The notes beneath the pieces are model-generated. The model ran no database searches, had not been told where the DNA came from, and saw only the letters and a list, made by a program, of their open reading frames with translations. Shown here piece by piece: positions 1 to 64,000 of a stretch of DNA of 64,000 nucleotides. The position numbers were made by a program, and so were the translations under genes. Position 1 is the stretch's first letter. Each line of letters begins with the position of its first letter. The DNA lies in IMG/VR virus record IMGVR_UViG_3300032167_000039. The stretch is one strand, 5' to 3'. The DNA comes from a virus. Lineage: Duplodnaviria; Caudoviricetes.

Positions 1-596
1 TCAATAGTGCCAGGAGTATTTGCAACTCTCATAGCAGTCTTAAGGCTCATGCCACTACGAGGTCTAATCTGAATTTCATAACCAGTAGGAATTGCTACCT
101 TTAAACCAGTTCTAACAAGAACTGTAGTATGAGGTTTAACCGCCATATCTTCAATCGCATAAATATCTGCACCGGCGTCTGTTGTATGTGCATATTCTGG
201 AATAACTGCATCTTCATGAATCTTCTGTACCTTAACATCAATCAATTCTCTTGGAATCTTTACTACAGAGGAAATAAGAGAAGCAGACTGGGAAAGAATA
301 CCAGTAAGAATATCTTTCTTATTTGCAGACAGCGAATCATCTTGATTAATTTCTGCAATCATTTTTTCTACTCCTTCAAGCTCTCCCTGAAGGTTTTCAA
401 CAGGGGATAAAGCAAGTTGAGCAAGAATTTCTTTTCTTACAGCATTTGATCCAAATGCCTTTTCCAATTCTTTCTTCATTTTTGGATAAACTGCATTAAA
501 TTGATTATCGGGTAACTCCAAAAGCTGAATAAGCTGCTCCATTGTCTGATCAGTTCCGGGCATTTCTGTTAGTGTTTTCTTTAAATTACTATTCAT
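1..596 (-). CDS. dut: dUTPase with a ~115 aa N-terminal extension (runs off the window's left edge)
   Basis: Hand translation from ATG at 596: MNSNLKKTLTEMPG...; trimeric dUTPase motifs DAGADIY, QIRPRSG and ANTPGTI. Absent from the ORF track because it is truncated. Confidence 0.9.
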   Translation of the reverse strand, partial: MNSNLKKTLTEMPGTDQTMEQLIQLLELPDNQFNAVYPKMKKELEKAFGSNAVRKEILAQLALSPVENLQGELEGVEKMIAEINQDDSLSANKKDILTGILSQSASLISSVVKIPRELIDVKVQKIHEDAVIPEYAHTTDAGADIYAIEDMAVKPHTTVLVRTGLKVAIPTGYEIQIRPRSGMSLKTAMRVANTPGTI

Positions 597-611
597 TATT
601 TTCTTTCCTCC

Positions 612-1334
612 TTAAACTAATTCCTCTATAATTTCATCAATTACCCCATATTTAAGAGCCTCTTCTGCTGTCATCCATAAGTCATCCTTTCTATGCTTCT
701 TATAATCATCTTCAGTAAGTCTTGTTTGCTTTAAAGTAATTTTGCGAAGCATTGAAAGCTGCTTTTCATAAAACTTAACGCCCTGAAGGAACTTGTGCGC
801 ATCTCCACCGTCTTGTGCGCAACCTTCATGGAACAAATAAGATGAATGAGGATAACCATATCTTTTATGACCAGCACTTCCGATAAAGAATGCTCCACTA
901 TATCCTCTTCCAATTGTAACTGTCCACACAGGCGTCTTTGACATTCTAATAGAGTCAATAATGCTAAAAGTTGCATTAATATCGCCACCGGGGCAATCAA
1001 TATAAATCTTAATTGGCTTTCTTTCTTCTACGGGAACTTCATCTATATCATCTACTGTATTCCAAAATCTAATTGCATCTGAAAAATTAATTGCGGAACC
1101 AGGCTTTATTTCATCACATAAATAAAGTGATCTTTCTAAGAAATTTAGTGTATCTACGCTCTTCTCGGGATCAATTTGACCTTCAGGACTTGTAAGCATT
1201 TCCAATACAGACTCTCCACAACAATCACAATTGTCTGTCATTTCTGTATAAAGTTCTTCTACTGCCTTCTGCACTTCCTCGAGAGGAATCGGCTTTCCAT
1301 TTTCATCTAAAAAATTAATCTGATTCTTTTCCAT
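612..1334 (-). CDS. clpP: ClpP-family protease proteolytic subunit
   Basis: IKIYIDCPGG; GRGYSGA (catalytic Ser); YLFHEG (catalytic His); WMTAEEALKYGVIDEI. Confidence 0.85.
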   Translation of the reverse strand: MEKNQINFLDENGKPIPLEEVQKAVEELYTEMTDNCDCCGESVLEMLTSPEGQIDPEKSVDTLNFLERSLYLCDEIKPGSAINFSDAIRFWNTVDDIDEVPVEERKPIKIYIDCPGGDINATFSIIDSIRMSKTPVWTVTIGRGYSGAFFIGSAGHKRYGYPHSSYLFHEGCAQDGGDAHKFLQGVKFYEKQLSMLRKITLKQTRLTEDDYKKHRKDDLWMTAEEALKYGVIDEIIEELV

Positions 1335-1491
1335 TGTTTGTATCCTCCAATGATGCGATTTCTGCTTTAATATTTGAAATTTCTGTCATTAGCTCACTAA
1401 TATTGGGATTTAAGATAAAGGTTTGTAAGCTTTTTGACAATTCAGTTTCTTTTTCTTTTAATTGAAATTTTAAAGTTTCTAATCTGGTCAT
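1315..1491 (-). CDS. small coiled-coil hypothetical protein (58 aa)
   Basis: MTRLETLKFQLKEKETELSK..., GGAGG RBS, overlaps the clpP start, directly downstream of a sigmaA promoter. Confidence 0.65.
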   Translation of the reverse strand: MTRLETLKFQLKEKETELSKSLQTFILNPNISELMTEISNIKAEIASLEDTNNGKESD

Positions 1492-1527
1492 CTTTATCCC
1501 TCCTTTTATAATATAATTATATCATAA

Positions 1528-2520
1528 TTATTCCCAAAAGTCAATGGAACGAGTGTCCAAAGTTTTGGGATTTTGTTTTAAAAGAAGACGAAGATTTCTT
1601 TTGGATGCAACCATATCCTCAAGTGTCGATATATCTTTATTCTTTCCATAGAATTCATAGAAGGACTCTTGCCCTTTACTTCTACTCCAATTAAAAATAT
1701 CTTCCCATAAACTAAACAAAGGAATAGCTCGTAAATCAATTTGATTAAATTTTTGATGAGTTAATTGTATTCTTTTTCCATCATGCTTAGCAATAAGAAT
1801 CATTTTTACAATTCGTTGAAGATAGACACTTGGATTCATATCAGATTTCCTTGGCTCGGCGGCGAAAAATATATTTTCATAATAATAATTTTCAAAGAAA
1901 TCTTTTGAGAATTCAAAATTTACGATCATTCGTTTATCACTTATATTAGTGATAGGGAAAAATTTTCTAAATGTTTCTTCGTCTTTTGCAATTAAAGGAT
2001 GTAGAAATCTTATATTATAATCTTTCTTATATTCCTTTACAAAATCTTCTGCATTCGGTACATACAAAAAATTTTCGTCTACAACATAAATATAAGTACA
2101 ATTTTTTTTAAAATCTGTGAAATCATTATTCTCTATTCTTATTAAAGAATTTCTTTCTATCTGCTTAAATTGCATTAGATTTTTTATCTTTCCCTCTACC
2201 TCTCCAGTATACGGAAAATAGCTTGGTGGCATGGCGGCAATTTCTGGTTTTAATGGCGTGAATTTGCGATAAAATCCATAGCCATAAATTTGAACTTGCT
2301 CGCCACTTAGAGATAAATGTTTAGGAATGGCTTGTTTAGGATTATTTTTAAAATAAATAATTTGATTATATCTACCTAAGTTATTTTCTTTTGGCATTCC
2401 CATTTTTACAATATCACCACGCTGATAATGGTAATTAAAAACTTTCATAAGTTCGAGGTTCGGAGGTTCAAACTTCTTGCTATGAAGAAGATCTATATCA
2501 TATAAATAAATACTTGCCAT
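1528..2520 (-). CDS. hypothetical protein; N-terminus resembles phage radical-SAM proteins but has no CxxxCxxC
   Basis: YDIDLL...PNLELMKVFNYHYQRGDIV resembles the DVD..PNLALMK.S.YHK..GD.V start of that family; translationally coupled to dnaE. Confidence 0.55.
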   Translation of the reverse strand: MASIYLYDIDLLHSKKFEPPNLELMKVFNYHYQRGDIVKMGMPKENNLGRYNQIIYFKNNPKQAIPKHLSLSGEQVQIYGYGFYRKFTPLKPEIAAMPPSYFPYTGEVEGKIKNLMQFKQIERNSLIRIENNDFTDFKKNCTYIYVVDENFLYVPNAEDFVKEYKKDYNIRFLHPLIAKDEETFRKFFPITNISDKRMIVNFEFSKDFFENYYYENIFFAAEPRKSDMNPSVYLQRIVKMILIAKHDGKRIQLTHQKFNQIDLRAIPLFSLWEDIFNWSRSKGQESFYEFYGKNKDISTLEDMVASKRNLRLLLKQNPKTLDTRSIDFWE

Positions 2521-5500
2521 TAATCTACCTCCGTACGTTCTGTTTGGTTTTCTGTGATAAATCCATTGTCACTCATTTCAATAATTTTTTCAAAGAGCGG
2601 CCATTCAGTATTCTTATATTTTTTAGGAATGAAATTGTCGTCTCTTCTGATACCAGTAATAATCAATTTATTACCTCTCTGAAAAAAGCTCTTTTCTACT
2701 ACTGTCTTTGTTCCATCAGGATTTTTTCTTGCAATCTGTCTGTCCCAAATTGCATACTGATTTTTCCAAACCTTTACAGTTACAACACCATCTGGAGTAA
2801 GTAGAATTACACTACTTTTATTTTTATCCTTATCAATAACTGTTCCTGCAATACGAGAGATTTTATACATATTAATCTTTTTATCATCCTTTTCAAAAGA
2901 ACGCTCAATTTCAGGCTCTTCTGATAAATCAAAGAAATTAACAATATCATAAACTTCGTTCTTTAAATTTTTAAGCTCGTGTTCATGATAATAGAAGCCT
3001 AAAGAGTCCATTTCCCACTTACTAATACTTCCTTCTGTATATTTTTCTGCAACCAATTCTACAAGTTTTGCATTGAGTGTATTCAGAATTTCTTGCTGAT
3101 TTTTCTTCATCCAATCTCTAACTGGATCCATAGCTTTCTTATAAGTATTATCCCAAGTAGACTGAGAAATTAATGCTGTTTGTTCATCACCATTTACAAC
3201 AACATTTTTTAACACACTATCGTCATAATTTTCTGTGAAGAATCTCATGGCAATTGAGTCAAGTCGATAATCAGAACCTTCCTTAAACTTTTTTATATAC
3301 TTATTGAAATTAAATACTTTAACTTCAAAAGAGTATTCTTCTGGGATTAAATCAAGTTCAATTAATTTCTGCATATTTTGTAAAGTAATTCTCTTCTTCT
3401 TATCTGCAATCAGCTCAAGATAATCATTCATCGCCGCCTCACGATTACCGCACAACGAGTCAAATGCTCCAGATTTAATCAGTGCAATCATCTGTGTTTT
3501 ATTAACCTTAATTTTTCCTAAGAAATCTTCAATTGAAGTATAAGGTCTCTTTGAAATAATATCATAAACAAGTTGTGTACCAATTCTTGTAATACCCTTC
3601 AATCCATATACAATAGAATTTTGTTCAAGGTCGGGCGCAAAGATTAAAGAAGAACGATTAATATCTGGCGGCAATACTGAAATGCCCTTTTTCTGCGTTT
3701 CTCCAATTGCCGTACTAATCTTACCATAGTTTACACTCTTATTTTTCTTCTTTTCAGTTTCTTCTTCATCATCATCTACATCATCTGCATCCATAAGTTC
3801 TGCACCGCCGGCGTTTACAATAAGACAAGCACAATTCCAAAATACCTCTGGGAAATTTGTTGCAAGATAAAGAGTTTGAATACCTACGAAACTATATGCA
3901 AGAGCATGAGGTTTTGCAAATGCATATGACATCTGTGGCTCCATGACTGTTTCCCATACATATTCTCCAAGCACTCTATTTGGACACTGAGAAATAAACT
4001 TCTCTTTAAGCTCTGGAACTTTCTTAACCTGCTTTTTAGCCACAATCTTTCTTGCCATATTTGCTTCAGCAAGAGTAAAATGAGCAATATTCTTATCCAT
4101 ACATACTTCCATAAGATCCTCTTGGCTACAGGGCGTTCCGAAGTTGGGAAGATAATATGGTTCAAGAATTTTAATTTCTTCTTCAGATAATCCTCTATTT
4201 CTTACCTCTCTATACCATAATTGCATATCATTCTTAAGGCGGCAATATCTATCCATAGGACGCTCTTTGCCTTTTTCGCCCATAAGACGCATAAGAGCAT
4301 TAGCAGAAGTTAACTGAACAGGATCTCTTGGTTTAATTTGTTTTGCAGTTGCCAATCCTACACCAGTGCTAAACTGGAATACATCCATTACTGTACCATT
4401 TCCAAGCGCATCCCACATACGATTATCTTCAAGGTTTAATACAGCTGGATGGAGATATTGGTCATAAACCTGTCTCAACCCTAAATCTCTTTCAAAAAAT
4501 CCATCTTTCTGTAACATATCAATGCAAATAGTAATTTTATCGCAAATTTCAGTAACGAGGAAGTCATATTTTACGTCGCCGCACTGCTCGCTCATATGAA
4601 GATCAAACTGTGTAGTCAAATCTCCATTAGGACTTCTCATTAATGCATTAGTGTCATAAGGAGAATTATTATAAAGAATTACACCAGAAGCATGCTGTCC
4701 TCTTTTGCAAATAAGTCCTTCAATGGATTGAATAATCTTTAACAGTCCCGGATACTTACTTACTTCCTTTATAAAAGTTTCATTGGGATTTCTATCTTTC
4801 TCCTCATTACCATAAACTACATCATGAATTGACCACAGGAAACCTCTTTCCATTGGAATAAGACCACTTAAAAACTGAGCTGTTTCTACTTCAATACCAT
4901 CAGGATATTCTTCACTTCTATAACCACGACATGCAGCGGCAATAGCTGAACGAGTTCCTTCTGTACCAAAAGTACAAACTTGTACACAATTAAGTTCTCC
5001 TCTTTCTTTACGAATTGCTTCAAAGATTTTTTTACGCTTTGAGGGGGTTAAATCAGTGTCGATATCAGGGAGCTCCACTCGATCCTCATTTAAAAATCTC
5101 CAGTAAGGAAGATTCCAAACCACTGGGTCAAGCTGTGTAATACCTAAAAGATAATTAGATAAGAAACATACTGCGGAACCTCTTCCAGGCCCTACAAGAG
5201 AACCGCATTCCCAGAACAAATCAATGAAGTGCTGGAAAGTATTAAAGTATTTAAACAAACAATCTCCAAGTTTTTCTCCAATTGTTTTAATTACTCTTGC
5301 TTCGGTTTCGAGTCTTTCAAGATAAGTAAAATTAGAAAGATTTTTTCTTGTTAAAGCAAGTAGACATTCATTTACCCAATATCTCTCCTGAATTTCATTA
5401 CTGCTTCTAAGTGAAAATAATGTCGGATATTCTGACAATGAATTATCAATTTGAGGATAATAATCTTTTACTTTTACTTCTGGGATAATTGGATTTCTAA

Positions 5501-6428
5501 AGATATCATAACTTTCAATTTTATTATAAATCTCCATAGAATTTTCACAAAATCCCTTGAAATCCTCCTCAGAATAAATATCTGAAATATATCCATATGC
5601 CTCTTCATTATCCATCATATGAGCAAAATAATAGAAGTTATCTACTTCTCGTTCGCCTTCTTTTGAATTAAGATAAGCCTTATGAAGCTCTCTTTCATTG
5701 GCTGTAAGATAATGTGCGTCAGAACCAATTACAATTTTAATTCCCTGAGATTCTGCAATCGATTTAATTCTCTGATTAAATACTTTTTGATCTTTTGAGT
5801 CTGCGGCGGCAATTTCAATATAAAAGTCATCGCCAAATAAACCAACACAATATCTTAAAAATGCAATAATTTCAAGTTTAATATTAAGAACTTCTTCTTC
5901 ACTTAAACCTTTCTTCTCAGCATCTACAAGCTTAGCTACTAAATGAGGAAGTTCGCCGCCAAGACAGGCACTTGTTGCAATCAAAGTATTGGGATATTTT
6001 TTTACGATTTCTGCAAGTTCATCTTTTTGAGTGGGAACTCTCATAAGTCCTTTAGATGAAAAACCATTATACCAAGCAATTGAACTCAGCTCTCTTAAGG
6101 CTCTATGTCCTTGGGTGTTTTTCGCCACTAAGATGAAATGCCAATAACGTTGAATGTTATTTCTATCATCAACAAGATAAATTTCATTACCACAAGCACA
6201 TTTAAAATCTTCTGGAATCTTGCCCGCTTTCTTCAATTCTTTTTCTGTGTTAAGCCATTTTACATGACCAGATACGGTTTCATGATCTGTTAAAGCAATA
6301 CCTTTCATACCTAATTTATGTGCTGTTAAAATCATATCCTCTGCTCTGTTGATGCTGTCGATAAGTCGCAAGTTTGAAAATTCACTGTGAGAATGATTAT
6401 CAAATCTTGGTAAATTTTTAATATCCAT
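2520..6428 (-). CDS. dnaE: DNA polymerase III alpha subunit (family C, PHP domain)
   Basis: HSHSEFS and ALTDH (PHP), GPGRGSA, PDIDTD catalytic motif, QHASGV, KYDFL, C-terminal OB fold. Confidence 0.97.
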   Translation of the reverse strand: MDIKNLPRFDNHSHSEFSNLRLIDSINRAEDMILTAHKLGMKGIALTDHETVSGHVKWLNTEKELKKAGKIPEDFKCACGNEIYLVDDRNNIQRYWHFILVAKNTQGHRALRELSSIAWYNGFSSKGLMRVPTQKDELAEIVKKYPNTLIATSACLGGELPHLVAKLVDAEKKGLSEEEVLNIKLEIIAFLRYCVGLFGDDFYIEIAAADSKDQKVFNQRIKSIAESQGIKIVIGSDAHYLTANERELHKAYLNSKEGEREVDNFYYFAHMMDNEEAYGYISDIYSEEDFKGFCENSMEIYNKIESYDIFRNPIIPEVKVKDYYPQIDNSLSEYPTLFSLRSSNEIQERYWVNECLLALTRKNLSNFTYLERLETEARVIKTIGEKLGDCLFKYFNTFQHFIDLFWECGSLVGPGRGSAVCFLSNYLLGITQLDPVVWNLPYWRFLNEDRVELPDIDTDLTPSKRKKIFEAIRKERGELNCVQVCTFGTEGTRSAIAAACRGYRSEEYPDGIEVETAQFLSGLIPMERGFLWSIHDVVYGNEEKDRNPNETFIKEVSKYPGLLKIIQSIEGLICKRGQHASGVILYNNSPYDTNALMRSPNGDLTTQFDLHMSEQCGDVKYDFLVTEICDKITICIDMLQKDGFFERDLGLRQVYDQYLHPAVLNLEDNRMWDALGNGTVMDVFQFSTGVGLATAKQIKPRDPVQLTSANALMRLMGEKGKERPMDRYCRLKNDMQLWYREVRNRGLSEEEIKILEPYYLPNFGTPCSQEDLMEVCMDKNIAHFTLAEANMARKIVAKKQVKKVPELKEKFISQCPNRVLGEYVWETVMEPQMSYAFAKPHALAYSFVGIQTLYLATNFPEVFWNCACLIVNAGGAELMDADDVDDDEEETEKKKNKSVNYGKISTAIGETQKKGISVLPPDINRSSLIFAPDLEQNSIVYGLKGITRIGTQLVYDIISKRPYTSIEDFLGKIKVNKTQMIALIKSGAFDSLCGNREAAMNDYLELIADKKKRITLQNMQKLIELDLIPEEYSFEVKVFNFNKYIKKFKEGSDYRLDSIAMRFFTENYDDSVLKNVVVNGDEQTALISQSTWDNTYKKAMDPVRDWMKKNQQEILNTLNAKLVELVAEKYTEGSISKWEMDSLGFYYHEHELKNLKNEVYDIVNFFDLSEEPEIERSFEKDDKKINMYKISRIAGTVIDKDKNKSSVILLTPDGVVTVKVWKNQYAIWDRQIARKNPDGTKTVVEKSFFQRGNKLIITGIRRDDNFIPKKYKNTEWPLFEKIIEMSDNGFITENQTERTEVD

Positions 6429-6522
6429 AATATCACTCCTTCTAAGAAAACTGTAGAGTATTTATTACATAAGTTTTCCTTTTTATATTAATATTATATC
6501 ATAATTCATGAAAAAGTCAAAG

Positions 6523-7656
6523 TTATTTATCACTTTTTTTTCGATTACATTTCCAACACAATGTTTCTAAGTTTTCTGGTACAGAAGGACCCCATTTGGA
6601 AACTGGATGGATATGATCTACCTCTAATAATAAATTAGGTTCTTTCTTTATAGAGTTTCCGCACTTCTTACAGGTATAATCATCTCTAAATAAAATCCAT
6701 TGTCTTAGAGTTTTTCCATCTTTATAGATTCGATTCATTTTATTTCTTTCTTCTTTAATGAAATTCTGCGTTGCACCATTAGTAGTTGAAGTTGAAGTTA
6801 GTTTCTGTGTGGATAGAGGGGTAATTAAAGATAATTCCGACTCCAGTTTATTTTTAATATTTTCCTTTACTTCAGAAATCTTTTCTAAATAATTTTTTAT
6901 ATTTTTATCATATTCTTCCTGACAAGATAAAAGAAGAAAATCCAATCTTTTTAGTTCTTCTTCTGCTTCATCTATTTTTCTGAGGTTTAAACCAATAGAA
7001 TTCTGATATTCTAGAATATTCTTTTGATAAAATTTTATCTTTCGACTAAAAAGAAATCTAAAAATCCGTCTTTCCTGTTTTTCTATATATTCTTGTCTAT
7101 ATTTAATTGAACACTCAACATTTTTATTTTGATCTTCTAAATCTTTTTTTGTATTAAAATTTTCTTTTATTTTTCTTCTAACATATTCAAGTTCTTGCAG
7201 AGAATTATTCTTTTTCATTCCAAGAGTTTCTTCTATTTTTTGAAGCTGTGTTCTCTCCATAATAGAATATTTTTTTTCAATTTGAGATTTTAAATACCAC
7301 GAGGGGAACAAATTATGTGGAATCTTTTCAAAAATCAAGGGAATTGCATTTTTAATAATCTCATCGGTATTTGTATTAAGTTGCTCCAATACTTCATTTG
7401 TTAAAGTTAACTTCTTTTGTTTTTCTGTTTGTGTATATTTCCAATTAGAATAAAGCTTATATGAATTTCCACAATATGAAAATTTCTTTTCTACAGTTCT
7501 TTTTCCTTTAATCACTGTATAAAAAATGGTTATCTTTCTTGTTGTTTCTTCAAAAATTACTGAATTAATTTTAATTTCTTCTGTGGGCCCTTGATAGTTT
7601 TGATTTTGAGCTATTTTTACTAATCTTTCTTTTTCTGCATCGTATTTGTATGCCAT
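6523..7656 (-). CDS. coiled-coil protein with C-terminal HNH endonuclease
   Basis: RDDYTCKKCG...LEVDHIHPVSKWG...NLETLCWKCNRKKS; long central coiled coil; own sigmaA promoter at 7688-7716. Confidence 0.85.
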   Translation of the reverse strand: MAYKYDAEKERLVKIAQNQNYQGPTEEIKINSVIFEETTRKITIFYTVIKGKRTVEKKFSYCGNSYKLYSNWKYTQTEKQKKLTLTNEVLEQLNTNTDEIIKNAIPLIFEKIPHNLFPSWYLKSQIEKKYSIMERTQLQKIEETLGMKKNNSLQELEYVRRKIKENFNTKKDLEDQNKNVECSIKYRQEYIEKQERRIFRFLFSRKIKFYQKNILEYQNSIGLNLRKIDEAEEELKRLDFLLLSCQEEYDKNIKNYLEKISEVKENIKNKLESELSLITPLSTQKLTSTSTTNGATQNFIKEERNKMNRIYKDGKTLRQWILFRDDYTCKKCGNSIKKEPNLLLEVDHIHPVSKWGPSVPENLETLCWKCNRKKSDK

Positions 7657-7742
7657 AAATAAATGCTCCTTTCTTCTTTATATTAATATTATATCACAAT
7701 TTATAGAAAAAGTCAAGAGGGATAATCTCTTGACTCTTCTTT

Positions 7743-7940
7743 TTACCATCTCATAACAATTTTAACAATATAGTAAGAGTCAATTACTTCACCTTTAGAT
7801 TTCTTTTCCTTTAGGGTTGCGGTATGACTTACTACCTCATACCCCTCTGTTCGAGATTTTTCTTTAAAACTTTCAATAAGTGCCATTGCCTCTTCTTCTG
7901 TGTCAACTCTAATTTCATCAGTTCTTTTCATAATTTCCAT
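7743..7940 (-). CDS. conserved-looking phage hypothetical protein (65 aa)
   Basis: Likely start MEIMKRTDE at 7940 after GAGGAGG. Confidence 0.7.
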   Translation of the reverse strand: MEIMKRTDEIRVDTEEEAMALIESFKEKSRTEGYEVVSHTATLKEKKSKGEVIDSYYIVKIVMRW

Positions 7941-7941
7941 A

Positions 7942-8268
7942 TTATATTTCCTCCTCATTTTGTTTCTTATATTCATTAACATACGCCTCAATTATCTCTT
8001 CATTACAAATACTGCCACATATATTCCATGGATAATCAGCACCAGTATTCTCCTTAGCATACTGATGAGACAATGAATACCACGTATCTTGTTCAATTAT
8101 TTGTTTTCCACAAATGGGACAATATCTTATTTTACCTTCTACATTCACTGGAGTGCCATTATATTCAATAAAGTTGGCAATAACAATTTTATTTAATTTA
8201 TTTGGATTTTCTGGCCAGCAAAACCAACATCTTGTGTCATCCGGTGTAGTTATAATATTAATAGGCAT
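7942..8268 (-). CDS. hypothetical zinc-ribbon protein
   Basis: CWFC and YCPICG pairs; GGAGG RBS. Confidence 0.65.
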   Translation of the reverse strand: MPINIITTPDDTRCWFCWPENPNKLNKIVIANFIEYNGTPVNVEGKIRYCPICGKQIIEQDTWYSLSHQYAKENTGADYPWNICGSICNEEIIEAYVNEYKKQNEEEI

Positions 8269-8280
8269 AATATTTCCTCC

Positions 8281-10077
8281 TTAAAAACCATATTTATCTA
8301 CTTCATTAATTTCAATCTCTTCAATGAAAATTTGAGGGGTTTCTCGTCCTCCCCAAGAATTTACTTTACCCTTGCCCGCAACAGTAATAGAAATTTTATC
8401 ACTATACTGTGCAAATTCATTAATTAAATCCTTGGCTTTAAATTTAATATAAGTAATGTCATTAAATACAAACTTAAGAGTATCTTTATTTGAACCAATA
8501 GTCTGAATCGCAGAAGTATTAATTGTAATATTTTCTGAAATGATGATTGGCTCAGCACAATTCTGTCCATAAAAATCCTTACCACGATTCAAATCAAGTA
8601 TCAAGTCGCTAAGATATGAACAATTTCCATTAACAACGAAATCTGCTTCATAAAAACCTTCATTGAAATTAATATCTGCCAATTCTCTATTGGCATATTC
8701 ATAAAGCTTTGGAACGTCACTCGCTTTAATCGAAAATCCTGCGGCATTAGCATGACCTTCAACATACTCCATATATCCACTCTTAAGCAAAAATTCCTTG
8801 AAGTCCTTAAGTTCAGATTCTCCTCTACCTCTCATTGAACCTTTAAGATATCCATCATTATTAATTCTACCAAGTAATACAGGCTTTTTATGGTCGGCGG
8901 CAACACCCATTGCACAGAGACCAGTTAGAGTATTTGATACATCTAATTCATCTGCATTAAGAATAAGAATTTTATTATCATCAAGACAATCATTTGAAAT
9001 CTGAATATCCAAAAGGTCAAGTGCTTTATCCTTTTCTCTGTTTTGTCTTGCACGAGCATTGGCACAGTTTCTTGCACTTTGTTCTGCTAAAGTTTCCATT
9101 TCTCCCTTATGTCCTCTCTTTGTAGAAGGCACCATTTCATCTCCTTTAATAAATGATTTAAAGAGAATTTCCTTCTCACTCGGAGTTCCTACTCTAATAA
9201 GAGCATTGATGAGGGGCGCAATATAAAATGCGACTTGAATTGGTGTTAGCTTTGCATTGTCCAAAAATGTTTCAGTAAGAGCGTCTGTTGCTAAACCAAA
9301 AATTGAGTAGCCTTGTTGTTTAACAAGCTTTCTTAGTCCAAAATTCTTTAAGTGACTAAAACCATAATCACAGATATATCTATTTTCAAGAGTATTAAGA
9401 TCCATCATATCTCCGCACATTCCTGCAGCAACTAAATCAAGGTAATCATCTGCTCCATTGATGTTGAACTGACTATCGCAGTACTGTAGGAATTTATATA
9501 CTACACCAACACCACTAAGGCTCTTATTAGGATAGTTTTTAGAAAGCTGATTATTAATAACAACAGCATCTTTACTATACTTTTCTGCTTCATGGTGATC
9601 AAGAACTAGAATATCATATCCCATATCTTTAAGAATTTTATGATATTCATAATCATTACTTGAGCTATCTGGAAGAACAATAATATCATAATTCTTTTGC
9701 GGAGTAAGAATATTCATAAGAGTATCAAGACCATGTTCCTTTCCATCGGGAATGTGATAGTCAATTGTAAAATTAGGATACTTTTCTCTAAGATGGTTTT
9801 CCATATAATTAATCATAACAGCAGAAGAAGTAATACCATCAGCATCACTATCGACTACAAAATAAAACTTATTGCCTGCCGCCAAATGCTTAGTAAATAA
9901 ATTATATCCTTCTTCCATGTGATCAAGCTTTAGAGGATCATACATGTTTTCTCTCGTGGGCTTAAAAAACTTTTGATGATATTCATTATCATTTTCAGGA
10001 ATAATTCCTCTATCAATTAGAAGATTTTTCAAAAAATCTTCTTTAATTGTATAAGATGTTGTCTGCATGTACTTCAT
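8281..10077 (-). CDS. recJ: RecJ-like ssDNA exonuclease (DHH/DHHA1)
   Basis: DSDADG, EHGL, LDHH, GSMRG, GHANAAG. Confidence 0.93.
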   Translation of the reverse strand: MKYMQTTSYTIKEDFLKNLLIDRGIIPENDNEYHQKFFKPTRENMYDPLKLDHMEEGYNLFTKHLAAGNKFYFVVDSDADGITSSAVMINYMENHLREKYPNFTIDYHIPDGKEHGLDTLMNILTPQKNYDIIVLPDSSSNDYEYHKILKDMGYDILVLDHHEAEKYSKDAVVINNQLSKNYPNKSLSGVGVVYKFLQYCDSQFNINGADDYLDLVAAGMCGDMMDLNTLENRYICDYGFSHLKNFGLRKLVKQQGYSIFGLATDALTETFLDNAKLTPIQVAFYIAPLINALIRVGTPSEKEILFKSFIKGDEMVPSTKRGHKGEMETLAEQSARNCANARARQNREKDKALDLLDIQISNDCLDDNKILILNADELDVSNTLTGLCAMGVAADHKKPVLLGRINNDGYLKGSMRGRGESELKDFKEFLLKSGYMEYVEGHANAAGFSIKASDVPKLYEYANRELADINFNEGFYEADFVVNGNCSYLSDLILDLNRGKDFYGQNCAEPIIISENITINTSAIQTIGSNKDTLKFVFNDITYIKFKAKDLINEFAQYSDKISITVAGKGKVNSWGGRETPQIFIEEIEINEVDKYGF

Positions 10078-10078
10078 A

Positions 10079-11146
10079 TTAAATCCAAACTCCTTTTTTC
10101 ATAAGATTTTTAAATGTTTCTGGTCCTTTATCGAAGGGGCTTTCTTTTAGTTCTAATAAATTTTGCGAATCATAAATAAAACCCATTTTACATTTATTTT
10201 TATATCTTTCACAGATACTTTTTAATTTATTAAAATATTTATCTCTTTCTTTCCAAGTCTCTCCTTCTTTATCAAAGGCAATTAGAATTTTTTCTGCACC
10301 CGCTTTGATAAGAAGTTCAACTTGATGACTATGAAGTGTACTGCCGCAACAAGCAGTACAAATATTTTTATCTTTGCCAAACATTGTAGCATATTGCATT
10401 GGTGATTTTTCCGACTCTGCAATAATTGCCATTCTATATTTTTTAATATTATCTTTTACAATATTTAGTCCATAGACATTATACATAAGAGGATGAGAAT
10501 AAATTTTTCCCTCAATCTGTACTGGCATATATTTACCAATTGCAATATCTTCTTCATTGAGGGCGCGGCCACGAATTCCAATGAGGTTATTGTCTACATC
10601 ATAATGAGGAATTATAATTTTATTTTGTTCAATACAATATCTAATATTATATAATCTCATAATTTCTTCGCTTATTCCATCATTTAACCATTCTGGTGTG
10701 GCGGTGAAAGTGTAGATATTTAATAGACTTGGATTTAAAACTTCAAGATTGATTTCTGGTTTATCTATTTTATATCTATCATATTTAGATTCATAAATAG
10801 AATAAAATCCAGTGTCTTTCTTTTTAATTTTACTTCCATTAGCAATCTTTAAAACAATATCTTTATAGAAATTATATTCAATACCTAAAAGCTTATATCT
10901 TCTTTCAAATAAAGTAAAGATATTAAAATTATCTCCACATTCAGTATAACAATGAAATTTCTTATTCTTTTTATAATAATATAATTTCATACTAGCATCT
11001 GCAGGATCGACATTGTGACAAATAGTCTTAAAGACAATATAACTTCCTTTATCAACATATTCATCACTGCCCAATTCAGTGACCAATTCAATGACTCTCT
11101 CTGTAGTTAAATTATTTATTAACTCCTTTAAAGTTAATTCACTCAT
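10079..11146 (-). CDS. DNA primase (Zn-binding domain plus TOPRIM)
   Basis: TICHN...CYTEC zinc site; IIIPHYD..GIRGR; AESEKS; IAFDKE; next to the helicase. Confidence 0.85.
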   Translation of the reverse strand: MSELTLKELINNLTTERVIELVTELGSDEYVDKGSYIVFKTICHNVDPADASMKLYYYKKNKKFHCYTECGDNFNIFTLFERRYKLLGIEYNFYKDIVLKIANGSKIKKKDTGFYSIYESKYDRYKIDKPEINLEVLNPSLLNIYTFTATPEWLNDGISEEIMRLYNIRYCIEQNKIIIPHYDVDNNLIGIRGRALNEEDIAIGKYMPVQIEGKIYSHPLMYNVYGLNIVKDNIKKYRMAIIAESEKSPMQYATMFGKDKNICTACCGSTLHSHQVELLIKAGAEKILIAFDKEGETWKERDKYFNKLKSICERYKNKCKMGFIYDSQNLLELKESPFDKGPETFKNLMKKGVWI

Positions 11147-12831
11147 AATAAGTCACTAATGCTCCTTTCTTTTAATCTTTCTAATCTATCTCCGTCGTCA
11201 CCAAAAGCATTTACTAAACTGCCCAAAATATTCTCTGCATTTGGCTCAATATAGGCTTCAACTTCATCCAATAAAGAACCTGTCACTTCTCCTGTATTAT
11301 ATAGTTTTTCTAATTCCTTTAATGTTCCGTCTTCGTATGCTGTAAAATCTACTATAATAAAATTATCAACAGATTTCATATTTGCTGTTGTGATAAATAA
11401 ATCATGCTTTCTACAAGTACCTAAATCATGAACAGACCAAATACGCACCATATTCCAGCGCCCTCTTCTATTCTTATACACATCAGTGACTAAATTTGGA
11501 GTAAAACCAAAAGATTTTTTGAACTCTGCGACTTGATTAATTTCTTCAACTGACGGTCTCGACATAATGCAAGCAAAGTCTGCCAGATTGACAATGGCTT
11601 TTGAACCTTGTACATTTCTAAAATCTTTAAAGCCACCTTTGGGATCATCATCATTACTCAATTGAGTTGACGTTAGAATAAAGGCGTTTAATTCAACTGC
11701 AAGATTTTTCAATGTTGTTGTAAACATTCGAAGAGCTACGTCTTCTCTGATCTTTAAATCTCTATATTCATCAAGCATTGCAGGAGAAGAGAAGATATAG
11801 TCATAAAAGAAATTTTCAATTCCGTCTTGAAGATTTCTTCTTCTGAAAAGATTTTTAATAATTGAAGAACAAGGATCCGACACTTTCGCATAATTCATAT
11901 TATCTGCATATCTTTCCATAATATCCATTGCAGTTTGAATACGAGGATCGTTTTCATCAAAAGTTCCATAAGTAAAAATATCTTCATTATAACCTGTAAG
12001 ATAAGCCATAATCATTGTATCAATTTCTTCTGTATCTTGCTCTGTCATAACATATAAAACTTTTTCACAACTTCCAGTTGATACCCACTTTCCCACTCTT
12101 GGATCAAATCTAATTGGATAAGCAATATGACAGGCATCCCCCACCATTGAACGAGTCTTACCTACGCCACTACCCGCTGAACGAATATATAACTTACCTT
12201 TTCTGCCGCCACGGGTAATTGTGTTGAAAATTTCTCCCTGAAGCATACAACCAATTTCTGGCTTTTCCTTCCATTCTTTAACTCTTTGTCTAATAGAGTC
12301 TGATGGGCGGCTTTCTTCTGCTATATTATTAAGAACATATCTGTTTTCTATGTTCGCTATTTTCGATTTTAATATATTAACGACATCAACAGCATGCATT
12401 CTTTCAAATCTATTATTTATTTCGGTATATCTTTCATTTAAGATATCTTCGCAATAAATTTCGTCAATGTCGTCTTTTGAAAGTTGAAGCTCTCTAATTA
12501 AATTAAATTTCTTTAATTTATTATAATAATAATTAAAATTACTAACTTCACTTTCAATTTCACAGTCTTGGAGTAAACTCAATCCATTTTCTTTCTCCAT
12601 TAACTGTTTTGCTAAACTATTTTGTTGAAGATAATTATCAACATCTGCCGCATGAATCTTTTCTGCACCATTTACATATAAGTTATAGATTGCAGAAAAA
12701 ATAAATTTATCAAGCTGTTGAGTGAAATCACCAGGTTCAAGAAAATATTTATCTGTTTCACTTAGTAATTCAGGCTTACTCATTAGTCCACCCAAAACTT
12801 GAATAATAGTATGTCTATCTACTTGAATTAT
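11143..12831 (-). CDS. dnaB: DnaB-like replicative helicase
   Basis: Walker A AGSGVGKT, FYDYI, TSTQL, KNRRG. The frame is open upstream to ATA at 12831, 6 nt after a GGGGTGA RBS; the ORF track starts it at TTG 12795. Confidence 0.88.
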   Translation of the reverse strand: MIQVDRHTIIQVLGGLMSKPELLSETDKYFLEPGDFTQQLDKFIFSAIYNLYVNGAEKIHAADVDNYLQQNSLAKQLMEKENGLSLLQDCEIESEVSNFNYYYNKLKKFNLIRELQLSKDDIDEIYCEDILNERYTEINNRFERMHAVDVVNILKSKIANIENRYVLNNIAEESRPSDSIRQRVKEWKEKPEIGCMLQGEIFNTITRGGRKGKLYIRSAGSGVGKTRSMVGDACHIAYPIRFDPRVGKWVSTGSCEKVLYVMTEQDTEEIDTMIMAYLTGYNEDIFTYGTFDENDPRIQTAMDIMERYADNMNYAKVSDPCSSIIKNLFRRRNLQDGIENFFYDYIFSSPAMLDEYRDLKIREDVALRMFTTTLKNLAVELNAFILTSTQLSNDDDPKGGFKDFRNVQGSKAIVNLADFACIMSRPSVEEINQVAEFKKSFGFTPNLVTDVYKNRRGRWNMVRIWSVHDLGTCRKHDLFITTANMKSVDNFIIVDFTAYEDGTLKELEKLYNTGEVTGSLLDEVEAYIEPNAENILGSLVNAFGDDGDRLERLKERSISDLL

Positions 12832-12844
12832 GGTAACTCACCCC

Positions 12845-13549
12845 TTAGATTGTATCTAAATTAATTTCTTTTTTCTTTTTCTTTTTCCCAATATAATCAG
12901 AGGGAGTATATTTAATTTCTAAACGGTCTTTTTCGAGTTGTCTCTGAATTGCTTCTCCAATTTCCTTTTGCTGTTGTTCAATTTTAGAATAATACATTCT
13001 CGCCTCGTCATAGATAAAAGGAATAATACCAATTGAACCATTGGATTTCTTTGTTGTATTCTTCTTCACTTCATAAAAATATTTCAAAGTCAGCAATTGA
13101 CCTCTGTAAGTCATACCTTGATTTTTAAACTTCATCATCTGAGTGATATTCCAATCACTTACTGGCTTATCTTCGCTTGACTGTCCGAACAGACGATAAA
13201 TATAATACCATAATGCATCTCTGTCGTCATTCATCTGCTTACTTAAAGCAACATTTTCTTCAGATAAATGATTCTTTACTGTCGTTGAAGAGATTCCAAG
13301 ACGGCGAGCAACCTCACTCATATTTTTACATTGTGCATATTCTTGGTTAATCTTTTCAATAAGCTCTGGAGTTACTTTTACTCGTGTCTTTTTCTTTTCT
13401 TCAACTGGGGCGGCATTAATTACAGTTAGATATTTATTAACACTTGCCACAGAGATGTTAAGTCTTCTAGCTACCTCGGCTTTATTTTTCAATTCTTCAT
13501 ATAAAATTGGAATTTGTGAAATTACTTCACTTGATAATTTTACTCCCAT
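12845..13549 (-). CDS. tandem HTH DNA-binding protein, possible helicase loader or initiator
   Basis: Two repeats, NKAEVARRLNISVASVNKYL and NMSEVARRLGISSTTVKNHL; first gene of the helicase-primase operon. Confidence 0.65.
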   Translation of the reverse strand: MGVKLSSEVISQIPILYEELKNKAEVARRLNISVASVNKYLTVINAAPVEEKKKTRVKVTPELIEKINQEYAQCKNMSEVARRLGISSTTVKNHLSEENVALSKQMNDDRDALWYYIYRLFGQSSEDKPVSDWNITQMMKFKNQGMTYRGQLLTLKYFYEVKKNTTKKSNGSIGIIPFIYDEARMYYSKIEQQQKEIGEAIQRQLEKDRLEIKYTPSDYIGKKKKKKEINLDTI

Positions 13550-13654
13550 CCTATCTCACCTTTCATTTTTATTTCTAATATAATTATATCATAAATTATA
13601 TTAAAAGTCAAGAGAAAAGGCTCTACTAAACATGGTTTAATAGAGCCGCAATAT

Positions 13655-14902
13655 TTATATGCCTGAAATAATATCATCGAGGAATTGCGCGGCTTGAGCT
13701 GTTTTACTTCTTTCAGTTGTTACTAACTTAACAGTAGCAAACATCTTTGAATAAATTGGAGATTTACGAAGATTGAGCAATAGCTTAAGTCCATTTTTAT
13801 TTCTAAAAAGCTGACTATCAGATTGCTTAATATCTCCATCAAAGAAGATTCTTGTGCCATCTCCACAACGAGCAATAAGTAACTTAATATGATCTTCAGT
13901 AAGATTTTGGCTTTCATTAACGATTACAATAGAATCAGTAAAACTTCTACCTCTAATAAAGCCCATTGGAACAATTTCGAGCTGATCTATTGCCAACATA
14001 TTTTGAACTTGATCAATACCAACCAAATCAATAAGTGGGCCTATTTGTCCTTCAATTTTTGCCAGAAGTTCTCCAGGCAATGCTCCTAAATCCATAGTAT
14101 TTTCAGTAAAAGCATTATTTGGAACATAAACAATTTTCTTAATATGACCTTTTTCTAATTCTTGAATTGCATAGTTATTAAGAATAAAAGACTTTCCTCG
14201 TCCAAAGCCGCCGCCGGCATAAATAATCGTATTTTCTTTATTGGCAAGGGCATCAAATAAACAAGTTTGTTCTGTATTTCTTGGTACAATACAGTTAATC
14301 CATTGATTACAAATCTTTTTTTCTTTTACTGGTATAAGCTTATTATCCTTACAAATAAACTCGCCCATAACAGTATAATTTTCTTCTCCATGCTTATCAA
14401 TATAAGGATTATTAAGATCCTTAACAATTAAATACTGATTTTCATATAGCTCTAAGCCTTCTGGAATCTCTCCTGTTGTAAATACTTTTTCCAAATCTTC
14501 ATTATAAAGATTTTCATCTGTCTTAATATACCAGTATTCTACGCCAGTATAATCATCTTTATTGCTATATCCTTTAGTTTCAATTCCCTCAATAGTTGCA
14601 CGAACTTTGAGATAAACATCATTTGTTACAAGTGTGCCTCCGCTTTCTTTGGCAATTCTAAGAAGTTGGTCATCAACGGGGATGCCCCACTTCTCACAGT
14701 CTGCTGTAAAATTAATCTTCTCTAAATTTCGAGAGATATATACGGCGGCGCGACGAGCATTAAAAGCAATGTCGTTATTAATGTGCTTCTTTAAGCCATC
14801 AAGTTCTTTAAGCACGCTTGTTGCAATAATTAGTTGATTATTTTTATCTTCAACTACTTGAGGATAATCAAGCAGTACATTTGAGTCAATTATAAGTATC
14901 AT
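13655..14902 (-). CDS. phoH: PIN-PhoH fusion protein
   Basis: N-terminal PIN (IIDSNVLL..ELDGLK..DD..TND); PhoH ATPase GGFGRGKS, RGRSF, NESQN, GDIKQSD. Confidence 0.9.
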   Translation of the reverse strand: MILIIDSNVLLDYPQVVEDKNNQLIIATSVLKELDGLKKHINNDIAFNARRAAVYISRNLEKINFTADCEKWGIPVDDQLLRIAKESGGTLVTNDVYLKVRATIEGIETKGYSNKDDYTGVEYWYIKTDENLYNEDLEKVFTTGEIPEGLELYENQYLIVKDLNNPYIDKHGEENYTVMGEFICKDNKLIPVKEKKICNQWINCIVPRNTEQTCLFDALANKENTIIYAGGGFGRGKSFILNNYAIQELEKGHIKKIVYVPNNAFTENTMDLGALPGELLAKIEGQIGPLIDLVGIDQVQNMLAIDQLEIVPMGFIRGRSFTDSIVIVNESQNLTEDHIKLLIARCGDGTRIFFDGDIKQSDSQLFRNKNGLKLLLNLRKSPIYSKMFATVKLVTTERSKTAQAAQFLDDIISGI

Positions 14903-14953
14903 AGCGCCTCCTTAAAAACAAATGGGAGAGAAGTTTCCTCCTCTCCCTTTATA

Positions 14954-15925
14954 TTAAACCAATTCTTTGATTCTTGTTAATGCACGATCAAATTGGTCAA
15001 TCTGGTCTGGAAGAATTTCAGAAAATTTCGTTGGCTTACCAAACTCTTCATTAAGAATTGTAAGAGCCTGTTCTGTTTTTTCCGCTTGAACCACCTTTCC
15101 CCAAACTTGCTTTGCCTCATCCATCATATAGTCAAAATCCTTTACAAGATAAGGATTCTCATCATTTGTAGCTTCTCCGCCACTGTGCTTAACTTCTTCA
15201 TCAACTGCGTCATAAATCGCATTGACAAATTCATTATAATCCAAATGAATTTTTGGTGTAATATATTTAAAACGAGATTTAGAAAGGAATCTTTCATCTC
15301 CTCTGAAGAAGACAAATCTTTCTCTTTCAATGGTGTCTCCCTTTTGAATAGGAATTTCTCGAATGTAACCGATAATATCTACCATCTTATTGATTAACTG
15401 GAATGGACGATTAGGAAGTGCAGGAACGATCTTATTATATTCCTTTCCATTATCATCAGTGTATGGCTTTTCTGTTTCGTGAGAAATAAAGATTAAACCA
15501 TAACCAGCATATGCCAGCTCTCTAAAGGGAGCCATAAAATTATCATCAACAATCTTATAGCCACCACCAAATGCCGCAATATCCTTAACTGTTTCTACAC
15601 CAGCCTGATTGCAAGACCAGCGCTCGCAAAGTTTAAAAGCTTCATCTGCTGTATCAATTACAATGGTATAAAACTTTTCCTTAAGAGCTTCATTTTTTGT
15701 CAGCTGAGAAACAACCTGTCTCATGTCTTGCCAAGTCTTAATTGGCTGAACATAAACGTTGTTCAAAGCATTTGTACCAGCTTCGCATCCAAGAATAAGA
15801 GATTTCTCAAACTTAGATGCAAGTGTAGTTTTACCTACACCTGCCGCGCCATAAAACAAGGAAAACTTACCCTTAAGATTTCTACTAATCTGTTGTGGTT
15901 CAAGTGCCAATAAATCAATTGCCAT
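14954..15925 (-). CDS. AAA_24 / Sak4-like ATPase (annealing or recombination protein)
   Basis: YGAAGVGKTT, IVIDT, FISHE, VDIIGY; adjacent to the SSB. Confidence 0.8.
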   Translation of the reverse strand: MAIDLLALEPQQISRNLKGKFSLFYGAAGVGKTTLASKFEKSLILGCEAGTNALNNVYVQPIKTWQDMRQVVSQLTKNEALKEKFYTIVIDTADEAFKLCERWSCNQAGVETVKDIAAFGGGYKIVDDNFMAPFRELAYAGYGLIFISHETEKPYTDDNGKEYNKIVPALPNRPFQLINKMVDIIGYIREIPIQKGDTIERERFVFFRGDERFLSKSRFKYITPKIHLDYNEFVNAIYDAVDEEVKHSGGEATNDENPYLVKDFDYMMDEAKQVWGKVVQAEKTEQALTILNEEFGKPTKFSEILPDQIDQFDRALTRIKELV

Positions 15926-15967
15926 ATTTCTCCCTCCTTTTTACCATTAAGTCTTATATTGGATTAA

Positions 15968-16858
15968 TTAAAATCCAACATTAAAAGACTTATTGGCTGA
16001 AGAGGTTGCAGGCTTCTTTTCTGAAAGCTTATCAATGCGAGTCTGTCTTTCATCAAGAGCAAGTTTAATTGCATCCATGTCGTAAGAAAGCTCTTCATCG
16101 AGACCTGTGGGACTACCACCAGTGATGATAAGTTCACGCTTAGACTCTGTACGAGTACGCTTAATAGGCTCGCCGAATCCCTGTTCCTCAGTCCATGTTT
16201 TAACTGTGTAAGACATATTTACAATACCAGTAAGAGTTACTGTATCACCCTTTTCCCAGTTGTTACGGATGTGATTTACCGCTGTAGGATTCTCTGCAAT
16301 AAGCTGAATAACATCTGCCTTACCAAGATAACCTACTACAATAAACTTAAGAATAAGTCTGCCAGTTTCATTACCATCCTTATCCATCTCATCTCTAATG
16401 TCTCCAACTACACCAGAAAGCTCAAAAGTTGCCTTTTCCTCATCCTCAGGGCCAGCTTTCTTCATAAAATTAGAAGAAATCTGGAAAGCAGTTCTCAACT
16501 GATTTGTAGTCTTATCAAGCCACATATTTTCCTGAAGCTGTCCGCCGTTAATGACAACCTTGGAAGCCTGAGATGGGGTCTCTGCTGCGGCGAGAGAAGT
16601 AAAATCTTCCTTCATCTTAACAATGCCATCATAAACAACATTCTTTCCGCCGTCCTTCTTAAGTCTCATTGAAAACATTCTAATAGGAATAATATTCTCA
16701 ACATGCTTGCCACCAATCTCCTGATCTACCTTAATTGAAGCAGTACCCTGTACATACTCCTTACCTTCTCCCGATACCTTTTCCTCAATATTAAGTTCAT
16801 TAAGTGTACCCATAATTGTAACTCTATTTGTAGACTGTACCTTTTTAATATCCAACAT
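15968..16858 (-). CDS. single-stranded DNA-binding protein (double OB fold)
   Basis: NRVTIMGTL and second OB segment KGDTVTLTG; C-terminal Phe; next to Sak4-like gene. Confidence 0.7.
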   Translation of the reverse strand: MLDIKKVQSTNRVTIMGTLNELNIEEKVSGEGKEYVQGTASIKVDQEIGGKHVENIIPIRMFSMRLKKDGGKNVVYDGIVKMKEDFTSLAAAETPSQASKVVINGGQLQENMWLDKTTNQLRTAFQISSNFMKKAGPEDEEKATFELSGVVGDIRDEMDKDGNETGRLILKFIVVGYLGKADVIQLIAENPTAVNHIRNNWEKGDTVTLTGIVNMSYTVKTWTEEQGFGEPIKRTRTESKRELIITGGSPTGLDEELSYDMDAIKLALDERQTRIDKLSEKKPATSSANKSFNVGF

Positions 16859-16968
16859 AAATATATTCCTCCAAAAAACTTTTAATTAATTCATAAATTA
16901 TTCATAAATAATGGGTTAAGAAAATAGTGGGGAGAGACAAGCTCTCTCCACTTTATTTCAATTTTGGA

Positions 16969-17274
16969 TTACTCCTCAACATCAGCGTCGGGATCAAATG
17001 CCATACCTGCCTCTGTCAAGCAGAAATAGCTTACTTCCTTAGTCTTTGTCTTGCCGTCCTCAGTCTCAATTTCAACTGTCTCCTTAAAACGCTCAGCATA
17101 ACCCTTCTTAACAAGACCAGTTACAGAACCAGTTACAGAACCAGCCTTCTCAAAGCCGAGAGCCTCCTGAACTTCCTTAGTTGTAAACTTTACGCCAGCA
17201 CCTGCGCTCTTGAGATACTCAAATACCTTTCTGCTTCCTTCAGTCATCTTTGTCTTTGCCATAATAAAAATCAC
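16969..17274 (-). CDS. small winged-helix DNA-binding protein
   Basis: FTTKEVQEALG...VTGLVKKGYAER wHTH pattern; own sigmaA promoter and terminator. Confidence 0.7.
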   Translation of the reverse strand: MIFIMAKTKMTEGSRKVFEYLKSAGAGVKFTTKEVQEALGFEKAGSVTGSVTGLVKKGYAERFKETVEIETEDGKTKTKEVSYFCLTEAGMAFDPDADVEE

Positions 17275-17390
17275 TCCTTAAAAATTTAAAATATTATTTT
17301 ATATTTAAATAGCAGGTTCTGCTATTTATTAACTTTATGTATTTATTATATCATATCCTTTTACGAAAGTCAAATTTTTAACTTTCAAAC

Positions 17391-17762
17391 TTATTCAGTT
17401 GACTTTGCCATAAGAGTTTTAATTATCGCCTGTGCCTGCTCTACTGCAAGAGTTAAGTTTTTAATCTGGGATTGCCAACTTTCTGCCATATAAACAAAGC
17501 CCAAAGCAACATAATTAACTTCTTCCAATGATAAATTAAAGTCATTATTAATAAGCTTTCTTCTAACAGATTCAAACTTATCTGCATCATCACGAAGTTC
17601 AAGGATAAACTTCTCTAACTTTGCATCAGGAGTTAGTCCCTCCTTAAGCTTACCATTTTCAAAATAATCATCTGTTAGCTTATAAATTTTATCAAGATAA
17701 ACATTGAGCGCGGCGATGGCCGCCTCTCTGTTATCTCTAATTAAGTTAATCTTTTCTATCAT
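17391..17762 (-). CDS. hypothetical helical protein
   Basis: 123-aa ORF with its own TTGACT-17-TATAAT promoter. Confidence 0.65.
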   Translation of the reverse strand: MIEKINLIRDNREAAIAALNVYLDKIYKLTDDYFENGKLKEGLTPDAKLEKFILELRDDADKFESVRRKLINNDFNLSLEEVNYVALGFVYMAESWQSQIKNLTLAVEQAQAIIKTLMAKSTE

Positions 17763-17807
17763 TTTTCTACCTCTATTATATCGTATTTCAAAGTAAAAGT
17801 CAAATTT

Positions 17808-20171
17808 TTAACCTCGAATTAGGTCAACAACATAATCTCCATCATTAAGAGTTATTGCTTTAACACCTGTTGCATCTCGAGAGAGATTTCTCAGTTCAGA
17901 AGTATTAAATTTGATTGTTCCTTTATTACTTATACTTATTATATCACAGTCTTCTGATAAAGTCAAGAAATCAACAATAAAGTCATTGTCTCGAGTACCA
18001 GAAATTTTTCTGCCTTTGATTCCTCTATTACATACAGGAAATTCTTCGAGAGAAGTTTTCTTAGTGAGGCCGCCACGAGATATAGTAACGAGCATATTGT
18101 CCTTTTGACAAATAACATGGGAACTAATTACTTTATCATCAGTACCAAGTTTAATTGCTCTGACGCCTGCAGTAGCTCTACCAATCGGATTAATTTCTTC
18201 TGTTTCAATTATAACAAAATTTCCTTCAGAAGTCAAAATTCCGACTTTTTCATCGTTTACAAAATGAACGCTTACTACTTCATCATCATCCTTAAGATTA
18301 ATTGCTTTTAAAGATTTTCCACGACGATGTTCATATTCTGTAGCCTTTGTTTTCTTTATCATACCATTTTTCGTAATAAAAGTAAAATATTTAACTTGGC
18401 TTTTTCGTGCAATTGAAGTTGCAGTTGTAATATGTTCACCAACTTCAAATTCAAAGAATTGAGCTACATTTACTTTTGAGTTTACAGGAAGATCATCAAT
18501 ACTAAGAGAATACATCTTTCCCTTGTTTGAGAATATAAGTAGAGAGCTGAAATTAGTATCATTAAGTGTCTGAACAATTGCTTCATTGTTTGCTAATTTA
18601 ACTTTTGTACCCTTGCCGCCGCGGCGAGAAGTCATAAGAGTTGTTGATTCTTGAGTGTAGATATTGCCAAGATTTGTGAAATGAATAAGAAGTTCCTTTT
18701 TTTCAATAGGTTCTGCATCATCATCCTCATCTTTAGCAATCAAATCCATTAATCTTGTTCGTCTCTCATCTCCAAATTTCTTCATAACTGCTCTCATTCC
18801 GGCTTCAATTTCTTTATAAAGAAGATCGGTGTTATTAAGAATATTTGTAATATTTTCTGCTTCGCCAAGAATCTTAGTTTTTTCATCTTTTAAAGATTGA
18901 ATTTCAAGACCAATAAGGCGGCTTAGAGGCATTTTAAGAATTGCATCTACCTGCTCTGTATTAAAATCATATTTTTCGATAAGTTTTTTCTTTGCTTCGT
19001 CTTTATTGTTAGACGAGCGAATAATATTAACAACATCGTCAACATTTGCAATTGCGAGTAATAATCCATCAATAATATTGACTCTTGCCATAATTTTGTC
19101 GTAATCATACTGATACATATGACATTTACAAGAAATCTCATGGTCAATATGTGCAAGTAGAGCTTCTTTCCACCCATATACCTTAGGAAAACGCCCATCT
19201 TCAAGCATCACCATATTAATAGTATAACTATCTTCCAGAGAAGTAAGCTTAAAAAGTTGCTTGATTAATTTTGATGGATTGATATTTTTTTCGAGAGATA
19301 CTTTAATATTAGATGTACTCTTTGATAAATCAAGAATCTTGGCGATACCAATTAATTCTCCAGTTTCAACTAAAGTCTTAATTTGTTCCATAATTTTTCC
19401 TACATGAACTCCATAAGGAATTTCTGTAAAATAAATACAATTCTCTTTATCGTCATATTCAGCTGTACTACGTAATCTAACAGAACCTCCACAGCCACTT
19501 TTCATAATTTCCTTTACTTTTGAAGCATTAAGAATTGTTCCACCAGTACAAAAATCTGGTGCGCAGTAGATTTCATCAAAATCAATATCTCTATTCCAAA
19601 GCAATTTAATCATAGCTTCATTTACTTCATTTAAATTAAATTGTGGAATTGAACTTGCAAGTCCCGTTGCGATACCAGTAGTTCCATTACAAATATTATA
19701 AAAACCAAGAGACGGCACTACTGCGGGAAACTGCTCCGTATCATCATAGTTATCAAACCATTCCTCGATACAGTGTTTGTCAATACCATCAAAAAGAAGA
19801 TAGCCAAGCTCGCCTAATCTCATTTCTGTATAACGAGGCGCAGATGCTTTTCCATCTGTCACTCGACCATACTGTCCATCAAAATCTTCAAGAACATATC
19901 TCATACTAAAAGGCTGAGCCATTCTTACCATAAGATCGTAGCAGGCTGCATCGCCATGAACATAAAAATGATCCATGGCGGCAGCAACAGATTTTGTAGA
20001 TTTCTTAAATGGTTTTTTATAAGTAATTTTATCAAGATATTGAGCATAAGTACACTGACGTGCAGCGGGCTTTAAACAGTCTCTTGCATCAATAATAGCT
20101 CTCTCTTGAATGGTCATTCCAGCATAGGTTGAAAAACTATCTTCAACTATATTAAGTAAATTAATATCCAT
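17808..20171 (-). CDS. gyrA: DNA gyrase subunit A
   Basis: RDCLKP, HGD, catalytic APRYTE, GyrA-box-like SRRGGKG, beta-pinwheel CTD repeats. Confidence 0.93.
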   Translation of the reverse strand: MDINLLNIVEDSFSTYAGMTIQERAIIDARDCLKPAARQCTYAQYLDKITYKKPFKKSTKSVAAAMDHFYVHGDAACYDLMVRMAQPFSMRYVLEDFDGQYGRVTDGKASAPRYTEMRLGELGYLLFDGIDKHCIEEWFDNYDDTEQFPAVVPSLGFYNICNGTTGIATGLASSIPQFNLNEVNEAMIKLLWNRDIDFDEIYCAPDFCTGGTILNASKVKEIMKSGCGGSVRLRSTAEYDDKENCIYFTEIPYGVHVGKIMEQIKTLVETGELIGIAKILDLSKSTSNIKVSLEKNINPSKLIKQLFKLTSLEDSYTINMVMLEDGRFPKVYGWKEALLAHIDHEISCKCHMYQYDYDKIMARVNIIDGLLLAIANVDDVVNIIRSSNNKDEAKKKLIEKYDFNTEQVDAILKMPLSRLIGLEIQSLKDEKTKILGEAENITNILNNTDLLYKEIEAGMRAVMKKFGDERRTRLMDLIAKDEDDDAEPIEKKELLIHFTNLGNIYTQESTTLMTSRRGGKGTKVKLANNEAIVQTLNDTNFSSLLIFSNKGKMYSLSIDDLPVNSKVNVAQFFEFEVGEHITTATSIARKSQVKYFTFITKNGMIKKTKATEYEHRRGKSLKAINLKDDDEVVSVHFVNDEKVGILTSEGNFVIIETEEINPIGRATAGVRAIKLGTDDKVISSHVICQKDNMLVTISRGGLTKKTSLEEFPVCNRGIKGRKISGTRDNDFIVDFLTLSEDCDIISISNKGTIKFNTSELRNLSRDATGVKAITLNDGDYVVDLIRG

Positions 20172-20227
20172 TTTCTCACTCCTTTTCTAATATTAGTATA
20201 TCATATTTTTTTTAAATAATCAAGTAA

Positions 20228-22117
20228 TTACGATGCTCCATACTTAGAAAAATCAATTCTTGAGAAAACAAATTCCTTACGAGGTTTAATATCTGTGCCC
20301 ATTAATTGACAAAGCTGTTCAATACCCTCTTCAGAATAAATAATCTGATCCATTCTTTGGTCACCAGTTGTTGAAAACATAGATGCTTTAAGATCTTTCT
20401 CATTGAGCTGACCAAGTCCCTTTACTCTCTTAATATATCCTTTAAGTTTTCCACGAACTTTATCGAATTCTTCGTTAGTATAATAACAGCTTAAAGGGTT
20501 GCCATTCTTATCCTGCTCAATGAATAATGGAGAGCGAAGCCAATATACTCGATTTTCTCGTAAAAACTGGGGACAAAGGCGATAAAGATTTGCAAGAATA
20601 AGTAATGCAATATGGTAACCATCATCATCAGCATCGACACAAATAGCAATTTTACCATATCTTAATTTCTTTGGATTATAATTATTTGGATCAACACCAA
20701 GGGCATAAAGAAGAAGTTCAATTTCCTTGTTATCGTAATATTTCTTTTCATCGTCTTCTTTAAGACCGTTAATCATTTTACCACGAAGTCTCATTACACC
20801 ATATTTCTTAGTGTCGCGGCCACTTGCAGCAGCATTGCCAGCAGAATCTCCCTCTACTACACAAAGGATGGAATCTTGACCAAGTTCTTCGGCATCCGAA
20901 AGCTTATCAATAAAAGCAATTTTTTGTTTACGAAGATCGCTCATTTTCTTTTGCCGATTAAGAATAGCTTCTCTCTCTCTGTCTGCAGCCCTTTCTGCTT
21001 TTTGATACTTTAATATCATTTCAACGATGGGTGTAAAATCAGGACCATTTGCGAACTCTTCAAAAGCTTCTTTAAAAGCTTGAGAAGCAAGAGTTCTTAA
21101 ATTTGGATTATTAATCTTACTCTTTGTCTGATTCGCAAAAGAAGGATTTGCAACTTTACAGTTAATTGCATATACCAATCCCTTACGAATAAGTTCTGCA
21201 TCAAAATCTTTGCCACTAAGTCTTTTCATAGAAGTTGTAATTGTCGTTTTTGCGCCAGTTACGGGAGAGCCGCCTTCAGGGCAATATAACCCATTTACAA
21301 AGACATGAGATTCTCCTACTCCATTTGTATACAGAAATGCAATTTCTAATTCATCCGTCCCATCGCTTGCAGAACAAATAATTGGAGCCTTCATCAATGG
21401 TTCAGAAGTATTATCTTTAATAAAATCTGCAATACCATTTTCTGAATAAAACTCATTTTTTTTACCAGAAGTCGTTTCTACAATAAATTTAATTCCTTTA
21501 TTTAAATAAGAAATGTTTTTAATCTCAGAACAGATTTTTTCGTAGCTAAAACCTTCTGTTGCATTTGCGAAAACTTTTTCATCGGGTCTAAAACGAATAT
21601 AAGTTCCTGTGCCACCTGTTAAACCATATTCTTTTTCAAACTTTTCAAGAGGTAATTCTTCATAATTTATTAAATTACCTTCATTAAAGATAGCTTCTGC
21701 AACCTTTCCGTCTCTTATACTTCTAACTAGAAATTGATAAGAAGACATACATACCGCAGTTCCACCAATACCATTAAGACCAGAACTATTTTTATAAGCT
21801 CCCTTATCAAATTTACCACCAGTATGTGATTCTGTATATATTGCTACAAGAATATTCCTTCCGTCAATAATTCCAAATGGGACGCCGCGGCCATAATCTC
21901 TTACTTCAATAGTATTGGTTTTTTCATCAAGGCGAATATCAATTTCTTTTCCATATCCTGCAAGAGCTTCATCAGTAGAATTATTGATAATTTCCTTTAA
22001 TGCCTGATAAATACCTTCTGTATCATCTGAGCCAAGATACATTTGAATTCGAGAGCGCATAGCTTCTCTTGTTTCTAAATGCTGAATATTTTCAGCTGTA
22101 TAATTACTATTTGACAC
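20228..22117 (-). CDS. gyrB: DNA gyrase subunit B
   Basis: EIINNSTDE, DYGRGVP, HTGGKF, VEGDSAG, LRGK, DADDDG, KGLG. Confidence 0.95.
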   Translation of the reverse strand: MSNSNYTAENIQHLETREAMRSRIQMYLGSDDTEGIYQALKEIINNSTDEALAGYGKEIDIRLDEKTNTIEVRDYGRGVPFGIIDGRNILVAIYTESHTGGKFDKGAYKNSSGLNGIGGTAVCMSSYQFLVRSIRDGKVAEAIFNEGNLINYEELPLEKFEKEYGLTGGTGTYIRFRPDEKVFANATEGFSYEKICSEIKNISYLNKGIKFIVETTSGKKNEFYSENGIADFIKDNTSEPLMKAPIICSASDGTDELEIAFLYTNGVGESHVFVNGLYCPEGGSPVTGAKTTITTSMKRLSGKDFDAELIRKGLVYAINCKVANPSFANQTKSKINNPNLRTLASQAFKEAFEEFANGPDFTPIVEMILKYQKAERAADREREAILNRQKKMSDLRKQKIAFIDKLSDAEELGQDSILCVVEGDSAGNAAASGRDTKKYGVMRLRGKMINGLKEDDEKKYYDNKEIELLLYALGVDPNNYNPKKLRYGKIAICVDADDDGYHIALLILANLYRLCPQFLRENRVYWLRSPLFIEQDKNGNPLSCYYTNEEFDKVRGKLKGYIKRVKGLGQLNEKDLKASMFSTTGDQRMDQIIYSEEGIEQLCQLMGTDIKPRKEFVFSRIDFSKYGAS

Positions 22118-22201
22118 CTAAATTCCTCCCTTTCATTTTTATACAAGTATATTATATCATAAAATAATAAAAAAGTCAAGACATTAGTCTTGACCCTTAT
22201 A

Positions 22202-23122
22202 TTAATTATGTTTTAAATACTCAACTACAGAATTAGCACAATTCGCTCCATCTGCAGCGGCAGTAATTGCTTGTCGTAACATTTTTCTTCTAATATCACC
22301 TGCAACATAAAATCCACTAATATTCGTCTCTCCACATTCATTACCAAGAATATAACCAGAACAAGATTTCTCTATTTCACTTGGGCAATAATGAGATTGA
22401 GGTTTACTACCTATTGCAGAAAAGAGTCCATTAACAGCGGTTTTGCAAACTACATCCTTATATTCATAATCAATACATATAGAATTTGATTCTTTATAAA
22501 GTGACATGATTTTTGCTTTGTCAATGACAGAGATATTTTTTGTCTCATGAATTTTTTCAATAAGCGTCGAATCAGCAATAATTTTATCCGTAATAATGCA
22601 TACTGTTGAGGCTATTTTAGAAAGATATAATGCTTCGGTAAAAGCACTGTTTCCGCCACCAATAATAGCAACATCTTTTCCTTTATATAAAGGGCCATCA
22701 CAAATTGCGCAATGATGATAAGTTACATTGTCTTTTACATCACAAATTTCAGAAAGCTCTCTGTGTTTTGAACCTAATGCATAAATAACAGTTTTTGAAT
22801 AATGTTCGGTTCCGTCGGCGTATTTAATAATGAAAAATTCAGAAATTTGATCTATATTAGCTTCAATTTTTTCAATAGATTCGACTTTCTTCTCTTCAAT
22901 AACTATTCCCATTTCTTCTATTTGTTCTCTAATAGAATTGCCTAAATTATATCCTGTTATTCCTTTTATTCCGGGATAGTTCTCAACTAAAACAGCATTT
23001 TCAATTTGTCCAACAGAAAATTCGTCTTCACCGATAATTTTAAAATTAAGATTAGCTCTCTTTGCGTATATTGCAGCGCTCATGCCTGCGATCCCATTGC
23101 CAAGAATTATTGTATCGTACAT
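22202..23122 (-). CDS. trxB: thioredoxin reductase
   Basis: GNGIAG, ENYPG, CAICDG redox motif, IGGGNSA, AGD; likely start MYDTII at 23122. Confidence 0.9.
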   Translation of the reverse strand: MYDTIILGNGIAGMSAAIYAKRANLNFKIIGEDEFSVGQIENAVLVENYPGIKGITGYNLGNSIREQIEEMGIVIEEKKVESIEKIEANIDQISEFFIIKYADGTEHYSKTVIYALGSKHRELSEICDVKDNVTYHHCAICDGPLYKGKDVAIIGGGNSAFTEALYLSKIASTVCIITDKIIADSTLIEKIHETKNISVIDKAKIMSLYKESNSICIDYEYKDVVCKTAVNGLFSAIGSKPQSHYCPSEIEKSCSGYILGNECGETNISGFYVAGDIRRKMLRQAITAAADGANCANSVVEYLKHN

Positions 23123-23123
23123 A

Positions 23124-23621
23124 TTATCCCTCCAATTGTCGTCTCGTCTCTTCAATTGTTTGTGCGAATTGATTTGAACTCGCAAGTGTTACTCCTAAAA
23201 TACTGTCATGCCGCGGCGTATCATTGGGAATAAAACGCCCAAATTTAATAATGATATTTTTAAATTTATAGAATTGTTTTAATTTATCTTGGATTTCACT
23301 TGGATTATAACCAGTATAAATAACAATTGTATCATTGCAAAGCTGTCTAAATTTCCAGATAAAATTATGTAATTCATCATCAGTGTCAAATGGTTCAAGC
23401 CCGCCTATCACAATTGCTTCCGTAATATCATTGGACAAATATTTCTTTATAAGCTTGGTATCATCAATTTCAAATATTGGTGCGGCGGCGAGAGATGAAT
23501 TCTGACACACTTTTTCACCGCACTCTCTATCACATTTAAAATCACATTTACTTGTTGAAATAAACATAGAAGGTAATTTGAAATTAACAAAATCTTCTTC
23601 TACTAATCCTTTGATTTGCAT
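23124..23621 (-). CDS. nrdG: anaerobic ribonucleotide reductase activating enzyme
   Basis: CDFKC...CQN cluster motif, GGLEPF, IYTGY, GRF, SSNQ; adjacent to nrdD. Confidence 0.85.
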   Translation of the reverse strand: MQIKGLVEEDFVNFKLPSMFISTSKCDFKCDRECGEKVCQNSSLAAAPIFEIDDTKLIKKYLSNDITEAIVIGGLEPFDTDDELHNFIWKFRQLCNDTIVIYTGYNPSEIQDKLKQFYKFKNIIIKFGRFIPNDTPRHDSILGVTLASSNQFAQTIEETRRQLEG

Positions 23622-23691
23622 ATAATTACTCCCTTTTCTTTTATTATATCATAAAAAAGAAGGGAAGTCAAGCGCTTCCCCTCATTCTATG

Positions 23692-24936
23692 TTAAACTTT
23701 TTCCCATCTTCTCATTGTATATTCTTTATTTCTCTCTTTAGACCATGACTTAACTGGAGTGTAAAAACCTACAACTCTGGTATATTCTGTTGCAATGGGC
23801 TTACCACAAGTTGGACAAGTTGTTCCATAGAAAGCATGATTATCTTCGCAAGCCTGAATTTTAGTATTAAATGCAAAATAAGTAACACCCTGATCTGCAA
23901 TATAACAAGCCATCTTATAAGCTGTTTCAAAGTTTTTAAATGGAGCGTCAATATTAACATGAAGAATAGAGCCACCATTACAGAATCCATCAAACATAGC
24001 TTGAATACGGATTCTTTCGTTAAGATTAGTCTTAATTCCAAGAGGAATAAACTGATTTCCATAAAGAGGAAGATCATAGAGATTAGAATCTGGATAGAAG
24101 AACTTATCTTTCTGCATGAGTTTTGCGGCGGCGTTCTCGCCAGGAATCTGCTCGGTATTAATCATGTAGTCGCAATTATTTTCTTTAATAAAATTATCTG
24201 CAACTTCTCGCATTGTGTCAAAAATCTTTTTACCAAACTCCGCGGCCTTATCTGTATAGAAAACATTGCCAAGTTCATCAGTAGTGATACAATTAAATTT
24301 CTTCATTGTCTCATAGATTCCAATAAAACCAATTGTATTGTAGAGGTGTTCAAAATCAACAAGACCATAAGTAAAGTTAGGCAGTAATCCCTTCTCTACA
24401 TCGCGGCGAATAATATTTCGAACAACATGAAGTGCTCTAACATTGCAAAGAGTTCTTTCTTTCAGTTCTGTAAAATATTCTTCTTCTGTATTAGTATCAA
24501 GTGCAAGGCGAGCAAGATTAATAGTAGAAACCTTGACTGAACCAACTTTAAGTGCAGTACCACCAACAGAATTAAAATAACCAAGGTCACGAATATCACT
24601 CTTAAGTCGGCAACAATTAGAAAGGCTAGATACATTATCGTCAATAAACAAGTTACTATCTGCCCATTTCATATTGTGACGAATTGCCCAACATGCAAAT
24701 TCTTCATCTGCAAATTTCTTATTTTTTCTGAGTAAAGAAATAGAACTTACTGGAAATGTAAACATATTTTCATGACGAATTTCTGCCATTACTTCCATAT
24801 ACATTTTCTGGAATTCCATAATTCCTTCAATATGATCAATCATAAATTCACCATTTGGAAATTCTGCGCCACCAAATAGTGCGACTAAATATTCTCTATC
24901 AAACACAGATGTATTTGTAAATGCTGACTGCTGACC
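23692..24936 (-). CDS. nrdD: anaerobic ribonucleotide reductase, exon 2
   Basis: SAFTN, SNCCRL, EQIPGEN, glycyl-radical motif TRVVGFY. Confidence 0.93.
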   Translation of the reverse strand, partial: GQQSAFTNTSVFDREYLVALFGGAEFPNGEFMIDHIEGIMEFQKMYMEVMAEIRHENMFTFPVSSISLLRKNKKFADEEFACWAIRHNMKWADSNLFIDDNVSSLSNCCRLKSDIRDLGYFNSVGGTALKVGSVKVSTINLARLALDTNTEEEYFTELKERTLCNVRALHVVRNIIRRDVEKGLLPNFTYGLVDFEHLYNTIGFIGIYETMKKFNCITTDELGNVFYTDKAAEFGKKIFDTMREVADNFIKENNCDYMINTEQIPGENAAAKLMQKDKFFYPDSNLYDLPLYGNQFIPLGIKTNLNERIRIQAMFDGFCNGGSILHVNIDAPFKNFETAYKMACYIADQGVTYFAFNTKIQACEDNHAFYGTTCPTCGKPIATEYTRVVGFYTPVKSWSKERNKEYTMRRWEKV

Positions 24937-26100
24937 CACGTTATCATAATTTTCATTATGCGCTGACTATTTTTTATTACTTAGTTAAAAGCAATATTAC
25001 TCTTTCCCGCCGCGTATCAATAGCGGAGGTACTCCTCTTCGCGAGGATAGTCGATACAGGCTTCGTTTAATTATTTGCTCTAAGTGGATAGATAAGATTA
25101 TCTCTCCTATACATTTTTGTTGAACCGTTTTTAATACCAATTATTATGTTTGGAGCTACATTATATTGCAATGCAATTTGTCTTAAACTTATTTTTGTTG
25201 TAGAGATTAACTCAATAATTTCTGAAACTTGGTGGTAAGTTAATTGACCAGCATTTTTTGTAGCTCGGTATTGTCTAATTGGGTAAGAAATATCGTCTTG
25301 TCTATGATAAGTTCCATTATTTATTCTTGAAATAGTTCTTCCTTCTACTCCATATCTTTTTCCGATATCTTCATAAGAAGAATAACTAAATTTTAAAGCA
25401 TAAATAATTTCTTCAATATCTTCTTGAACAAGTTTACCAGTCGGATTAGGATTTTTTCTTAGCGGATATTCATTATTTGAGTTATAGTAAGTATTTCCTA
25501 AATTAATATCACTTACACAAGAAGAAGATACATTAAACTTTTTAGCAATATCTCTTATACTATTTTTTGTAAATTTCAAATCTGAAGCAATTTTTTCTAA
25601 TTCAATATCAGTTTTAAATTTTGCTTCAGGATGTTCAATACCTTTAAATAGAGGTGGTTCATTTCCTCCTTCAAGAATATTATAGCCATTTGGTCTTAAA
25701 GAATTATATTTAAGAATATAATATTTTTCTCGTTCATTGTAATTCTTTATTGGACCTTCTAATATTGACATAGTAAAATGTTCTTTACCATATTTTTGTA
25801 TAGTCAAATCTATTAAACTATTATCACTATTAGGGCGGCAATGTTGATTAAATCTATATTTGGGGTCATTTGATTGACCAATATAAACCTTACTATTGAT
25901 ATCGTTTGTAATTATGTAAATATATTTTTCCATTCATTTCACCTCCTTTATAATTATTTATTAGAGCAATTAAACGATTCCCACGAGATTACCATACCTA
26001 TGTCTCTCGACAGGGGCTCCAGGCTCCCTCGTTAGCCACTATTTAAGTGACCCCAGTGATTACTGGAAAAGTAATAAATGGACAGTTCTAATTAGATTCT
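24937..26100 (-). mobile_element. group I intron in nrdD (1164 nt)
   Basis: Exon 1 ends in U (GGAU pairs with IGS GUCC, U.G at the splice site); P7 GACUAU/AUAGUC; P9 CAUAAU-GAAA-AUUAUG; terminal G. Splicing restores in-frame ...QPCVRD|GQQSAFTN. Confidence 0.9.
25067..25933 (-). CDS. intron-encoded GIY-YIG homing endonuclease
   Basis: YIYIITNDINSKVYIGQS..R..H, REKYYI, NGYN; repeated C-terminal HTH modules; own GGAGGTG RBS inside the intron. Confidence 0.92.
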   Translation of the reverse strand: MEKYIYIITNDINSKVYIGQSNDPKYRFNQHCRPNSDNSLIDLTIQKYGKEHFTMSILEGPIKNYNEREKYYILKYNSLRPNGYNILEGGNEPPLFKGIEHPEAKFKTDIELEKIASDLKFTKNSIRDIAKKFNVSSSCVSDINLGNTYYNSNNEYPLRKNPNPTGKLVQEDIEEIIYALKFSYSSYEDIGKRYGVEGRTISRINNGTYHRQDDISYPIRQYRATKNAGQLTYHQVSEIIELISTTKISLRQIALQYNVAPNIIIGIKNGSTKMYRRDNLIYPLRANN

Positions 26101-26778
26101 ATCCCTTACGCAAGGTTGATTAACAGCATAAATAAAACGCTGGATATTCTGTTTAGCATAATCTTCAAATTGATTCATTCCAAGATATGCTGAATCGCAA
26201 TCTTGTTTCCAGAAATAATACATATAAGGAATAAGATTGGGGAGGCCTACTGCACCAGAGCTTCTATTGCTTGCAAAATTAATAAATTCTTTAACAAAGT
26301 CAACAAATGTTGTTAAATGTTTTGGCGGCTTATTGTTGAAAGTGTCTTCCAAGAAATAAAGTCCTTTTTCAGCCAAATCCTTTAAATCGTATGCAAAACA
26401 ATAATGTTTAAAAGTAGCTGTATCTGCATCGTGCATATAAAGTTGTCCCATCCACTCTCTACGAAGCCAATCATTCGCCGCTTTAAAACCATATGCTTTC
26501 TGATATTCATAATAAATCTTATTGAAAGCTAAAAGTTTACGGTGTGGCTTGGGCATTTCAGTTAAAAGTGTTACTATATCTTTTCTTCGAACATTACTAT
26601 TACCATCAATACTTGAGTTTGCCACAACAGGTTCATAAATAAAATTATCTACAAAATCTGTAAGGGATAGTTGTCTATCATCAAAGCCATTAAGTCTTGC
26701 CATATCGGTTCCAAATTCAGATTGAAGCCTATTATACTGTATGGTAAAATTTTTGTTTGATCTAATATTAACTTGCAT
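26101..26778 (-). CDS. nrdD: anaerobic ribonucleotide reductase, exon 1
   Basis: YMHD, YCFAY, PPKHL, SNRSSGAVG, NQP; no obvious ATP-cone. Confidence 0.9.
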
Positions 26779-26982
26779 TTACTTTCCTCCATTAATCCAA
26801 TCCACAGCTTCTTTAAAGGAATAGAGAATTCCATCTACTTCAAGGGTCGGCAGATTAGAAATATTTTTCTGTCCCATAATGTCTTCATCTCTACAAGTTT
26901 CATAGGAGATTCCTGCTTTATTCAGTTTTTTCTCTAAAACCATACATTTAGGACAATCAATTGTGTACAAAATATTTGCCAT
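26779..26982 (-). CDS. glutaredoxin/NrdH-like redoxin
   Basis: CPKC and LPTLEVDG; directly upstream of nrdD. Confidence 0.8.
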   Translation of the reverse strand: MANILYTIDCPKCMVLEKKLNKAGISYETCRDEDIMGQKNISNLPTLEVDGILYSFKEAVDWINGGK

Positions 26983-27124
26983 TTATTTCACCTCAATTCT
27001 ATTATTTCTAATAAAATTATATCAAAAATAAAAGTGGAAGTCAAGTCTTTCGATTTAACTTCCACTTAATAAGTAAAATTTTATTACTTAATCTTCAATA
27101 AATGCCGTCATTCGAGGCGAATCA

Positions 27125-27493
27125 TTAGATAACCTTCCAATCTAACATTTCTTCATAAATAGTTTTTACATATGAATTGCCGCCGCGTTGTACATAATCT
27201 TCATATAATGAACATAAATTTTCTCTCATTCTCATAGGGATTTCTTTCTTATCTCTATATTTTTCATAGATGAGAGTAATTTCATGTCTTAAAGTAGTTA
27301 AGTCTGTTTTTTCTGTTTTATCAATAAAATTATGGATTTTATCAAACTCATCTTTTGTAGCTTCCTTTACAATATCTGCAATCCATTTTCTTGGTTTTTT
27401 TGATATTACTCCAAGAAAACCTGCAATAGTAATAAGTGCACCACATGTTGTGCCGATTAGTTTAATTATTTCTAAAATTGAAATAAATTCCAT
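27125..27493 (-). CDS. holin-like membrane protein
   Basis: N-terminal TM helix; C-terminal LYEDY..RGGNSY motif typical of phage holin-like proteins. Confidence 0.55.
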   Translation of the reverse strand: MEFISILEIIKLIGTTCGALITIAGFLGVISKKPRKWIADIVKEATKDEFDKIHNFIDKTEKTDLTTLRHEITLIYEKYRDKKEIPMRMRENLCSLYEDYVQRGGNSYVKTIYEEMLDWKVI

Positions 27494-27909
27494 TATTTAA
27501 CACCTCCATTTATTAAATAATCATTATGATACTTGTCTTTTACTCGATAATTTGGATTTGAAAATAATGAATTAAAAGTTAATTTATCTAAATCCCAATA
27601 AGGAACTCTAATAAGTGTAATCTTTTTAGCTAAACAATATGCATTCTTTTTTCTATCCCATTCTCTTGCTTTCATAAAATCAAGAACAGTTTTATGAAAA
27701 TGTTTAGTAAATTTAAAATGCTGTTCGCCATCAAATTCTATTAGAGCAATTAATTTTCTATCTTTAAATATAGCAAAATCGAATCTTAATGGTACATTTT
27801 TTAAGCCGTTTAAATCTTTAAAACTGACTTCTCTTTGAAAAGAGATTCGATTTTGCTTTAAGATTTCCATTATTTTCTTTTCTCCTTTGGAAGGTGAGTT
27901 AAAACTCAT
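27493..27909 (-). CDS. Vsr/DUF559-like PD-(D/E)XK endonuclease
   Basis: SKGE..I, LRFDFAI, IEFDGEQH, LIRVPYW. Confidence 0.8.
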   Translation of the reverse strand: MSFNSPSKGEKKIMEILKQNRISFQREVSFKDLNGLKNVPLRFDFAIFKDRKLIALIEFDGEQHFKFTKHFHKTVLDFMKAREWDRKKNAYCLAKKITLIRVPYWDLDKLTFNSLFSNPNYRVKDKYHNDYLINGGVK

Positions 27910-28726
27910 TTAATTCATCTCGAGTAGGAGGTCTTTTCTTTTCACATTTTGGAGGAATAAAAACAGGGTAAGGAATTCCAATATAACCACAGTTTGGCGG
28001 CGTATAACAAGGAACTTTTTCATCTTCGCAATGAAATGTTGCTATATGATAATAAGTTCCGTCAGATAAAGGTACTCCATCTGGATATTTAGATAAAATC
28101 CTTTTCATTCCTTTATAATAATCCAATCCTTTTTCCCATTCATAAAAATCGCACTCTAAGGCGGCGGAAAAGTAAGTTGTATTAATAATATCTTTTTCTT
28201 CTTCTTGAGTTTTTTTATCTTCTTGATCTTCTTTAAAACTTAATAAACCAAAATATAAATCATCAAGACTTGTTTCAGAAAGTTGATACTCTAAATTATA
28301 ACAAATTTCTCTTCCTTTTGAGATATCAAACCCTTGAGTTTCTTCATTAAATACTGCTCCAAATAAAACATAATATCCTTCAAAAATATAAATAAACTGA
28401 ATGTTTTTTTCATCTGTATATTTAGCAGCATAAAAAGCTCCTTCCTTTTCATTTGTACTTGCAACTTTTTCTGGAAAATATTCTTGGTGTTCTATAATAA
28501 TTTGTCCTTTAAATTCTGGAACCGGGACTGGTAATGGACATAATTCATAATTTTCACAAGGAGAACCAAGAATTTCTTCGATTAAAGTTAATGTTTTTAA
28601 ATAATCAATTTTTATCTCACATACGGGGAAATGTCTACAAGTAAAACAACGAGGGTAAAGTTGCGTGTGTCTAGGCGGCGGCATTTCCTCACTAATTGGA
28701 GTTAGTATTTTCTTATAATCAATCAT
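27899..28726 (-). CDS. hypothetical protein, Cys/Pro-rich termini
   Basis: CFTCRHFPVC; GGGGTG RBS; follows a phage-type promoter motif. Confidence 0.7.
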   Translation of the reverse strand: MIDYKKILTPISEEMPPPRHTQLYPRCFTCRHFPVCEIKIDYLKTLTLIEEILGSPCENYELCPLPVPVPEFKGQIIIEHQEYFPEKVASTNEKEGAFYAAKYTDEKNIQFIYIFEGYYVLFGAVFNEETQGFDISKGREICYNLEYQLSETSLDDLYFGLLSFKEDQEDKKTQEEEKDIINTTYFSAALECDFYEWEKGLDYYKGMKRILSKYPDGVPLSDGTYYHIATFHCEDEKVPCYTPPNCGYIGIPYPVFIPPKCEKKRPPTRDELNEF

Positions 28727-28819
28727 AAATTCACCCCTTTTAATATAATAAAAAGAGGAGTAAAATACTCCTCATTCTCCAATAATTAAGTGAAATTTTA
28801 TTTAAAAGATTATAATAAA

Positions 28820-29971
28820 TTACGCTTTATCAGAAATCTGAGCAAAGTCACAGTCTTCTGGATTTTTGTCACTTCTAAACTGAATGATTTTTGCGTGGCG
28901 AAGAGAATATTCATTGTCTATGTGTTCTACTTCCATACAGGTCAATTCTGCAACTTTATTAACCCATTTTTCGGGAATTTCAACGATTTCCTTTTTAAGT
29001 TCATCAGTAATGCCTGATATCCAAGCTACGCGAATGGGTTTATTGTCTTTCATTACAGACAGTGATACTGCACTTGCCCAGCCATTATACCAAGCCTTTG
29101 TGACTGGCTCCCAAGTTTCACCATTCGTGTATTCTGTAAACTTGCAGATATTAGATTTCTCGCCAGTCTTATAATTAACCCAGTACGCCCAGTTTTCAAT
29201 TTCCTTGCCTTTATAATCCTTTGTTGCGGGTTTATAATCGCCATCAAGAAAAGCATCAATAGTTTCGTTGATTTCCTTTTTCATCTTCAATGTCATTCTT
29301 GCTGTTCTCTTACCAGGGAGGTATTTACAATCCTTACGAGTAATAACAATACCTTCGCCGCCCTCTGCAATTACCTGTCCATATAGATCCCAAAGATCAG
29401 AACCTTCCTTATAGTCTGCCATGAAAACATATTCATTATTATTAGAGATATCTGCAAGTTCGTATTCGAGATATGTACGAATACGGGTTTCAAAAGGAGT
29501 ATCAATAAGAGATTTTCCCTTGTAAGCAAGAACATCAAATACATAGAAATTCAAGATTCCATTTTTCTTTTGTCTATCAATACACTTATCTTTAAGACAA
29601 TTAAGTACCGATGTAATCTTTCGGCTACCTTCATTATTAGGAAAACAAATTTCTCCCACAAGAACAGTGCCATTAGGAATCCAAGACAATTCTTCTGTAA
29701 TCCAAGGAATCCATTCTGCCTTATCTGTATAGCCACCATTTACACTTTCTGTGCGGCTACGAAGATGAAAATTACCTTCCATATCCTTGATAAGCATATT
29801 CCAAGCACCGTCATATTTGCGGGCGCCCATGTAGTTGCCAGAGACACACATGTACTTGGATTCTTCTTTCTTTTTCTTAAGGTCGTATGACTTTGGGTGG
29901 CTCCAATATTTCATGCTTTCTATGTTCCAAAAATCATAATTATCTATAATAATATTCTTTTTCTTATCCAT
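28820..29971 (-). CDS. ATP-dependent DNA ligase
   Basis: Motif I RKYDG, VGE, YVFDVL, GEGIVI, LKMK, SLRH. Confidence 0.88.
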   Translation of the reverse strand: MDKKKNIIIDNYDFWNIESMKYWSHPKSYDLKKKKEESKYMCVSGNYMGARKYDGAWNMLIKDMEGNFHLRSRTESVNGGYTDKAEWIPWITEELSWIPNGTVLVGEICFPNNEGSRKITSVLNCLKDKCIDRQKKNGILNFYVFDVLAYKGKSLIDTPFETRIRTYLEYELADISNNNEYVFMADYKEGSDLWDLYGQVIAEGGEGIVITRKDCKYLPGKRTARMTLKMKKEINETIDAFLDGDYKPATKDYKGKEIENWAYWVNYKTGEKSNICKFTEYTNGETWEPVTKAWYNGWASAVSLSVMKDNKPIRVAWISGITDELKKEIVEIPEKWVNKVAELTCMEVEHIDNEYSLRHAKIIQFRSDKNPEDCDFAQISDKA

Positions 29972-30686
29972 TTAAATATCCTCCTATAATAACAGAATCA
30001 ATAGTAATATCATCGTCTTTTGTTAATAAAATTAATGGAATTTTATTATTATTACAATATTCTTTTTTTAATAAATCATATTTCTTTTGTTTTTCCAGTG
30101 ATTTATTTCCTCCCCATTCAGAAATAGGTTCAAAATGTTGCCTACCTTGGTATTCTATAAGGTATTTTAATTTTTTTTCTTTAAAAATAGCAAAGTCAAA
30201 TCTAAGTTTATTATTATCTCCTTTTAAATCAGAAAATGAATATTCTCTTTCATATTCTATGTGATTTTCTTTTAGAATTTCCTCAATTACCTCTTCTTTA
30301 AAAGACTTTAAACACCCACAGGAACGAGTATGTCCATTTTTTAAATCAGCACTTCGAACGGTAGTAGTTTTTCCACATTCACATTGACAAATCCAATAAG
30401 CGTTTGAGCCTGTTTTTTCAAAATCTCTTTTTATAACAGTCAATCTACCAAAGTTTCTTCCAGTTAAATCATCTATTCTTATTTGACTTATTTTCTCTTT
30501 TCTTAGGCATCCGCAAGATTGAATTCCTCCACTACTCAAATGACTCCCTCTAATTTCTTTTTCATTGCCACACTCACATTTACAAAGATAATATGTTTGT
30601 TTGCCCTTTCTAATTGGACCATCTATGATAGTTAATCTACCAAATTTTTCTCCAATATAACGAGTTTGTTTACCCATCTTCATCAC
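29964..30686 (-). CDS. free-standing homing-type endonuclease (CxCxCG/SCGC repeats plus Vsr-like nuclease)
   Basis: Two FGRLT..CxCECG..SCGC repeats; LRFDFAI, IEYQGRQH; paralog at 62454. Confidence 0.82.
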   Translation of the reverse strand: MMKMGKQTRYIGEKFGRLTIIDGPIRKGKQTYYLCKCECGNEKEIRGSHLSSGGIQSCGCLRKEKISQIRIDDLTGRNFGRLTVIKRDFEKTGSNAYWICQCECGKTTTVRSADLKNGHTRSCGCLKSFKEEVIEEILKENHIEYEREYSFSDLKGDNNKLRFDFAIFKEKKLKYLIEYQGRQHFEPISEWGGNKSLEKQKKYDLLKKEYCNNNKIPLILLTKDDDITIDSVIIGGYLNG

Positions 30687-30695
30687 CTCAATATT

Positions 30696-30725
30696 TAAGT
30701 AGAAAAATCTGATGTAGGCTCTAAT
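30696..30725 (-). promoter_or_regulatory. putative phage-specific promoter upstream of a homing endonuclease
   Basis: ATTAGAG-N17-TACTTA. Confidence 0.65.
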
Positions 30726-30775
30726 AAATTGGTCACAAAATTATCAATAATATACATATAAATTACCTCTCTTTC

Positions 30776-31009
30776 TTATATTAATGGAGTTTCATTTGAC
30801 AATATACAGTCATCATCAGATAATAGGTGAATACAGCCATCGCGCTGATAAATATAATGATTCCCTATTGTTTCTTCTTCATTAATTAAATTGGCAGTCC
30901 AACTTCCTAATTCTGTAGAAACAAAAATTTTCATATCTAGACATTCTGGATGTGTTTTTGCTAATTTTTTAATATCTGTATATAATTTTCTTAAAGTTAA
31001 ATATCCCAT
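30776..31009 (-). CDS. small hypothetical protein, paralog of 31165..31395
   Basis: LTLRKL..HPECLDM..IHLLSDDD shared with the paralog. Confidence 0.7.
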   Translation of the reverse strand: MGYLTLRKLYTDIKKLAKTHPECLDMKIFVSTELGSWTANLINEEETIGNHYIYQRDGCIHLLSDDDCILSNETPLI

Positions 31010-31011
31010 AA

Positions 31012-31149
31012 TTATTCCTTTTCTATTAAATCGATTTTAACAATTAAATCCAAACACTCTGGATTAATTTTTTCTAATTCTTTAAGATAAAGATATAATT
31101 TCTTTAGTGATATAATACCATATTTTTTAAATAACTTTTGTTTATCCAT
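31012..31149 (-). CDS. short third paralog (45 aa)
   Basis: MDKQKLFKKYGIISLKKLYLYLKELEKINPECLDL; AGAGGT RBS. Confidence 0.55.
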   Translation of the reverse strand: MDKQKLFKKYGIISLKKLYLYLKELEKINPECLDLIVKIDLIEKE

Positions 31150-31164
31150 AAATTACCTCTCTTT

Positions 31165-31395
31165 TTAAATAATAGGAATCTCATTTGATGATATGTCATC
31201 ATCATCAGATAGAAGATGAATATGATTATCCATTACAAAGATATAATTTCCTGAAAATTTTTCATTGACTAGATGTGCACCAGAATAACCAGATTCTGAA
31301 GCTATAAATATTGGTAAGTCTAAATATTCTGGATTTATATTCTCTACTTTATCAATATCTTCACGAAGTTTTTTTAAAGTTAAACAATTAAACAT
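31165..31395 (-). CDS. small hypothetical protein, paralog of 30776..31009
   Basis: LTLKKL..NPEYLDL..IHLLSDDD. Confidence 0.7.
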   Translation of the reverse strand: MFNCLTLKKLREDIDKVENINPEYLDLPIFIASESGYSGAHLVNEKFSGNYIFVMDNHIHLLSDDDDISSNEIPII

Positions 31396-31477
31396 TCGTA
31401 ACTCACTCCTTAATTTTATTTTTCTACTTATATTATATCATAAACCAAAGAAAAAGTCAAGATGTTTGATCTTGACT

Positions 31478-32026
31478 TTATCCATTTATATAATTTATGA
31501 TTTCATAAATCTGTTCCCAACTTTCTGCACGATAAATTCCATGCTTGCCATTGTCAAAATCTTTATTCCACGGCGCCGAGAACAAAATTCCATGATATTT
31601 AGCATTAATAAGATTTTCTTCATAATCATCAATTAAAATATCAATTCCCGCCATATACTGTTTCTTAGGACAAGAAAATAAACTCTTTCTAATATCAAGA
31701 TATGGGAAATTTCTTTTAAGCCAATTTGCTTTCTTTTTAAGATTTTCTGGTTCAGTTGATGTTATGAAAATAATTGTATGCCCATCTCGATAAAGACGAG
31801 CAACATACTTCTGACAATCTTTTATTAACTTAATTCTTTTCCAAACACGTCTATCAACAAAGTAGTTCTTGAAATTATCTTTAAACTCAGGTTTTACAAA
31901 ATTATCAATATAATAAGACTTTACATCTTCTGGCTTAAGATTATCTCTACTATCTTCGTTATATACTGATAAAACAGCCTTACAGAGTGTGTTGAGTGTA
32001 TTATCTATATCTATTCCAATTATCAT
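31478..32026 (-). CDS. 5'(3')-deoxyribonucleotidase (HAD, NT5C family)
   Basis: IDIDNTL, FITS, K..WL, LIDD, APWN. Confidence 0.88.
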   Translation of the reverse strand: MIIGIDIDNTLNTLCKAVLSVYNEDSRDNLKPEDVKSYYIDNFVKPEFKDNFKNYFVDRRVWKRIKLIKDCQKYVARLYRDGHTIIFITSTEPENLKKKANWLKRNFPYLDIRKSLFSCPKKQYMAGIDILIDDYEENLINAKYHGILFSAPWNKDFDNGKHGIYRAESWEQIYEIINYING

Positions 32027-32568
32027 TTATCATTCTCCTTATTTAAATTTTTGATTGGTTCTATATTATAATAATCATTACAAGAGCGACATCCATCTGT
32101 TAGATCACAATCTTTACAATTTCCGCAACCCGGCGCGCCTCCATTGATTTGTGCAACTGCACAGGTTTTACAGATACATTGATAACATTTATCCTCTAAT
32201 TTCTGAATATCAAAAGGAAGTCTTATTCCTGGGTATGTATTCGCGCAAGGAAAAATAACTCCATATAAAAAATCTTTATCTATTGAATTATCATAAAAGC
32301 AAAAATGACAACGCACTCCGCAAAAACCAGAAGAATATTCTGGTACTTGAAAAATATAAAGTTTAGAATTTTTATAATCAATATCAAGAGAGTATTCACC
32401 TTTCATAAATGAATCTGGTGTAATTGTTATTTTTTCCATTAAATAGTCAATAAAAACTTTCCAATTATTTTCATGTACAAATACCACATAATAATATCTT
32501 TTATTAGATAAATTTTGGAAACAATCCATTAAAAAATCTAAAGTTTTTTCCATTATCTCGTCCTCCAT
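32023..32568 (-). CDS. hypothetical protein with Cys-rich C-terminus
   Basis: CYQCICKTC...CGNCKDC...CRSC. Confidence 0.65.
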   Translation of the reverse strand: MEDEIMEKTLDFLMDCFQNLSNKRYYYVVFVHENNWKVFIDYLMEKITITPDSFMKGEYSLDIDYKNSKLYIFQVPEYSSGFCGVRCHFCFYDNSIDKDFLYGVIFPCANTYPGIRLPFDIQKLEDKCYQCICKTCAVAQINGGAPGCGNCKDCDLTDGCRSCNDYYNIEPIKNLNKENDK

Positions 32569-33332
32569 TCAAAATCTCTAACAATATTCTTCATATCCTC
32601 ATTAAGATATCCCCACATTTTCTCCTCAATCTCTTCTGGAATACCAAACAACGGCTCCGCCATACTTCCAACAATTGCGCAGATAGTATCTGTATCGCCG
32701 CCAACCCAAACTGCTTTTCTCATTGCTTCTTCAAAACTATTACTTTCCAGAAGAATTGAAAAACAAATTGGCACAGTTCCTTGACAAGTTTCATTAAATT
32801 TAATCTTCTTAACTGGCGGCAGTTCATATAATTTATTAGCAAGTTTTCTAATATCTTCTTTTGTTGCGCCATTTAAAAGATACCAAATTGCAGAACTAAC
32901 AGCTTTTGCGCCCTTGAGTGATTCTTTGTGATTATGAGAAATTAATGTGGCGGCATTTGTCTGCTTTAACATTTCTTCAAAATTATCTTTATAGAAATAT
33001 GGAATTGCAGAAATTCTCATTGCGGCGCCATTGCCATAAGAACCATATGGCTTTGGAGGATTTTGTTTAAGCCATTTTTGAAAATTTCCACCATAGCCAG
33101 CATTATAACCACTTGCATCAATTTTATTACAAAAACTCCAAAGATTTTTCGCATAATCTGTAGTCGAAGGCTTTTCTTTTTCCAACAGGGCTTTTGCAAT
33201 ACCACAAGTACATATAGTATCATCAGTATAAAAATTTATCAATGTAAATAATTCAAAGTCATTTGGCTCGCCTTTATAATTATCAAATTCATAAATTGAA
33301 CCAATAATATCTCCTATAATTGCTCCCTTCAT
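32553..33332 (-). CDS. ADP-ribosylglycohydrolase (DraG/ARH family)
   Basis: GAIIGDIIGS, YTDDT, SYGNGAAMRI, GGDTDT. Confidence 0.92.
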   Translation of the reverse strand: MKGAIIGDIIGSIYEFDNYKGEPNDFELFTLINFYTDDTICTCGIAKALLEKEKPSTTDYAKNLWSFCNKIDASGYNAGYGGNFQKWLKQNPPKPYGSYGNGAAMRISAIPYFYKDNFEEMLKQTNAATLISHNHKESLKGAKAVSSAIWYLLNGATKEDIRKLANKLYELPPVKKIKFNETCQGTVPICFSILLESNSFEEAMRKAVWVGGDTDTICAIVGSMAEPLFGIPEEIEEKMWGYLNEDMKNIVRDFEWRTR

Positions 33333-33333
33333 T

Positions 33334-33810
33334 TTATACCTCCATTTTTCCTTTTACAGCAAGATTATCAACATATTCATTCCACTTGTCACCTGCGTGT
33401 CCTTTAACCTTAATAAATTCAATGTTCTTGCTTTTCTCAAGGTAACTATAAATTTCCTTGATAATCTCGAGATTTTCAATAGGTTCGTGTTTCTTTCCTC
33501 GTGTCCAACCATTTTTTACCCATCCATAAACCCAACCACCAGGTTTAAGCATATTAATACAATATGCGGAATCGCAATGAATTTTAAGACAATCTGAATC
33601 TAAAAAATTATTATGGAAATGTTTTAAAGCCATATATATAGCATAAAGTTCACAAAAATTGTTGGTAGTTTGATTAAAATGTTTCGTTTCTTCATATATA
33701 ATTTCGTTATTATCAATCAATATAAATGCCGCCCCGCCATTTTCTCTAATATACTCTCCATTAATACATTTCATTGAGGCGGCGCCATCTGTATAATAAA
33801 CTCTATCCAT
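33334..33810 (-). CDS. rnhA: ribonuclease HI
   Basis: YTDGA, TNNFCEL, CDSAYC, KVKGH, NEYVD; start MDRV after GGAGG. Confidence 0.9.
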   Translation of the reverse strand: MDRVYYTDGAASMKCINGEYIRENGGAAFILIDNNEIIYEETKHFNQTTNNFCELYAIYMALKHFHNNFLDSDCLKIHCDSAYCINMLKPGGWVYGWVKNGWTRGKKHEPIENLEIIKEIYSYLEKSKNIEFIKVKGHAGDKWNEYVDNLAVKGKMEV

Positions 33811-33811
33811 A

Positions 33812-34303
33812 CTAATCCTCCTTATATTTCCAATGATAACCATAAGCTTGCTTATATTGTCCTTTACAACATTTATGAATTAAACTATTATCATATCCAT
33901 ATTTCTTTTTTATTTCAGTTGCATTAAGAAATATTTCATTTGTTTCTATGCAAATAATTTTTCGAGATATTTTTTCTATACTACGGATATTCCTACTTCC
34001 AAAATTACAATTTTGCTTATGTGAACACCATTCTAAATTATTTACTTTATTATTTAATTTATTTTCATCCTTATGATTCACTTCATTATAATTATTGATA
34101 TTTTGTAAAAAATTTTCTGCAACTAATCGATGAATAAGATAATTTTTTCTTTTTCCATTTTTATATAAAATAATACAAACATAACCGGAATTATTAATAT
34201 ATGTTTTTCTTTGCTTTTTAGTTTTGTAATTTCTTATATTACCAAAATTAGAAATTTCATAAAATTTTTCATATCCTTTTAAATCTATCCAATTTTCATC
34301 CAT
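33812..34303 (-). CDS. NUMOD4-HNH homing endonuclease
   Basis: W..L.GYE..YEISNFG, IHRLVA, VNHKDENKLNN..NLEW. Confidence 0.9.
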   Translation of the reverse strand: MDENWIDLKGYEKFYEISNFGNIRNYKTKKQRKTYINNSGYVCIILYKNGKRKNYLIHRLVAENFLQNINNYNEVNHKDENKLNNKVNNLEWCSHKQNCNFGSRNIRSIEKISRKIICIETNEIFLNATEIKKKYGYDNSLIHKCCKGQYKQAYGYHWKYKED

Positions 34304-34390
34304 TATAAATAATCCTCCTTTTCAATTTTTCATAATAATTATATCATAATAAAAAGAAAAAGTCAAGACTTTAATCTTGACTTTTAAATA

Positions 34391-34894
34391 TTATTCGCCT
34401 CTAATAAAAGTTTCATAAAATATATTTGCCTCTTCAAACAGCTCTGTAAGACCACGACTATTATCTACACAAATATCATAATCAAAATCATCAACACAAT
34501 CATCTGCATGATTTCCATATGTAACAACTTCTTTTCCTCTTTGCACAAGAACTGCCATCGCTTGATATTCTTCAATAAACCTTTGAATATCTGCCGGCTC
34601 GCGACTATCAATAAATATAGCTTCTACATCGTTAAGCTCTTTAATTTTATTACATACACTCTGATGTGGCGAATCATTCCATCGAGTCAATAAATCCTTT
34701 AAGTCTGAGAGCATTCGTCGATTTTCAAGCGTTTTTGTTCCGTCCCAGCCAATATTCTTCGCAATATCTTTTACATAATCAATTGTTGATAGAACTGCAA
34801 TCTTTTGATTGTGCGCCGCCGCAATTTCAACAACCATTTTTTCAAAAGAGGTCTTTCCACATCCGCCTCTTCCATTAACTATAAATATTTTCAC
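34391..34894 (-). CDS. P-loop nucleotide kinase (dNMP kinase-like)
   Basis: GRGGCGKT, FIDSRE, NHAD. Confidence 0.7.
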   Translation of the reverse strand: MKIFIVNGRGGCGKTSFEKMVVEIAAAHNQKIAVLSTIDYVKDIAKNIGWDGTKTLENRRMLSDLKDLLTRWNDSPHQSVCNKIKELNDVEAIFIDSREPADIQRFIEEYQAMAVLVQRGKEVVTYGNHADDCVDDFDYDICVDNSRGLTELFEEANIFYETFIRGE

Positions 34895-35738
34895 CTATAT
34901 ATTCCTCCCTTTGCTCTTTAAGCTGATTGATTTTTTCTTTAGAAATATTTAAATTATATCCTTTTATTGCTGCGTTTCTGCTATTAATAAAGAAATTTAA
35001 ATTATCAATTATGAATTGTTCCTTTTCTTTTGGACATTCATAAAAAATAATATAATTTTTTTCTTCTTTTAATATTCTATCATACTCTGGAAAATCACTT
35101 TCGTCCCCATTTAATTTATATATTATTATATCTGGGATTGGATTGCAATACTTATCATAAAATACTTTTGGCAATGTATTTCCAAGAGACATTTTATTAA
35201 AAGTTTCATTTATTGTTGAAATTATCATTCCATTTAAAGGACTTAATAATTCTCTATTATCTTTATTCCATAAATTAAAGAAACAACATAAATGATTTAA
35301 TTGTTCTGGAGTAAATTTATCTATAATAGAAATAGACTTACTTAAATCATTAAAATCTTTTTCTGAAAAATCTACATAATATAGAGGGTTAAAACAATCT
35401 ATAAAGATTGTATTCTTTTTATGTTTTGCTCTCCATTTTGTAATAATATCTTTTTTATTATAAAATAAGTGTTTTGTTTTCTTGATTTTACCATAAACTT
35501 TCAAATTAAAAGGATATACGCCCTGAATATTTTTAAGAATATAATATGTAAGAATACCAAAAATATTGTCTTGATATTCTAATATAAAATTATGTGTATT
35601 AAAAACATCTTTATATTTTTCTACAAATTTATTCATAATTATATTTAAGGTTCTATCAGTTTGTTTTTCATAATTTATCATATGCGTATTATAATCTAAA
35701 TTTAAATTATGAAGAATTATTCGTTGCTCAAAATTCAT
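34875..35738 (-). CDS. hypothetical protein
   Basis: 287-aa ORF with GGAGG RBS; first gene of the left arm after a sigmaA promoter. Confidence 0.65.
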   Translation of the reverse strand: MNFEQRIILHNLNLDYNTHMINYEKQTDRTLNIIMNKFVEKYKDVFNTHNFILEYQDNIFGILTYYILKNIQGVYPFNLKVYGKIKKTKHLFYNKKDIITKWRAKHKKNTIFIDCFNPLYYVDFSEKDFNDLSKSISIIDKFTPEQLNHLCCFFNLWNKDNRELLSPLNGMIISTINETFNKMSLGNTLPKVFYDKYCNPIPDIIIYKLNGDESDFPEYDRILKEEKNYIIFYECPKEKEQFIIDNLNFFINSRNAAIKGYNLNISKEKINQLKEQREEYIGENIYS

Positions 35739-35762
35739 ATTATCAATCCTCCTATTATCTTA

Positions 35763-35844
35763 ATTATACTATAATTCTATTAAAAAGTCAAGAAAAACAC
35801 AATCGAGGTATTTATTTGACATTTTCTGTGAAGAATACTATAAT
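35763..35844. promoter_or_regulatory. divergent sigmaA-type promoters at the strand switch
   Basis: Minus strand TTGACT(35791-86)-17-TATAAT(35768-63); plus strand TTGACA(35816-21)-17-TATAAT(35839-44). Confidence 0.85.
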
Positions 35845-35863
35845 AATATTAAGGGGTGAAATA

Positions 35864-36112
35864 ATGAGTATTACTTACCGTTTAAAAAGAGATATTGTTT
35901 CAAGAACGGCTGCCAATTTAGTATTTGGTATTTCTGAAGCAAAATCAGTTCATATTATTAAAAATGAAAGATGTTTTAACGGGAAATCTTTAATTGGAAT
36001 ATTATCAAATAGTCTTCGTTTCAATGATATTATTACAATTAAAGTGGAAGAAGTCGAAGACATAAAAATTATTAAAGAAGCCTTTAGTGGCTTAGGAGAT
36101 GTGATTGAATAA
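35864..36112 (+). CDS. HPr-like protein lacking His15
   Basis: NGKSLIGIL (Ser46 motif); IVSRTAA in place of GLHARPAA; ATG after GGGGTGA. Confidence 0.7.
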   Translation: MSITYRLKRDIVSRTAANLVFGISEAKSVHIIKNERCFNGKSLIGILSNSLRFNDIITIKVEEVEDIKIIKEAFSGLGDVIE

Positions 36113-36402
36113 TGGATTACAGAATGTATGACAAGGGCGCGCCCGCTGGTGAAAATGTTGTTGAATTAATTGCTAAGCATCTTCGTGAACAAGGACAAGT
36201 AAAAACAGGAAAACTTATTCTTGACTTTGTTGGTTTTGAGGGTGCAGTGGGAACAACTTTTACTCTCAATAATCAAGAAGACAAAATGATGATTCCAAGT
36301 TGTGGACATTTCATTACTCCTCATTATGGAGATAGATATATGAAAATTCACAGTTTGGTATTTGATAGTGCTTTTACTGGCAATATTTATTATATTATAT
36401 AA
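36112..36402 (+). CDS. hypothetical protein, possibly virion-associated
   Basis: Coupled ORF (TAATG overlap) ahead of the fibre gene. Confidence 0.6.
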   Translation: MDYRMYDKGAPAGENVVELIAKHLREQGQVKTGKLILDFVGFEGAVGTTFTLNNQEDKMMIPSCGHFITPHYGDRYMKIHSLVFDSAFTGNIYYII

Positions 36403-36416
36403 GGTGGTGAAAGTCA

Positions 36417-39400
36417 ATGGGATTTTTTGATCCATTTGGTGGAAATCAAGGCGGCTCTGGTGGAGGTAGTGTAGATATTGATGTTTCATTAACTCAGTCT
36501 GGCAAAGCTGCCGACGCAAAAGTAGTTGGAGATAAGATTAAAAATATTGAGGAAAATGGGACTGCGAAGATTAATGATGTTAAGATAGTTGGAGAGCTTG
36601 ATTCTGTTGATGATTTAAGTATTCCTGGAAAAATTCTGGAAGAAGGCAGTGAAATAGAAATAGGAACAACAAATGAGATAATAGGAAAAAACGCAGAAAT
36701 TTTTAATGATTATGAAGCAAATATTGCAATAGGGGAATATAGTCATGTAGAAGGCACAAAAAATCGTGCTCATGGAGCATATAGCCATGTTGAAGGATAT
36801 GGAAATAAAGCTTCAGGAATTGCAGCACATGTTGAAGGAGATTCATCAATTAATCCACCTCATACAATTAATGCCACAGTGAGTCCCATTCCTGCTGAGA
36901 GAGCTTCTGGACAAGCAAGCCACGCAGAAGGCACAGCAACCGCAACAGGTCTTTTATCTCATGCAGAAGGCGGCTGGGCGACCGCATCTGGAATATGCTC
37001 TCATGCCGAAGGTGGCTATACATATGCAACAAATTATGGAGCGCACGCTGAAGGAGGGCCATATTCTGATAAATTTAATTTTAGAGAATGGACTCGAGCA
37101 GATGGTATTAGTTCACACGCAGAAGGCGGTTTTACTTGGGCATATGGATTAAATTCTCATAGTGAAGGACAGAAAACAACCGCATATGGTGTATCTGCCC
37201 ATGCTGAAGGTTTGTCTTCTAATCCTATATTTGATAATATTACTGATATTGCCGATCTAACAAAAGATGAAATAATCGAGGAGTGGACGGCTAAAAGATT
37301 TTCTCTTGCTTATGACACAGGAGCACATACGGAAGGATATAATACTCTTGCTTTGGGAACTTTTTCTCATGCAGAGGGTTTTGAGACTAAAGCGAAGGCG
37401 ACCGGTTCACATGCAGAAGGAAGTGGTACATCGGCTTTAGCAGACTATACTCATGCAGAGGGAATAAATTCTTCTGCTGAGGGCACAGGAGATCATGCCG
37501 AAGGATTTGCATCTAAAGCAAAAGGAGGCTTTTCTCATGCAGAAGGTTGGCAAACTGAAGCTTCTGGTCCGCAAGGCTGTCATGCAGAAGGTAATGGTTC
37601 TATAGCCTCTGCAACAGGCGCGCATGCCGAAGGTCTTAATACAATTGCATCGGGATCAGGTTCTCATGCAGAGGGATTAAGTGCAGGTAATGAAAAGAAT
37701 CAAGCAACAATGGCTGGAGCCCATGCAGAGGGATTAGGTACAAAAGCTTTAGGTAATGGATCTCATTCTGAGGGTATGCATTCTACTAGTACATATAATA
37801 ATCAAACCACATATATTTACACTGTCGCTTCGGGTGAAGGTAGCCATGCGGAAGGTATAGCAACTTTAGCCTCAGGAAGAAGCTCACATTCTGAAGGCAT
37901 GAGGACTACCGCATCCGGGCAAAGTTCTCACGCAGAGGGCGGCGGCACACTCGCTGCTGGTTATGAATCACACGTAGAGAATAGCGGTAATAGCGCTTAT
38001 GGATCATCCTCTCATGCCGAAGGTGCGGGTAATATTGTAAGTGGAACTAATTCTCATGTTGAAGGATCTGGCAATAAAATTCGCTCATCTTACTCTGGAG
38101 CAGAAGATTCAACTATAGATAATTATTGTGGTCATTCAACCCATGTAGAGGGTGCAGGAAATACAGCATATGGAGCATATCATTCTCATATTGAAGGAAC
38201 TGGAAATACTCTAGGCAAAAAAGATAGTGGATTAAGCACGTATGGTGCACATATTGAAGGTACTGGTAATACTGTTTTGGCAAAAGCCGGTCATGCAGAA
38301 GGTGGAGGAAATTTAATTGATCTTAATGCAGTCCACGGACATGTTGAAGGTTATCATACCACAGCCTCTAAAGACAGCGCTCATGCAGAAGGTAAAAATA
38401 CTACAGCTTCCGGGGAGAGTTCTCATGCAGAGGGGTTAAGCACAATATCTGAAGGATTTTATTCACACACAGAAGGAGGCGGAACACAAGCTCTTGGACC
38501 GGGATGCCATGCAGAAGGAGGAGGCTCAATAGCGGGTATAAAACCAACTGCCAATGTACCTGCGCCACTTCAACCTAATTATGCGCATGCAGAAGGAGAT
38601 AATACTATAGCTTCCGGAGGAAGTTCTCATGCAGAAGGTGGTCGGACAAAAGCGCTTGGACAAACGTCTCATGCTGAGGGCGAAGGCAGTACAGCAAGCG
38701 GGTCAGTATCTCATGCCGAAGGCTATGGTGGTACAGCAAGCGGAATGGCATCTCATGCTGAAGGTATGAGAACCACTGCGTCGGGACAAGGTTCTCATGC
38801 AGAGGGTTTTTCCGATGTTAGGCTTGACACATTTACAGAAGACTACAGCACAAAAGAAGCGATAGAAGAGTTATGGAAAAAACAAGTTGCGGAAAAAAAG
38901 TTTTCCTGTGCTTTTGGTGATGAATCCCATGTTGAGGGTGGTTGTAATTTAGCTACTGGAGTTGGTGCACATGCAGAAGGAGGCTGGACACTTGCTTCTG
39001 GGAAAAAATCTCATGCAGAAGGTTCTGGAACACAAGCAATAGGAGAAGAATCACACGCTGAAGGAGCAGGTAGTATAGCACGTGGGAATCATTCTCATGC
39101 TGAAGGAGCTGGGACGACTGCGAGTGCACAAGATTCTCACGCAGAGGGCGGTGGCACAATAGCAAGTGGACAAAATTCTCATGCCGAAGGAGCAGGAACG
39201 GAAGCCTCAGGAAGCGGATCTCATGCAGAAGGACAAGGCAGTAGAGCCACGGATGGGGCTGCGCACGCAGAGGGTGCAGGCGCAATCGCTTCAGGCTGGG
39301 CATCTCATGCAGAAGGTTCTGGAACTATTGCGAGTGGAACTAATTCACATGCTGAAGGGGGAGGCAGCAGAGCGAATGGAAAAGAGTCCCATGCCGAAGG

Positions 39401-39992
39401 AAGTGGGACTACTGCTTCAAGCTCGTCATCTCATGCAGAAGGAGGAGGAACTACTGCCTTAGGTTCTGAGTCTCATGCAGAAGGAAAAAGTACTTATAAA
39501 CAATCTGATGTAATAGAAATAACAAATATGACAACAAACGATGAAATTATTGCCGCTTGGAATTCTAAAAACTTTAGTTTAGCCAAGAGCACCGGTTCGC
39601 ATTGCGAAGGAATTAATACTTTGGCTCTTGGCGCAGCTTCCCACGCCGCCGGTGTTAGTACAATAGCAAACAAAACTGCTCAAACTGCTGTTGGTAAATA
39701 TAATACCGAAGACGTAAACGAAGATACTGAATATGGCAAATATAGTTTTATTATTGGTAATGGTGAAGATGATGCTAACCGTTCCAATGCTTTTGCTATA
39801 GACTGGGAAGGAAATATTTATGTTAATAATAGTGAAACAGGCGTAAGTGTATTAGATCTATTAAATAGAATCAAAGCTCTTGAAAATGCAATATCTTCAA
39901 ATAAGATTCTTTTAACAGACGATACAACTGGAACAATCTATCAGCTTGGTATAAATAATGGAACAACATATTTTAAAGAATATATTGGATAA
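36417..39992 (+). CDS. tail fibre/adhesin with YadA-head-like SHAEG repeats
   Basis: Dozens of ~14-aa xSHAEGxxTxAxG repeats; C-terminal GKYN..FIIGNG...RSNAF..W.GN motif. Confidence 0.85.
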   Translation: MGFFDPFGGNQGGSGGGSVDIDVSLTQSGKAADAKVVGDKIKNIEENGTAKINDVKIVGELDSVDDLSIPGKILEEGSEIEIGTTNEIIGKNAEIFNDYEANIAIGEYSHVEGTKNRAHGAYSHVEGYGNKASGIAAHVEGDSSINPPHTINATVSPIPAERASGQASHAEGTATATGLLSHAEGGWATASGICSHAEGGYTYATNYGAHAEGGPYSDKFNFREWTRADGISSHAEGGFTWAYGLNSHSEGQKTTAYGVSAHAEGLSSNPIFDNITDIADLTKDEIIEEWTAKRFSLAYDTGAHTEGYNTLALGTFSHAEGFETKAKATGSHAEGSGTSALADYTHAEGINSSAEGTGDHAEGFASKAKGGFSHAEGWQTEASGPQGCHAEGNGSIASATGAHAEGLNTIASGSGSHAEGLSAGNEKNQATMAGAHAEGLGTKALGNGSHSEGMHSTSTYNNQTTYIYTVASGEGSHAEGIATLASGRSSHSEGMRTTASGQSSHAEGGGTLAAGYESHVENSGNSAYGSSSHAEGAGNIVSGTNSHVEGSGNKIRSSYSGAEDSTIDNYCGHSTHVEGAGNTAYGAYHSHIEGTGNTLGKKDSGLSTYGAHIEGTGNTVLAKAGHAEGGGNLIDLNAVHGHVEGYHTTASKDSAHAEGKNTTASGESSHAEGLSTISEGFYSHTEGGGTQALGPGCHAEGGGSIAGIKPTANVPAPLQPNYAHAEGDNTIASGGSSHAEGGRTKALGQTSHAEGEGSTASGSVSHAEGYGGTASGMASHAEGMRTTASGQGSHAEGFSDVRLDTFTEDYSTKEAIEELWKKQVAEKKFSCAFGDESHVEGGCNLATGVGAHAEGGWTLASGKKSHAEGSGTQAIGEESHAEGAGSIARGNHSHAEGAGTTASAQDSHAEGGGTIASGQNSHAEGAGTEASGSGSHAEGQGSRATDGAAHAEGAGAIASGWASHAEGSGTIASGTNSHAEGGGSRANGKESHAEGSGTTASSSSSHAEGGGTTALGSESHAEGKSTYKQSDVIEITNMTTNDEIIAAWNSKNFSLAKSTGSHCEGINTLALGAASHAAGVSTIANKTAQTAVGKYNTEDVNEDTEYGKYSFIIGNGEDDANRSNAFAIDWEGNIYVNNSETGVSVLDLLNRIKALENAISSNKILLTDDTTGTIYQLGINNGTTYFKEYIG

Positions 39993-40013
39993 ATATAATA
40001 AATTAGGAGGAAT

Positions 40014-40394
40014 ATGATTATGACGAAGGAAAGATTTTTCGTAGAAATTAACGATGAAAATGCTGTATATGATGGTGATACTCTTAAGGTAACACTTCCT
40101 TGCGATAAACAGAGTTGCGAAGGAGTTGATTTTTATTTCTCCAAAGAATGGACAGAAAATAAAAATCTTATAGTTGAATCTGCTTCAATCTCACCTGCAC
40201 CTCTTGAGTGTTATTGGAACTGGCTTATGACATTACAAGGTGCACCTGATTATGAGGTTTATCCAAATGGTGGTAGTGTTGATATTAGTAAATATACAAG
40301 AACTGGCACTCCCGGCGCATTTGGTTTTAGCGGCCATACATCTGGTGAAGAGGACATCACTATTACCTTTAAAATTAAAAAATACGATCTCTAA
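40014..40394 (+). CDS. hypothetical beta-rich protein
   Basis: AGGAGG RBS, located in the tail module. Confidence 0.65.
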   Translation: MIMTKERFFVEINDENAVYDGDTLKVTLPCDKQSCEGVDFYFSKEWTENKNLIVESASISPAPLECYWNWLMTLQGAPDYEVYPNGGSVDISKYTRTGTPGAFGFSGHTSGEEDITITFKIKKYDL

Positions 40395-40419
40395 ATGATA
40401 TAATATGAGAAAGAGGTTA

Positions 40420-40657
40420 ATGAACATTTTCAAATATCTTGTTCTTTTCCTAATTGGCGGCGCCACATATTTTTGAATTGAAATTTTGTGGCGCGACAAT
40501 TCTCATTGGGCAAATCTGTTTGCCTTTTACTTTGATTTGGATTGTACTATCTGCTGCTATAATTGTGATGGATGATTGAGTACGATACAAGGTTTTCAAT
40601 AAAGAAAAACCACATTATACGAGTCTAATTCTTAATAAATTAAGAGGTGAGAAATAA
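40420..40657 (+). pseudogene. decayed membrane protein (CmpB/putative ABC type IV-like)
   Basis: KYLVLFLIGGATYF*IEILWRDNSHW, then +1 frame GQICLPFTLIWIVLSAAIIVMDD*VRY..EKPHY: two TGA stops, a frameshift and an apparent internal deletion. Confidence 0.7.
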
Positions 40658-42567
40658 TGGCTAATTTAACTTTCCAATGGGAAGGAGATATTAATGTCGT
40701 TGGTGGAGAAGTAAAGAAGGACGGAGTACCGATTAGTGCGGGTTCTTCTAGTGTGACCATTGAAGACATTAAAGGCAATTATATTGACAATAGTAATTTT
40801 AGTGTTAATAGCAATGGACAGGCTGAATATACCACTGAACAGGGAACTAATTTATATACTGTAGATAGATGGTATATTGATGGAGGTACTCTCGTACCAA
40901 AGAGTAATGGAGTTCAGTTTACAAATAATAATGAAAATACTGGAACAAATTCTTTGATTAGATTGAGACAAGATATTCCATATCCTTTTAGTACTTTTGC
41001 AGGTAAAATACTTACTCTTTCTGCAAAGATTAATGGAGTGGTTTATACAGGGACAAGTGAGCAGCTCCCAGCAGAAAAGCCAACAGAAGGAACAAATGGT
41101 TCAAGTGCTATTCAATATATTCAAACAACGGGTATTGCTGAACATGCTATTTGTCTCAATTATTCAGTTACCGGAGATTATTTCGTTCCATATATTGCAT
41201 TGGCATATAGTCAGTCTGTAGAGATAGAATGGGTGAAATTGGAAATTGGCGATTCAGCTACACCTTATGTTGCTCCAGACCATGCTACTGAAAAAATAAA
41301 GGCGGAATTTATGTCAGATAATGGTAGTATTTCAATGCCATATACTAAAGAAGAAATTGATACGAAGATAGATGAAATTGAAGAACAAGTTGATGGAATT
41401 AATTCTACATCTTTAACAGTCAAAGTTAATGATAAAGATTTCTTAATGGAAACTCGTGAAATGACTCGTTCAGAACAAGCTCATATAGTAATGAATTATT
41501 CTTCTTATGATCCTATAATCGAAATGGAGAATTTTGTATTCATTAATGACATGTCAAGAATTACGGTAAAAGACAAGAAATCACTTGATAATACAATTGG
41601 GCAAATAACACCTGTTATTGGTGGTGCTATGTCAGTCCAAAATATCGCTTGCTTTGCAATAATTCCCTCTATGCAAGAACGCCAGGGAGGTCAAAAACTT
41701 GTTTTTAACTTGTATGTTGTAGACAGTAATACAAATTATTTATATGCTGGAGTACTTCGTTTACAGGATTGCATTATATCGGGAAATTGGAACGTAAATG
41801 TTGATCAGGTATTCCAATTCGTAAGTTCAACACCATATTGTTTAACACAATCTAAAAATAGAGTTTATTCCTTTATAGATGAAATGATTAGAATTTTTTC
41901 TGGTACAGATATCAGAAATTTTGAAATACAAGAATTTGAGACTTTTGATCATAATATAGATCAAATTAAATGCGATCCAAATGGAGAGGTATTTGTTCAT
42001 CTAACAAAAAAATACGACGTAGGAATGAGCGGATGGTGTCGTATAGAAGAACTTTCTGTGCCCGACCTTAATGAAATAAAATGGGATCCTGTAGGAATGT
42101 GTCAAAAAATAGATGATACAGAAGAGATAGAATTTATTGAATTGGAAGATATTTTTAGATGGAAAGATTATATAATAGGCACTAGCAATGGTGTTATTTA
42201 TTATTACCATATATCAGAACTTCGCTCATCTCATGTGACGGACTATGGATATAAATATATCTATGCACATAAGTTTGCAACAAACATGTTTTTATATAGC
42301 TCGAATATTTTTGTTTCTGATGATTATATCGTTGTAAATAATAGTAGTGGAACGGCAATTTATTCTGAATTTTTTGTTGAAAATCATGTTTATGCAAACC
42401 TCTCTAAACAAACAGTAAATAATAGTGCGGCAAAAAGAAATTCCGGTATCAGAGGTGTGATTGATACGGTTGATGGTTTATATATTATAGGAACTACGGG
42501 ACAGGTAAAAGTTTTACATAGAACGTATGAACTTGATTTACAATCAGCAATCAATTATTTGAGATAA
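40657..42567 (+). CDS. tail-associated protein with carbohydrate-binding-like N-domain
   Basis: YTVDRW..LRQDI..GKILTLSA..WVKLEIGDSATPY pattern seen in phage tail proteins; beta-rich C-terminal half. Confidence 0.65.
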   Translation: MANLTFQWEGDINVVGGEVKKDGVPISAGSSSVTIEDIKGNYIDNSNFSVNSNGQAEYTTEQGTNLYTVDRWYIDGGTLVPKSNGVQFTNNNENTGTNSLIRLRQDIPYPFSTFAGKILTLSAKINGVVYTGTSEQLPAEKPTEGTNGSSAIQYIQTTGIAEHAICLNYSVTGDYFVPYIALAYSQSVEIEWVKLEIGDSATPYVAPDHATEKIKAEFMSDNGSISMPYTKEEIDTKIDEIEEQVDGINSTSLTVKVNDKDFLMETREMTRSEQAHIVMNYSSYDPIIEMENFVFINDMSRITVKDKKSLDNTIGQITPVIGGAMSVQNIACFAIIPSMQERQGGQKLVFNLYVVDSNTNYLYAGVLRLQDCIISGNWNVNVDQVFQFVSSTPYCLTQSKNRVYSFIDEMIRIFSGTDIRNFEIQEFETFDHNIDQIKCDPNGEVFVHLTKKYDVGMSGWCRIEELSVPDLNEIKWDPVGMCQKIDDTEEIEFIELEDIFRWKDYIIGTSNGVIYYYHISELRSSHVTDYGYKYIYAHKFATNMFLYSSNIFVSDDYIVVNNSSGTAIYSEFFVENHVYANLSKQTVNNSAAKRNSGIRGVIDTVDGLYIIGTTGQVKVLHRTYELDLQSAINYLR

Positions 42568-42610
42568 AAATTATGGCGGCGAGTAATACTGCCCGCCGCC
42601 AAATTTAAAG

Positions 42611-43336
42611 GTGATGGAAATGATAAGAACGAAAAAAGAAAACTCTATTGAAGCAGCCTATTTTGCCAGACAAGGATTAGGGTTAGTACTAACAGACGAA
42701 GAAAAAATTAAATTAAAACAATTCTTAAATCAGATAGATGATCCCATTGAAGTCTATGTCATCCCAGATAATGGTGATGATAATAATGATGGTCTTTCTA
42801 ATAATAATGCTATGAAAACTTTATCCTCAGCATTTAAAAAATATCAAAATTATAACAAAATAACTTTTCATGTATTTGGACAGATTCACCCAAATATTCA
42901 AGATATTGGGGATATAGAATTAATTAATAAAGACATTGAAATTAAAAGCGGGGCAAGAGGACTTTATATTAAGGGGAAATTTAATTTAATTAATTCAAGA
43001 TTAATAATTGAAGGCCCTACCCCATTAGGGTATCAGTTGCAAATTGAATCAACTGTACCTGGAAATAGCATTTTTCATTTAGATAGAAATAGTATTTTAA
43101 AATTATATTGTATAGGAATAGATTGTTCTCAAAATGGTGCCATTCCAATTATGGCGCGCTCAAGTAAAATTTATGTCCGTTCTTCTACTATTACCACAAA
43201 GGAAGACCCAGATGCAGAGGGCGGCGGCCTTATAGTTGATGCAATTTGGGCTGAAGATCTTTGTGAGATAGCACTCCAAGAATCGTTAATAAACGGACCA
43301 ATAAACACAGACAATTCTTGTACAATTATAAAATAA
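42611..43336 (+). CDS. beta-helix-like tail-associated protein
   Basis: VYV...NGDDNNDGLS...KTLSSA start typical of pectin-lyase-fold proteins. Confidence 0.55.
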   Translation: MMEMIRTKKENSIEAAYFARQGLGLVLTDEEKIKLKQFLNQIDDPIEVYVIPDNGDDNNDGLSNNNAMKTLSSAFKKYQNYNKITFHVFGQIHPNIQDIGDIELINKDIEIKSGARGLYIKGKFNLINSRLIIEGPTPLGYQLQIESTVPGNSIFHLDRNSILKLYCIGIDCSQNGAIPIMARSSKIYVRSSTITTKEDPDAEGGGLIVDAIWAEDLCEIALQESLINGPINTDNSCTIIK

Positions 43337-43342
43337 TCAAAG

Positions 43343-43651
43343 GTGATGAAAATGAAAAAGAAAATTGAAACTTCAAAAATCTTCCTCTTTATCATAGCTC
43401 TTCTCAGTATTTTCATTACTGCTTTTTCAACTTGGTTCTGCTTTAAATATGAAACTTGTGAGCCTCTTTGCTATACCGTCCCAGCCATCTTTACAGAGCT
43501 TGGGGCGGCGACAGCAGGTTATTATTGGAAAAGTAAAAATGAAAATAGAATTAAGATGACATTAGGAGCAGTAAAAGAAATTTCGGAATATAATGAGCTT
43601 AGTGAAGAGCAAGTTAGAATTGTAGAGGCTCTTGTTAATACACTGGGGTGA
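43343..43651 (+). CDS. holin-like two-TM membrane protein
   Basis: ETSKIFL TM1, TM2, YYWKSKNENRIK. Confidence 0.6.
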   Translation: MMKMKKKIETSKIFLFIIALLSIFITAFSTWFCFKYETCEPLCYTVPAIFTELGAATAGYYWKSKNENRIKMTLGAVKEISEYNELSEEQVRIVEALVNTLG

Positions 43652-43656
43652 TGTAA

Positions 43657-43986
43657 ATGGCTTTTGAATTTAACTCAAATAATAGTTATCTTTTTAATAT
43701 TAATGAATTCACAGATGATAATAGAGTCCATTATAAAAAAATTCAAGCCGTTTTAAAAACCAATCCTGAAATTAATAGCTCTGTTATCATAAAAATTATT
43801 GCCCCTGCAATTCGTAGCACAGAAGAAGGAGAAATTCAACATAAATTTTTAAGAAGCTCTGACGAGAAATTCTTAAGTATGAAGGGAGATACTTCAATAT
43901 CTCCCTTACAAACAAACTTAATAACATTTGATAATTATGAATTAATTACGGAAGATTCCTATCTTTTAATGGTGAAGGAGGGATAA
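43657..43986 (+). CDS. hypothetical protein
   Basis: ORF with GGGGTG RBS in the tail operon. Confidence 0.6.
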   Translation: MAFEFNSNNSYLFNINEFTDDNRVHYKKIQAVLKTNPEINSSVIIKIIAPAIRSTEEGEIQHKFLRSSDEKFLSMKGDTSISPLQTNLITFDNYELITEDSYLLMVKEG

Positions 43987-43987
43987 T

Positions 43988-44482
43988 ATGGAAATAATAA
44001 GATATCAGCTAAATTATACTATCGATCAGCTTAATAATATTTTAAGCAAGGCTGATAATATGGAAAATTATGATGATACAGAATTAAGAGCAAATTTAAA
44101 TGAAATTAAAACAGAGTTAGAATCTTTAGAAGAAATTATTACTGGATTATCAGAGAATGTAAAAATAGAAAGTGATACTTCTAGTAGTTCTATTCTTGTT
44201 TATGATTATTTGCCCGATAATAATAAAGAAATTAGAATAAATACAGCAATTGAAAAAATCAGTTTTTCAACTTTGACAGAACAGTCAGGAGAAATTTCTG
44301 ATGATTATTGGGTTTTAATTATTTTTCCTAAATCAGAAAATGTTTCTTCTTTAGAAGATTTAATTGGAAATCCAGAAATAAAGATTTTAAGCCCTGATAT
44401 TGATATTTCCTCATATGAGAGAATACACTTATTATTCACTTATGATGGAGATAATATTTGTTGTGTGGCGGCCGGCTACTGA
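43988..44482 (+). CDS. hypothetical tail-associated protein
   Basis: NYDDTELR coiled-coil motif common in fibre proteins. Confidence 0.6.
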   Translation: MEIIRYQLNYTIDQLNNILSKADNMENYDDTELRANLNEIKTELESLEEIITGLSENVKIESDTSSSSILVYDYLPDNNKEIRINTAIEKISFSTLTEQSGEISDDYWVLIIFPKSENVSSLEDLIGNPEIKILSPDIDISSYERIHLLFTYDGDNICCVAAGY

Positions 44483-44492
44483 GGTGGATAAA

Positions 44493-44735
44493 ATGAATGA
44501 CTATCAAAAGAAAATTTTATTTTACATGTTAATACCTCAAGTAAAATCAATAGACTATATTTATGAGATTGAGAATGATTTTGCCGCGGCGCGATTTTAT
44601 TTAAAAGATAAAGCTTTTGTTAAAATACCTGAATCTTTTGAAGACAAAGAAGTTAATTTAATTGAGGCAACTTGTTTTAATGGAAAGTCTTTAACGGAAG
44701 TAATAATACCAGATACAGTGAGCGAGGTGGAATAA
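44493..44735 (+). CDS. short BspA-type LRR protein
   Basis: IEATCFNGKSLTEVIIPDTVSEVE; ATG after GAGGTGG. Confidence 0.6.
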   Translation: MNDYQKKILFYMLIPQVKSIDYIYEIENDFAAARFYLKDKAFVKIPESFEDKEVNLIEATCFNGKSLTEVIIPDTVSEVE

Positions 44736-44736
44736 T

Positions 44737-45714
44737 ATGGCACAATCTTCTTTGGTAGTGGGAAATAGTTATGAAGATAGAAACATAAAAGGTACCGGTA
44801 TAGAAACAGATCCATGGATCATTGGAGAGCTAGAAGAAACAGAAACAGAAATGTTTAAAAATCTTCTTGATGCAGTATATACTAGTAACGCATACGTTAA
44901 ACTAATTAAAGATATAGATTGCAGTAAAAGTGAAGAATATAGAGGAGGAATTGACTACAGTCTATACTTCAAATGTGCTAAATTTTATTCAGAAAAAAAT
45001 GGCGATGAAAAACCGGCCATAAAAAATTTAATAATAAAAAATCAATACGCTCTTGAAACATATGGAGCACAGGTTTTAAATATAAAATTCTTGAATATTT
45101 ATCATGTTGGTAGTAATACTTTGACTTCTGAATTTATTCATAGAAACAGTGGAAATCCTGAATTTCAATATTGTGATTTTTCAGGTCTAACTAATGCACA
45201 AAAAAAGAATTCTGTTTTTAATTCTGCTCATGTTAAATTTGCTTTTTGTGCAATTAATTATATAATTAAAAATTATGAGAATATAAGCGATCTAACAATT
45301 TTTAATGGACAGCAAAATGAGCCTTTTAATATGTGTCAAATTCATTACGATGGACCAATTTATTCTTACCCTTATGAAACGGGTGCGAGCAGTATTTTTA
45401 TAACTTATGCGAAAAAAACTGCAATAACAGGTATTTTAAAAATTCAGCCGGAAGCAGAAATTTTTACATGCATTTTTAAAGAATGTGATGGATGTTATTT
45501 TTCTGGAATGATTCAGAGTGAAGATCAAGAAAATAAACATATCATATATAAATCAGTATCTCAAAGTAGTTTTCAAGATAATCTAATCTGTACTGAGCTT
45601 CCTGAAGATGAGTCCATAACAATGACTACAGTTTCAAATAATATAATTACCACAATCACTCCTGAAAACCTTAAATCTAAAGAATATCTTTATAATATTG
45701 GTTTTCTTCCTTAA
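44737..45714 (+). CDS. hypothetical beta-helix-like (GLUG-type) protein
   Basis: GTGIETDPWII..L..DIDC..IKNL pattern; C-terminal LKSKEYLYNIGF. Confidence 0.55.
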   Translation: MAQSSLVVGNSYEDRNIKGTGIETDPWIIGELEETETEMFKNLLDAVYTSNAYVKLIKDIDCSKSEEYRGGIDYSLYFKCAKFYSEKNGDEKPAIKNLIIKNQYALETYGAQVLNIKFLNIYHVGSNTLTSEFIHRNSGNPEFQYCDFSGLTNAQKKNSVFNSAHVKFAFCAINYIIKNYENISDLTIFNGQQNEPFNMCQIHYDGPIYSYPYETGASSIFITYAKKTAITGILKIQPEAEIFTCIFKECDGCYFSGMIQSEDQENKHIIYKSVSQSSFQDNLICTELPEDESITMTTVSNNIITTITPENLKSKEYLYNIGFLP

Positions 45715-45727
45715 AGAGGTGTAATTC

Positions 45728-46237
45728 ATGGCTTGGACAGACACATATTGGGAACAAGATAATGATAAAAACAATGGCTTTCCAATTCCAATTGAACTTA
45801 TTTTACCAGAAGATTTTACTTTTGATTCAATCTATACCCCTTGGATTACGAATGGAGAAGAAAATCCCTATATTATATCCTCTATTTCTGACTTCACTTT
45901 TGATTCAATCTATACCCCTTGGATTACGAATGGAGAAGAAAATCCCTATATTATATCCTCTATTTCTGACTTCACTTTTGATTTAATTTATACTCCTTGG
46001 AGTTTCGATAGCACAGAAGAGTTTAATTCTGGCTATCCTTATATGCAAAAATATCCATACTTAGGTGCTTTTGCTAATTGTAGAAATCTTAAAGAGATAG
46101 TTATACCAAAAACAGTAAAGAAATTAGGGCAACATACCTTTAGAGGAACCTCTCTAACCCAAGTAACAATTGCATCTGATTGTGAATATGGGCCAGAAAC
46201 ATTTCCTCCGAATTGTATAATTAAATTTTATGATTGA
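45728..46237 (+). CDS. BspA-type LRR protein with internal tandem repeat
   Basis: GAFANCRNLKEIVIPKTVKKLGQHTFRGTSLTQVTI. Confidence 0.7.
   Translation: MAWTDTYWEQDNDKNNGFPIPIELILPEDFTFDSIYTPWITNGEENPYIISSISDFTFDSIYTPWITNGEENPYIISSISDFTFDLIYTPWSFDSTEEFNSGYPYMQKYPYLGAFANCRNLKEIVIPKTVKKLGQHTFRGTSLTQVTIASDCEYGPETFPPNCIIKFYD
45812..46000 (+). repeat. 78-bp in-frame tandem repeat (~2.4 copies)
   Basis: Units start at 45812, 45890 and 45968 and encode DFTFDSIYTPWITNGEENPYIISSIS. Confidence 0.95.
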
Positions 46238-46247
46238 GGTGAGATAA

Positions 46248-48269
46248 ATGGCAGAACAAGAAAATTACTTAAATATAGAAGCCACAGCGGCGCAAATTAA
46301 AAAAGGAATTGAAGAAGTTGTTAATGTTTTAACAGATAATGTTAGAGACAATAATAATAAATTTTTATCATTAGAATTAGATGAGAACGGCCTTCCTGAT
46401 GATCCAACAGATGATGAACTTTTAAATAGAGTGAAATTAGTTTTAAAAACAATTGAGGGGTCTGAACAAAAAACAATTGATGCAGAATGGAATGAAATAC
46501 TTGTTGGAGATGGTCAGGGATGGGCAGCAGGAACAGATTGGTATTCAGAAGAAAGAGAATTATTTGGAAATAATTTAATTGATAATGCAGGAATTCTATA
46601 TTCTCATGTTTTTGGCACTAAAGACACGGATAAAGAAGGCGCAATAACTATTTCCAATTCTTTACAACATCTTGGTTCATATAATGATGGAAGCTATATT
46701 TCTTTTTATGACGCAAATGTCCTTCAATTAGGAGAAAAATCACATATTATTGCAAGAAAAGGCTCCGATATTATGTTTGGTAGAATAAATACTGGAACGA
46801 ATGAAAGCACAAGAATTCATGTCTTCGACGGAGCAAAAATAGACATAGATGGCGGCTTAAAAAGAGGAGGAAATGGTGCACCGGAAGTTTTTTTACATGG
46901 AGATGTAAAAATTCACATAGATGATGGAGCAGATTCAAATGAGAAATACACTGGTGTAAACGGCGTAATGGGTGATGTAAATGGAAGTATATTACACATG
47001 CACGATAAATCTTTTTTATCTATGAATAAAGGCAGTTCTATTATCGCTTCGAACATGGCACAGGCAAATTTTTATTCAGGTTTTTTTGCCATGCAAAGTG
47101 AAGATTTATCTGACTTATCTGACTTTAGTCGCCAGCCAACTTTTGTAATGAATGATGGCTCAGCATTTTATTTAAATGGCGGCCCTAGGGCAGGGCAACA
47201 TCTATATCATCCTTTTTTTGAATTAAATGGCGGTTCAACAATTATATTTAATGCTTCTGATATCGATGACGAAGGCGGCGGAACTGAATATGATCCTCTT
47301 TTATTAGCAGATCCAACTGGATTTACTTTTATTGGACAGGGAAGCGAGGGAGCAAAAGCTGGAAGTACTCCGGCAGATAAATCCCCCGAGTTACCTTATG
47401 ATAATACTAAACCTTTTGGTAGCAAAAGTTTTTTAGTACCTTCAAATAAAAATCCTCGAATAAAAATTTCTGATGAAACAATGATTATGATTGATGCGGC
47501 GCAAGGCGGCGGGGCAAACTGGATTAAAATTGGAGCAGACAACGATGGTTTAATAGAAGTATCCCTTACTGGAAATATTTTCCAACAAATGGAACATAAT
47601 GCCCACTCTGAAATGCACCATAATAGTAAATTCATTATGAGAGGATTAAGTAGTGAGCATCCCTGGGAAGAAGATGGTATTTGGATACCTAGTACAGATT
47701 CAACCCATTTAAATCAAGATTGGACACGTCCCATTCATCCCATTGAACAAGACTCTCCTGTTTTGGGAATGTATGATGTATCACAGTTCATTATGAGAGG
47801 AGTATGGAATAACACTGAGCCAAATTGGAAACTGGGAAGTCTTGAGATAGATACAGATAGAACAACTGCGCCAACTTCTTTTTCTGAATTAACTATTGAT
47901 GAAAAAGACCAAATTTGTAAAAGTCTAAATGCTGTAGAGATACAAGAATCGGAAAATGATGATAATAAAACAACATTTTCTGTAAGTTCTGGAAAATTAT
48001 GGATTACTAACATAGAATATCATACAAAGCCTCTTAATTGGCAAGAACACCTTAATAAAATTGAAGACCAGCCTGTTGTTGAAATTATTGAAAATGCTGA
48101 TGTTCGTATCTATGGTAATTCAGAATTAAAGCTTACTAACTATAGTATTATAGCTGATTCAAACGGCTTTACTTTTAAAGACAATTCTTCTAATGCAGAG
48201 GGTATAACCTTTTCTATGGAAGATTTAAATAAATTAAAACAACTACTCGAAAATTCGACTATTAGCTAA
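46248..48269 (+). CDS. large beta-rich tail-associated protein
   Basis: 673 aa with repeated xHxxxxxxM beta-strand motifs; in the tail operon. Confidence 0.6.
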   Translation: MAEQENYLNIEATAAQIKKGIEEVVNVLTDNVRDNNNKFLSLELDENGLPDDPTDDELLNRVKLVLKTIEGSEQKTIDAEWNEILVGDGQGWAAGTDWYSEERELFGNNLIDNAGILYSHVFGTKDTDKEGAITISNSLQHLGSYNDGSYISFYDANVLQLGEKSHIIARKGSDIMFGRINTGTNESTRIHVFDGAKIDIDGGLKRGGNGAPEVFLHGDVKIHIDDGADSNEKYTGVNGVMGDVNGSILHMHDKSFLSMNKGSSIIASNMAQANFYSGFFAMQSEDLSDLSDFSRQPTFVMNDGSAFYLNGGPRAGQHLYHPFFELNGGSTIIFNASDIDDEGGGTEYDPLLLADPTGFTFIGQGSEGAKAGSTPADKSPELPYDNTKPFGSKSFLVPSNKNPRIKISDETMIMIDAAQGGGANWIKIGADNDGLIEVSLTGNIFQQMEHNAHSEMHHNSKFIMRGLSSEHPWEEDGIWIPSTDSTHLNQDWTRPIHPIEQDSPVLGMYDVSQFIMRGVWNNTEPNWKLGSLEIDTDRTTAPTSFSELTIDEKDQICKSLNAVEIQESENDDNKTTFSVSSGKLWITNIEYHTKPLNWQEHLNKIEDQPVVEIIENADVRIYGNSELKLTNYSIIADSNGFTFKDNSSNAEGITFSMEDLNKLKQLLENSTIS

Positions 48270-48293
48270 TATCTACGGAAGGAGGAATTAAAT

Positions 48294-48458
48294 ATGCAGA
48301 ATTTTTATGGCGGCAGTGATGGAGGAAATTTCTATCCTGTTCACAATCAATATGGTGTAAATATCGGATATACAGATGGATGTCCACTGACTTTTTCTTT
48401 TAAAAAGGAGGATGATGCTGTTAATAAAATTCAGCATATTCCTTCTAACAAAGAGTAA
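48294..48458 (+). CDS. small hypothetical protein (54 aa)
   Basis: MQNFYGGSDGGNFYPVHNQYG... after AGGAGG. Confidence 0.55.
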   Translation: MQNFYGGSDGGNFYPVHNQYGVNIGYTDGCPLTFSFKKEDDAVNKIQHIPSNKE

Positions 48459-48461
48459 AAT

Positions 48462-48491
48462 ATTAAAGAATTTTGATTGAAAAATTACTTA
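48462..48491 (+). promoter_or_regulatory. putative phage-specific (late) promoter upstream of the endolysin
   Basis: ATTAAAG-N17-TACTTA; one of seven copies with identical spacing. Confidence 0.65.
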
Positions 48492-48547
48492 TAAATGGGG
48501 AGAGAATATCTCTCCCTATTATTTCTATTAGAGAATGAGGTGATAAA

Positions 48548-49801
48548 ATGGCAATTTTAAAACCAACTAAAGTTTATAATTGGAACGGATTAAAAGTAAA
48601 TGAATTTCTTTTAACAGTTAATAATCCAAATAAGATTGATATGCCAACAGTGGCAATGCCTAAACCGATTGGCGTTACAGTTCACAATACTGGAGCAATT
48701 AGTGTTTCTTCAAGTACAACAATGGCGGAGCAGTATACAAGAGCTACTCTTAATGGTAATATGAATACTGTAAGAGTTCATTTCTATGTTGATGATACTT
48801 GTGCTTGGCAGAATTTGCCTTTAACATTAAGCGGTTGGCACGCTGCTGACGGTTCTGGCAATGGTAATAGAAAAACAATTTCTATTGAAGTTATTGGTAA
48901 TTCTAAGAAAGCAGAGGAAAATGCCGCCAAGTTAGTAGCATATTTGCTTGATAAGTATGATTGGAATGTAGAAGAAAACCTTTATACTCATACTCACTGG
49001 CTTAATGTAAGAGATGGCAAGAGAGGTACTGTTGCAGAATTGAATGTAATGAAAAATTCTTATAAGATGTGCCCTATTTATATTTTGCCGCACTGGAATG
49101 ATTTTAAGAAATTAGTTCAGAGTAAGCAGAAGAAAGAAGTAGTAACAGTACTTTATAGAGTTCGTAAGACTTGGGATGATGCTAAGTCTCAAATTGGTGC
49201 TTATAGTAGTCTTGAAAATGCAAAGAAGGCTTGTAAGGAAGGTTATAGCGTATTTGATGAGAATGGTAAAGCCGTTTATACAGTAGAGGCTAAACCTACA
49301 TCAACCCCAGAGGCAACTCCAACAGTGAAGCCAGTTGAAACTCCCGCCGCCAAACCTGTTGAGGATAAAATTAATGTTAAGTATCGTGCTTATGCCGGCG
49401 GAAAATGGTGGGGAGAAATTGAGAATTATAATACTACTAATTCTAATGGTTATGCTGGCGTTGAAGGTAAATCAATTAAAGGACTTGCTATTAAACCTGA
49501 AAAAGGAACTATTAGATACCGTGTTCATATTAGAGGCGGCAGCTGGCTTGGTTGGATAACCAGTTATGATATCAATAACTGGAGAACAGGATGTGCTGGC
49601 AATAAGATAAGAGATATTGACGCAATACAGATGGATTTTAGCGGAGTAGAAGGTTATGAGATTAGATATCGAGTTTCTACCACTAATTCTAAAGATTACT
49701 TGAATTGGATCGAAGGATTTAATACTAAGAATTCTAATGGATATGCAGGTATTATTGGCCGCTCAATTGATAAGATTCAAGTTGAGATCATTAAGAAATA
49801 A
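48548..49801 (+). CDS. endolysin: Amidase_2 N-acetylmuramoyl-L-alanine amidase with C-terminal cell-wall-binding repeats
   Basis: VTVHNT, VHFYVDD, WHAADG, SIEV, THTHW, KMCP; YRVRKTW..QIGAY module; ChW-like YRVH..W repeats. Confidence 0.9.
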   Translation: MAILKPTKVYNWNGLKVNEFLLTVNNPNKIDMPTVAMPKPIGVTVHNTGAISVSSSTTMAEQYTRATLNGNMNTVRVHFYVDDTCAWQNLPLTLSGWHAADGSGNGNRKTISIEVIGNSKKAEENAAKLVAYLLDKYDWNVEENLYTHTHWLNVRDGKRGTVAELNVMKNSYKMCPIYILPHWNDFKKLVQSKQKKEVVTVLYRVRKTWDDAKSQIGAYSSLENAKKACKEGYSVFDENGKAVYTVEAKPTSTPEATPTVKPVETPAAKPVEDKINVKYRAYAGGKWWGEIENYNTTNSNGYAGVEGKSIKGLAIKPEKGTIRYRVHIRGGSWLGWITSYDINNWRTGCAGNKIRDIDAIQMDFSGVEGYEIRYRVSTTNSKDYLNWIEGFNTKNSNGYAGIIGRSIDKIQVEIIKK

Positions 49802-49863
49802 ATATTGCCGCCTCATCATTAAAAATCTTGATGTGGCGGCACGATATAAAGGAGGTAGATTAC

Positions 49864-50166
49864 ATGTTCGAAGCATTTATTAGTATGTCCACTGGCAATG
49901 TACTCGGAGCAATCGGAATCCTCGCAGCTATTGTCAGTATAATTACTGAACTTTTTAAGAAAATCGTCCCCGAATCTTTCCCAACAAAAGCTTTAGTAAT
50001 GATTATTTCTTTAGTTATTACTCTTGGCTTTGTATTGCTTTTCTGTACGATTAGTGTTAAAATGATTTTGCTTGGAATTGTTGGAAGTTTTGTTGTAGCT
50101 TTTATTTCAATGTATGGTTGGGATACTTTTAAGGAGATTATTGCAAGATTTAAATATCCACTTTAA
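49864..50166 (+). CDS. holin
   Basis: Three hydrophobic segments, ITELFKK and MYGWD motifs; follows the endolysin. Confidence 0.7.
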   Translation: MFEAFISMSTGNVLGAIGILAAIVSIITELFKKIVPESFPTKALVMIISLVITLGFVLLFCTISVKMILLGIVGSFVVAFISMYGWDTFKEIIARFKYPL

Positions 50167-50184
50167 TAAAAGCGAGGTGAGATA

Positions 50185-52557
50185 ATGAATGATTTAATTT
50201 TTGAGAATGGTGACGACTTAAGATGGGAATCTGAAAATATTTCTGAATTAATTGATAATGAATATTATGATAACATGTACCCTGATTCAGACAATTCTAT
50301 TGCCTTAAAAAATCTATTAAATGGAGATGCACAAGGCACCAAAGAAAAAGATTACTTAGATCCAACTCCATTTATAAATAAAAAGGGAATCAACTATCTT
50401 GCAGCGAGAGCTGATGAAATAAAAGTCGGTATTGACAACATGGATTATACGGGACAAGATAAGGAAAATGAAAGCGATATTTTAACTACAATTTTTAATC
50501 TTTTAATGCCTCGTTATGCAAGACGAGTTGAAGTTGAAGATTTAAATAAAAATTTCTGGGTTATTGCCCAGACAATAGATGCCATCTTAAGTGCAATTTG
50601 GGGACATGATGGAATTATTGATATTATTCAAGAAATAATAAAAAGACAAAATAATCTTTATCTTAAAATTAATGATATTGATTATACAGTAAAAAGCTTA
50701 GATCAAACTATTTGTTTATTGAGACCTAATTTTTCAAGCTATTTTGACGATGGAACATATTTTGATTTAAATGGAGACGGATTAATCGGTCAAGATGACA
50801 TGTCTTTATTATTGGCAATAGGGGCAGACTTTGGAGCATCAAATTTTGATCTATTAAAAGAAAAGGTAGATGATTTTGTTGATAAATATTTGGTAGAAAC
50901 AGAGCAGGACTTTTGCCAACAAAATCCAGACACAGAAGAGACTTTTGTTGGAGAGTGGGGAATAAGAGATTATAATAATGAGAAGGAATTTAATAGTACC
51001 ATTAGAAAAAGAACTAATTTTGATCAATTAAGAATTTCAAGTGGGAAATCTCTTTGTTTTATTCGACCAAGCGGCGAAAATTTTTGTTGTGGATTATACG
51101 CACCTGGTTATAAAGAAGTTAACTTAGATTTATCTTTTGATGACGCGAAAGAAAAAGTCAAAGAAATTTTATTACATAAAGTAATTCAATTAAGCAAATT
51201 TTTTGAATTAAATGCAAATACAGTAAGCATTATAAAAATAAAAATAGATAATTTCCCTATTGAAAATTATCCAAATCAAACAGAAAAAATTCAATATAAT
51301 TATGAAAAATTTAGAGATTTTGGATTTTTATATGAAGATATAATTTCAAAAGAAAGTGACATATCTCTATCTCCGCAAAAGTTTGGAGAAAAATTAATTC
51401 ATTTCTTTTATCATGATTTAAAAGACAATACTGTAAATGAAGGCGGATATGCATGGGAAAGATGTGTTTACACTTCTGGATACAATTATACTGAAGGTGT
51501 TATTAAAAATAGCTGGATAACGATCCCTCATGTCTGTGCTTATCAACCAAGAAGAGATAATGTAAAAATGTTGGTTGCAGCATTCTCTAATTTTGATGTC
51601 TTTTTTAATTTTATTAAAGAAGAAGATAAAAGAGAAGAAAGAATTTCTATTTTAAGACAGCTATTATTAAATACTGAAAAAAGAATTCCTTATATTCTTT
51701 TCTCTGAAGAGTCTTATAAAAATGAAGAAATAAAAGGGCTTGCTTTCTTAACAGAAATGGAAATGAATAGTTTTGTTGAAATTCTTTTAAATGAGATAGA
51801 TATTTTATCAAGTGAAGATTTTTATCAAAAATATGTTGATCAATATCTCACAGTTGGTTCTTCGAATCGTGAGTTTCCTGCCGCTAATATTAAAGTAACA
51901 TATTGGGGCGGCATAGAAAAAAATAATTATTTTGAAATTATGAGAATAATGTCAAGAAGAATTCATTTTAATATTGCCGATGATCTTAAAACAGCAAATA
52001 TACAAAATTATTGCTATCCAACAGAAGGAAATGAAGGAGAGAATTATTATCTAAGATACGATATTAGAAGAATTGCTATTTATTATTGGTGCGATGACTT
52101 CAGAATAACAAAATGCAAGAATTATTTTGGCCCTTTCCGTCTAGATAATATTGCCCGTTTTAGAGGAGAGTATTATTATACATTAAATCCTTTCTTTGTG
52201 GAAAATGATTTGTGTAAAGAAGAAGAAAAGATTTATATAAATAGAGTTCATACTGCAAGACACAATGAAGAAGATGAATGGACTCAATGCTCAGAATTCT
52301 ATACGGTACAATCAAAAATAGATGAAAAACTTAGTGGGAATTTAGGCTCTCCTCATTGTGCAGATATTACAGACAACTATATTGTAGGAACAAACTGGGA
52401 GAATCCTGCATTGCTTTCTGTTTGTAAAATTAATTTCCGTGGTCATGAGCCAGGAATTACTTACACAACAGAAATAGAAAAAACTTGGTTTTTGAATGAA
52501 GATGAGGAAGATAATTTAGAGAGTGTATTTATTGAAGGAAGTAATCTCGCATGGTAA
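50185..52557 (+). CDS. large hypothetical, probably structural, protein with a dockerin/EF-hand-like loop
   Basis: 790 aa; DLNGDGLIGQDDMSLLL; N-terminal LLMPRYARRVEVEDLNKNFWVI. Confidence 0.6.
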   Translation: MNDLIFENGDDLRWESENISELIDNEYYDNMYPDSDNSIALKNLLNGDAQGTKEKDYLDPTPFINKKGINYLAARADEIKVGIDNMDYTGQDKENESDILTTIFNLLMPRYARRVEVEDLNKNFWVIAQTIDAILSAIWGHDGIIDIIQEIIKRQNNLYLKINDIDYTVKSLDQTICLLRPNFSSYFDDGTYFDLNGDGLIGQDDMSLLLAIGADFGASNFDLLKEKVDDFVDKYLVETEQDFCQQNPDTEETFVGEWGIRDYNNEKEFNSTIRKRTNFDQLRISSGKSLCFIRPSGENFCCGLYAPGYKEVNLDLSFDDAKEKVKEILLHKVIQLSKFFELNANTVSIIKIKIDNFPIENYPNQTEKIQYNYEKFRDFGFLYEDIISKESDISLSPQKFGEKLIHFFYHDLKDNTVNEGGYAWERCVYTSGYNYTEGVIKNSWITIPHVCAYQPRRDNVKMLVAAFSNFDVFFNFIKEEDKREERISILRQLLLNTEKRIPYILFSEESYKNEEIKGLAFLTEMEMNSFVEILLNEIDILSSEDFYQKYVDQYLTVGSSNREFPAANIKVTYWGGIEKNNYFEIMRIMSRRIHFNIADDLKTANIQNYCYPTEGNEGENYYLRYDIRRIAIYYWCDDFRITKCKNYFGPFRLDNIARFRGEYYYTLNPFFVENDLCKEEEKIYINRVHTARHNEEDEWTQCSEFYTVQSKIDEKLSGNLGSPHCADITDNYIVGTNWENPALLSVCKINFRGHEPGITYTTEIEKTWFLNEDEEDNLESVFIEGSNLAW

Positions 52558-52560
52558 ATT

Positions 52561-52608
52561 AAAGTCAAGGCTCACTGCCTTGACTTTTCTTTTTCTTTAT
52601 GATATACT
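52561..52608 (+). terminator. intrinsic terminator fused to a sigmaA promoter
   Basis: AAAGTCAAGGC-tcact-GCCTTGACTTTT; the 3' arm supplies TTGACT, with TATACT 17 nt later. Confidence 0.8.
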
Positions 52609-52673
52609 ATTTATAGAAATTTTATAAGAAATACTGTAAATAATGTTAGAAAATTTAATGGAGGTTAATAATA

Positions 52674-53006
52674 ATGGATAGAAAATTTATTTATATCATT
52701 ACGGTTATGGAAAGATTTAATAAAGAAGTAAATTATAAAAATGATGTACTTAATGTTTCTACTGGATTTACAAGAATTCCCGTTTTATGCGAGTCATTAG
52801 AAATGGCCTTAGAAATTGTTGAAAATAACATGTGTGATATTCAAGAACGATGTTATGATTTTGCTTGCATTGAAAAAATTGAATTAAATGAATTTTACCC
52901 ATGTGTAGAAGAAACAATTCTTTTTAGATATGACCACAGAAAAGAAAGATTTTATCAAATCGATAAGACTGAATTTCCAACATATACTATATGTGATGTA
53001 GGTTGA
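52674..53006 (+). CDS. hypothetical protein
   Basis: GGAGG RBS; phage-type DI.E..Y.FACIE motif. Confidence 0.65.
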   Translation: MDRKFIYIITVMERFNKEVNYKNDVLNVSTGFTRIPVLCESLEMALEIVENNMCDIQERCYDFACIEKIELNEFYPCVEETILFRYDHRKERFYQIDKTEFPTYTICDVG

Positions 53007-53058
53007 CATGAATTTAATTTTATGTTATGATAGAAAAGTTGTTAAATAAATTGGAGGA

Positions 53059-55245
53059 ATGTATATGACTTTAAATACTCGGCAAAGGAAAGTTGTTGAA
53101 GCAACTGAGAACAAAATTTTATGCCTTGCGGCGGCGGGCAGCGGAAAATGTATTCCAAATTCAATAAAAATTCCAACACCAAAAGGATGGAAAAGAGTAG
53201 ATGAAGTTAAAGTAGGAGATTATCTTTTTGATAAAGAAGGTAAGCCAACAAAAGTTGTGGGAGTATATCCTCAAGGAAAAAAAGAAGTTTATGAAATTAC
53301 TTTTGGAGATGGGAGAAAAGCTAAATGCAGTATTGATCATATTTGGAGCGTAAATCGAAAAACATGGAGAGATAGTCAACAATTTAAGAATTATACATTA
53401 AAAGAAATACTGGAGGATAAATGGCAAATTATAGATAAACGAGGACATAAATTACATAATTTTTCAATTCCTTGTGCCAAAGCAATTAATTATGAAAATG
53501 ATAAAAAATTAAAAGTAAACCCTTATTTATTTGGAATCTTTTTAGGAGATGGATGTTGTCGAGATCAAGCCTTAACACTCTCATCCAATGATAAAGAACT
53601 TGTAATAAAAATCCAAAAAATACTTAATAGTCCACAAGTTTACAAAAATCAATCTAATTATAGTTGGACATTTTATAAAGAGGATGGGCATAGATTCTCT
53701 ACAAAAGAGGTTTTAGGAGAATATGAAAAATTTATTTGCTGCTATTGTTATGAAAAATCAATTCCCGATGATTTTAAATACTCTTCTATAAAAGACAGGT
53801 ATGAATTAATTCAAGGACTTATGGATACAGATGGTTCTATTATTAGAGCGGATGGTAGATATCATGTAAGTTTTACAACTACAAGCTCCAAATTAAGAGA
53901 TGATTTTATTGAAGTGATGGGATCTTTAGGATATGTGTGTACTTACAGAACAGATAAGAGAAGCGATAAATATACTCATGGAGAAGCATATGAAGTAAAA
54001 ATAAATATTCCTAATGCGGAAAAGTATAAACTATTCTCTCTTTCAAGAAAAAAAGAAATTGCTTTGGAATGCAAAGATAAAAAACAAAATCGAAAATATG
54101 ATAGAACAACAATAATTAATATAGAAAAACTTAATTATAAAGAGGAAATGACTTGTTTTTATGTTGATAATGAGGAACATTTATTCCTTATGAATGATTT
54201 TATTGTTACTCATAATACAACTGTTTTAACAGAAAGAGTTCGTTATTTAATCGAAAAGCGCAATGTTCCTCCAGAAGAAATCTGTGCAATAAGTTTCACC
54301 AACATGGCGGCAGATGAAATGAAAAAGCGATTAGGCAATATTGCTATTGGAGCTTTTATTGGCACAATTCATAGCCTTGCCAATAATACTTGTATTGCAA
54401 ATGGAATTAGTACTGAAAAATATATTGCTGATACTGAATTTGATATGATTCTTCGAAAGGCATTAACAATTCCAAAGGGAAGATATCCTAAATTTACCCA
54501 TCTCCTCATTGATGAGTTTCAGGATACTGGTCAGCTTGAGTATAGTTTTATTGAAAGAATACCTACTAAAAATTTCTTTGTAGTTGCGGATGAGCGCCAA
54601 GCAATATATGGGTTTAAGGGCGCATCAGATATTTATGTAAGAAATCTATATCACGATGCTTTTTGTAAGGTATATTACCTAAATCAAAATTATCGTTGTG
54701 CGCCGAACATCATTTCCTATGCAGATAGTCTTATTGCTTCAATGGATAAACTAAGTCCAAAAACCGAAGCTATCAAAACAAAAGATGGCTATGTTAGTGA
54801 ACATTCTACATTTGTAGATGCTCTTGATGAACTTGAATGGTCTCAGGATTGGGGTAATTGGTTTGTTCTTACAAGAACAAATAATGAACTTGCAACTGCA
54901 ATGACTAAGCTTGAAGAGAGGAATATCCCTTATATTTCTTTTAAAAAGGGAGACCTTGATTTAATTGAAATGGAAGCTCTCCTTAAAGATAATCGAGTGA
55001 AGGTTTTAACAATCCATACTGCTAAGGGTTTGGAAAATAAGAATGTTATTGTTACTGGAGCAAGACTTTATAACGAAGAGGAAAGAAAAATTGCATATGT
55101 TGCCGCAACAAGAGCAGAACAGTCTCTTTATTGGTGTCCTTCTATCTGCCGCCGTGGCAAGGTTGGAAGACCAGATAACAGAGATGATGCAGATGCAGGA
55201 AAGGTATTTGAAAAAGCCGCCAAGAATATGATTTCTTTTGGGTGA
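53059..55245 (+). CDS. UvrD/PcrA-like SF1 helicase containing an intein
   Basis: AAAGSGK|T, SFTNMAA, GTIHS, IDEFQD, QAIYGF, NYRC, TIHTAKGLE, YVAATRA. Confidence 0.92.
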   Translation: MYMTLNTRQRKVVEATENKILCLAAAGSGKCIPNSIKIPTPKGWKRVDEVKVGDYLFDKEGKPTKVVGVYPQGKKEVYEITFGDGRKAKCSIDHIWSVNRKTWRDSQQFKNYTLKEILEDKWQIIDKRGHKLHNFSIPCAKAINYENDKKLKVNPYLFGIFLGDGCCRDQALTLSSNDKELVIKIQKILNSPQVYKNQSNYSWTFYKEDGHRFSTKEVLGEYEKFICCYCYEKSIPDDFKYSSIKDRYELIQGLMDTDGSIIRADGRYHVSFTTTSSKLRDDFIEVMGSLGYVCTYRTDKRSDKYTHGEAYEVKINIPNAEKYKLFSLSRKKEIALECKDKKQNRKYDRTTIINIEKLNYKEEMTCFYVDNEEHLFLMNDFIVTHNTTVLTERVRYLIEKRNVPPEEICAISFTNMAADEMKKRLGNIAIGAFIGTIHSLANNTCIANGISTEKYIADTEFDMILRKALTIPKGRYPKFTHLLIDEFQDTGQLEYSFIERIPTKNFFVVADERQAIYGFKGASDIYVRNLYHDAFCKVYYLNQNYRCAPNIISYADSLIASMDKLSPKTEAIKTKDGYVSEHSTFVDALDELEWSQDWGNWFVLTRTNNELATAMTKLEERNIPYISFKKGDLDLIEMEALLKDNRVKVLTIHTAKGLENKNVIVTGARLYNEEERKIAYVAATRAEQSLYWCPSICRRGKVGRPDNRDDADAGKVFEKAAKNMISFG
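53149..54216 (+). mobile_element. intein with LAGLIDADG endonuclease (356 aa) inside Walker A
   Basis: Begins with Cys after GSGK, ends IVTHN before Thr; block B CSIDHIW; LAGLIDADG motifs FGIFLGDG and IQGLMDTDG. Confidence 0.93.
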
Positions 55246-55250
55246 TTTAG

Positions 55251-55745
55251 TTGGATAGAGTGGAGATTTATAATAATGGAGAAATCAAAGTAGAAGTTGA
55301 AGGATGGTTTCACAGATACTTAAAATCAGTTGTAATTAGAACGGTTAAACTTTCTCAAGTTCAATACCGTTTTCTATTGGAAATTGCTCTGGATAAATTA
55401 AAAGAGCAAGATATTGATTATAAGGGCTGTGTACTAAAAGCTTCATCGAGCGCGCCCATACTTGAACACTATAAAATACTGTCTTTAATTGAGCCATTTA
55501 ATATTTTTGAATTTGCATTGACAACAATGGTTTCATTAGAAGATTGGGATTGTCTCGATGAACTAACTGGTCTAATAACACAACACTATAAAGAAGAAGA
55601 TATTCCTTTTTATTTGGAATTCTTTAAAAAACCAGTTTATAACATAGATGGTTTTATTGCAGCGAAATACGGCGGCGAGCTATTAATTTCTTTCTTTAAA
55701 CTGGATGATGAAGAAAGAGAGGAAAATATTAGAGATATTAATTAA
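55251..55745 (+). CDS. hypothetical protein
   Basis: 164-aa ORF with TTG start after GGGTGA. Confidence 0.6.
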   Translation: MDRVEIYNNGEIKVEVEGWFHRYLKSVVIRTVKLSQVQYRFLLEIALDKLKEQDIDYKGCVLKASSSAPILEHYKILSLIEPFNIFEFALTTMVSLEDWDCLDELTGLITQHYKEEDIPFYLEFFKKPVYNIDGFIAAKYGGELLISFFKLDDEEREENIRDIN

Positions 55746-55757
55746 AAATTCTACTTA
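55728..55757 (+). promoter_or_regulatory. putative phage-specific promoter
   Basis: ATTAGAG-N17-TACTTA. Confidence 0.65.
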
Positions 55758-55873
55758 ATAATATTGGAGGCTATTTTATGTTTACATCTAAAAAGAGCTA
55801 ATTGCTCTTTTAAATAACAGTAATTCCGAATTTTGAAAAACCAGTAATGGCGTATTAAAAGGAGGAAATAAAA

Positions 55874-56788
55874 ATGAATTCAAAAACAAAGAAGATTACA
55901 ACTCTTGTTGTTTCTACTGTTGCAGTAATTGCTACTGTAGTTATACTTCTGATTGGTGCCCCTGCTTACTCAACAGGAGAGACAGTTGAAACAACAAATT
56001 CTGTTGCCACCACAACAGAAACAATGACAACACAGACAATGACAGAAACAACTACATCGACGGCAGAAATCACAACTGCAACAACAGAGACAACTACAAC
56101 AGTAGAAACGACCACTGAAACAACAGAGGTTGTAACAACAAAACAAACTACAACTTTTATTGTAGAAACACAAAACCCAACTACTGAAGCGGCCTTAATT
56201 ACAACCGAACCTGTAGTTACTACGACTACTACAACAACTACAATTCCTGTAATTATAGAAGAATATGTAATATATAAGCCCGCAACGCATTATATTCATA
56301 TTAATACTTGTCGTTGGGCGGCGAGTGGTGATATCTATAGAATTGAAAATACAGAAGGTATAGAAGCAAGAAGATGCTCTGAATGTAATCCCTCTATGGA
56401 AATTATCACAGAATATATTGAACCAGTTCCTGAGCCTGGGGAGCTTACTTATATAAAGCATTTCACAAGAGGAACTTATTATGCCTATGGTGGGCCAAGA
56501 AAAGGTGGCTCACAGAGGCAGTTAATTGATTGTTCTATTGGTGACGGAACAGTCAAAGGTTCAATAGCAAGTAGTTACCTTTATCGAAATTATGGGTATA
56601 ACTACAATGGAAAACGCACTATGGTCTATTTGGAAATCAATGGCTATCCACAGATGAATGGATATTACTATCTTGATGACTGTGATGCCGGCAATCCTAA
56701 TGTAATTGACTTTTTCTTTCTTTATGGAAGTAATTGTCCTTTCCAGAGACAGGGTGTCGTACAAGTTGATTGTTATATAGTAAATTGA
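55874..56788 (+). CDS. membrane-anchored Thr-rich protein with a C-terminal 3D/DPBB-like domain
   Basis: N-terminal TM; long Thr/Glu linker; H..H..C...CSEC zinc-like motif; C-terminal GTYY..SIAS..GYYYLDDC...VIDFF. Confidence 0.65.
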   Translation: MNSKTKKITTLVVSTVAVIATVVILLIGAPAYSTGETVETTNSVATTTETMTTQTMTETTTSTAEITTATTETTTTVETTTETTEVVTTKQTTTFIVETQNPTTEAALITTEPVVTTTTTTTTIPVIIEEYVIYKPATHYIHINTCRWAASGDIYRIENTEGIEARRCSECNPSMEIITEYIEPVPEPGELTYIKHFTRGTYYAYGGPRKGGSQRQLIDCSIGDGTVKGSIASSYLYRNYGYNYNGKRTMVYLEINGYPQMNGYYYLDDCDAGNPNVIDFFFLYGSNCPFQRQGVVQVDCYIVN

Positions 56789-56892
56789 TTGAATTACTTA
56801 TGACAACGATAAACGATTGAGCTTGGCAAACTCAATTTTGAGCAACCCAACTTTAAGAGTTGAAAATAGGCATAAGGAATTACTGTTAATAA

Positions 56893-56927
56893 AAGGCACA
56901 GGCAATATAGTCTGTGCCTTATTTTAT
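56893..56927 (+). terminator. intrinsic terminator
   Basis: AAGGCACAGGC-aatata-GTCTGTGCCTT followed by ATTTTATT. Confidence 0.8.
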
Positions 56928-56977
56928 TGACATTTTTATGGGATTATGATATAATATTCTTATAAAGGAGGGAGAAT

Positions 56978-57484
56978 ATGAGTTATTATGTAATTGCAGA
57001 TACGAAATTTAATGATAATATTACCGCGGCGCGATTAAAGATTTCTCTTGAAGACTATAACAAAATGTTGATTGAGAGATGGAATTCTATAATTACAAAA
57101 GATGATAGTATTTTTGTCTTTGGAGTTTTTGGTGTTGGGCTTGGTAAGGAATTAAAATCTATAATTGAACAATTAAATGGTGTAATTTATATTGTAAACT
57201 ACATGGAAAATAAAATCTTTGACAGAGATAGATGGAAGAGACTTGGAATTCATGCAATATGGGACTGTAACTTTACTTACCCTATTGACAATGATAAAAT
57301 ATTCTTTCCTGCCGCCAAAAATTGTAGTGATGAAACTTGTAAATACAGAATTTTGACAGAAAAAGATGGGGCGGCGGAAGTTTATAAAGATAATAAACTT
57401 TCAATTGAAGCAAAATATTGGAATTATAAACCAATTTTATTAAAGAATATTCCACTTATTATTAAAGAAAGGGAGGAAAATTAA
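56978..57484 (+). CDS. degenerate calcineurin-like metallophosphoesterase homologue
   Basis: IADTKF (for DTHF), LIERWNS.ITKDD..FVFGVF (for LGD), LNG..YIVNYME (for GNHD). Confidence 0.6.
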   Translation: MSYYVIADTKFNDNITAARLKISLEDYNKMLIERWNSIITKDDSIFVFGVFGVGLGKELKSIIEQLNGVIYIVNYMENKIFDRDRWKRLGIHAIWDCNFTYPIDNDKIFFPAAKNCSDETCKYRILTEKDGAAEVYKDNKLSIEAKYWNYKPILLKNIPLIIKEREEN

Positions 57485-57485
57485 A

Positions 57486-58193
57486 ATGAAAGTAGAACTT
57501 ATTTCATGGACAAATAATCCTATAGAAACAGTTGAAAAAGCATGCTCTGTATGTTATGATTCAACACCCGATAGAAAAATTGTAAGTCAATGTTTAGCAT
57601 CAGGGCATCATTCTGTTGTTGAGCATATGAATTTTACTTTTAAGATCGAGGGCGTATCGAGAGTTTTAACTCATCAATTAGTACGCCATAGGATCGCTTC
57701 ATATTCTCAACGTAGTCAACGTTATTGTAGTGAAGAGGGGGCAAAAATGGTAGTACCACCTTCTATTGAGCAAAATGATGTTGCACTAGATATTTACAAC
57801 AAGATTATGTGGAGAATTGAAGAAGCATATAAAGATCTTCAGGCGCTGGAAATTCCCAATGAAGATGCTCGTTTTGTTTTACCTAATGCTTGTGAAACTA
57901 CTATTTATATGACTATGAATCTTAGAACTCTTGCTCATTTTATGAATGAAAGACTTTGTACTAGAGCACAATGGGAAATTCGTAAAATGGCACAAGAAAT
58001 GAAGAAAGCAATTAAAGAAAAACAATTTGAGATGCATCTCGATGATTTAGATATGGAATTAATTATGAGTGTTTGCGTCCCAAAATGTGAAGCTGGTAAG
58101 ATTAAGTTCTGTCCTGAACATAAGAGCTGTGGGAGACAAAAAACAGCACAAGAAATTAAGAATGTACTTCAGGCCTATTCAGTACTTAATTAA
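57486..58193 (+). CDS. thyX: flavin-dependent thymidylate synthase
   Basis: GHHSVVEH, QLVRHRIASYSQRSQRY, EDARFVLP, RAQWEIR. Confidence 0.96.
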   Translation: MKVELISWTNNPIETVEKACSVCYDSTPDRKIVSQCLASGHHSVVEHMNFTFKIEGVSRVLTHQLVRHRIASYSQRSQRYCSEEGAKMVVPPSIEQNDVALDIYNKIMWRIEEAYKDLQALEIPNEDARFVLPNACETTIYMTMNLRTLAHFMNERLCTRAQWEIRKMAQEMKKAIKEKQFEMHLDDLDMELIMSVCVPKCEAGKIKFCPEHKSCGRQKTAQEIKNVLQAYSVLN

Positions 58194-58208
58194 GGGAGGA
58201 ATAAGTGA

Positions 58209-58742
58209 ATGTTAGTTGCAGCACAATTATATCAACAAGAACTCCAGCAAAAACTTCGAGCAACTTGGTATGATCTTAAATACCAATATTTCTGGCAAGG
58301 TGGTTGTGAAGACATTGATATTCCAAATAATAATTATTGGAAGAAGCAATTCGCCTTTCTTGATAATGAAGGAAATGTAACTGGATATTTTAGTTACAAT
58401 TACTGTGCAGAGGCAAATTCAATTAATAATTTTGGATTAATTAGTTTCATTGACTATAATCCTCGCTTCATTCGATCTGTAATTAAGCATCTTGAAAATA
58501 TACTGTCTCAAGGACATATAAATCGAATTGAATTTTTTGCCTATGAAGACGGACCTGCAAACAAAGGCTATAAAAAATTGGTTAAGAAGTTTGGCGGCAA
58601 ACAGGTTGGAAAACTAACAAAAAATTCAAGATTGCTTGATGGTAAGCTTCATGACACTATTATCTATGAGATCCTTAGAGAAGATTATCTAAAAAAGAAT
58701 TGGCCTAAGTGTGACGGCTGGCGGCGGGAGGCAAGTGAATGA
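58209..58742 (+). CDS. GNAT (RimJ/RimL-like) acetyltransferase
   Basis: NRIEF....PA..Y..L..KFGG..VG....DGKLHD..IYEILREDY. Confidence 0.65.
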   Translation: MLVAAQLYQQELQQKLRATWYDLKYQYFWQGGCEDIDIPNNNYWKKQFAFLDNEGNVTGYFSYNYCAEANSINNFGLISFIDYNPRFIRSVIKHLENILSQGHINRIEFFAYEDGPANKGYKKLVKKFGGKQVGKLTKNSRLLDGKLHDTIIYEILREDYLKKNWPKCDGWRREASE

Positions 58743-59776
58743 CATATATCTGTATTATTTTAGGAGTATTATTACTCACTGCCATAGGTTATATAGTATA
58801 TCTACTTAAACCGCCGAGTAAGCAAGGACTTTATGAAGAAGAATTTCAGAGGGCGGCGCACGAGATTGAAGAAAGATTGAGAAAAGAAAGAGAAGAACAA
58901 GTCAATTTTCAATCAGAACAAATTCGTCAAGAGATTCATAATATGGAAATAATGCTTGAAGAAAAGGCAAAAACATATAAGCAAACTCAAAATGAATGGT
59001 TACAGCAAGTTCAAAGTCTTAAAGAGTCATATGAGAGACAGCGAGAAGAGATTACTTCTTCTATTAAGGAACACACTTTAAAAGAACAGCAAGTAATGAC
59101 TGAAAAGCTTTTACAAAAGCAGCAAGAGATTGAGAAAGAAGTTCGTATATTAGATGATAAGTACAATCTTACTGTTATAGACTATGAGAATAAAATGTTT
59201 GATATTCGCTGTAAATTTGAGACGGAAGAGCAAGACTTAAATTCTCAAATCGTCCAGAAGAGAAATGAAATTAACGCTCTTATTGAACAATTTAAGAAAG
59301 ATGAAGAAGCTCGCAAAGAAGCAGATTTCTATCGTATTCCAATAACTCCTGCCGCCCAAAATGACATTAATAAATTGAAAGGCGTGGCGGCGCAATTAAA
59401 TAATCCAGCAACATTATATAAGTTGATTTGGAAGGAGTACTATGAGAATGGATTTAATGCTATGATTGGTAGAGTTTTGGGGGAAGATAAAGATTCAATT
59501 GGAATTTATAAGATTACAAACATCAAAAATCAAATGTGTTATATCGGACAAACAAAAGCGGGTTTTAAAAATCGTTGGAGAACTCATGCCAAACGTGCTG
59601 TAAAAGCAGAAGATGGAACTTCTAATCGTCTTTATCAAGACATGTGGGAGAATGGATTGGAAAATTATACCTTCCAAATTATTGAGAAATGTACGACTGA
59701 TAAATTAACTGAACGAGAAAAATTCTATATTGACTTCTTCAATTCGAAGGAATGGGGCTTTAATTCTAAAACTTAA
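58739..59776 (+). CDS. membrane-anchored coiled-coil protein with C-terminal GIY-YIG nuclease
   Basis: TM at residues ~3-23; ~170-aa coiled coil; GIYKITN..CYIGQT..RW..H..EREKFYI..GFN. Confidence 0.85.
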   Translation: MTYICIILGVLLLTAIGYIVYLLKPPSKQGLYEEEFQRAAHEIEERLRKEREEQVNFQSEQIRQEIHNMEIMLEEKAKTYKQTQNEWLQQVQSLKESYERQREEITSSIKEHTLKEQQVMTEKLLQKQQEIEKEVRILDDKYNLTVIDYENKMFDIRCKFETEEQDLNSQIVQKRNEINALIEQFKKDEEARKEADFYRIPITPAAQNDINKLKGVAAQLNNPATLYKLIWKEYYENGFNAMIGRVLGEDKDSIGIYKITNIKNQMCYIGQTKAGFKNRWRTHAKRAVKAEDGTSNRLYQDMWENGLENYTFQIIEKCTTDKLTEREKFYIDFFNSKEWGFNSKT

Positions 59777-59788
59777 TTTCTAAAAGAA

Positions 59789-59816
59789 TTGATGCTGCGG
59801 CGCGCCGCGGCATCAA
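59789..59816 (+). other. GC-rich hairpin (terminator or origin element)
   Basis: TTGATGCTGCGGC-GC-GCCGCGGCATCAA, then a T-tract and a second hairpin at ~59828-59858. Confidence 0.7.
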
Positions 59817-59869
59817 GCGGTTTTTGGGCTACCTTTTTGCCGTTTCAAAAACGGTAGCAATAACTTAAA

Positions 59870-59980
59870 ATACCCATTATTAACAAACCGAGATACCCGA
59901 TTTTAACAATCCGATATATCCACTATTAACAAACCGGAATACCCGTTATTAACAACCGAGATACCCGATTTTAACAACGC
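59870..59980 (+). repeat. five 22-23 bp direct repeats (iteron-like)
   Basis: ATAYCCRNTWTTAACAA(N)CCG units start at 59870, 59893, 59916, 59939 and 59961, followed by an AT-rich tract. Confidence 0.9.
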
Positions 59981-60082
59981 AAGTTTTAAAATAAAAATTA
60001 CCAACGCAATTTTTTAGAATATTTTAACAAAAATTTCACTTTATTTATGAGGCGACGAGCCATAATACTTTGAGGTGATATA

Positions 60083-60733
60083 ATGAATAATATATTAAAG
60101 AAAATTCCTTTTAGAACGGAGGAGTACATTTTGGAAAAATTAGCTTATAATGATTGTGTTTATGCTTGGCTTTTGTTACATTCGCATTATAATGAAACAG
60201 AATCGCATAATTATATTTACAAAGAAGAGATTAATTTCAGTAAAATAGCAACATCTATACATCGTTCAAGGCAAACTGTTTCAAAAAGATTTAAAAAATT
60301 AATTGAAGATAAGATTATTCAAGAATATTTATATAATGGTAAATTTGTTTATAAATTACCATACTTCAGAGATTTTGAAGAGCTACATGGGCAGACTGTA
60401 TTTCAACTTCTTTGTCTTCCCGTAGATAAGCAAAAAGAAGAGTTAATAAAAACTTACGCTTGGCTTTTAAGAAAAAAGAGAATTTCTGAAAAAGAGGGTA
60501 AACATAATTTTACCACTTCTTCTAAAGAGGCTTTAGAGACTTTTGGGCATTCTGCATCTCATAGTAAACAATATGAAAATATGAGAGCAATATTCACTAT
60601 TTTACAAGGTGCTGGAATTATTAAGTTTAAAACAACTTCTTTTGAGAAGAGAGAAGATGGAACTATTCTACCACCACAGATGATTGTATATGAAGTAAAT
60701 GATAAGGCATCAGATGAATGGTTGGAGAAATAG
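60083..60733 (+). CDS. tandem winged-helix protein, putative replication initiator
   Basis: INFSKIATSIHRSRQTVSKRFKKLIEDKII (HTH); second wHTH-like block ..IFTILQGAGIIKF; directly downstream of the repeats. Confidence 0.6.
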   Translation: MNNILKKIPFRTEEYILEKLAYNDCVYAWLLLHSHYNETESHNYIYKEEINFSKIATSIHRSRQTVSKRFKKLIEDKIIQEYLYNGKFVYKLPYFRDFEELHGQTVFQLLCLPVDKQKEELIKTYAWLLRKKRISEKEGKHNFTTSSKEALETFGHSASHSKQYENMRAIFTILQGAGIIKFKTTSFEKREDGTILPPQMIVYEVNDKASDEWLEK

Positions 60734-60818
60734 TATGGGATTGCTTATTTTACTATATTGACTTTTTCTATGGTTTATTATATAATTATAGTATAAAATT
60801 GAAAGGAGATTTAAGAAA

Positions 60819-61241
60819 ATGAGTAGAGATACTACAACTGGATTAAGATTTGAAGAGAAAATTTCAATAAATATGGATGGAATTGATTTAACGAAACATA
60901 AGTTATATCAATATCTAAAGAGTAAAGGCATTAATTACAAAGAGATCATTTCTAAGAAATTATTGCCTGATGAATGTTATTTAGTTAATAATCATTTATA
61001 TGTTTATGAAAAGAAATTTCAGTGCAGTGCAGGCAGCGCAGATGAAAAACCTCAAACTTGTGGGTTCAAAATTCAACAATTTAGAAAAATAGCGAAAGCC
61101 ATGGGCGTAGAAGAAGTTTCATATACATATATTTTTAATGATTGGTTTAAAAAGCCAGAATATAAAGACATGTTAGAATATATTCGCTCTATAGATGGGT
61201 GCGATTATAAATTTGAGGAGGAGATTATTAATGGCAATTAA
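60819..61241 (+). CDS. PD-(D/E)XK restriction-endonuclease-like protein
   Basis: GLRFE..., LPDE...YEKKFQ...GSADEK. Confidence 0.7.
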   Translation: MSRDTTTGLRFEEKISINMDGIDLTKHKLYQYLKSKGINYKEIISKKLLPDECYLVNNHLYVYEKKFQCSAGSADEKPQTCGFKIQQFRKIAKAMGVEEVSYTYIFNDWFKKPEYKDMLEYIRSIDGCDYKFEEEIINGN

Positions 61242-61758
61242 CAAAGGATATTTAACTGCAAAAACGGATAAGGCGTCTGATGAAGTGTATACTCCTGCTT
61301 ATGCAGTAAAGCCAATTTTAAAATATATCAAACCAAATAGTACGATTTGGTGTCCTTTTGACACGGAAGATAGTGAATATGTAAGAGAGATAGTAGCCGC
61401 GGGCCATAAAGTTATTTATTCTCATATTGATAATGGTCATAATTTCTTTGAATATGAACCAGAAGATTATGATATGATTATATCAAACCCGCCATTTTCA
61501 ATTAAGGATGATATTCTTCGTCGGCTAACTGAATTGAAAAAACCCTATGCAATGCTACTCCCACTTCCAACCCTTCAAGGACAAAAACGGTTTGATTATT
61601 TAAAAGGAACGCAGGCACTTATTTTTGACAAAAGAATTAACTTTTTTAAAGATTATAAAACAAAAGAAATTCAGAAGGGGATTAGCTTTGCTTCTATCTA
61701 TATTTGTAAGGATTTTTTACCTAAGGATTTAATTTTTGAAGAATTAGAGACTAAATAA
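61231..61758 (+). CDS. small N6-adenine DNA methyltransferase
   Basis: DEVYTP, IWCPFD, NPPFS catalytic motif; ATG at 61231 after GAGGAGG, overlapping the upstream nuclease stop. Confidence 0.82.
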   Translation: MAINKGYLTAKTDKASDEVYTPAYAVKPILKYIKPNSTIWCPFDTEDSEYVREIVAAGHKVIYSHIDNGHNFFEYEPEDYDMIISNPPFSIKDDILRRLTELKKPYAMLLPLPTLQGQKRFDYLKGTQALIFDKRINFFKDYKTKEIQKGISFASIYICKDFLPKDLIFEELETK

Positions 61759-61843
61759 TTTTAATAAATTCTACCTCTTGACTTTTTTGAATTTCTATGA
61801 TATAATAATTATAGAATAAAAAAAGAAAAGAGGTAATTTTATT

Positions 61844-61933
61844 ATGGCAATTATTGGAATGGCGTTGATTTTCGGCGTTATTTATGTTGGTTCACAAATT
61901 TTGTTTGATATTTTTTTTGGAGGTAAGAAGTAA
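61844..61933 (+). CDS. 29-aa single-TM peptide
   Basis: MAIIGMALIFGVIYVGSQILFDIFFGGKK; AGAGGT RBS; TAATG coupling to the next gene. Confidence 0.55.
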   Translation: MAIIGMALIFGVIYVGSQILFDIFFGGKK

Positions 61934-62457
61934 TGAAAGTTTTAGTTTGTGTAGATTGTCAAGTTGATTTTACTACCGGAGCTCTTGCAAATCCAGTTGC
62001 AGAAGAGAGAATTCCTGCAATTAAGGAGAGAGTTGCCGCCGCGCGAGAAAATCATGAAATGGTAATCTTTACTCAGGACACACATATGGAAAATTATATG
62101 GATACTCTTGAGGGCGAGAAGCTTCCTGTTGAACATTGTATTTACCAGACAGAAGGCTGGGAGATTGTTGAGGAACTAAGAGATGAGGCAGCACTTTGCG
62201 TCCTGAAGCCTACTTTTGGCTCTTTCGATTTGATTGATAGGGTTGTTGCATTTCGTAATGCATTTAATGAAGATGTGGAGATTGAGCTATGTGGTTTTGT
62301 GACAAGTATTTGTGTTTTAGCAAATGCTGTTTTACTTAGAGCCGCGATGCCAGATGCTAAAATTATTGTTAATTCTAAATTGTGTGCGGATGTATCTAAA
62401 GAAAAGCACGAAGCTGCTTTAGAAGTTTTAAGATCTCAGCAGATTGATGTTATATGA
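61933..62457 (+). CDS. pncA: nicotinamidase/isochorismatase-family cysteine hydrolase
   Basis: VDCQVDF, TQDTH, EHC...GWEI, KPTFGS, GFVTSICV. Confidence 0.8.
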   Translation: MKVLVCVDCQVDFTTGALANPVAEERIPAIKERVAAARENHEMVIFTQDTHMENYMDTLEGEKLPVEHCIYQTEGWEIVEELRDEAALCVLKPTFGSFDLIDRVVAFRNAFNEDVEIELCGFVTSICVLANAVLLRAAMPDAKIIVNSKLCADVSKEKHEAALEVLRSQQIDVI

Positions 62458-63161
62458 GTAAATTAATTGATCTAACTGGACAAAGATTTGGAGATTTAGT
62501 TGTTCTTGAAAGGGACATTAATAAACCAAAAGGTCGTGCATATTGGATATGTCAGTGTGATTGTGGGAAAATTATTAGTACTCTTGGAACTCATTTACGA
62601 CAAGGTAATTCAAAAAGTTGTGGTTGTAAAAGGAATTTTAAGGATTTAACTGGACAAAAATTTGGAAAATTAATTGTAATGGAATTATCAAAAAATAGAG
62701 ATAAAGATAATTGTCATAAATGGATTTGCAAGTGCGAATGTGGAGCTATAAAAGAGATTAGTCAACATGATTTGAGAAGAGGTGTGTCTTCTTGTGGGTG
62801 TGTAAGATCAAAAGGAGAGGAAAGAATTTCTCAACTATTAACAGAAATGAATATTCTTTTTAAAAGAGAATATTATATTAATGGATTTAAATTAACAACT
62901 GGAGGAGTACCTCATTTTGATTTCGCACTCTTTAATGATAAAAATGACTTGATTTGTTTTATTGAGTATCATGGAGAACAGCATTATCAGGCACGAGGAA
63001 ATATATTTACAGAAGAAAAAGTACAAATTATAAAAAAGAGGGATAAAGAAAAAGAGGAATACTGTATTTTAAATAATGTTCCTCTAAAAATAATTCCATA
63101 TACAGATTTTAAACAATTAAATTGTGAATATTTAATGAGAATTTTAGCTGATGTAATTTGA
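62454..63161 (+). CDS. free-standing homing-type endonuclease, paralog of 29964..30686
   Basis: DLTGQRFG..CQCDCG..SCGC twice; SKGE, FDFAL, IEYHGEQH. Confidence 0.82.
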   Translation: MSKLIDLTGQRFGDLVVLERDINKPKGRAYWICQCDCGKIISTLGTHLRQGNSKSCGCKRNFKDLTGQKFGKLIVMELSKNRDKDNCHKWICKCECGAIKEISQHDLRRGVSSCGCVRSKGEERISQLLTEMNILFKREYYINGFKLTTGGVPHFDFALFNDKNDLICFIEYHGEQHYQARGNIFTEEKVQIIKKRDKEKEEYCILNNVPLKIIPYTDFKQLNCEYLMRILADVI

Positions 63162-63174
63162 AAGGAGGAGTATT

Positions 63175-63411
63175 ATGTTTTTGAAGTTTTCAAATGGACA
63201 GTATATTCGTTCAAGATATATTGAATCTTTTAATTTTTATGAACGAGGAGATATTGATAAGAAGACGAAGCATATTCATATTAAAACTTATAGCGGCACA
63301 ATGTTTCGTTTTTCTTATTGTGGGAAAAATGATAATTTAAATGAAGTCGATTACGAAAGTGATAAAGCAATGCTTGAAGATCTTGCTGAAGATAGAATGA
63401 AGGAGGATTAA
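63175..63411 (+). CDS. hypothetical protein
   Basis: AGGAGG RBS, 78 aa. Confidence 0.6.
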   Translation: MFLKFSNGQYIRSRYIESFNFYERGDIDKKTKHIHIKTYSGTMFRFSYCGKNDNLNEVDYESDKAMLEDLAEDRMKED

Positions 63412-63412
63412 T

Positions 63413-63661
63413 ATGAGAAATAAGATTAACTTGGTAACTATGACTGATATTACTGAATTTGTAAGAATTTGCGAAAGTATTGAAGGACGAGTAGAACTCT
63501 TTTGTGGCAAGAAGGGGTATCGTGTAAATGCTCGTTCTATGCTTGGCTGTCTTGCCGCTCTTGAATTTGATGAAATGTGGGTAGATTCTGATAAGGATAT
63601 CTATGACCAGATTGAAAAGTTTATTGTAATAGGCGAAGATGGCAACTATATCCATGAATAA
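63413..63661 (+). CDS. HPr-like protein lacking His15
   Basis: EFV.ICESIEG.VEL...YRVNARSMLG (Ser46 motif). Confidence 0.75.
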   Translation: MRNKINLVTMTDITEFVRICESIEGRVELFCGKKGYRVNARSMLGCLAALEFDEMWVDSDKDIYDQIEKFIVIGEDGNYIHE

Positions 63662-63708
63662 GAATTTTGGCGGCGAGCAATCGTCGCCTAATCGTGTTGG
63701 AGGTATTT

Positions 63709-64000
63709 ATGCATAAAGTATCTTTGGAGGAAGTGAGACATCTCTGTAGAGAAGTTATTACTGGAATGAGAATTAAAGAAAAGGATGAGAGATATAGTGA
63801 TAGCCTTAATTTTTATCTTACCAACGATTTTTTCTTTGAAGAATGCTGGAATCTTGATATGACTCTTTCCGCACTGATTTTATTAAGACTTATCTATTTT
63901 AGAGATAATCATTCTGGCGCACCAAGTTGTCTTTTTGAATATGATGAATTTGATCATATTAAAGAAGAAGATGGCTTTAAAAAATGGAATGAGATTCTTG
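63709..64000 (+). CDS. hypothetical phage protein (partial)
   Basis: MHKVSLEEV...ECWNLDMTLS...; GGAGG RBS; runs off the window. Confidence 0.6.
   Translation, partial: MHKVSLEEVRHLCREVITGMRIKEKDERYSDSLNFYLTNDFFFEECWNLDMTLSALILLRLIYFRDNHSGAPSCLFEYDEFDHIKEEDGFKKWNEIL

Follow-up and report, generated by a model that had tools for sequence, protein, structure and literature searches.

Directional accumulation of a (GGC)2-type word in an AT-rich phage and its uncultured relatives

Short GC-rich sites of the restriction type are ones that phages would be expected to lose. The uncultured phage clade studied here does the opposite, at a rare-codon cost. We analysed a window of 64,000 nt (the whole stretch of DNA considered below), which is part of a larger genome and is annotated in part. 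The best reading is that it belongs to a large uncultured phage infecting anaerobic gut or rumen Firmicutes. The replication module is of the SPbeta/949 type and the DNA polymerase relates the phage to SPbeta (38-39% identity); a DNA search found no close cultured relative, and the best protein identity is ~39%.

Site counts, coding context, and GC-rich stems

The window has a GC content of 32.5% and contains 130 GCSGC sites (on the + strand, 81 GCGGC and 49 GCCGC), 8.9 times the zero-order expectation of 14.5 per window; a first-order Markov model predicts 16.6. GCSGC is the top 5-mer under the first-order Markov, maximal-order Markov, and synonymous-shuffle models. The initial annotation had claimed more than 60 sites in the first 35 kb and a density that continues in the right arm. 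Both statements hold, with 69 sites counted in the first 35 kb (~8 expected at zero order) and 61 beyond it. The resulting density of 2,030 per Mb (130 per 64 kb) spans genes and spacers. Most sites are of the (GGC)2 type (GGCGGC, GCGGCG, and their complements), and the positions first given as examples (5803, 14207, 18615, 23482, 24125, 28675, and 53128) are all true tandem sites. The dispersed word and the tracts mapped within genes are as follows.

1..64000, unstranded: dispersed word, window-wide, 130 GCSGC grouped into 110 blocks, on average 567 bp apart
14207..14218, unstranded: 12-bp GC-only tract with overlapping GCSGC, in the PhoH/PIN gene
18615..18626, unstranded: 12-bp GC-only tract with three overlapping GCSGC, in the topoisomerase II subunit gene
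28674..28682, unstranded: (GGC)3 tract within the gene at 27899-28726 (no assigned function)
37937..37946, unstranded: GGGCGGCGGC tract within the gene for a 1191-aa repeat protein
53128..53139, unstranded: 12-bp tract in (GCG/GGC) phase, where the gene for an intein-containing UvrD-like helicase begins

Codon-preserving shuffles had been put forward as the check on whether amino acid content and codon usage explain the excess, and all of them fall short of the observed number. Genes contain 119 GCSGC, whereas shuffling synonymous codons within them yields 41 +/- 5-6 (z 13-17), codon permutation 27, and a shuffle that also fixes the base after each codon 60. Every frame is enriched (e.g., GCGGC in frame 1, 32 vs 9; GCCGC in frame 2, 8 vs 1.3), and these frame-wise counts, with the strand-wise counts below, uphold the early statement that the sites occur in both orientations and all frames. 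Rare codon pairs are forced, as had also been claimed: GCC GCC occurs 19 times, GCG GCG 16 times, and GGC GGC 24 times. There is no Gly or Ala tRNA to compensate for rare codons among the 18 tRNAs of the complete syntenic relative G001, and no tRNA genes were found in the window. The phage and its uncultured relatives write GGCGGC (core GCGGC/GCCGC) ~3-9 times above protein requirement.

Sites also lie between genes, where four hairpins had been proposed. All four are real by folding energy (z -2.3 to -5.9).

42574..42606, + strand: intergenic terminator-like hairpin with GGCGGCG/complement arms, after the gene ending at 42567 (-19.8 kcal/mol, z -4.2)
49806..49841, + strand: intergenic hairpin with GCCGCC/GGCGGC arms, after the amidase gene (-20.6 kcal/mol, z -5.9)
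59789..59816, + strand: perfect intergenic hairpin, a 15-bp GC-only palindrome followed by a U-run (-25.0 kcal/mol, z -3.7)
63669..63688, + strand: short hairpin where the last ORF begins, one arm being GGCGGCG (-15.4 kcal/mol, z -2.3), the weakest of the four

The word supplies terminator-like stems in this way, and the hairpin at 59789..59816 looks like an intrinsic terminator. It is nevertheless very improbable that the excess as a whole is a by-product of coding (amino acids, codon usage or codon pairs, or avoidance of GCWGC) or of GC clamps and terminator stems. Ala-Ala and Gly-Gly do give most sites, and ~8 of the 11 sites outside called genes fall in hairpin stems, but all three types of codon-preserving shuffle fall short of the count, the template strand is enriched as well as the coding strand, and cultured AT-rich relatives have no excess. 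GCWGC is the most depleted 5-mer (38 vs 74). Since Ala-Ala is written as either GCW-GCN or GCS-GCN, this deficit is the flip side of the GCSGC excess; it is confined to frame 0 and is smaller than the excess (~35 against ~78 sites), which rules out restriction avoidance of GCWGC as the primary cause. Generic selection for GC clamps is likewise ruled out, since GC-only runs that lack GCSGC stay at expectation: at 6, 7, and 8 bp they number 23, 6, and 4 (expected 24.2, 7.3, and 2.6), whereas runs with GCSGC of 6, 7, 8, and >=9 bp number 30, 16, 15, and 25 (expected 9.5, 5.4, 3.6, and 1.8).

Identity, strand, and spacing of the word

The flanking bases show that the bare restriction-type palindrome GCSGC, as which the unit was originally described, is not what is enriched. 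With A or T flanks GCSGC occurs at ~1x expectation, and the GGCGGC and GCGGCG contexts alone are enriched, 6-12x. GGCGGCR is observed 54 times against 6.8 expected, divided equally between G-GCGGC-A (27 vs 4.6) and G-GCGGC-G (27 vs 2.2). The enriched unit is six or seven bases long and of the (GGC)2 type; GGCGGCR describes it best here. In the non-coding DNA of five genomes of the clade, GCSGC is the top GC-only 5-mer (145 vs 14.7).

GGCGGCR is in excess on the coding strand (29 vs 5.0, 5.8x) and on the template strand (25 vs 1.9, 13x), and both orientations are enriched 4-11x in four relatives. The + strand of the window has more GCGGC than GCCGC in both arms. In G001 the orientation of the word tracks codon composition, with neither a two-ended nor a replication-polar pattern; we thus reject any strand polarity beyond that predicted from codon composition. 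The sites are Poisson-spaced and turning over, and the spacing analysis of the window sites found no arrays, inverted pairs, periodicity, or regular spacing. Poisson-like spacing fits an effect of word density, and it fits a neutral drive equally.

Fixation on the window branch and distribution among relatives

That selection lies behind the enrichment had been suggested from the counts; a directional force is shown by wobble conservation, by gains on the window branch, and by word-completing changes. Polarised with one close relative and a saturated outgroup, and in small numbers, the changes on the window branch comprise 17 gains of the word and two losses. Of 12 sites at which a synonymous W-to-S change would complete a word, six changed; for the remaining W-to-S changes the figure is 59 of 571 (odds ratio 8.7, P = 8e-4), so word-completing changes were fixed ~5 times as often as the others. 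Twelve of the 16 genic gains are purely synonymous. Gains arise from one-off neighbours at any position and include transversions (T-to-G and A-to-C); in the tract at 14207..14218, two wobble changes, GGT to GGC and GGA to GGC, arose on this branch. The word is also kept: among four-fold G/C wobble bases compared with L107, 65% are conserved inside the word and 42% outside (P = 0.006), and compared with G001, 49% and 21% (P = 2e-7), so that G/C wobble bases in the word are lost at approximately half the rate of those outside. Triplet slippage was considered and rejected: the gains are point substitutions rather than 3-nt indels, and there is no general preference for pairing identical codons (GCA GCA, 7 vs ~20 expected). 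These data show a directional and sequence-specific bias in fixation, one that remains active on the branch leading to the window. Its level of action is the DNA rather than codons or mRNA, and it works between genes as well as wherever coding allows.

All uncultured relatives tested are enriched (z 6-24), and lineages differ in the enriched flank or word (GCGGCA, GCGGCC, CGCGC), so a single conserved reader would need to co-vary. Enrichment of GCSGC is 3.9x in core genes and 2.0x in unique genes and homing endonucleases. No GCSGC excess was found in three cultured relatives, SPbeta (12 vs 15 expected), Enterococcus phage VRE9_1, and Lactococcus phage 949. Because 949 and/or VRE9_1 also carry topoisomerase II, NrdD, RecJ, DnaB, primase, the Sak4-like protein, and the UvrD-like helicase, these genes were rejected as trait-linked; the proteins that remain in a tblastn profile of co-occurrence with the trait are clade-wide ones without an assigned role.

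The host is known solely from metagenome bins holding related phage contigs, which are possibly mis-binned (one bin is labelled Methanobrevibacter). The contigs of two such bacterial bins, taken as candidate host DNA, have 0-4 GCSGC per 20 kb, and the density of the word is ~2 per kb in the phage against ~0.07 per kb in bin contigs, which weakly suggests that the word is absent from the host. The thioredoxin-reductase gene gave no host, its best matches being other phage contigs.

Candidate explanations and their meaning

SPbeta and phi3T carry multispecific C5 methyltransferases targeting GGCC and GCNGC. GCSGC falls within that target class, the phage shares DNA polymerase kinship with SPbeta, and GGCC and GCGC are also enriched in some distant relatives. 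A methylation-linked, HIP1-like origin had been among the early candidates: a GCSGC or GCNGC methyltransferase, together with mismatch repair, would ratchet the site upwards. The closest parallel is Cyanothece PCC 7822, which carries GCsGC as an alternate highly iterated palindrome of the HIP class, to which HIP1 GCGATCGC also belongs (Elhai 2015, Life 5:921, PMC4390886). Its core is likewise GCSGC, with 100% G+C, and HIP densities of 1,000-2,000 per Mb have been reported (Elhai 2015, PMC4390886), the same order as that of the phage word (~2,000 per Mb). Both are dispersed in coding and non-coding DNA, both are kept up by a directional process rather than by positional conservation, and both are without an explained function. 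However, the carrier here is a phage rather than a bacterial chromosome, and its unit is an asymmetric (GGC)2 word; a palindrome-reading enzyme should ignore flanks. Every HIP genome surveyed by Elhai had a cognate methyltransferase (PMC4390886), whereas G001 has no match to any of four methyltransferase families (PF00145, PF01555, PF02086, PF02384) or to Vsr. Among the other relatives searched, PF00145 (C5) has no match in G002-G004, PF01555 none in G002-G004, G008, G009, G010, or G012, and PF02384 none in G002-G004 or G012; Dam-like PF02086 matches occur only in G004 and G012, in which GATC is not depleted. Vsr (PF03852) and TGT/DpdA (PF01702, 7-deazaguanine modification) are without a match in G001-G004 and G012. 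SPbeta itself has no GCSGC excess, and the bacterial bins with related phage contigs lack the word, so a host methyltransferase acting with repair is unlikely. On this evidence we regard a methylation-linked origin as improbable. The Dcm/Vsr system of E. coli offers a related signature, in which VSP repair leaves too many CCWGG sites and too few of their T:G-derived neighbours. In the phage, too, a short site increases while a one-off neighbour, GCWGC, runs short, but that deficit is confined to the Ala-Ala frame, where it is a bookkeeping consequence. No depletion is seen in other T/A neighbours, gains are spread over every position with transversions among them, and neither Vsr nor a C5 methyltransferase was found in the relatives searched; VSP-type repair was rejected.

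There is little chance that the word is a counter-defence or Chi-like signal that attenuates a translocating host nuclease (of AddAB/RecBCD type, or an NTP-dependent restriction enzyme) or acts as a decoy. The Chi sites of Firmicute AddAB (e.g., AGCGG in B. subtilis and GAAGCGG in S. aureus) are also short, GC-rich, frequent words, and an over-represented word of this kind could tell a translocating enzyme which DNA is 'self'. The surplus of GCGGC over GCCGC on the + strand (81 vs 49) would suit a polar signal, and the word varies by lineage beside lineage-specific avoidance (some relatives have no or almost no GATC, GCGC, GTAC, or TGCA). Chi is polar and host-enriched, however. The phage word is in excess over expectation on both strands alike, its orientation in G001 follows codon composition, and bin contigs, where a host Chi should abound, are nearly empty of it, so the Chi-like signal first entertained is unlikely. 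A selfish drive has a more substantial though still minor probability: phage sequence-directed repair or gene conversion would favour the word strand in heteroduplex mismatches, a HIP-like ratchet (Elhai 2015) without methylation, and words would accumulate neutrally. Biased repair or gene conversion of this kind would yield the same pattern as selection, and is nearly as likely. Poisson-like spacing, turnover, and an excess in every frame and in spacers all agree with it, as do gains from one-off neighbours at any position, a weaker excess in recently acquired genes and homing endonucleases, and word identity that differs among lineages. The phage encodes recombination and repair functions of its own (six or more HNH or GIY-YIG nucleases, a ligase, RecJ, a UvrD-like helicase, and a Sak4-like AAA_24 protein), but the excess is missing from cultured phages that share its replication and recombination genes. 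Against a drive there is also the absence of Vsr and of C5, N4/N6, and D12 methyltransferases from G001, and transversions among the gains go beyond T:G-specific repair alone.

The reading we consider best, and hold tentatively, is a phage-intrinsic fixation bias by which (GGC)2-type words are gained and retained, with weak selection for a dsDNA recognition word behind it. Selection would act weakly on word density, and the word would be a strand-indifferent dsDNA recognition element for a candidate phage-encoded factor, marking phage DNA at ~2 sites per kb compared with ~0.07 in bin contigs. Two proteins pointed to in the initial annotation are candidate readers only.

12845..13549, - strand: tandem-HTH protein of the replication module, kept in nine of nine uncultured relatives examined
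16969..17274, - strand: 101-aa protein, described as wHTH in the initial annotation, kept in eight of nine uncultured relatives; no Pfam or PHROG match, and an exact-protein look-up was empty

We offer one extension as speculation, and think it rather unlikely: that a large gut/rumen phage clade labels its own DNA independently of methylation, the label being read by a candidate phage dsDNA-binding or translocating factor to tell phage from host DNA. If so, the label could aim replication, packaging, or degradation of host DNA, and it would be a sequence-encoded self-marking system to which the window's lineage is still adding. The process can be measured over short evolutionary distances, as the polarised gains on the window branch show, so metagenome population data could separate selection from drive. 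If the word proves to be a drive, it would offer a clean natural example of fixation in a virus being biased towards a motif and, since it occurs here without a methyltransferase, would bear on the origin of cyanobacterial HIP. If it is a recognition label, it would be a new way for a phage to tell its own DNA without base modification, and a simple signature for spotting such phages in metagenomes.

Counts of GCSGC and the contribution of codon usage

We found 130 GCSGC sites (GCGGC or GCCGC; 81 and 49, respectively, on the plus strand) in the 64-kb window, which has a G+C content of 32.5%. Base composition predicts 14.5 sites and a first-order Markov chain 16.6, so the window-wide excess reported in the initial annotation is borne out; 69 of the sites lie in the first 35 kb. 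All the tandem examples given there are present in the window, and the four intergenic hairpins fold as claimed, three of the four being far more stable than shuffled sequence.

By that annotation's own criterion, the excess would have been refuted had codon-preserving shuffles reproduced the count. They do not reach it. Within genes there are 119 GCSGC sites, compared with 41 ± 5-6 after within-gene shuffling of synonymous codons, 27 after codon permutation, and 60 after a shuffle that also keeps the base following each codon. Since all three types of shuffle fall short of the observed number, codon usage is ruled out as the cause of the excess. Relative to the synonymous shuffle, no 5-mer is more enriched than GCSGC (z about 17), and none is more depleted than its A/T-centered counterpart, GCWGC (38 vs. 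74 expected, z = -7.7). AAAAAA/TTTTTT is also strongly depleted in the window by this measure (169 vs. 270, z = -7.4), and the same depletion is seen in all relatives and in SPbeta.

The enriched unit

The GCSGC excess occurs in all three reading frames, whereas the GCWGC deficit is confined to frame 0, that is, to Ala-Ala pairs (GCA GCN, 13 vs. 39). The deficit thus follows arithmetically from the excess, and restriction avoidance is rejected as its cause. Among the 93 Ala-Ala pairs, 64 begin with GCC or GCG (GCC GCC 19 times and GCG GCG 16 times), and Gly-Gly is encoded as GGC GGC 24 times.

Enrichment depends strongly on the flanking bases: G-GCGGC-A occurs 27 times (4.6 expected), G-GCGGC-G 27 times (2.2 expected), and C-GCGGC-G eight times (0.8 expected), whereas sites with A or T as a flank are as frequent as expected. 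The enriched unit in the lineage of the window is thus a (GGC)2-type hexamer or heptamer, GGCGGCR, of which the window holds 54 copies compared with 6.8 expected. This word is enriched on both the coding strand (29 vs. 5.0) and the template strand (25 vs. 1.9), which excludes an mRNA or translation effect as well as strong strand polarity. GC-only runs of at least 8 bp are likewise in excess (48 vs. 9.5 expected), but those of 6-8 bp without GCSGC occur about as often as expected, so a generic requirement for GC clamps is rejected. CpG is depleted overall (rho 0.68), yet GC-only runs, at 2.4% of the genome, hold 29% of all CpGs. GCSGC also leads all GC-only 5-mers in the non-coding DNA of five genomes of the clade (145 vs. 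14.7). The spacing of GCSGC blocks is Poisson (CV 0.94); in the window, the only preferred distance is the 3-nt overlap, and inverted pairs are not in excess.

Gene content and relatives

Read with the standard code, the window is covered by long ORFs, which lie on the minus strand as far as about 35.8 kb and on the plus strand from there. The genes identified encode a Pol III alpha-type DNA polymerase, RecJ, a primase, DnaB helicase, a tandem-HTH protein, PhoH/PIN, a Sak4-like AAA_24 protein, a YorF-like protein, two topoisomerase II subunits, thioredoxin reductase, NrdG, an NrdD split by a GIY-YIG gene, ligase, 5'-nucleotidase, an amidase, ThyX, dUTPase, and ClpP, together with the products listed below. 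The 64 kb also hold at least six homing-type nuclease genes (HNH or GIY-YIG), an unusually high number.

Selected features of the window (coordinates; strand where noted; description)
6523-7656; homing-type nuclease gene
23692-24939; minus; C-terminal part of NrdD (both parts, 23692-26778)
25067-25933; minus; GIY-YIG homing-endonuclease gene between the NrdD parts
26092-26778; minus; N-terminal part of NrdD
27493-27909; homing-type nuclease gene
29964-30686; homing-type nuclease gene
32553-33332; minus; ADP-ribosylglycohydrolase (PF03747)
36417-39992; plus; 1191-aa protein with about 12 repeats of PHROG domain phrog_25468, of unknown function
53059-55245; plus; UvrD/PcrA-like helicase, with an intein containing a LAGLIDADG domain at about residues 69-386
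58739-59776; homing-type nuclease gene
62454-63161; homing-type nuclease gene

The NrdD layout suggests an intron or a split gene and recurs, with its GIY-YIG gene, in L107, a 63-kb metagenome scaffold with 86% identity to the window. PHROGs call the P-loop part flanking the helicase intein a terminase large subunit. The gene of the 1191-aa repeat protein sits in an island of 41-44% G+C and has a GCSGC excess of only about twofold; the protein has no homolog among nine related genomes. G001 alone has the ADP-ribosylglycohydrolase in common with the window (95% identity); the protein may be an anti-defense enzyme that reverses ADP-ribosylation.

No close cultured phage was found for the window. 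Its polymerase shares 38-39% identity with the enzymes of SPbeta and Enterococcus phage VRE9_1; uncultured relatives are plentiful. One of them, G001, is a complete genome (167 kb, terminal repeats present) that is syntenic with the window at about 79% nucleotide identity. Its polymerase gene has two insertions (1.1 and 1.9 kb) relative to the window, and its cluster of 18 tRNA genes (L035:17225 to L036:6047, two stretches of this genome) serves only A/T-rich codon families, with no tRNA gene for Gly or Ala. In three more distant relatives (G004, G012, and G002), ORFs cover just 56-62% under code 11; reading TAG as sense lifts coverage in G004 (L066-L070) to 88%, and the Dam-like gene of G004 has two in-frame TAG codons. 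These genomes probably use a TAG-recoded genetic code.

Every uncultured relative examined has a GCSGC excess (z from 6 to 24), with flanks that vary by lineage: GCGGCA and GCCGCC are the main forms in G003 and G005c15 (a contig of G005), whereas G004 and G012 favor GCGGCC plus CGCGC, and G008 and G011 favor GCGC/CGCGC. By comparison, three cultured phages that share the replication module show no excess (SPbeta, 12 vs. 15; VRE9_1, 12 vs. 8; Lactococcus phage 949, 0 in 50 kb), and 12 contigs from two Firmicute bins, candidate hosts that hold related phage contigs, have 0-4 sites per 20 kb. A third such bin is labeled Methanobrevibacter.

Alongside the GCSGC excess, the uncultured relatives show ordinary, lineage-specific avoidance of restriction sites. 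GATC is absent from G002, G003, and G005c15 (0 vs. 176-233 expected), and GCGC is almost absent from two genomes (in G005c15, one vs. 44 expected). The window itself avoids GATC (101 vs. 172), ACGT (24 vs. 78), and CTAG (21 vs. 88), and GTAC and TGCA are likewise strongly depleted. No C5 methyltransferase was found in G001-G004, and no N6_Mtase, Vsr, or TGT/DpdA in G001-G004 or G012. N4/N6 methyltransferases (PF01555) are missing from G001-G004, G008, G009, G010, and G012, with one match in G011. A D12 (Dam-like) gene occurs in G004 and G012 only, and it is these genomes that show no GATC depletion.

Turnover of the word and its possible causes

At four-fold sites with a conserved amino-acid family, G/C wobble bases are generally unstable, with 42% kept relative to L107 and 21% relative to G001. 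Inside GCSGC, retention rises to 65% (P = 0.006) and 49% (P = 2e-7), respectively. When differences between the window and L107 are polarized with G001 as the outgroup, the window branch has 17 gains of the word and two losses, and the L107 branch four gains and three losses. Word-completing changes occurred at six of 12 four-fold sites with ancestral A or T, compared with any W-to-S change at 59 of 571 sites unable to form the word (odds ratio 8.7, P = 8e-4). Of the 16 gains in genes, 12 leave the encoded protein unchanged; they are changes of GGT or GGA to GGC, of GCW to GCS, of CGT to CGC, and in one form even of AGA to CGC, and transversions are among them. The excess is 3.9-fold in core genes and 2.0-fold in window-unique genes and homing nucleases; as a group, the homing-type nuclease genes carry 0.8 sites per kb vs. 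2.2 in core genes. These results indicate a directional, word-specific force now acting on resident phage DNA, with magnitudes that are rough because of small numbers and a saturated outgroup.

The closest described phenomenon is the alternate highly iterated palindrome GCsGC of Cyanothece PCC 7822 (Elhai 2015, PMC4390886). Here, however, the carrier is a phage, no cognate methyltransferase was found in the complete relative G001, and the enriched unit is asymmetric. A full-text search found no published report of a GCSGC excess in phages. Each of the models based on a methylation-linked palindrome, a Chi-like element, or a coding by-product failed a test run in this analysis.

The data show a strand-symmetric, frame-independent, and lineage-specific fixation bias toward (GGC)2/GCSGC words; it acts on DNA, and the sampled bin contigs lack it. 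A drive without function, in which motif-directed repair or gene conversion is biased, fits almost as well as selection for recognition, and would account for both the Poisson spacing of the word and its weaker signal in genes acquired recently. We nevertheless favor selection for recognition, given the ~30-fold discrimination between phage and bin DNA and a force specific to a 6-7-bp sequence rather than to composition: The word would be read by a phage dsDNA-binding or translocating factor, with weak selection acting on its density.
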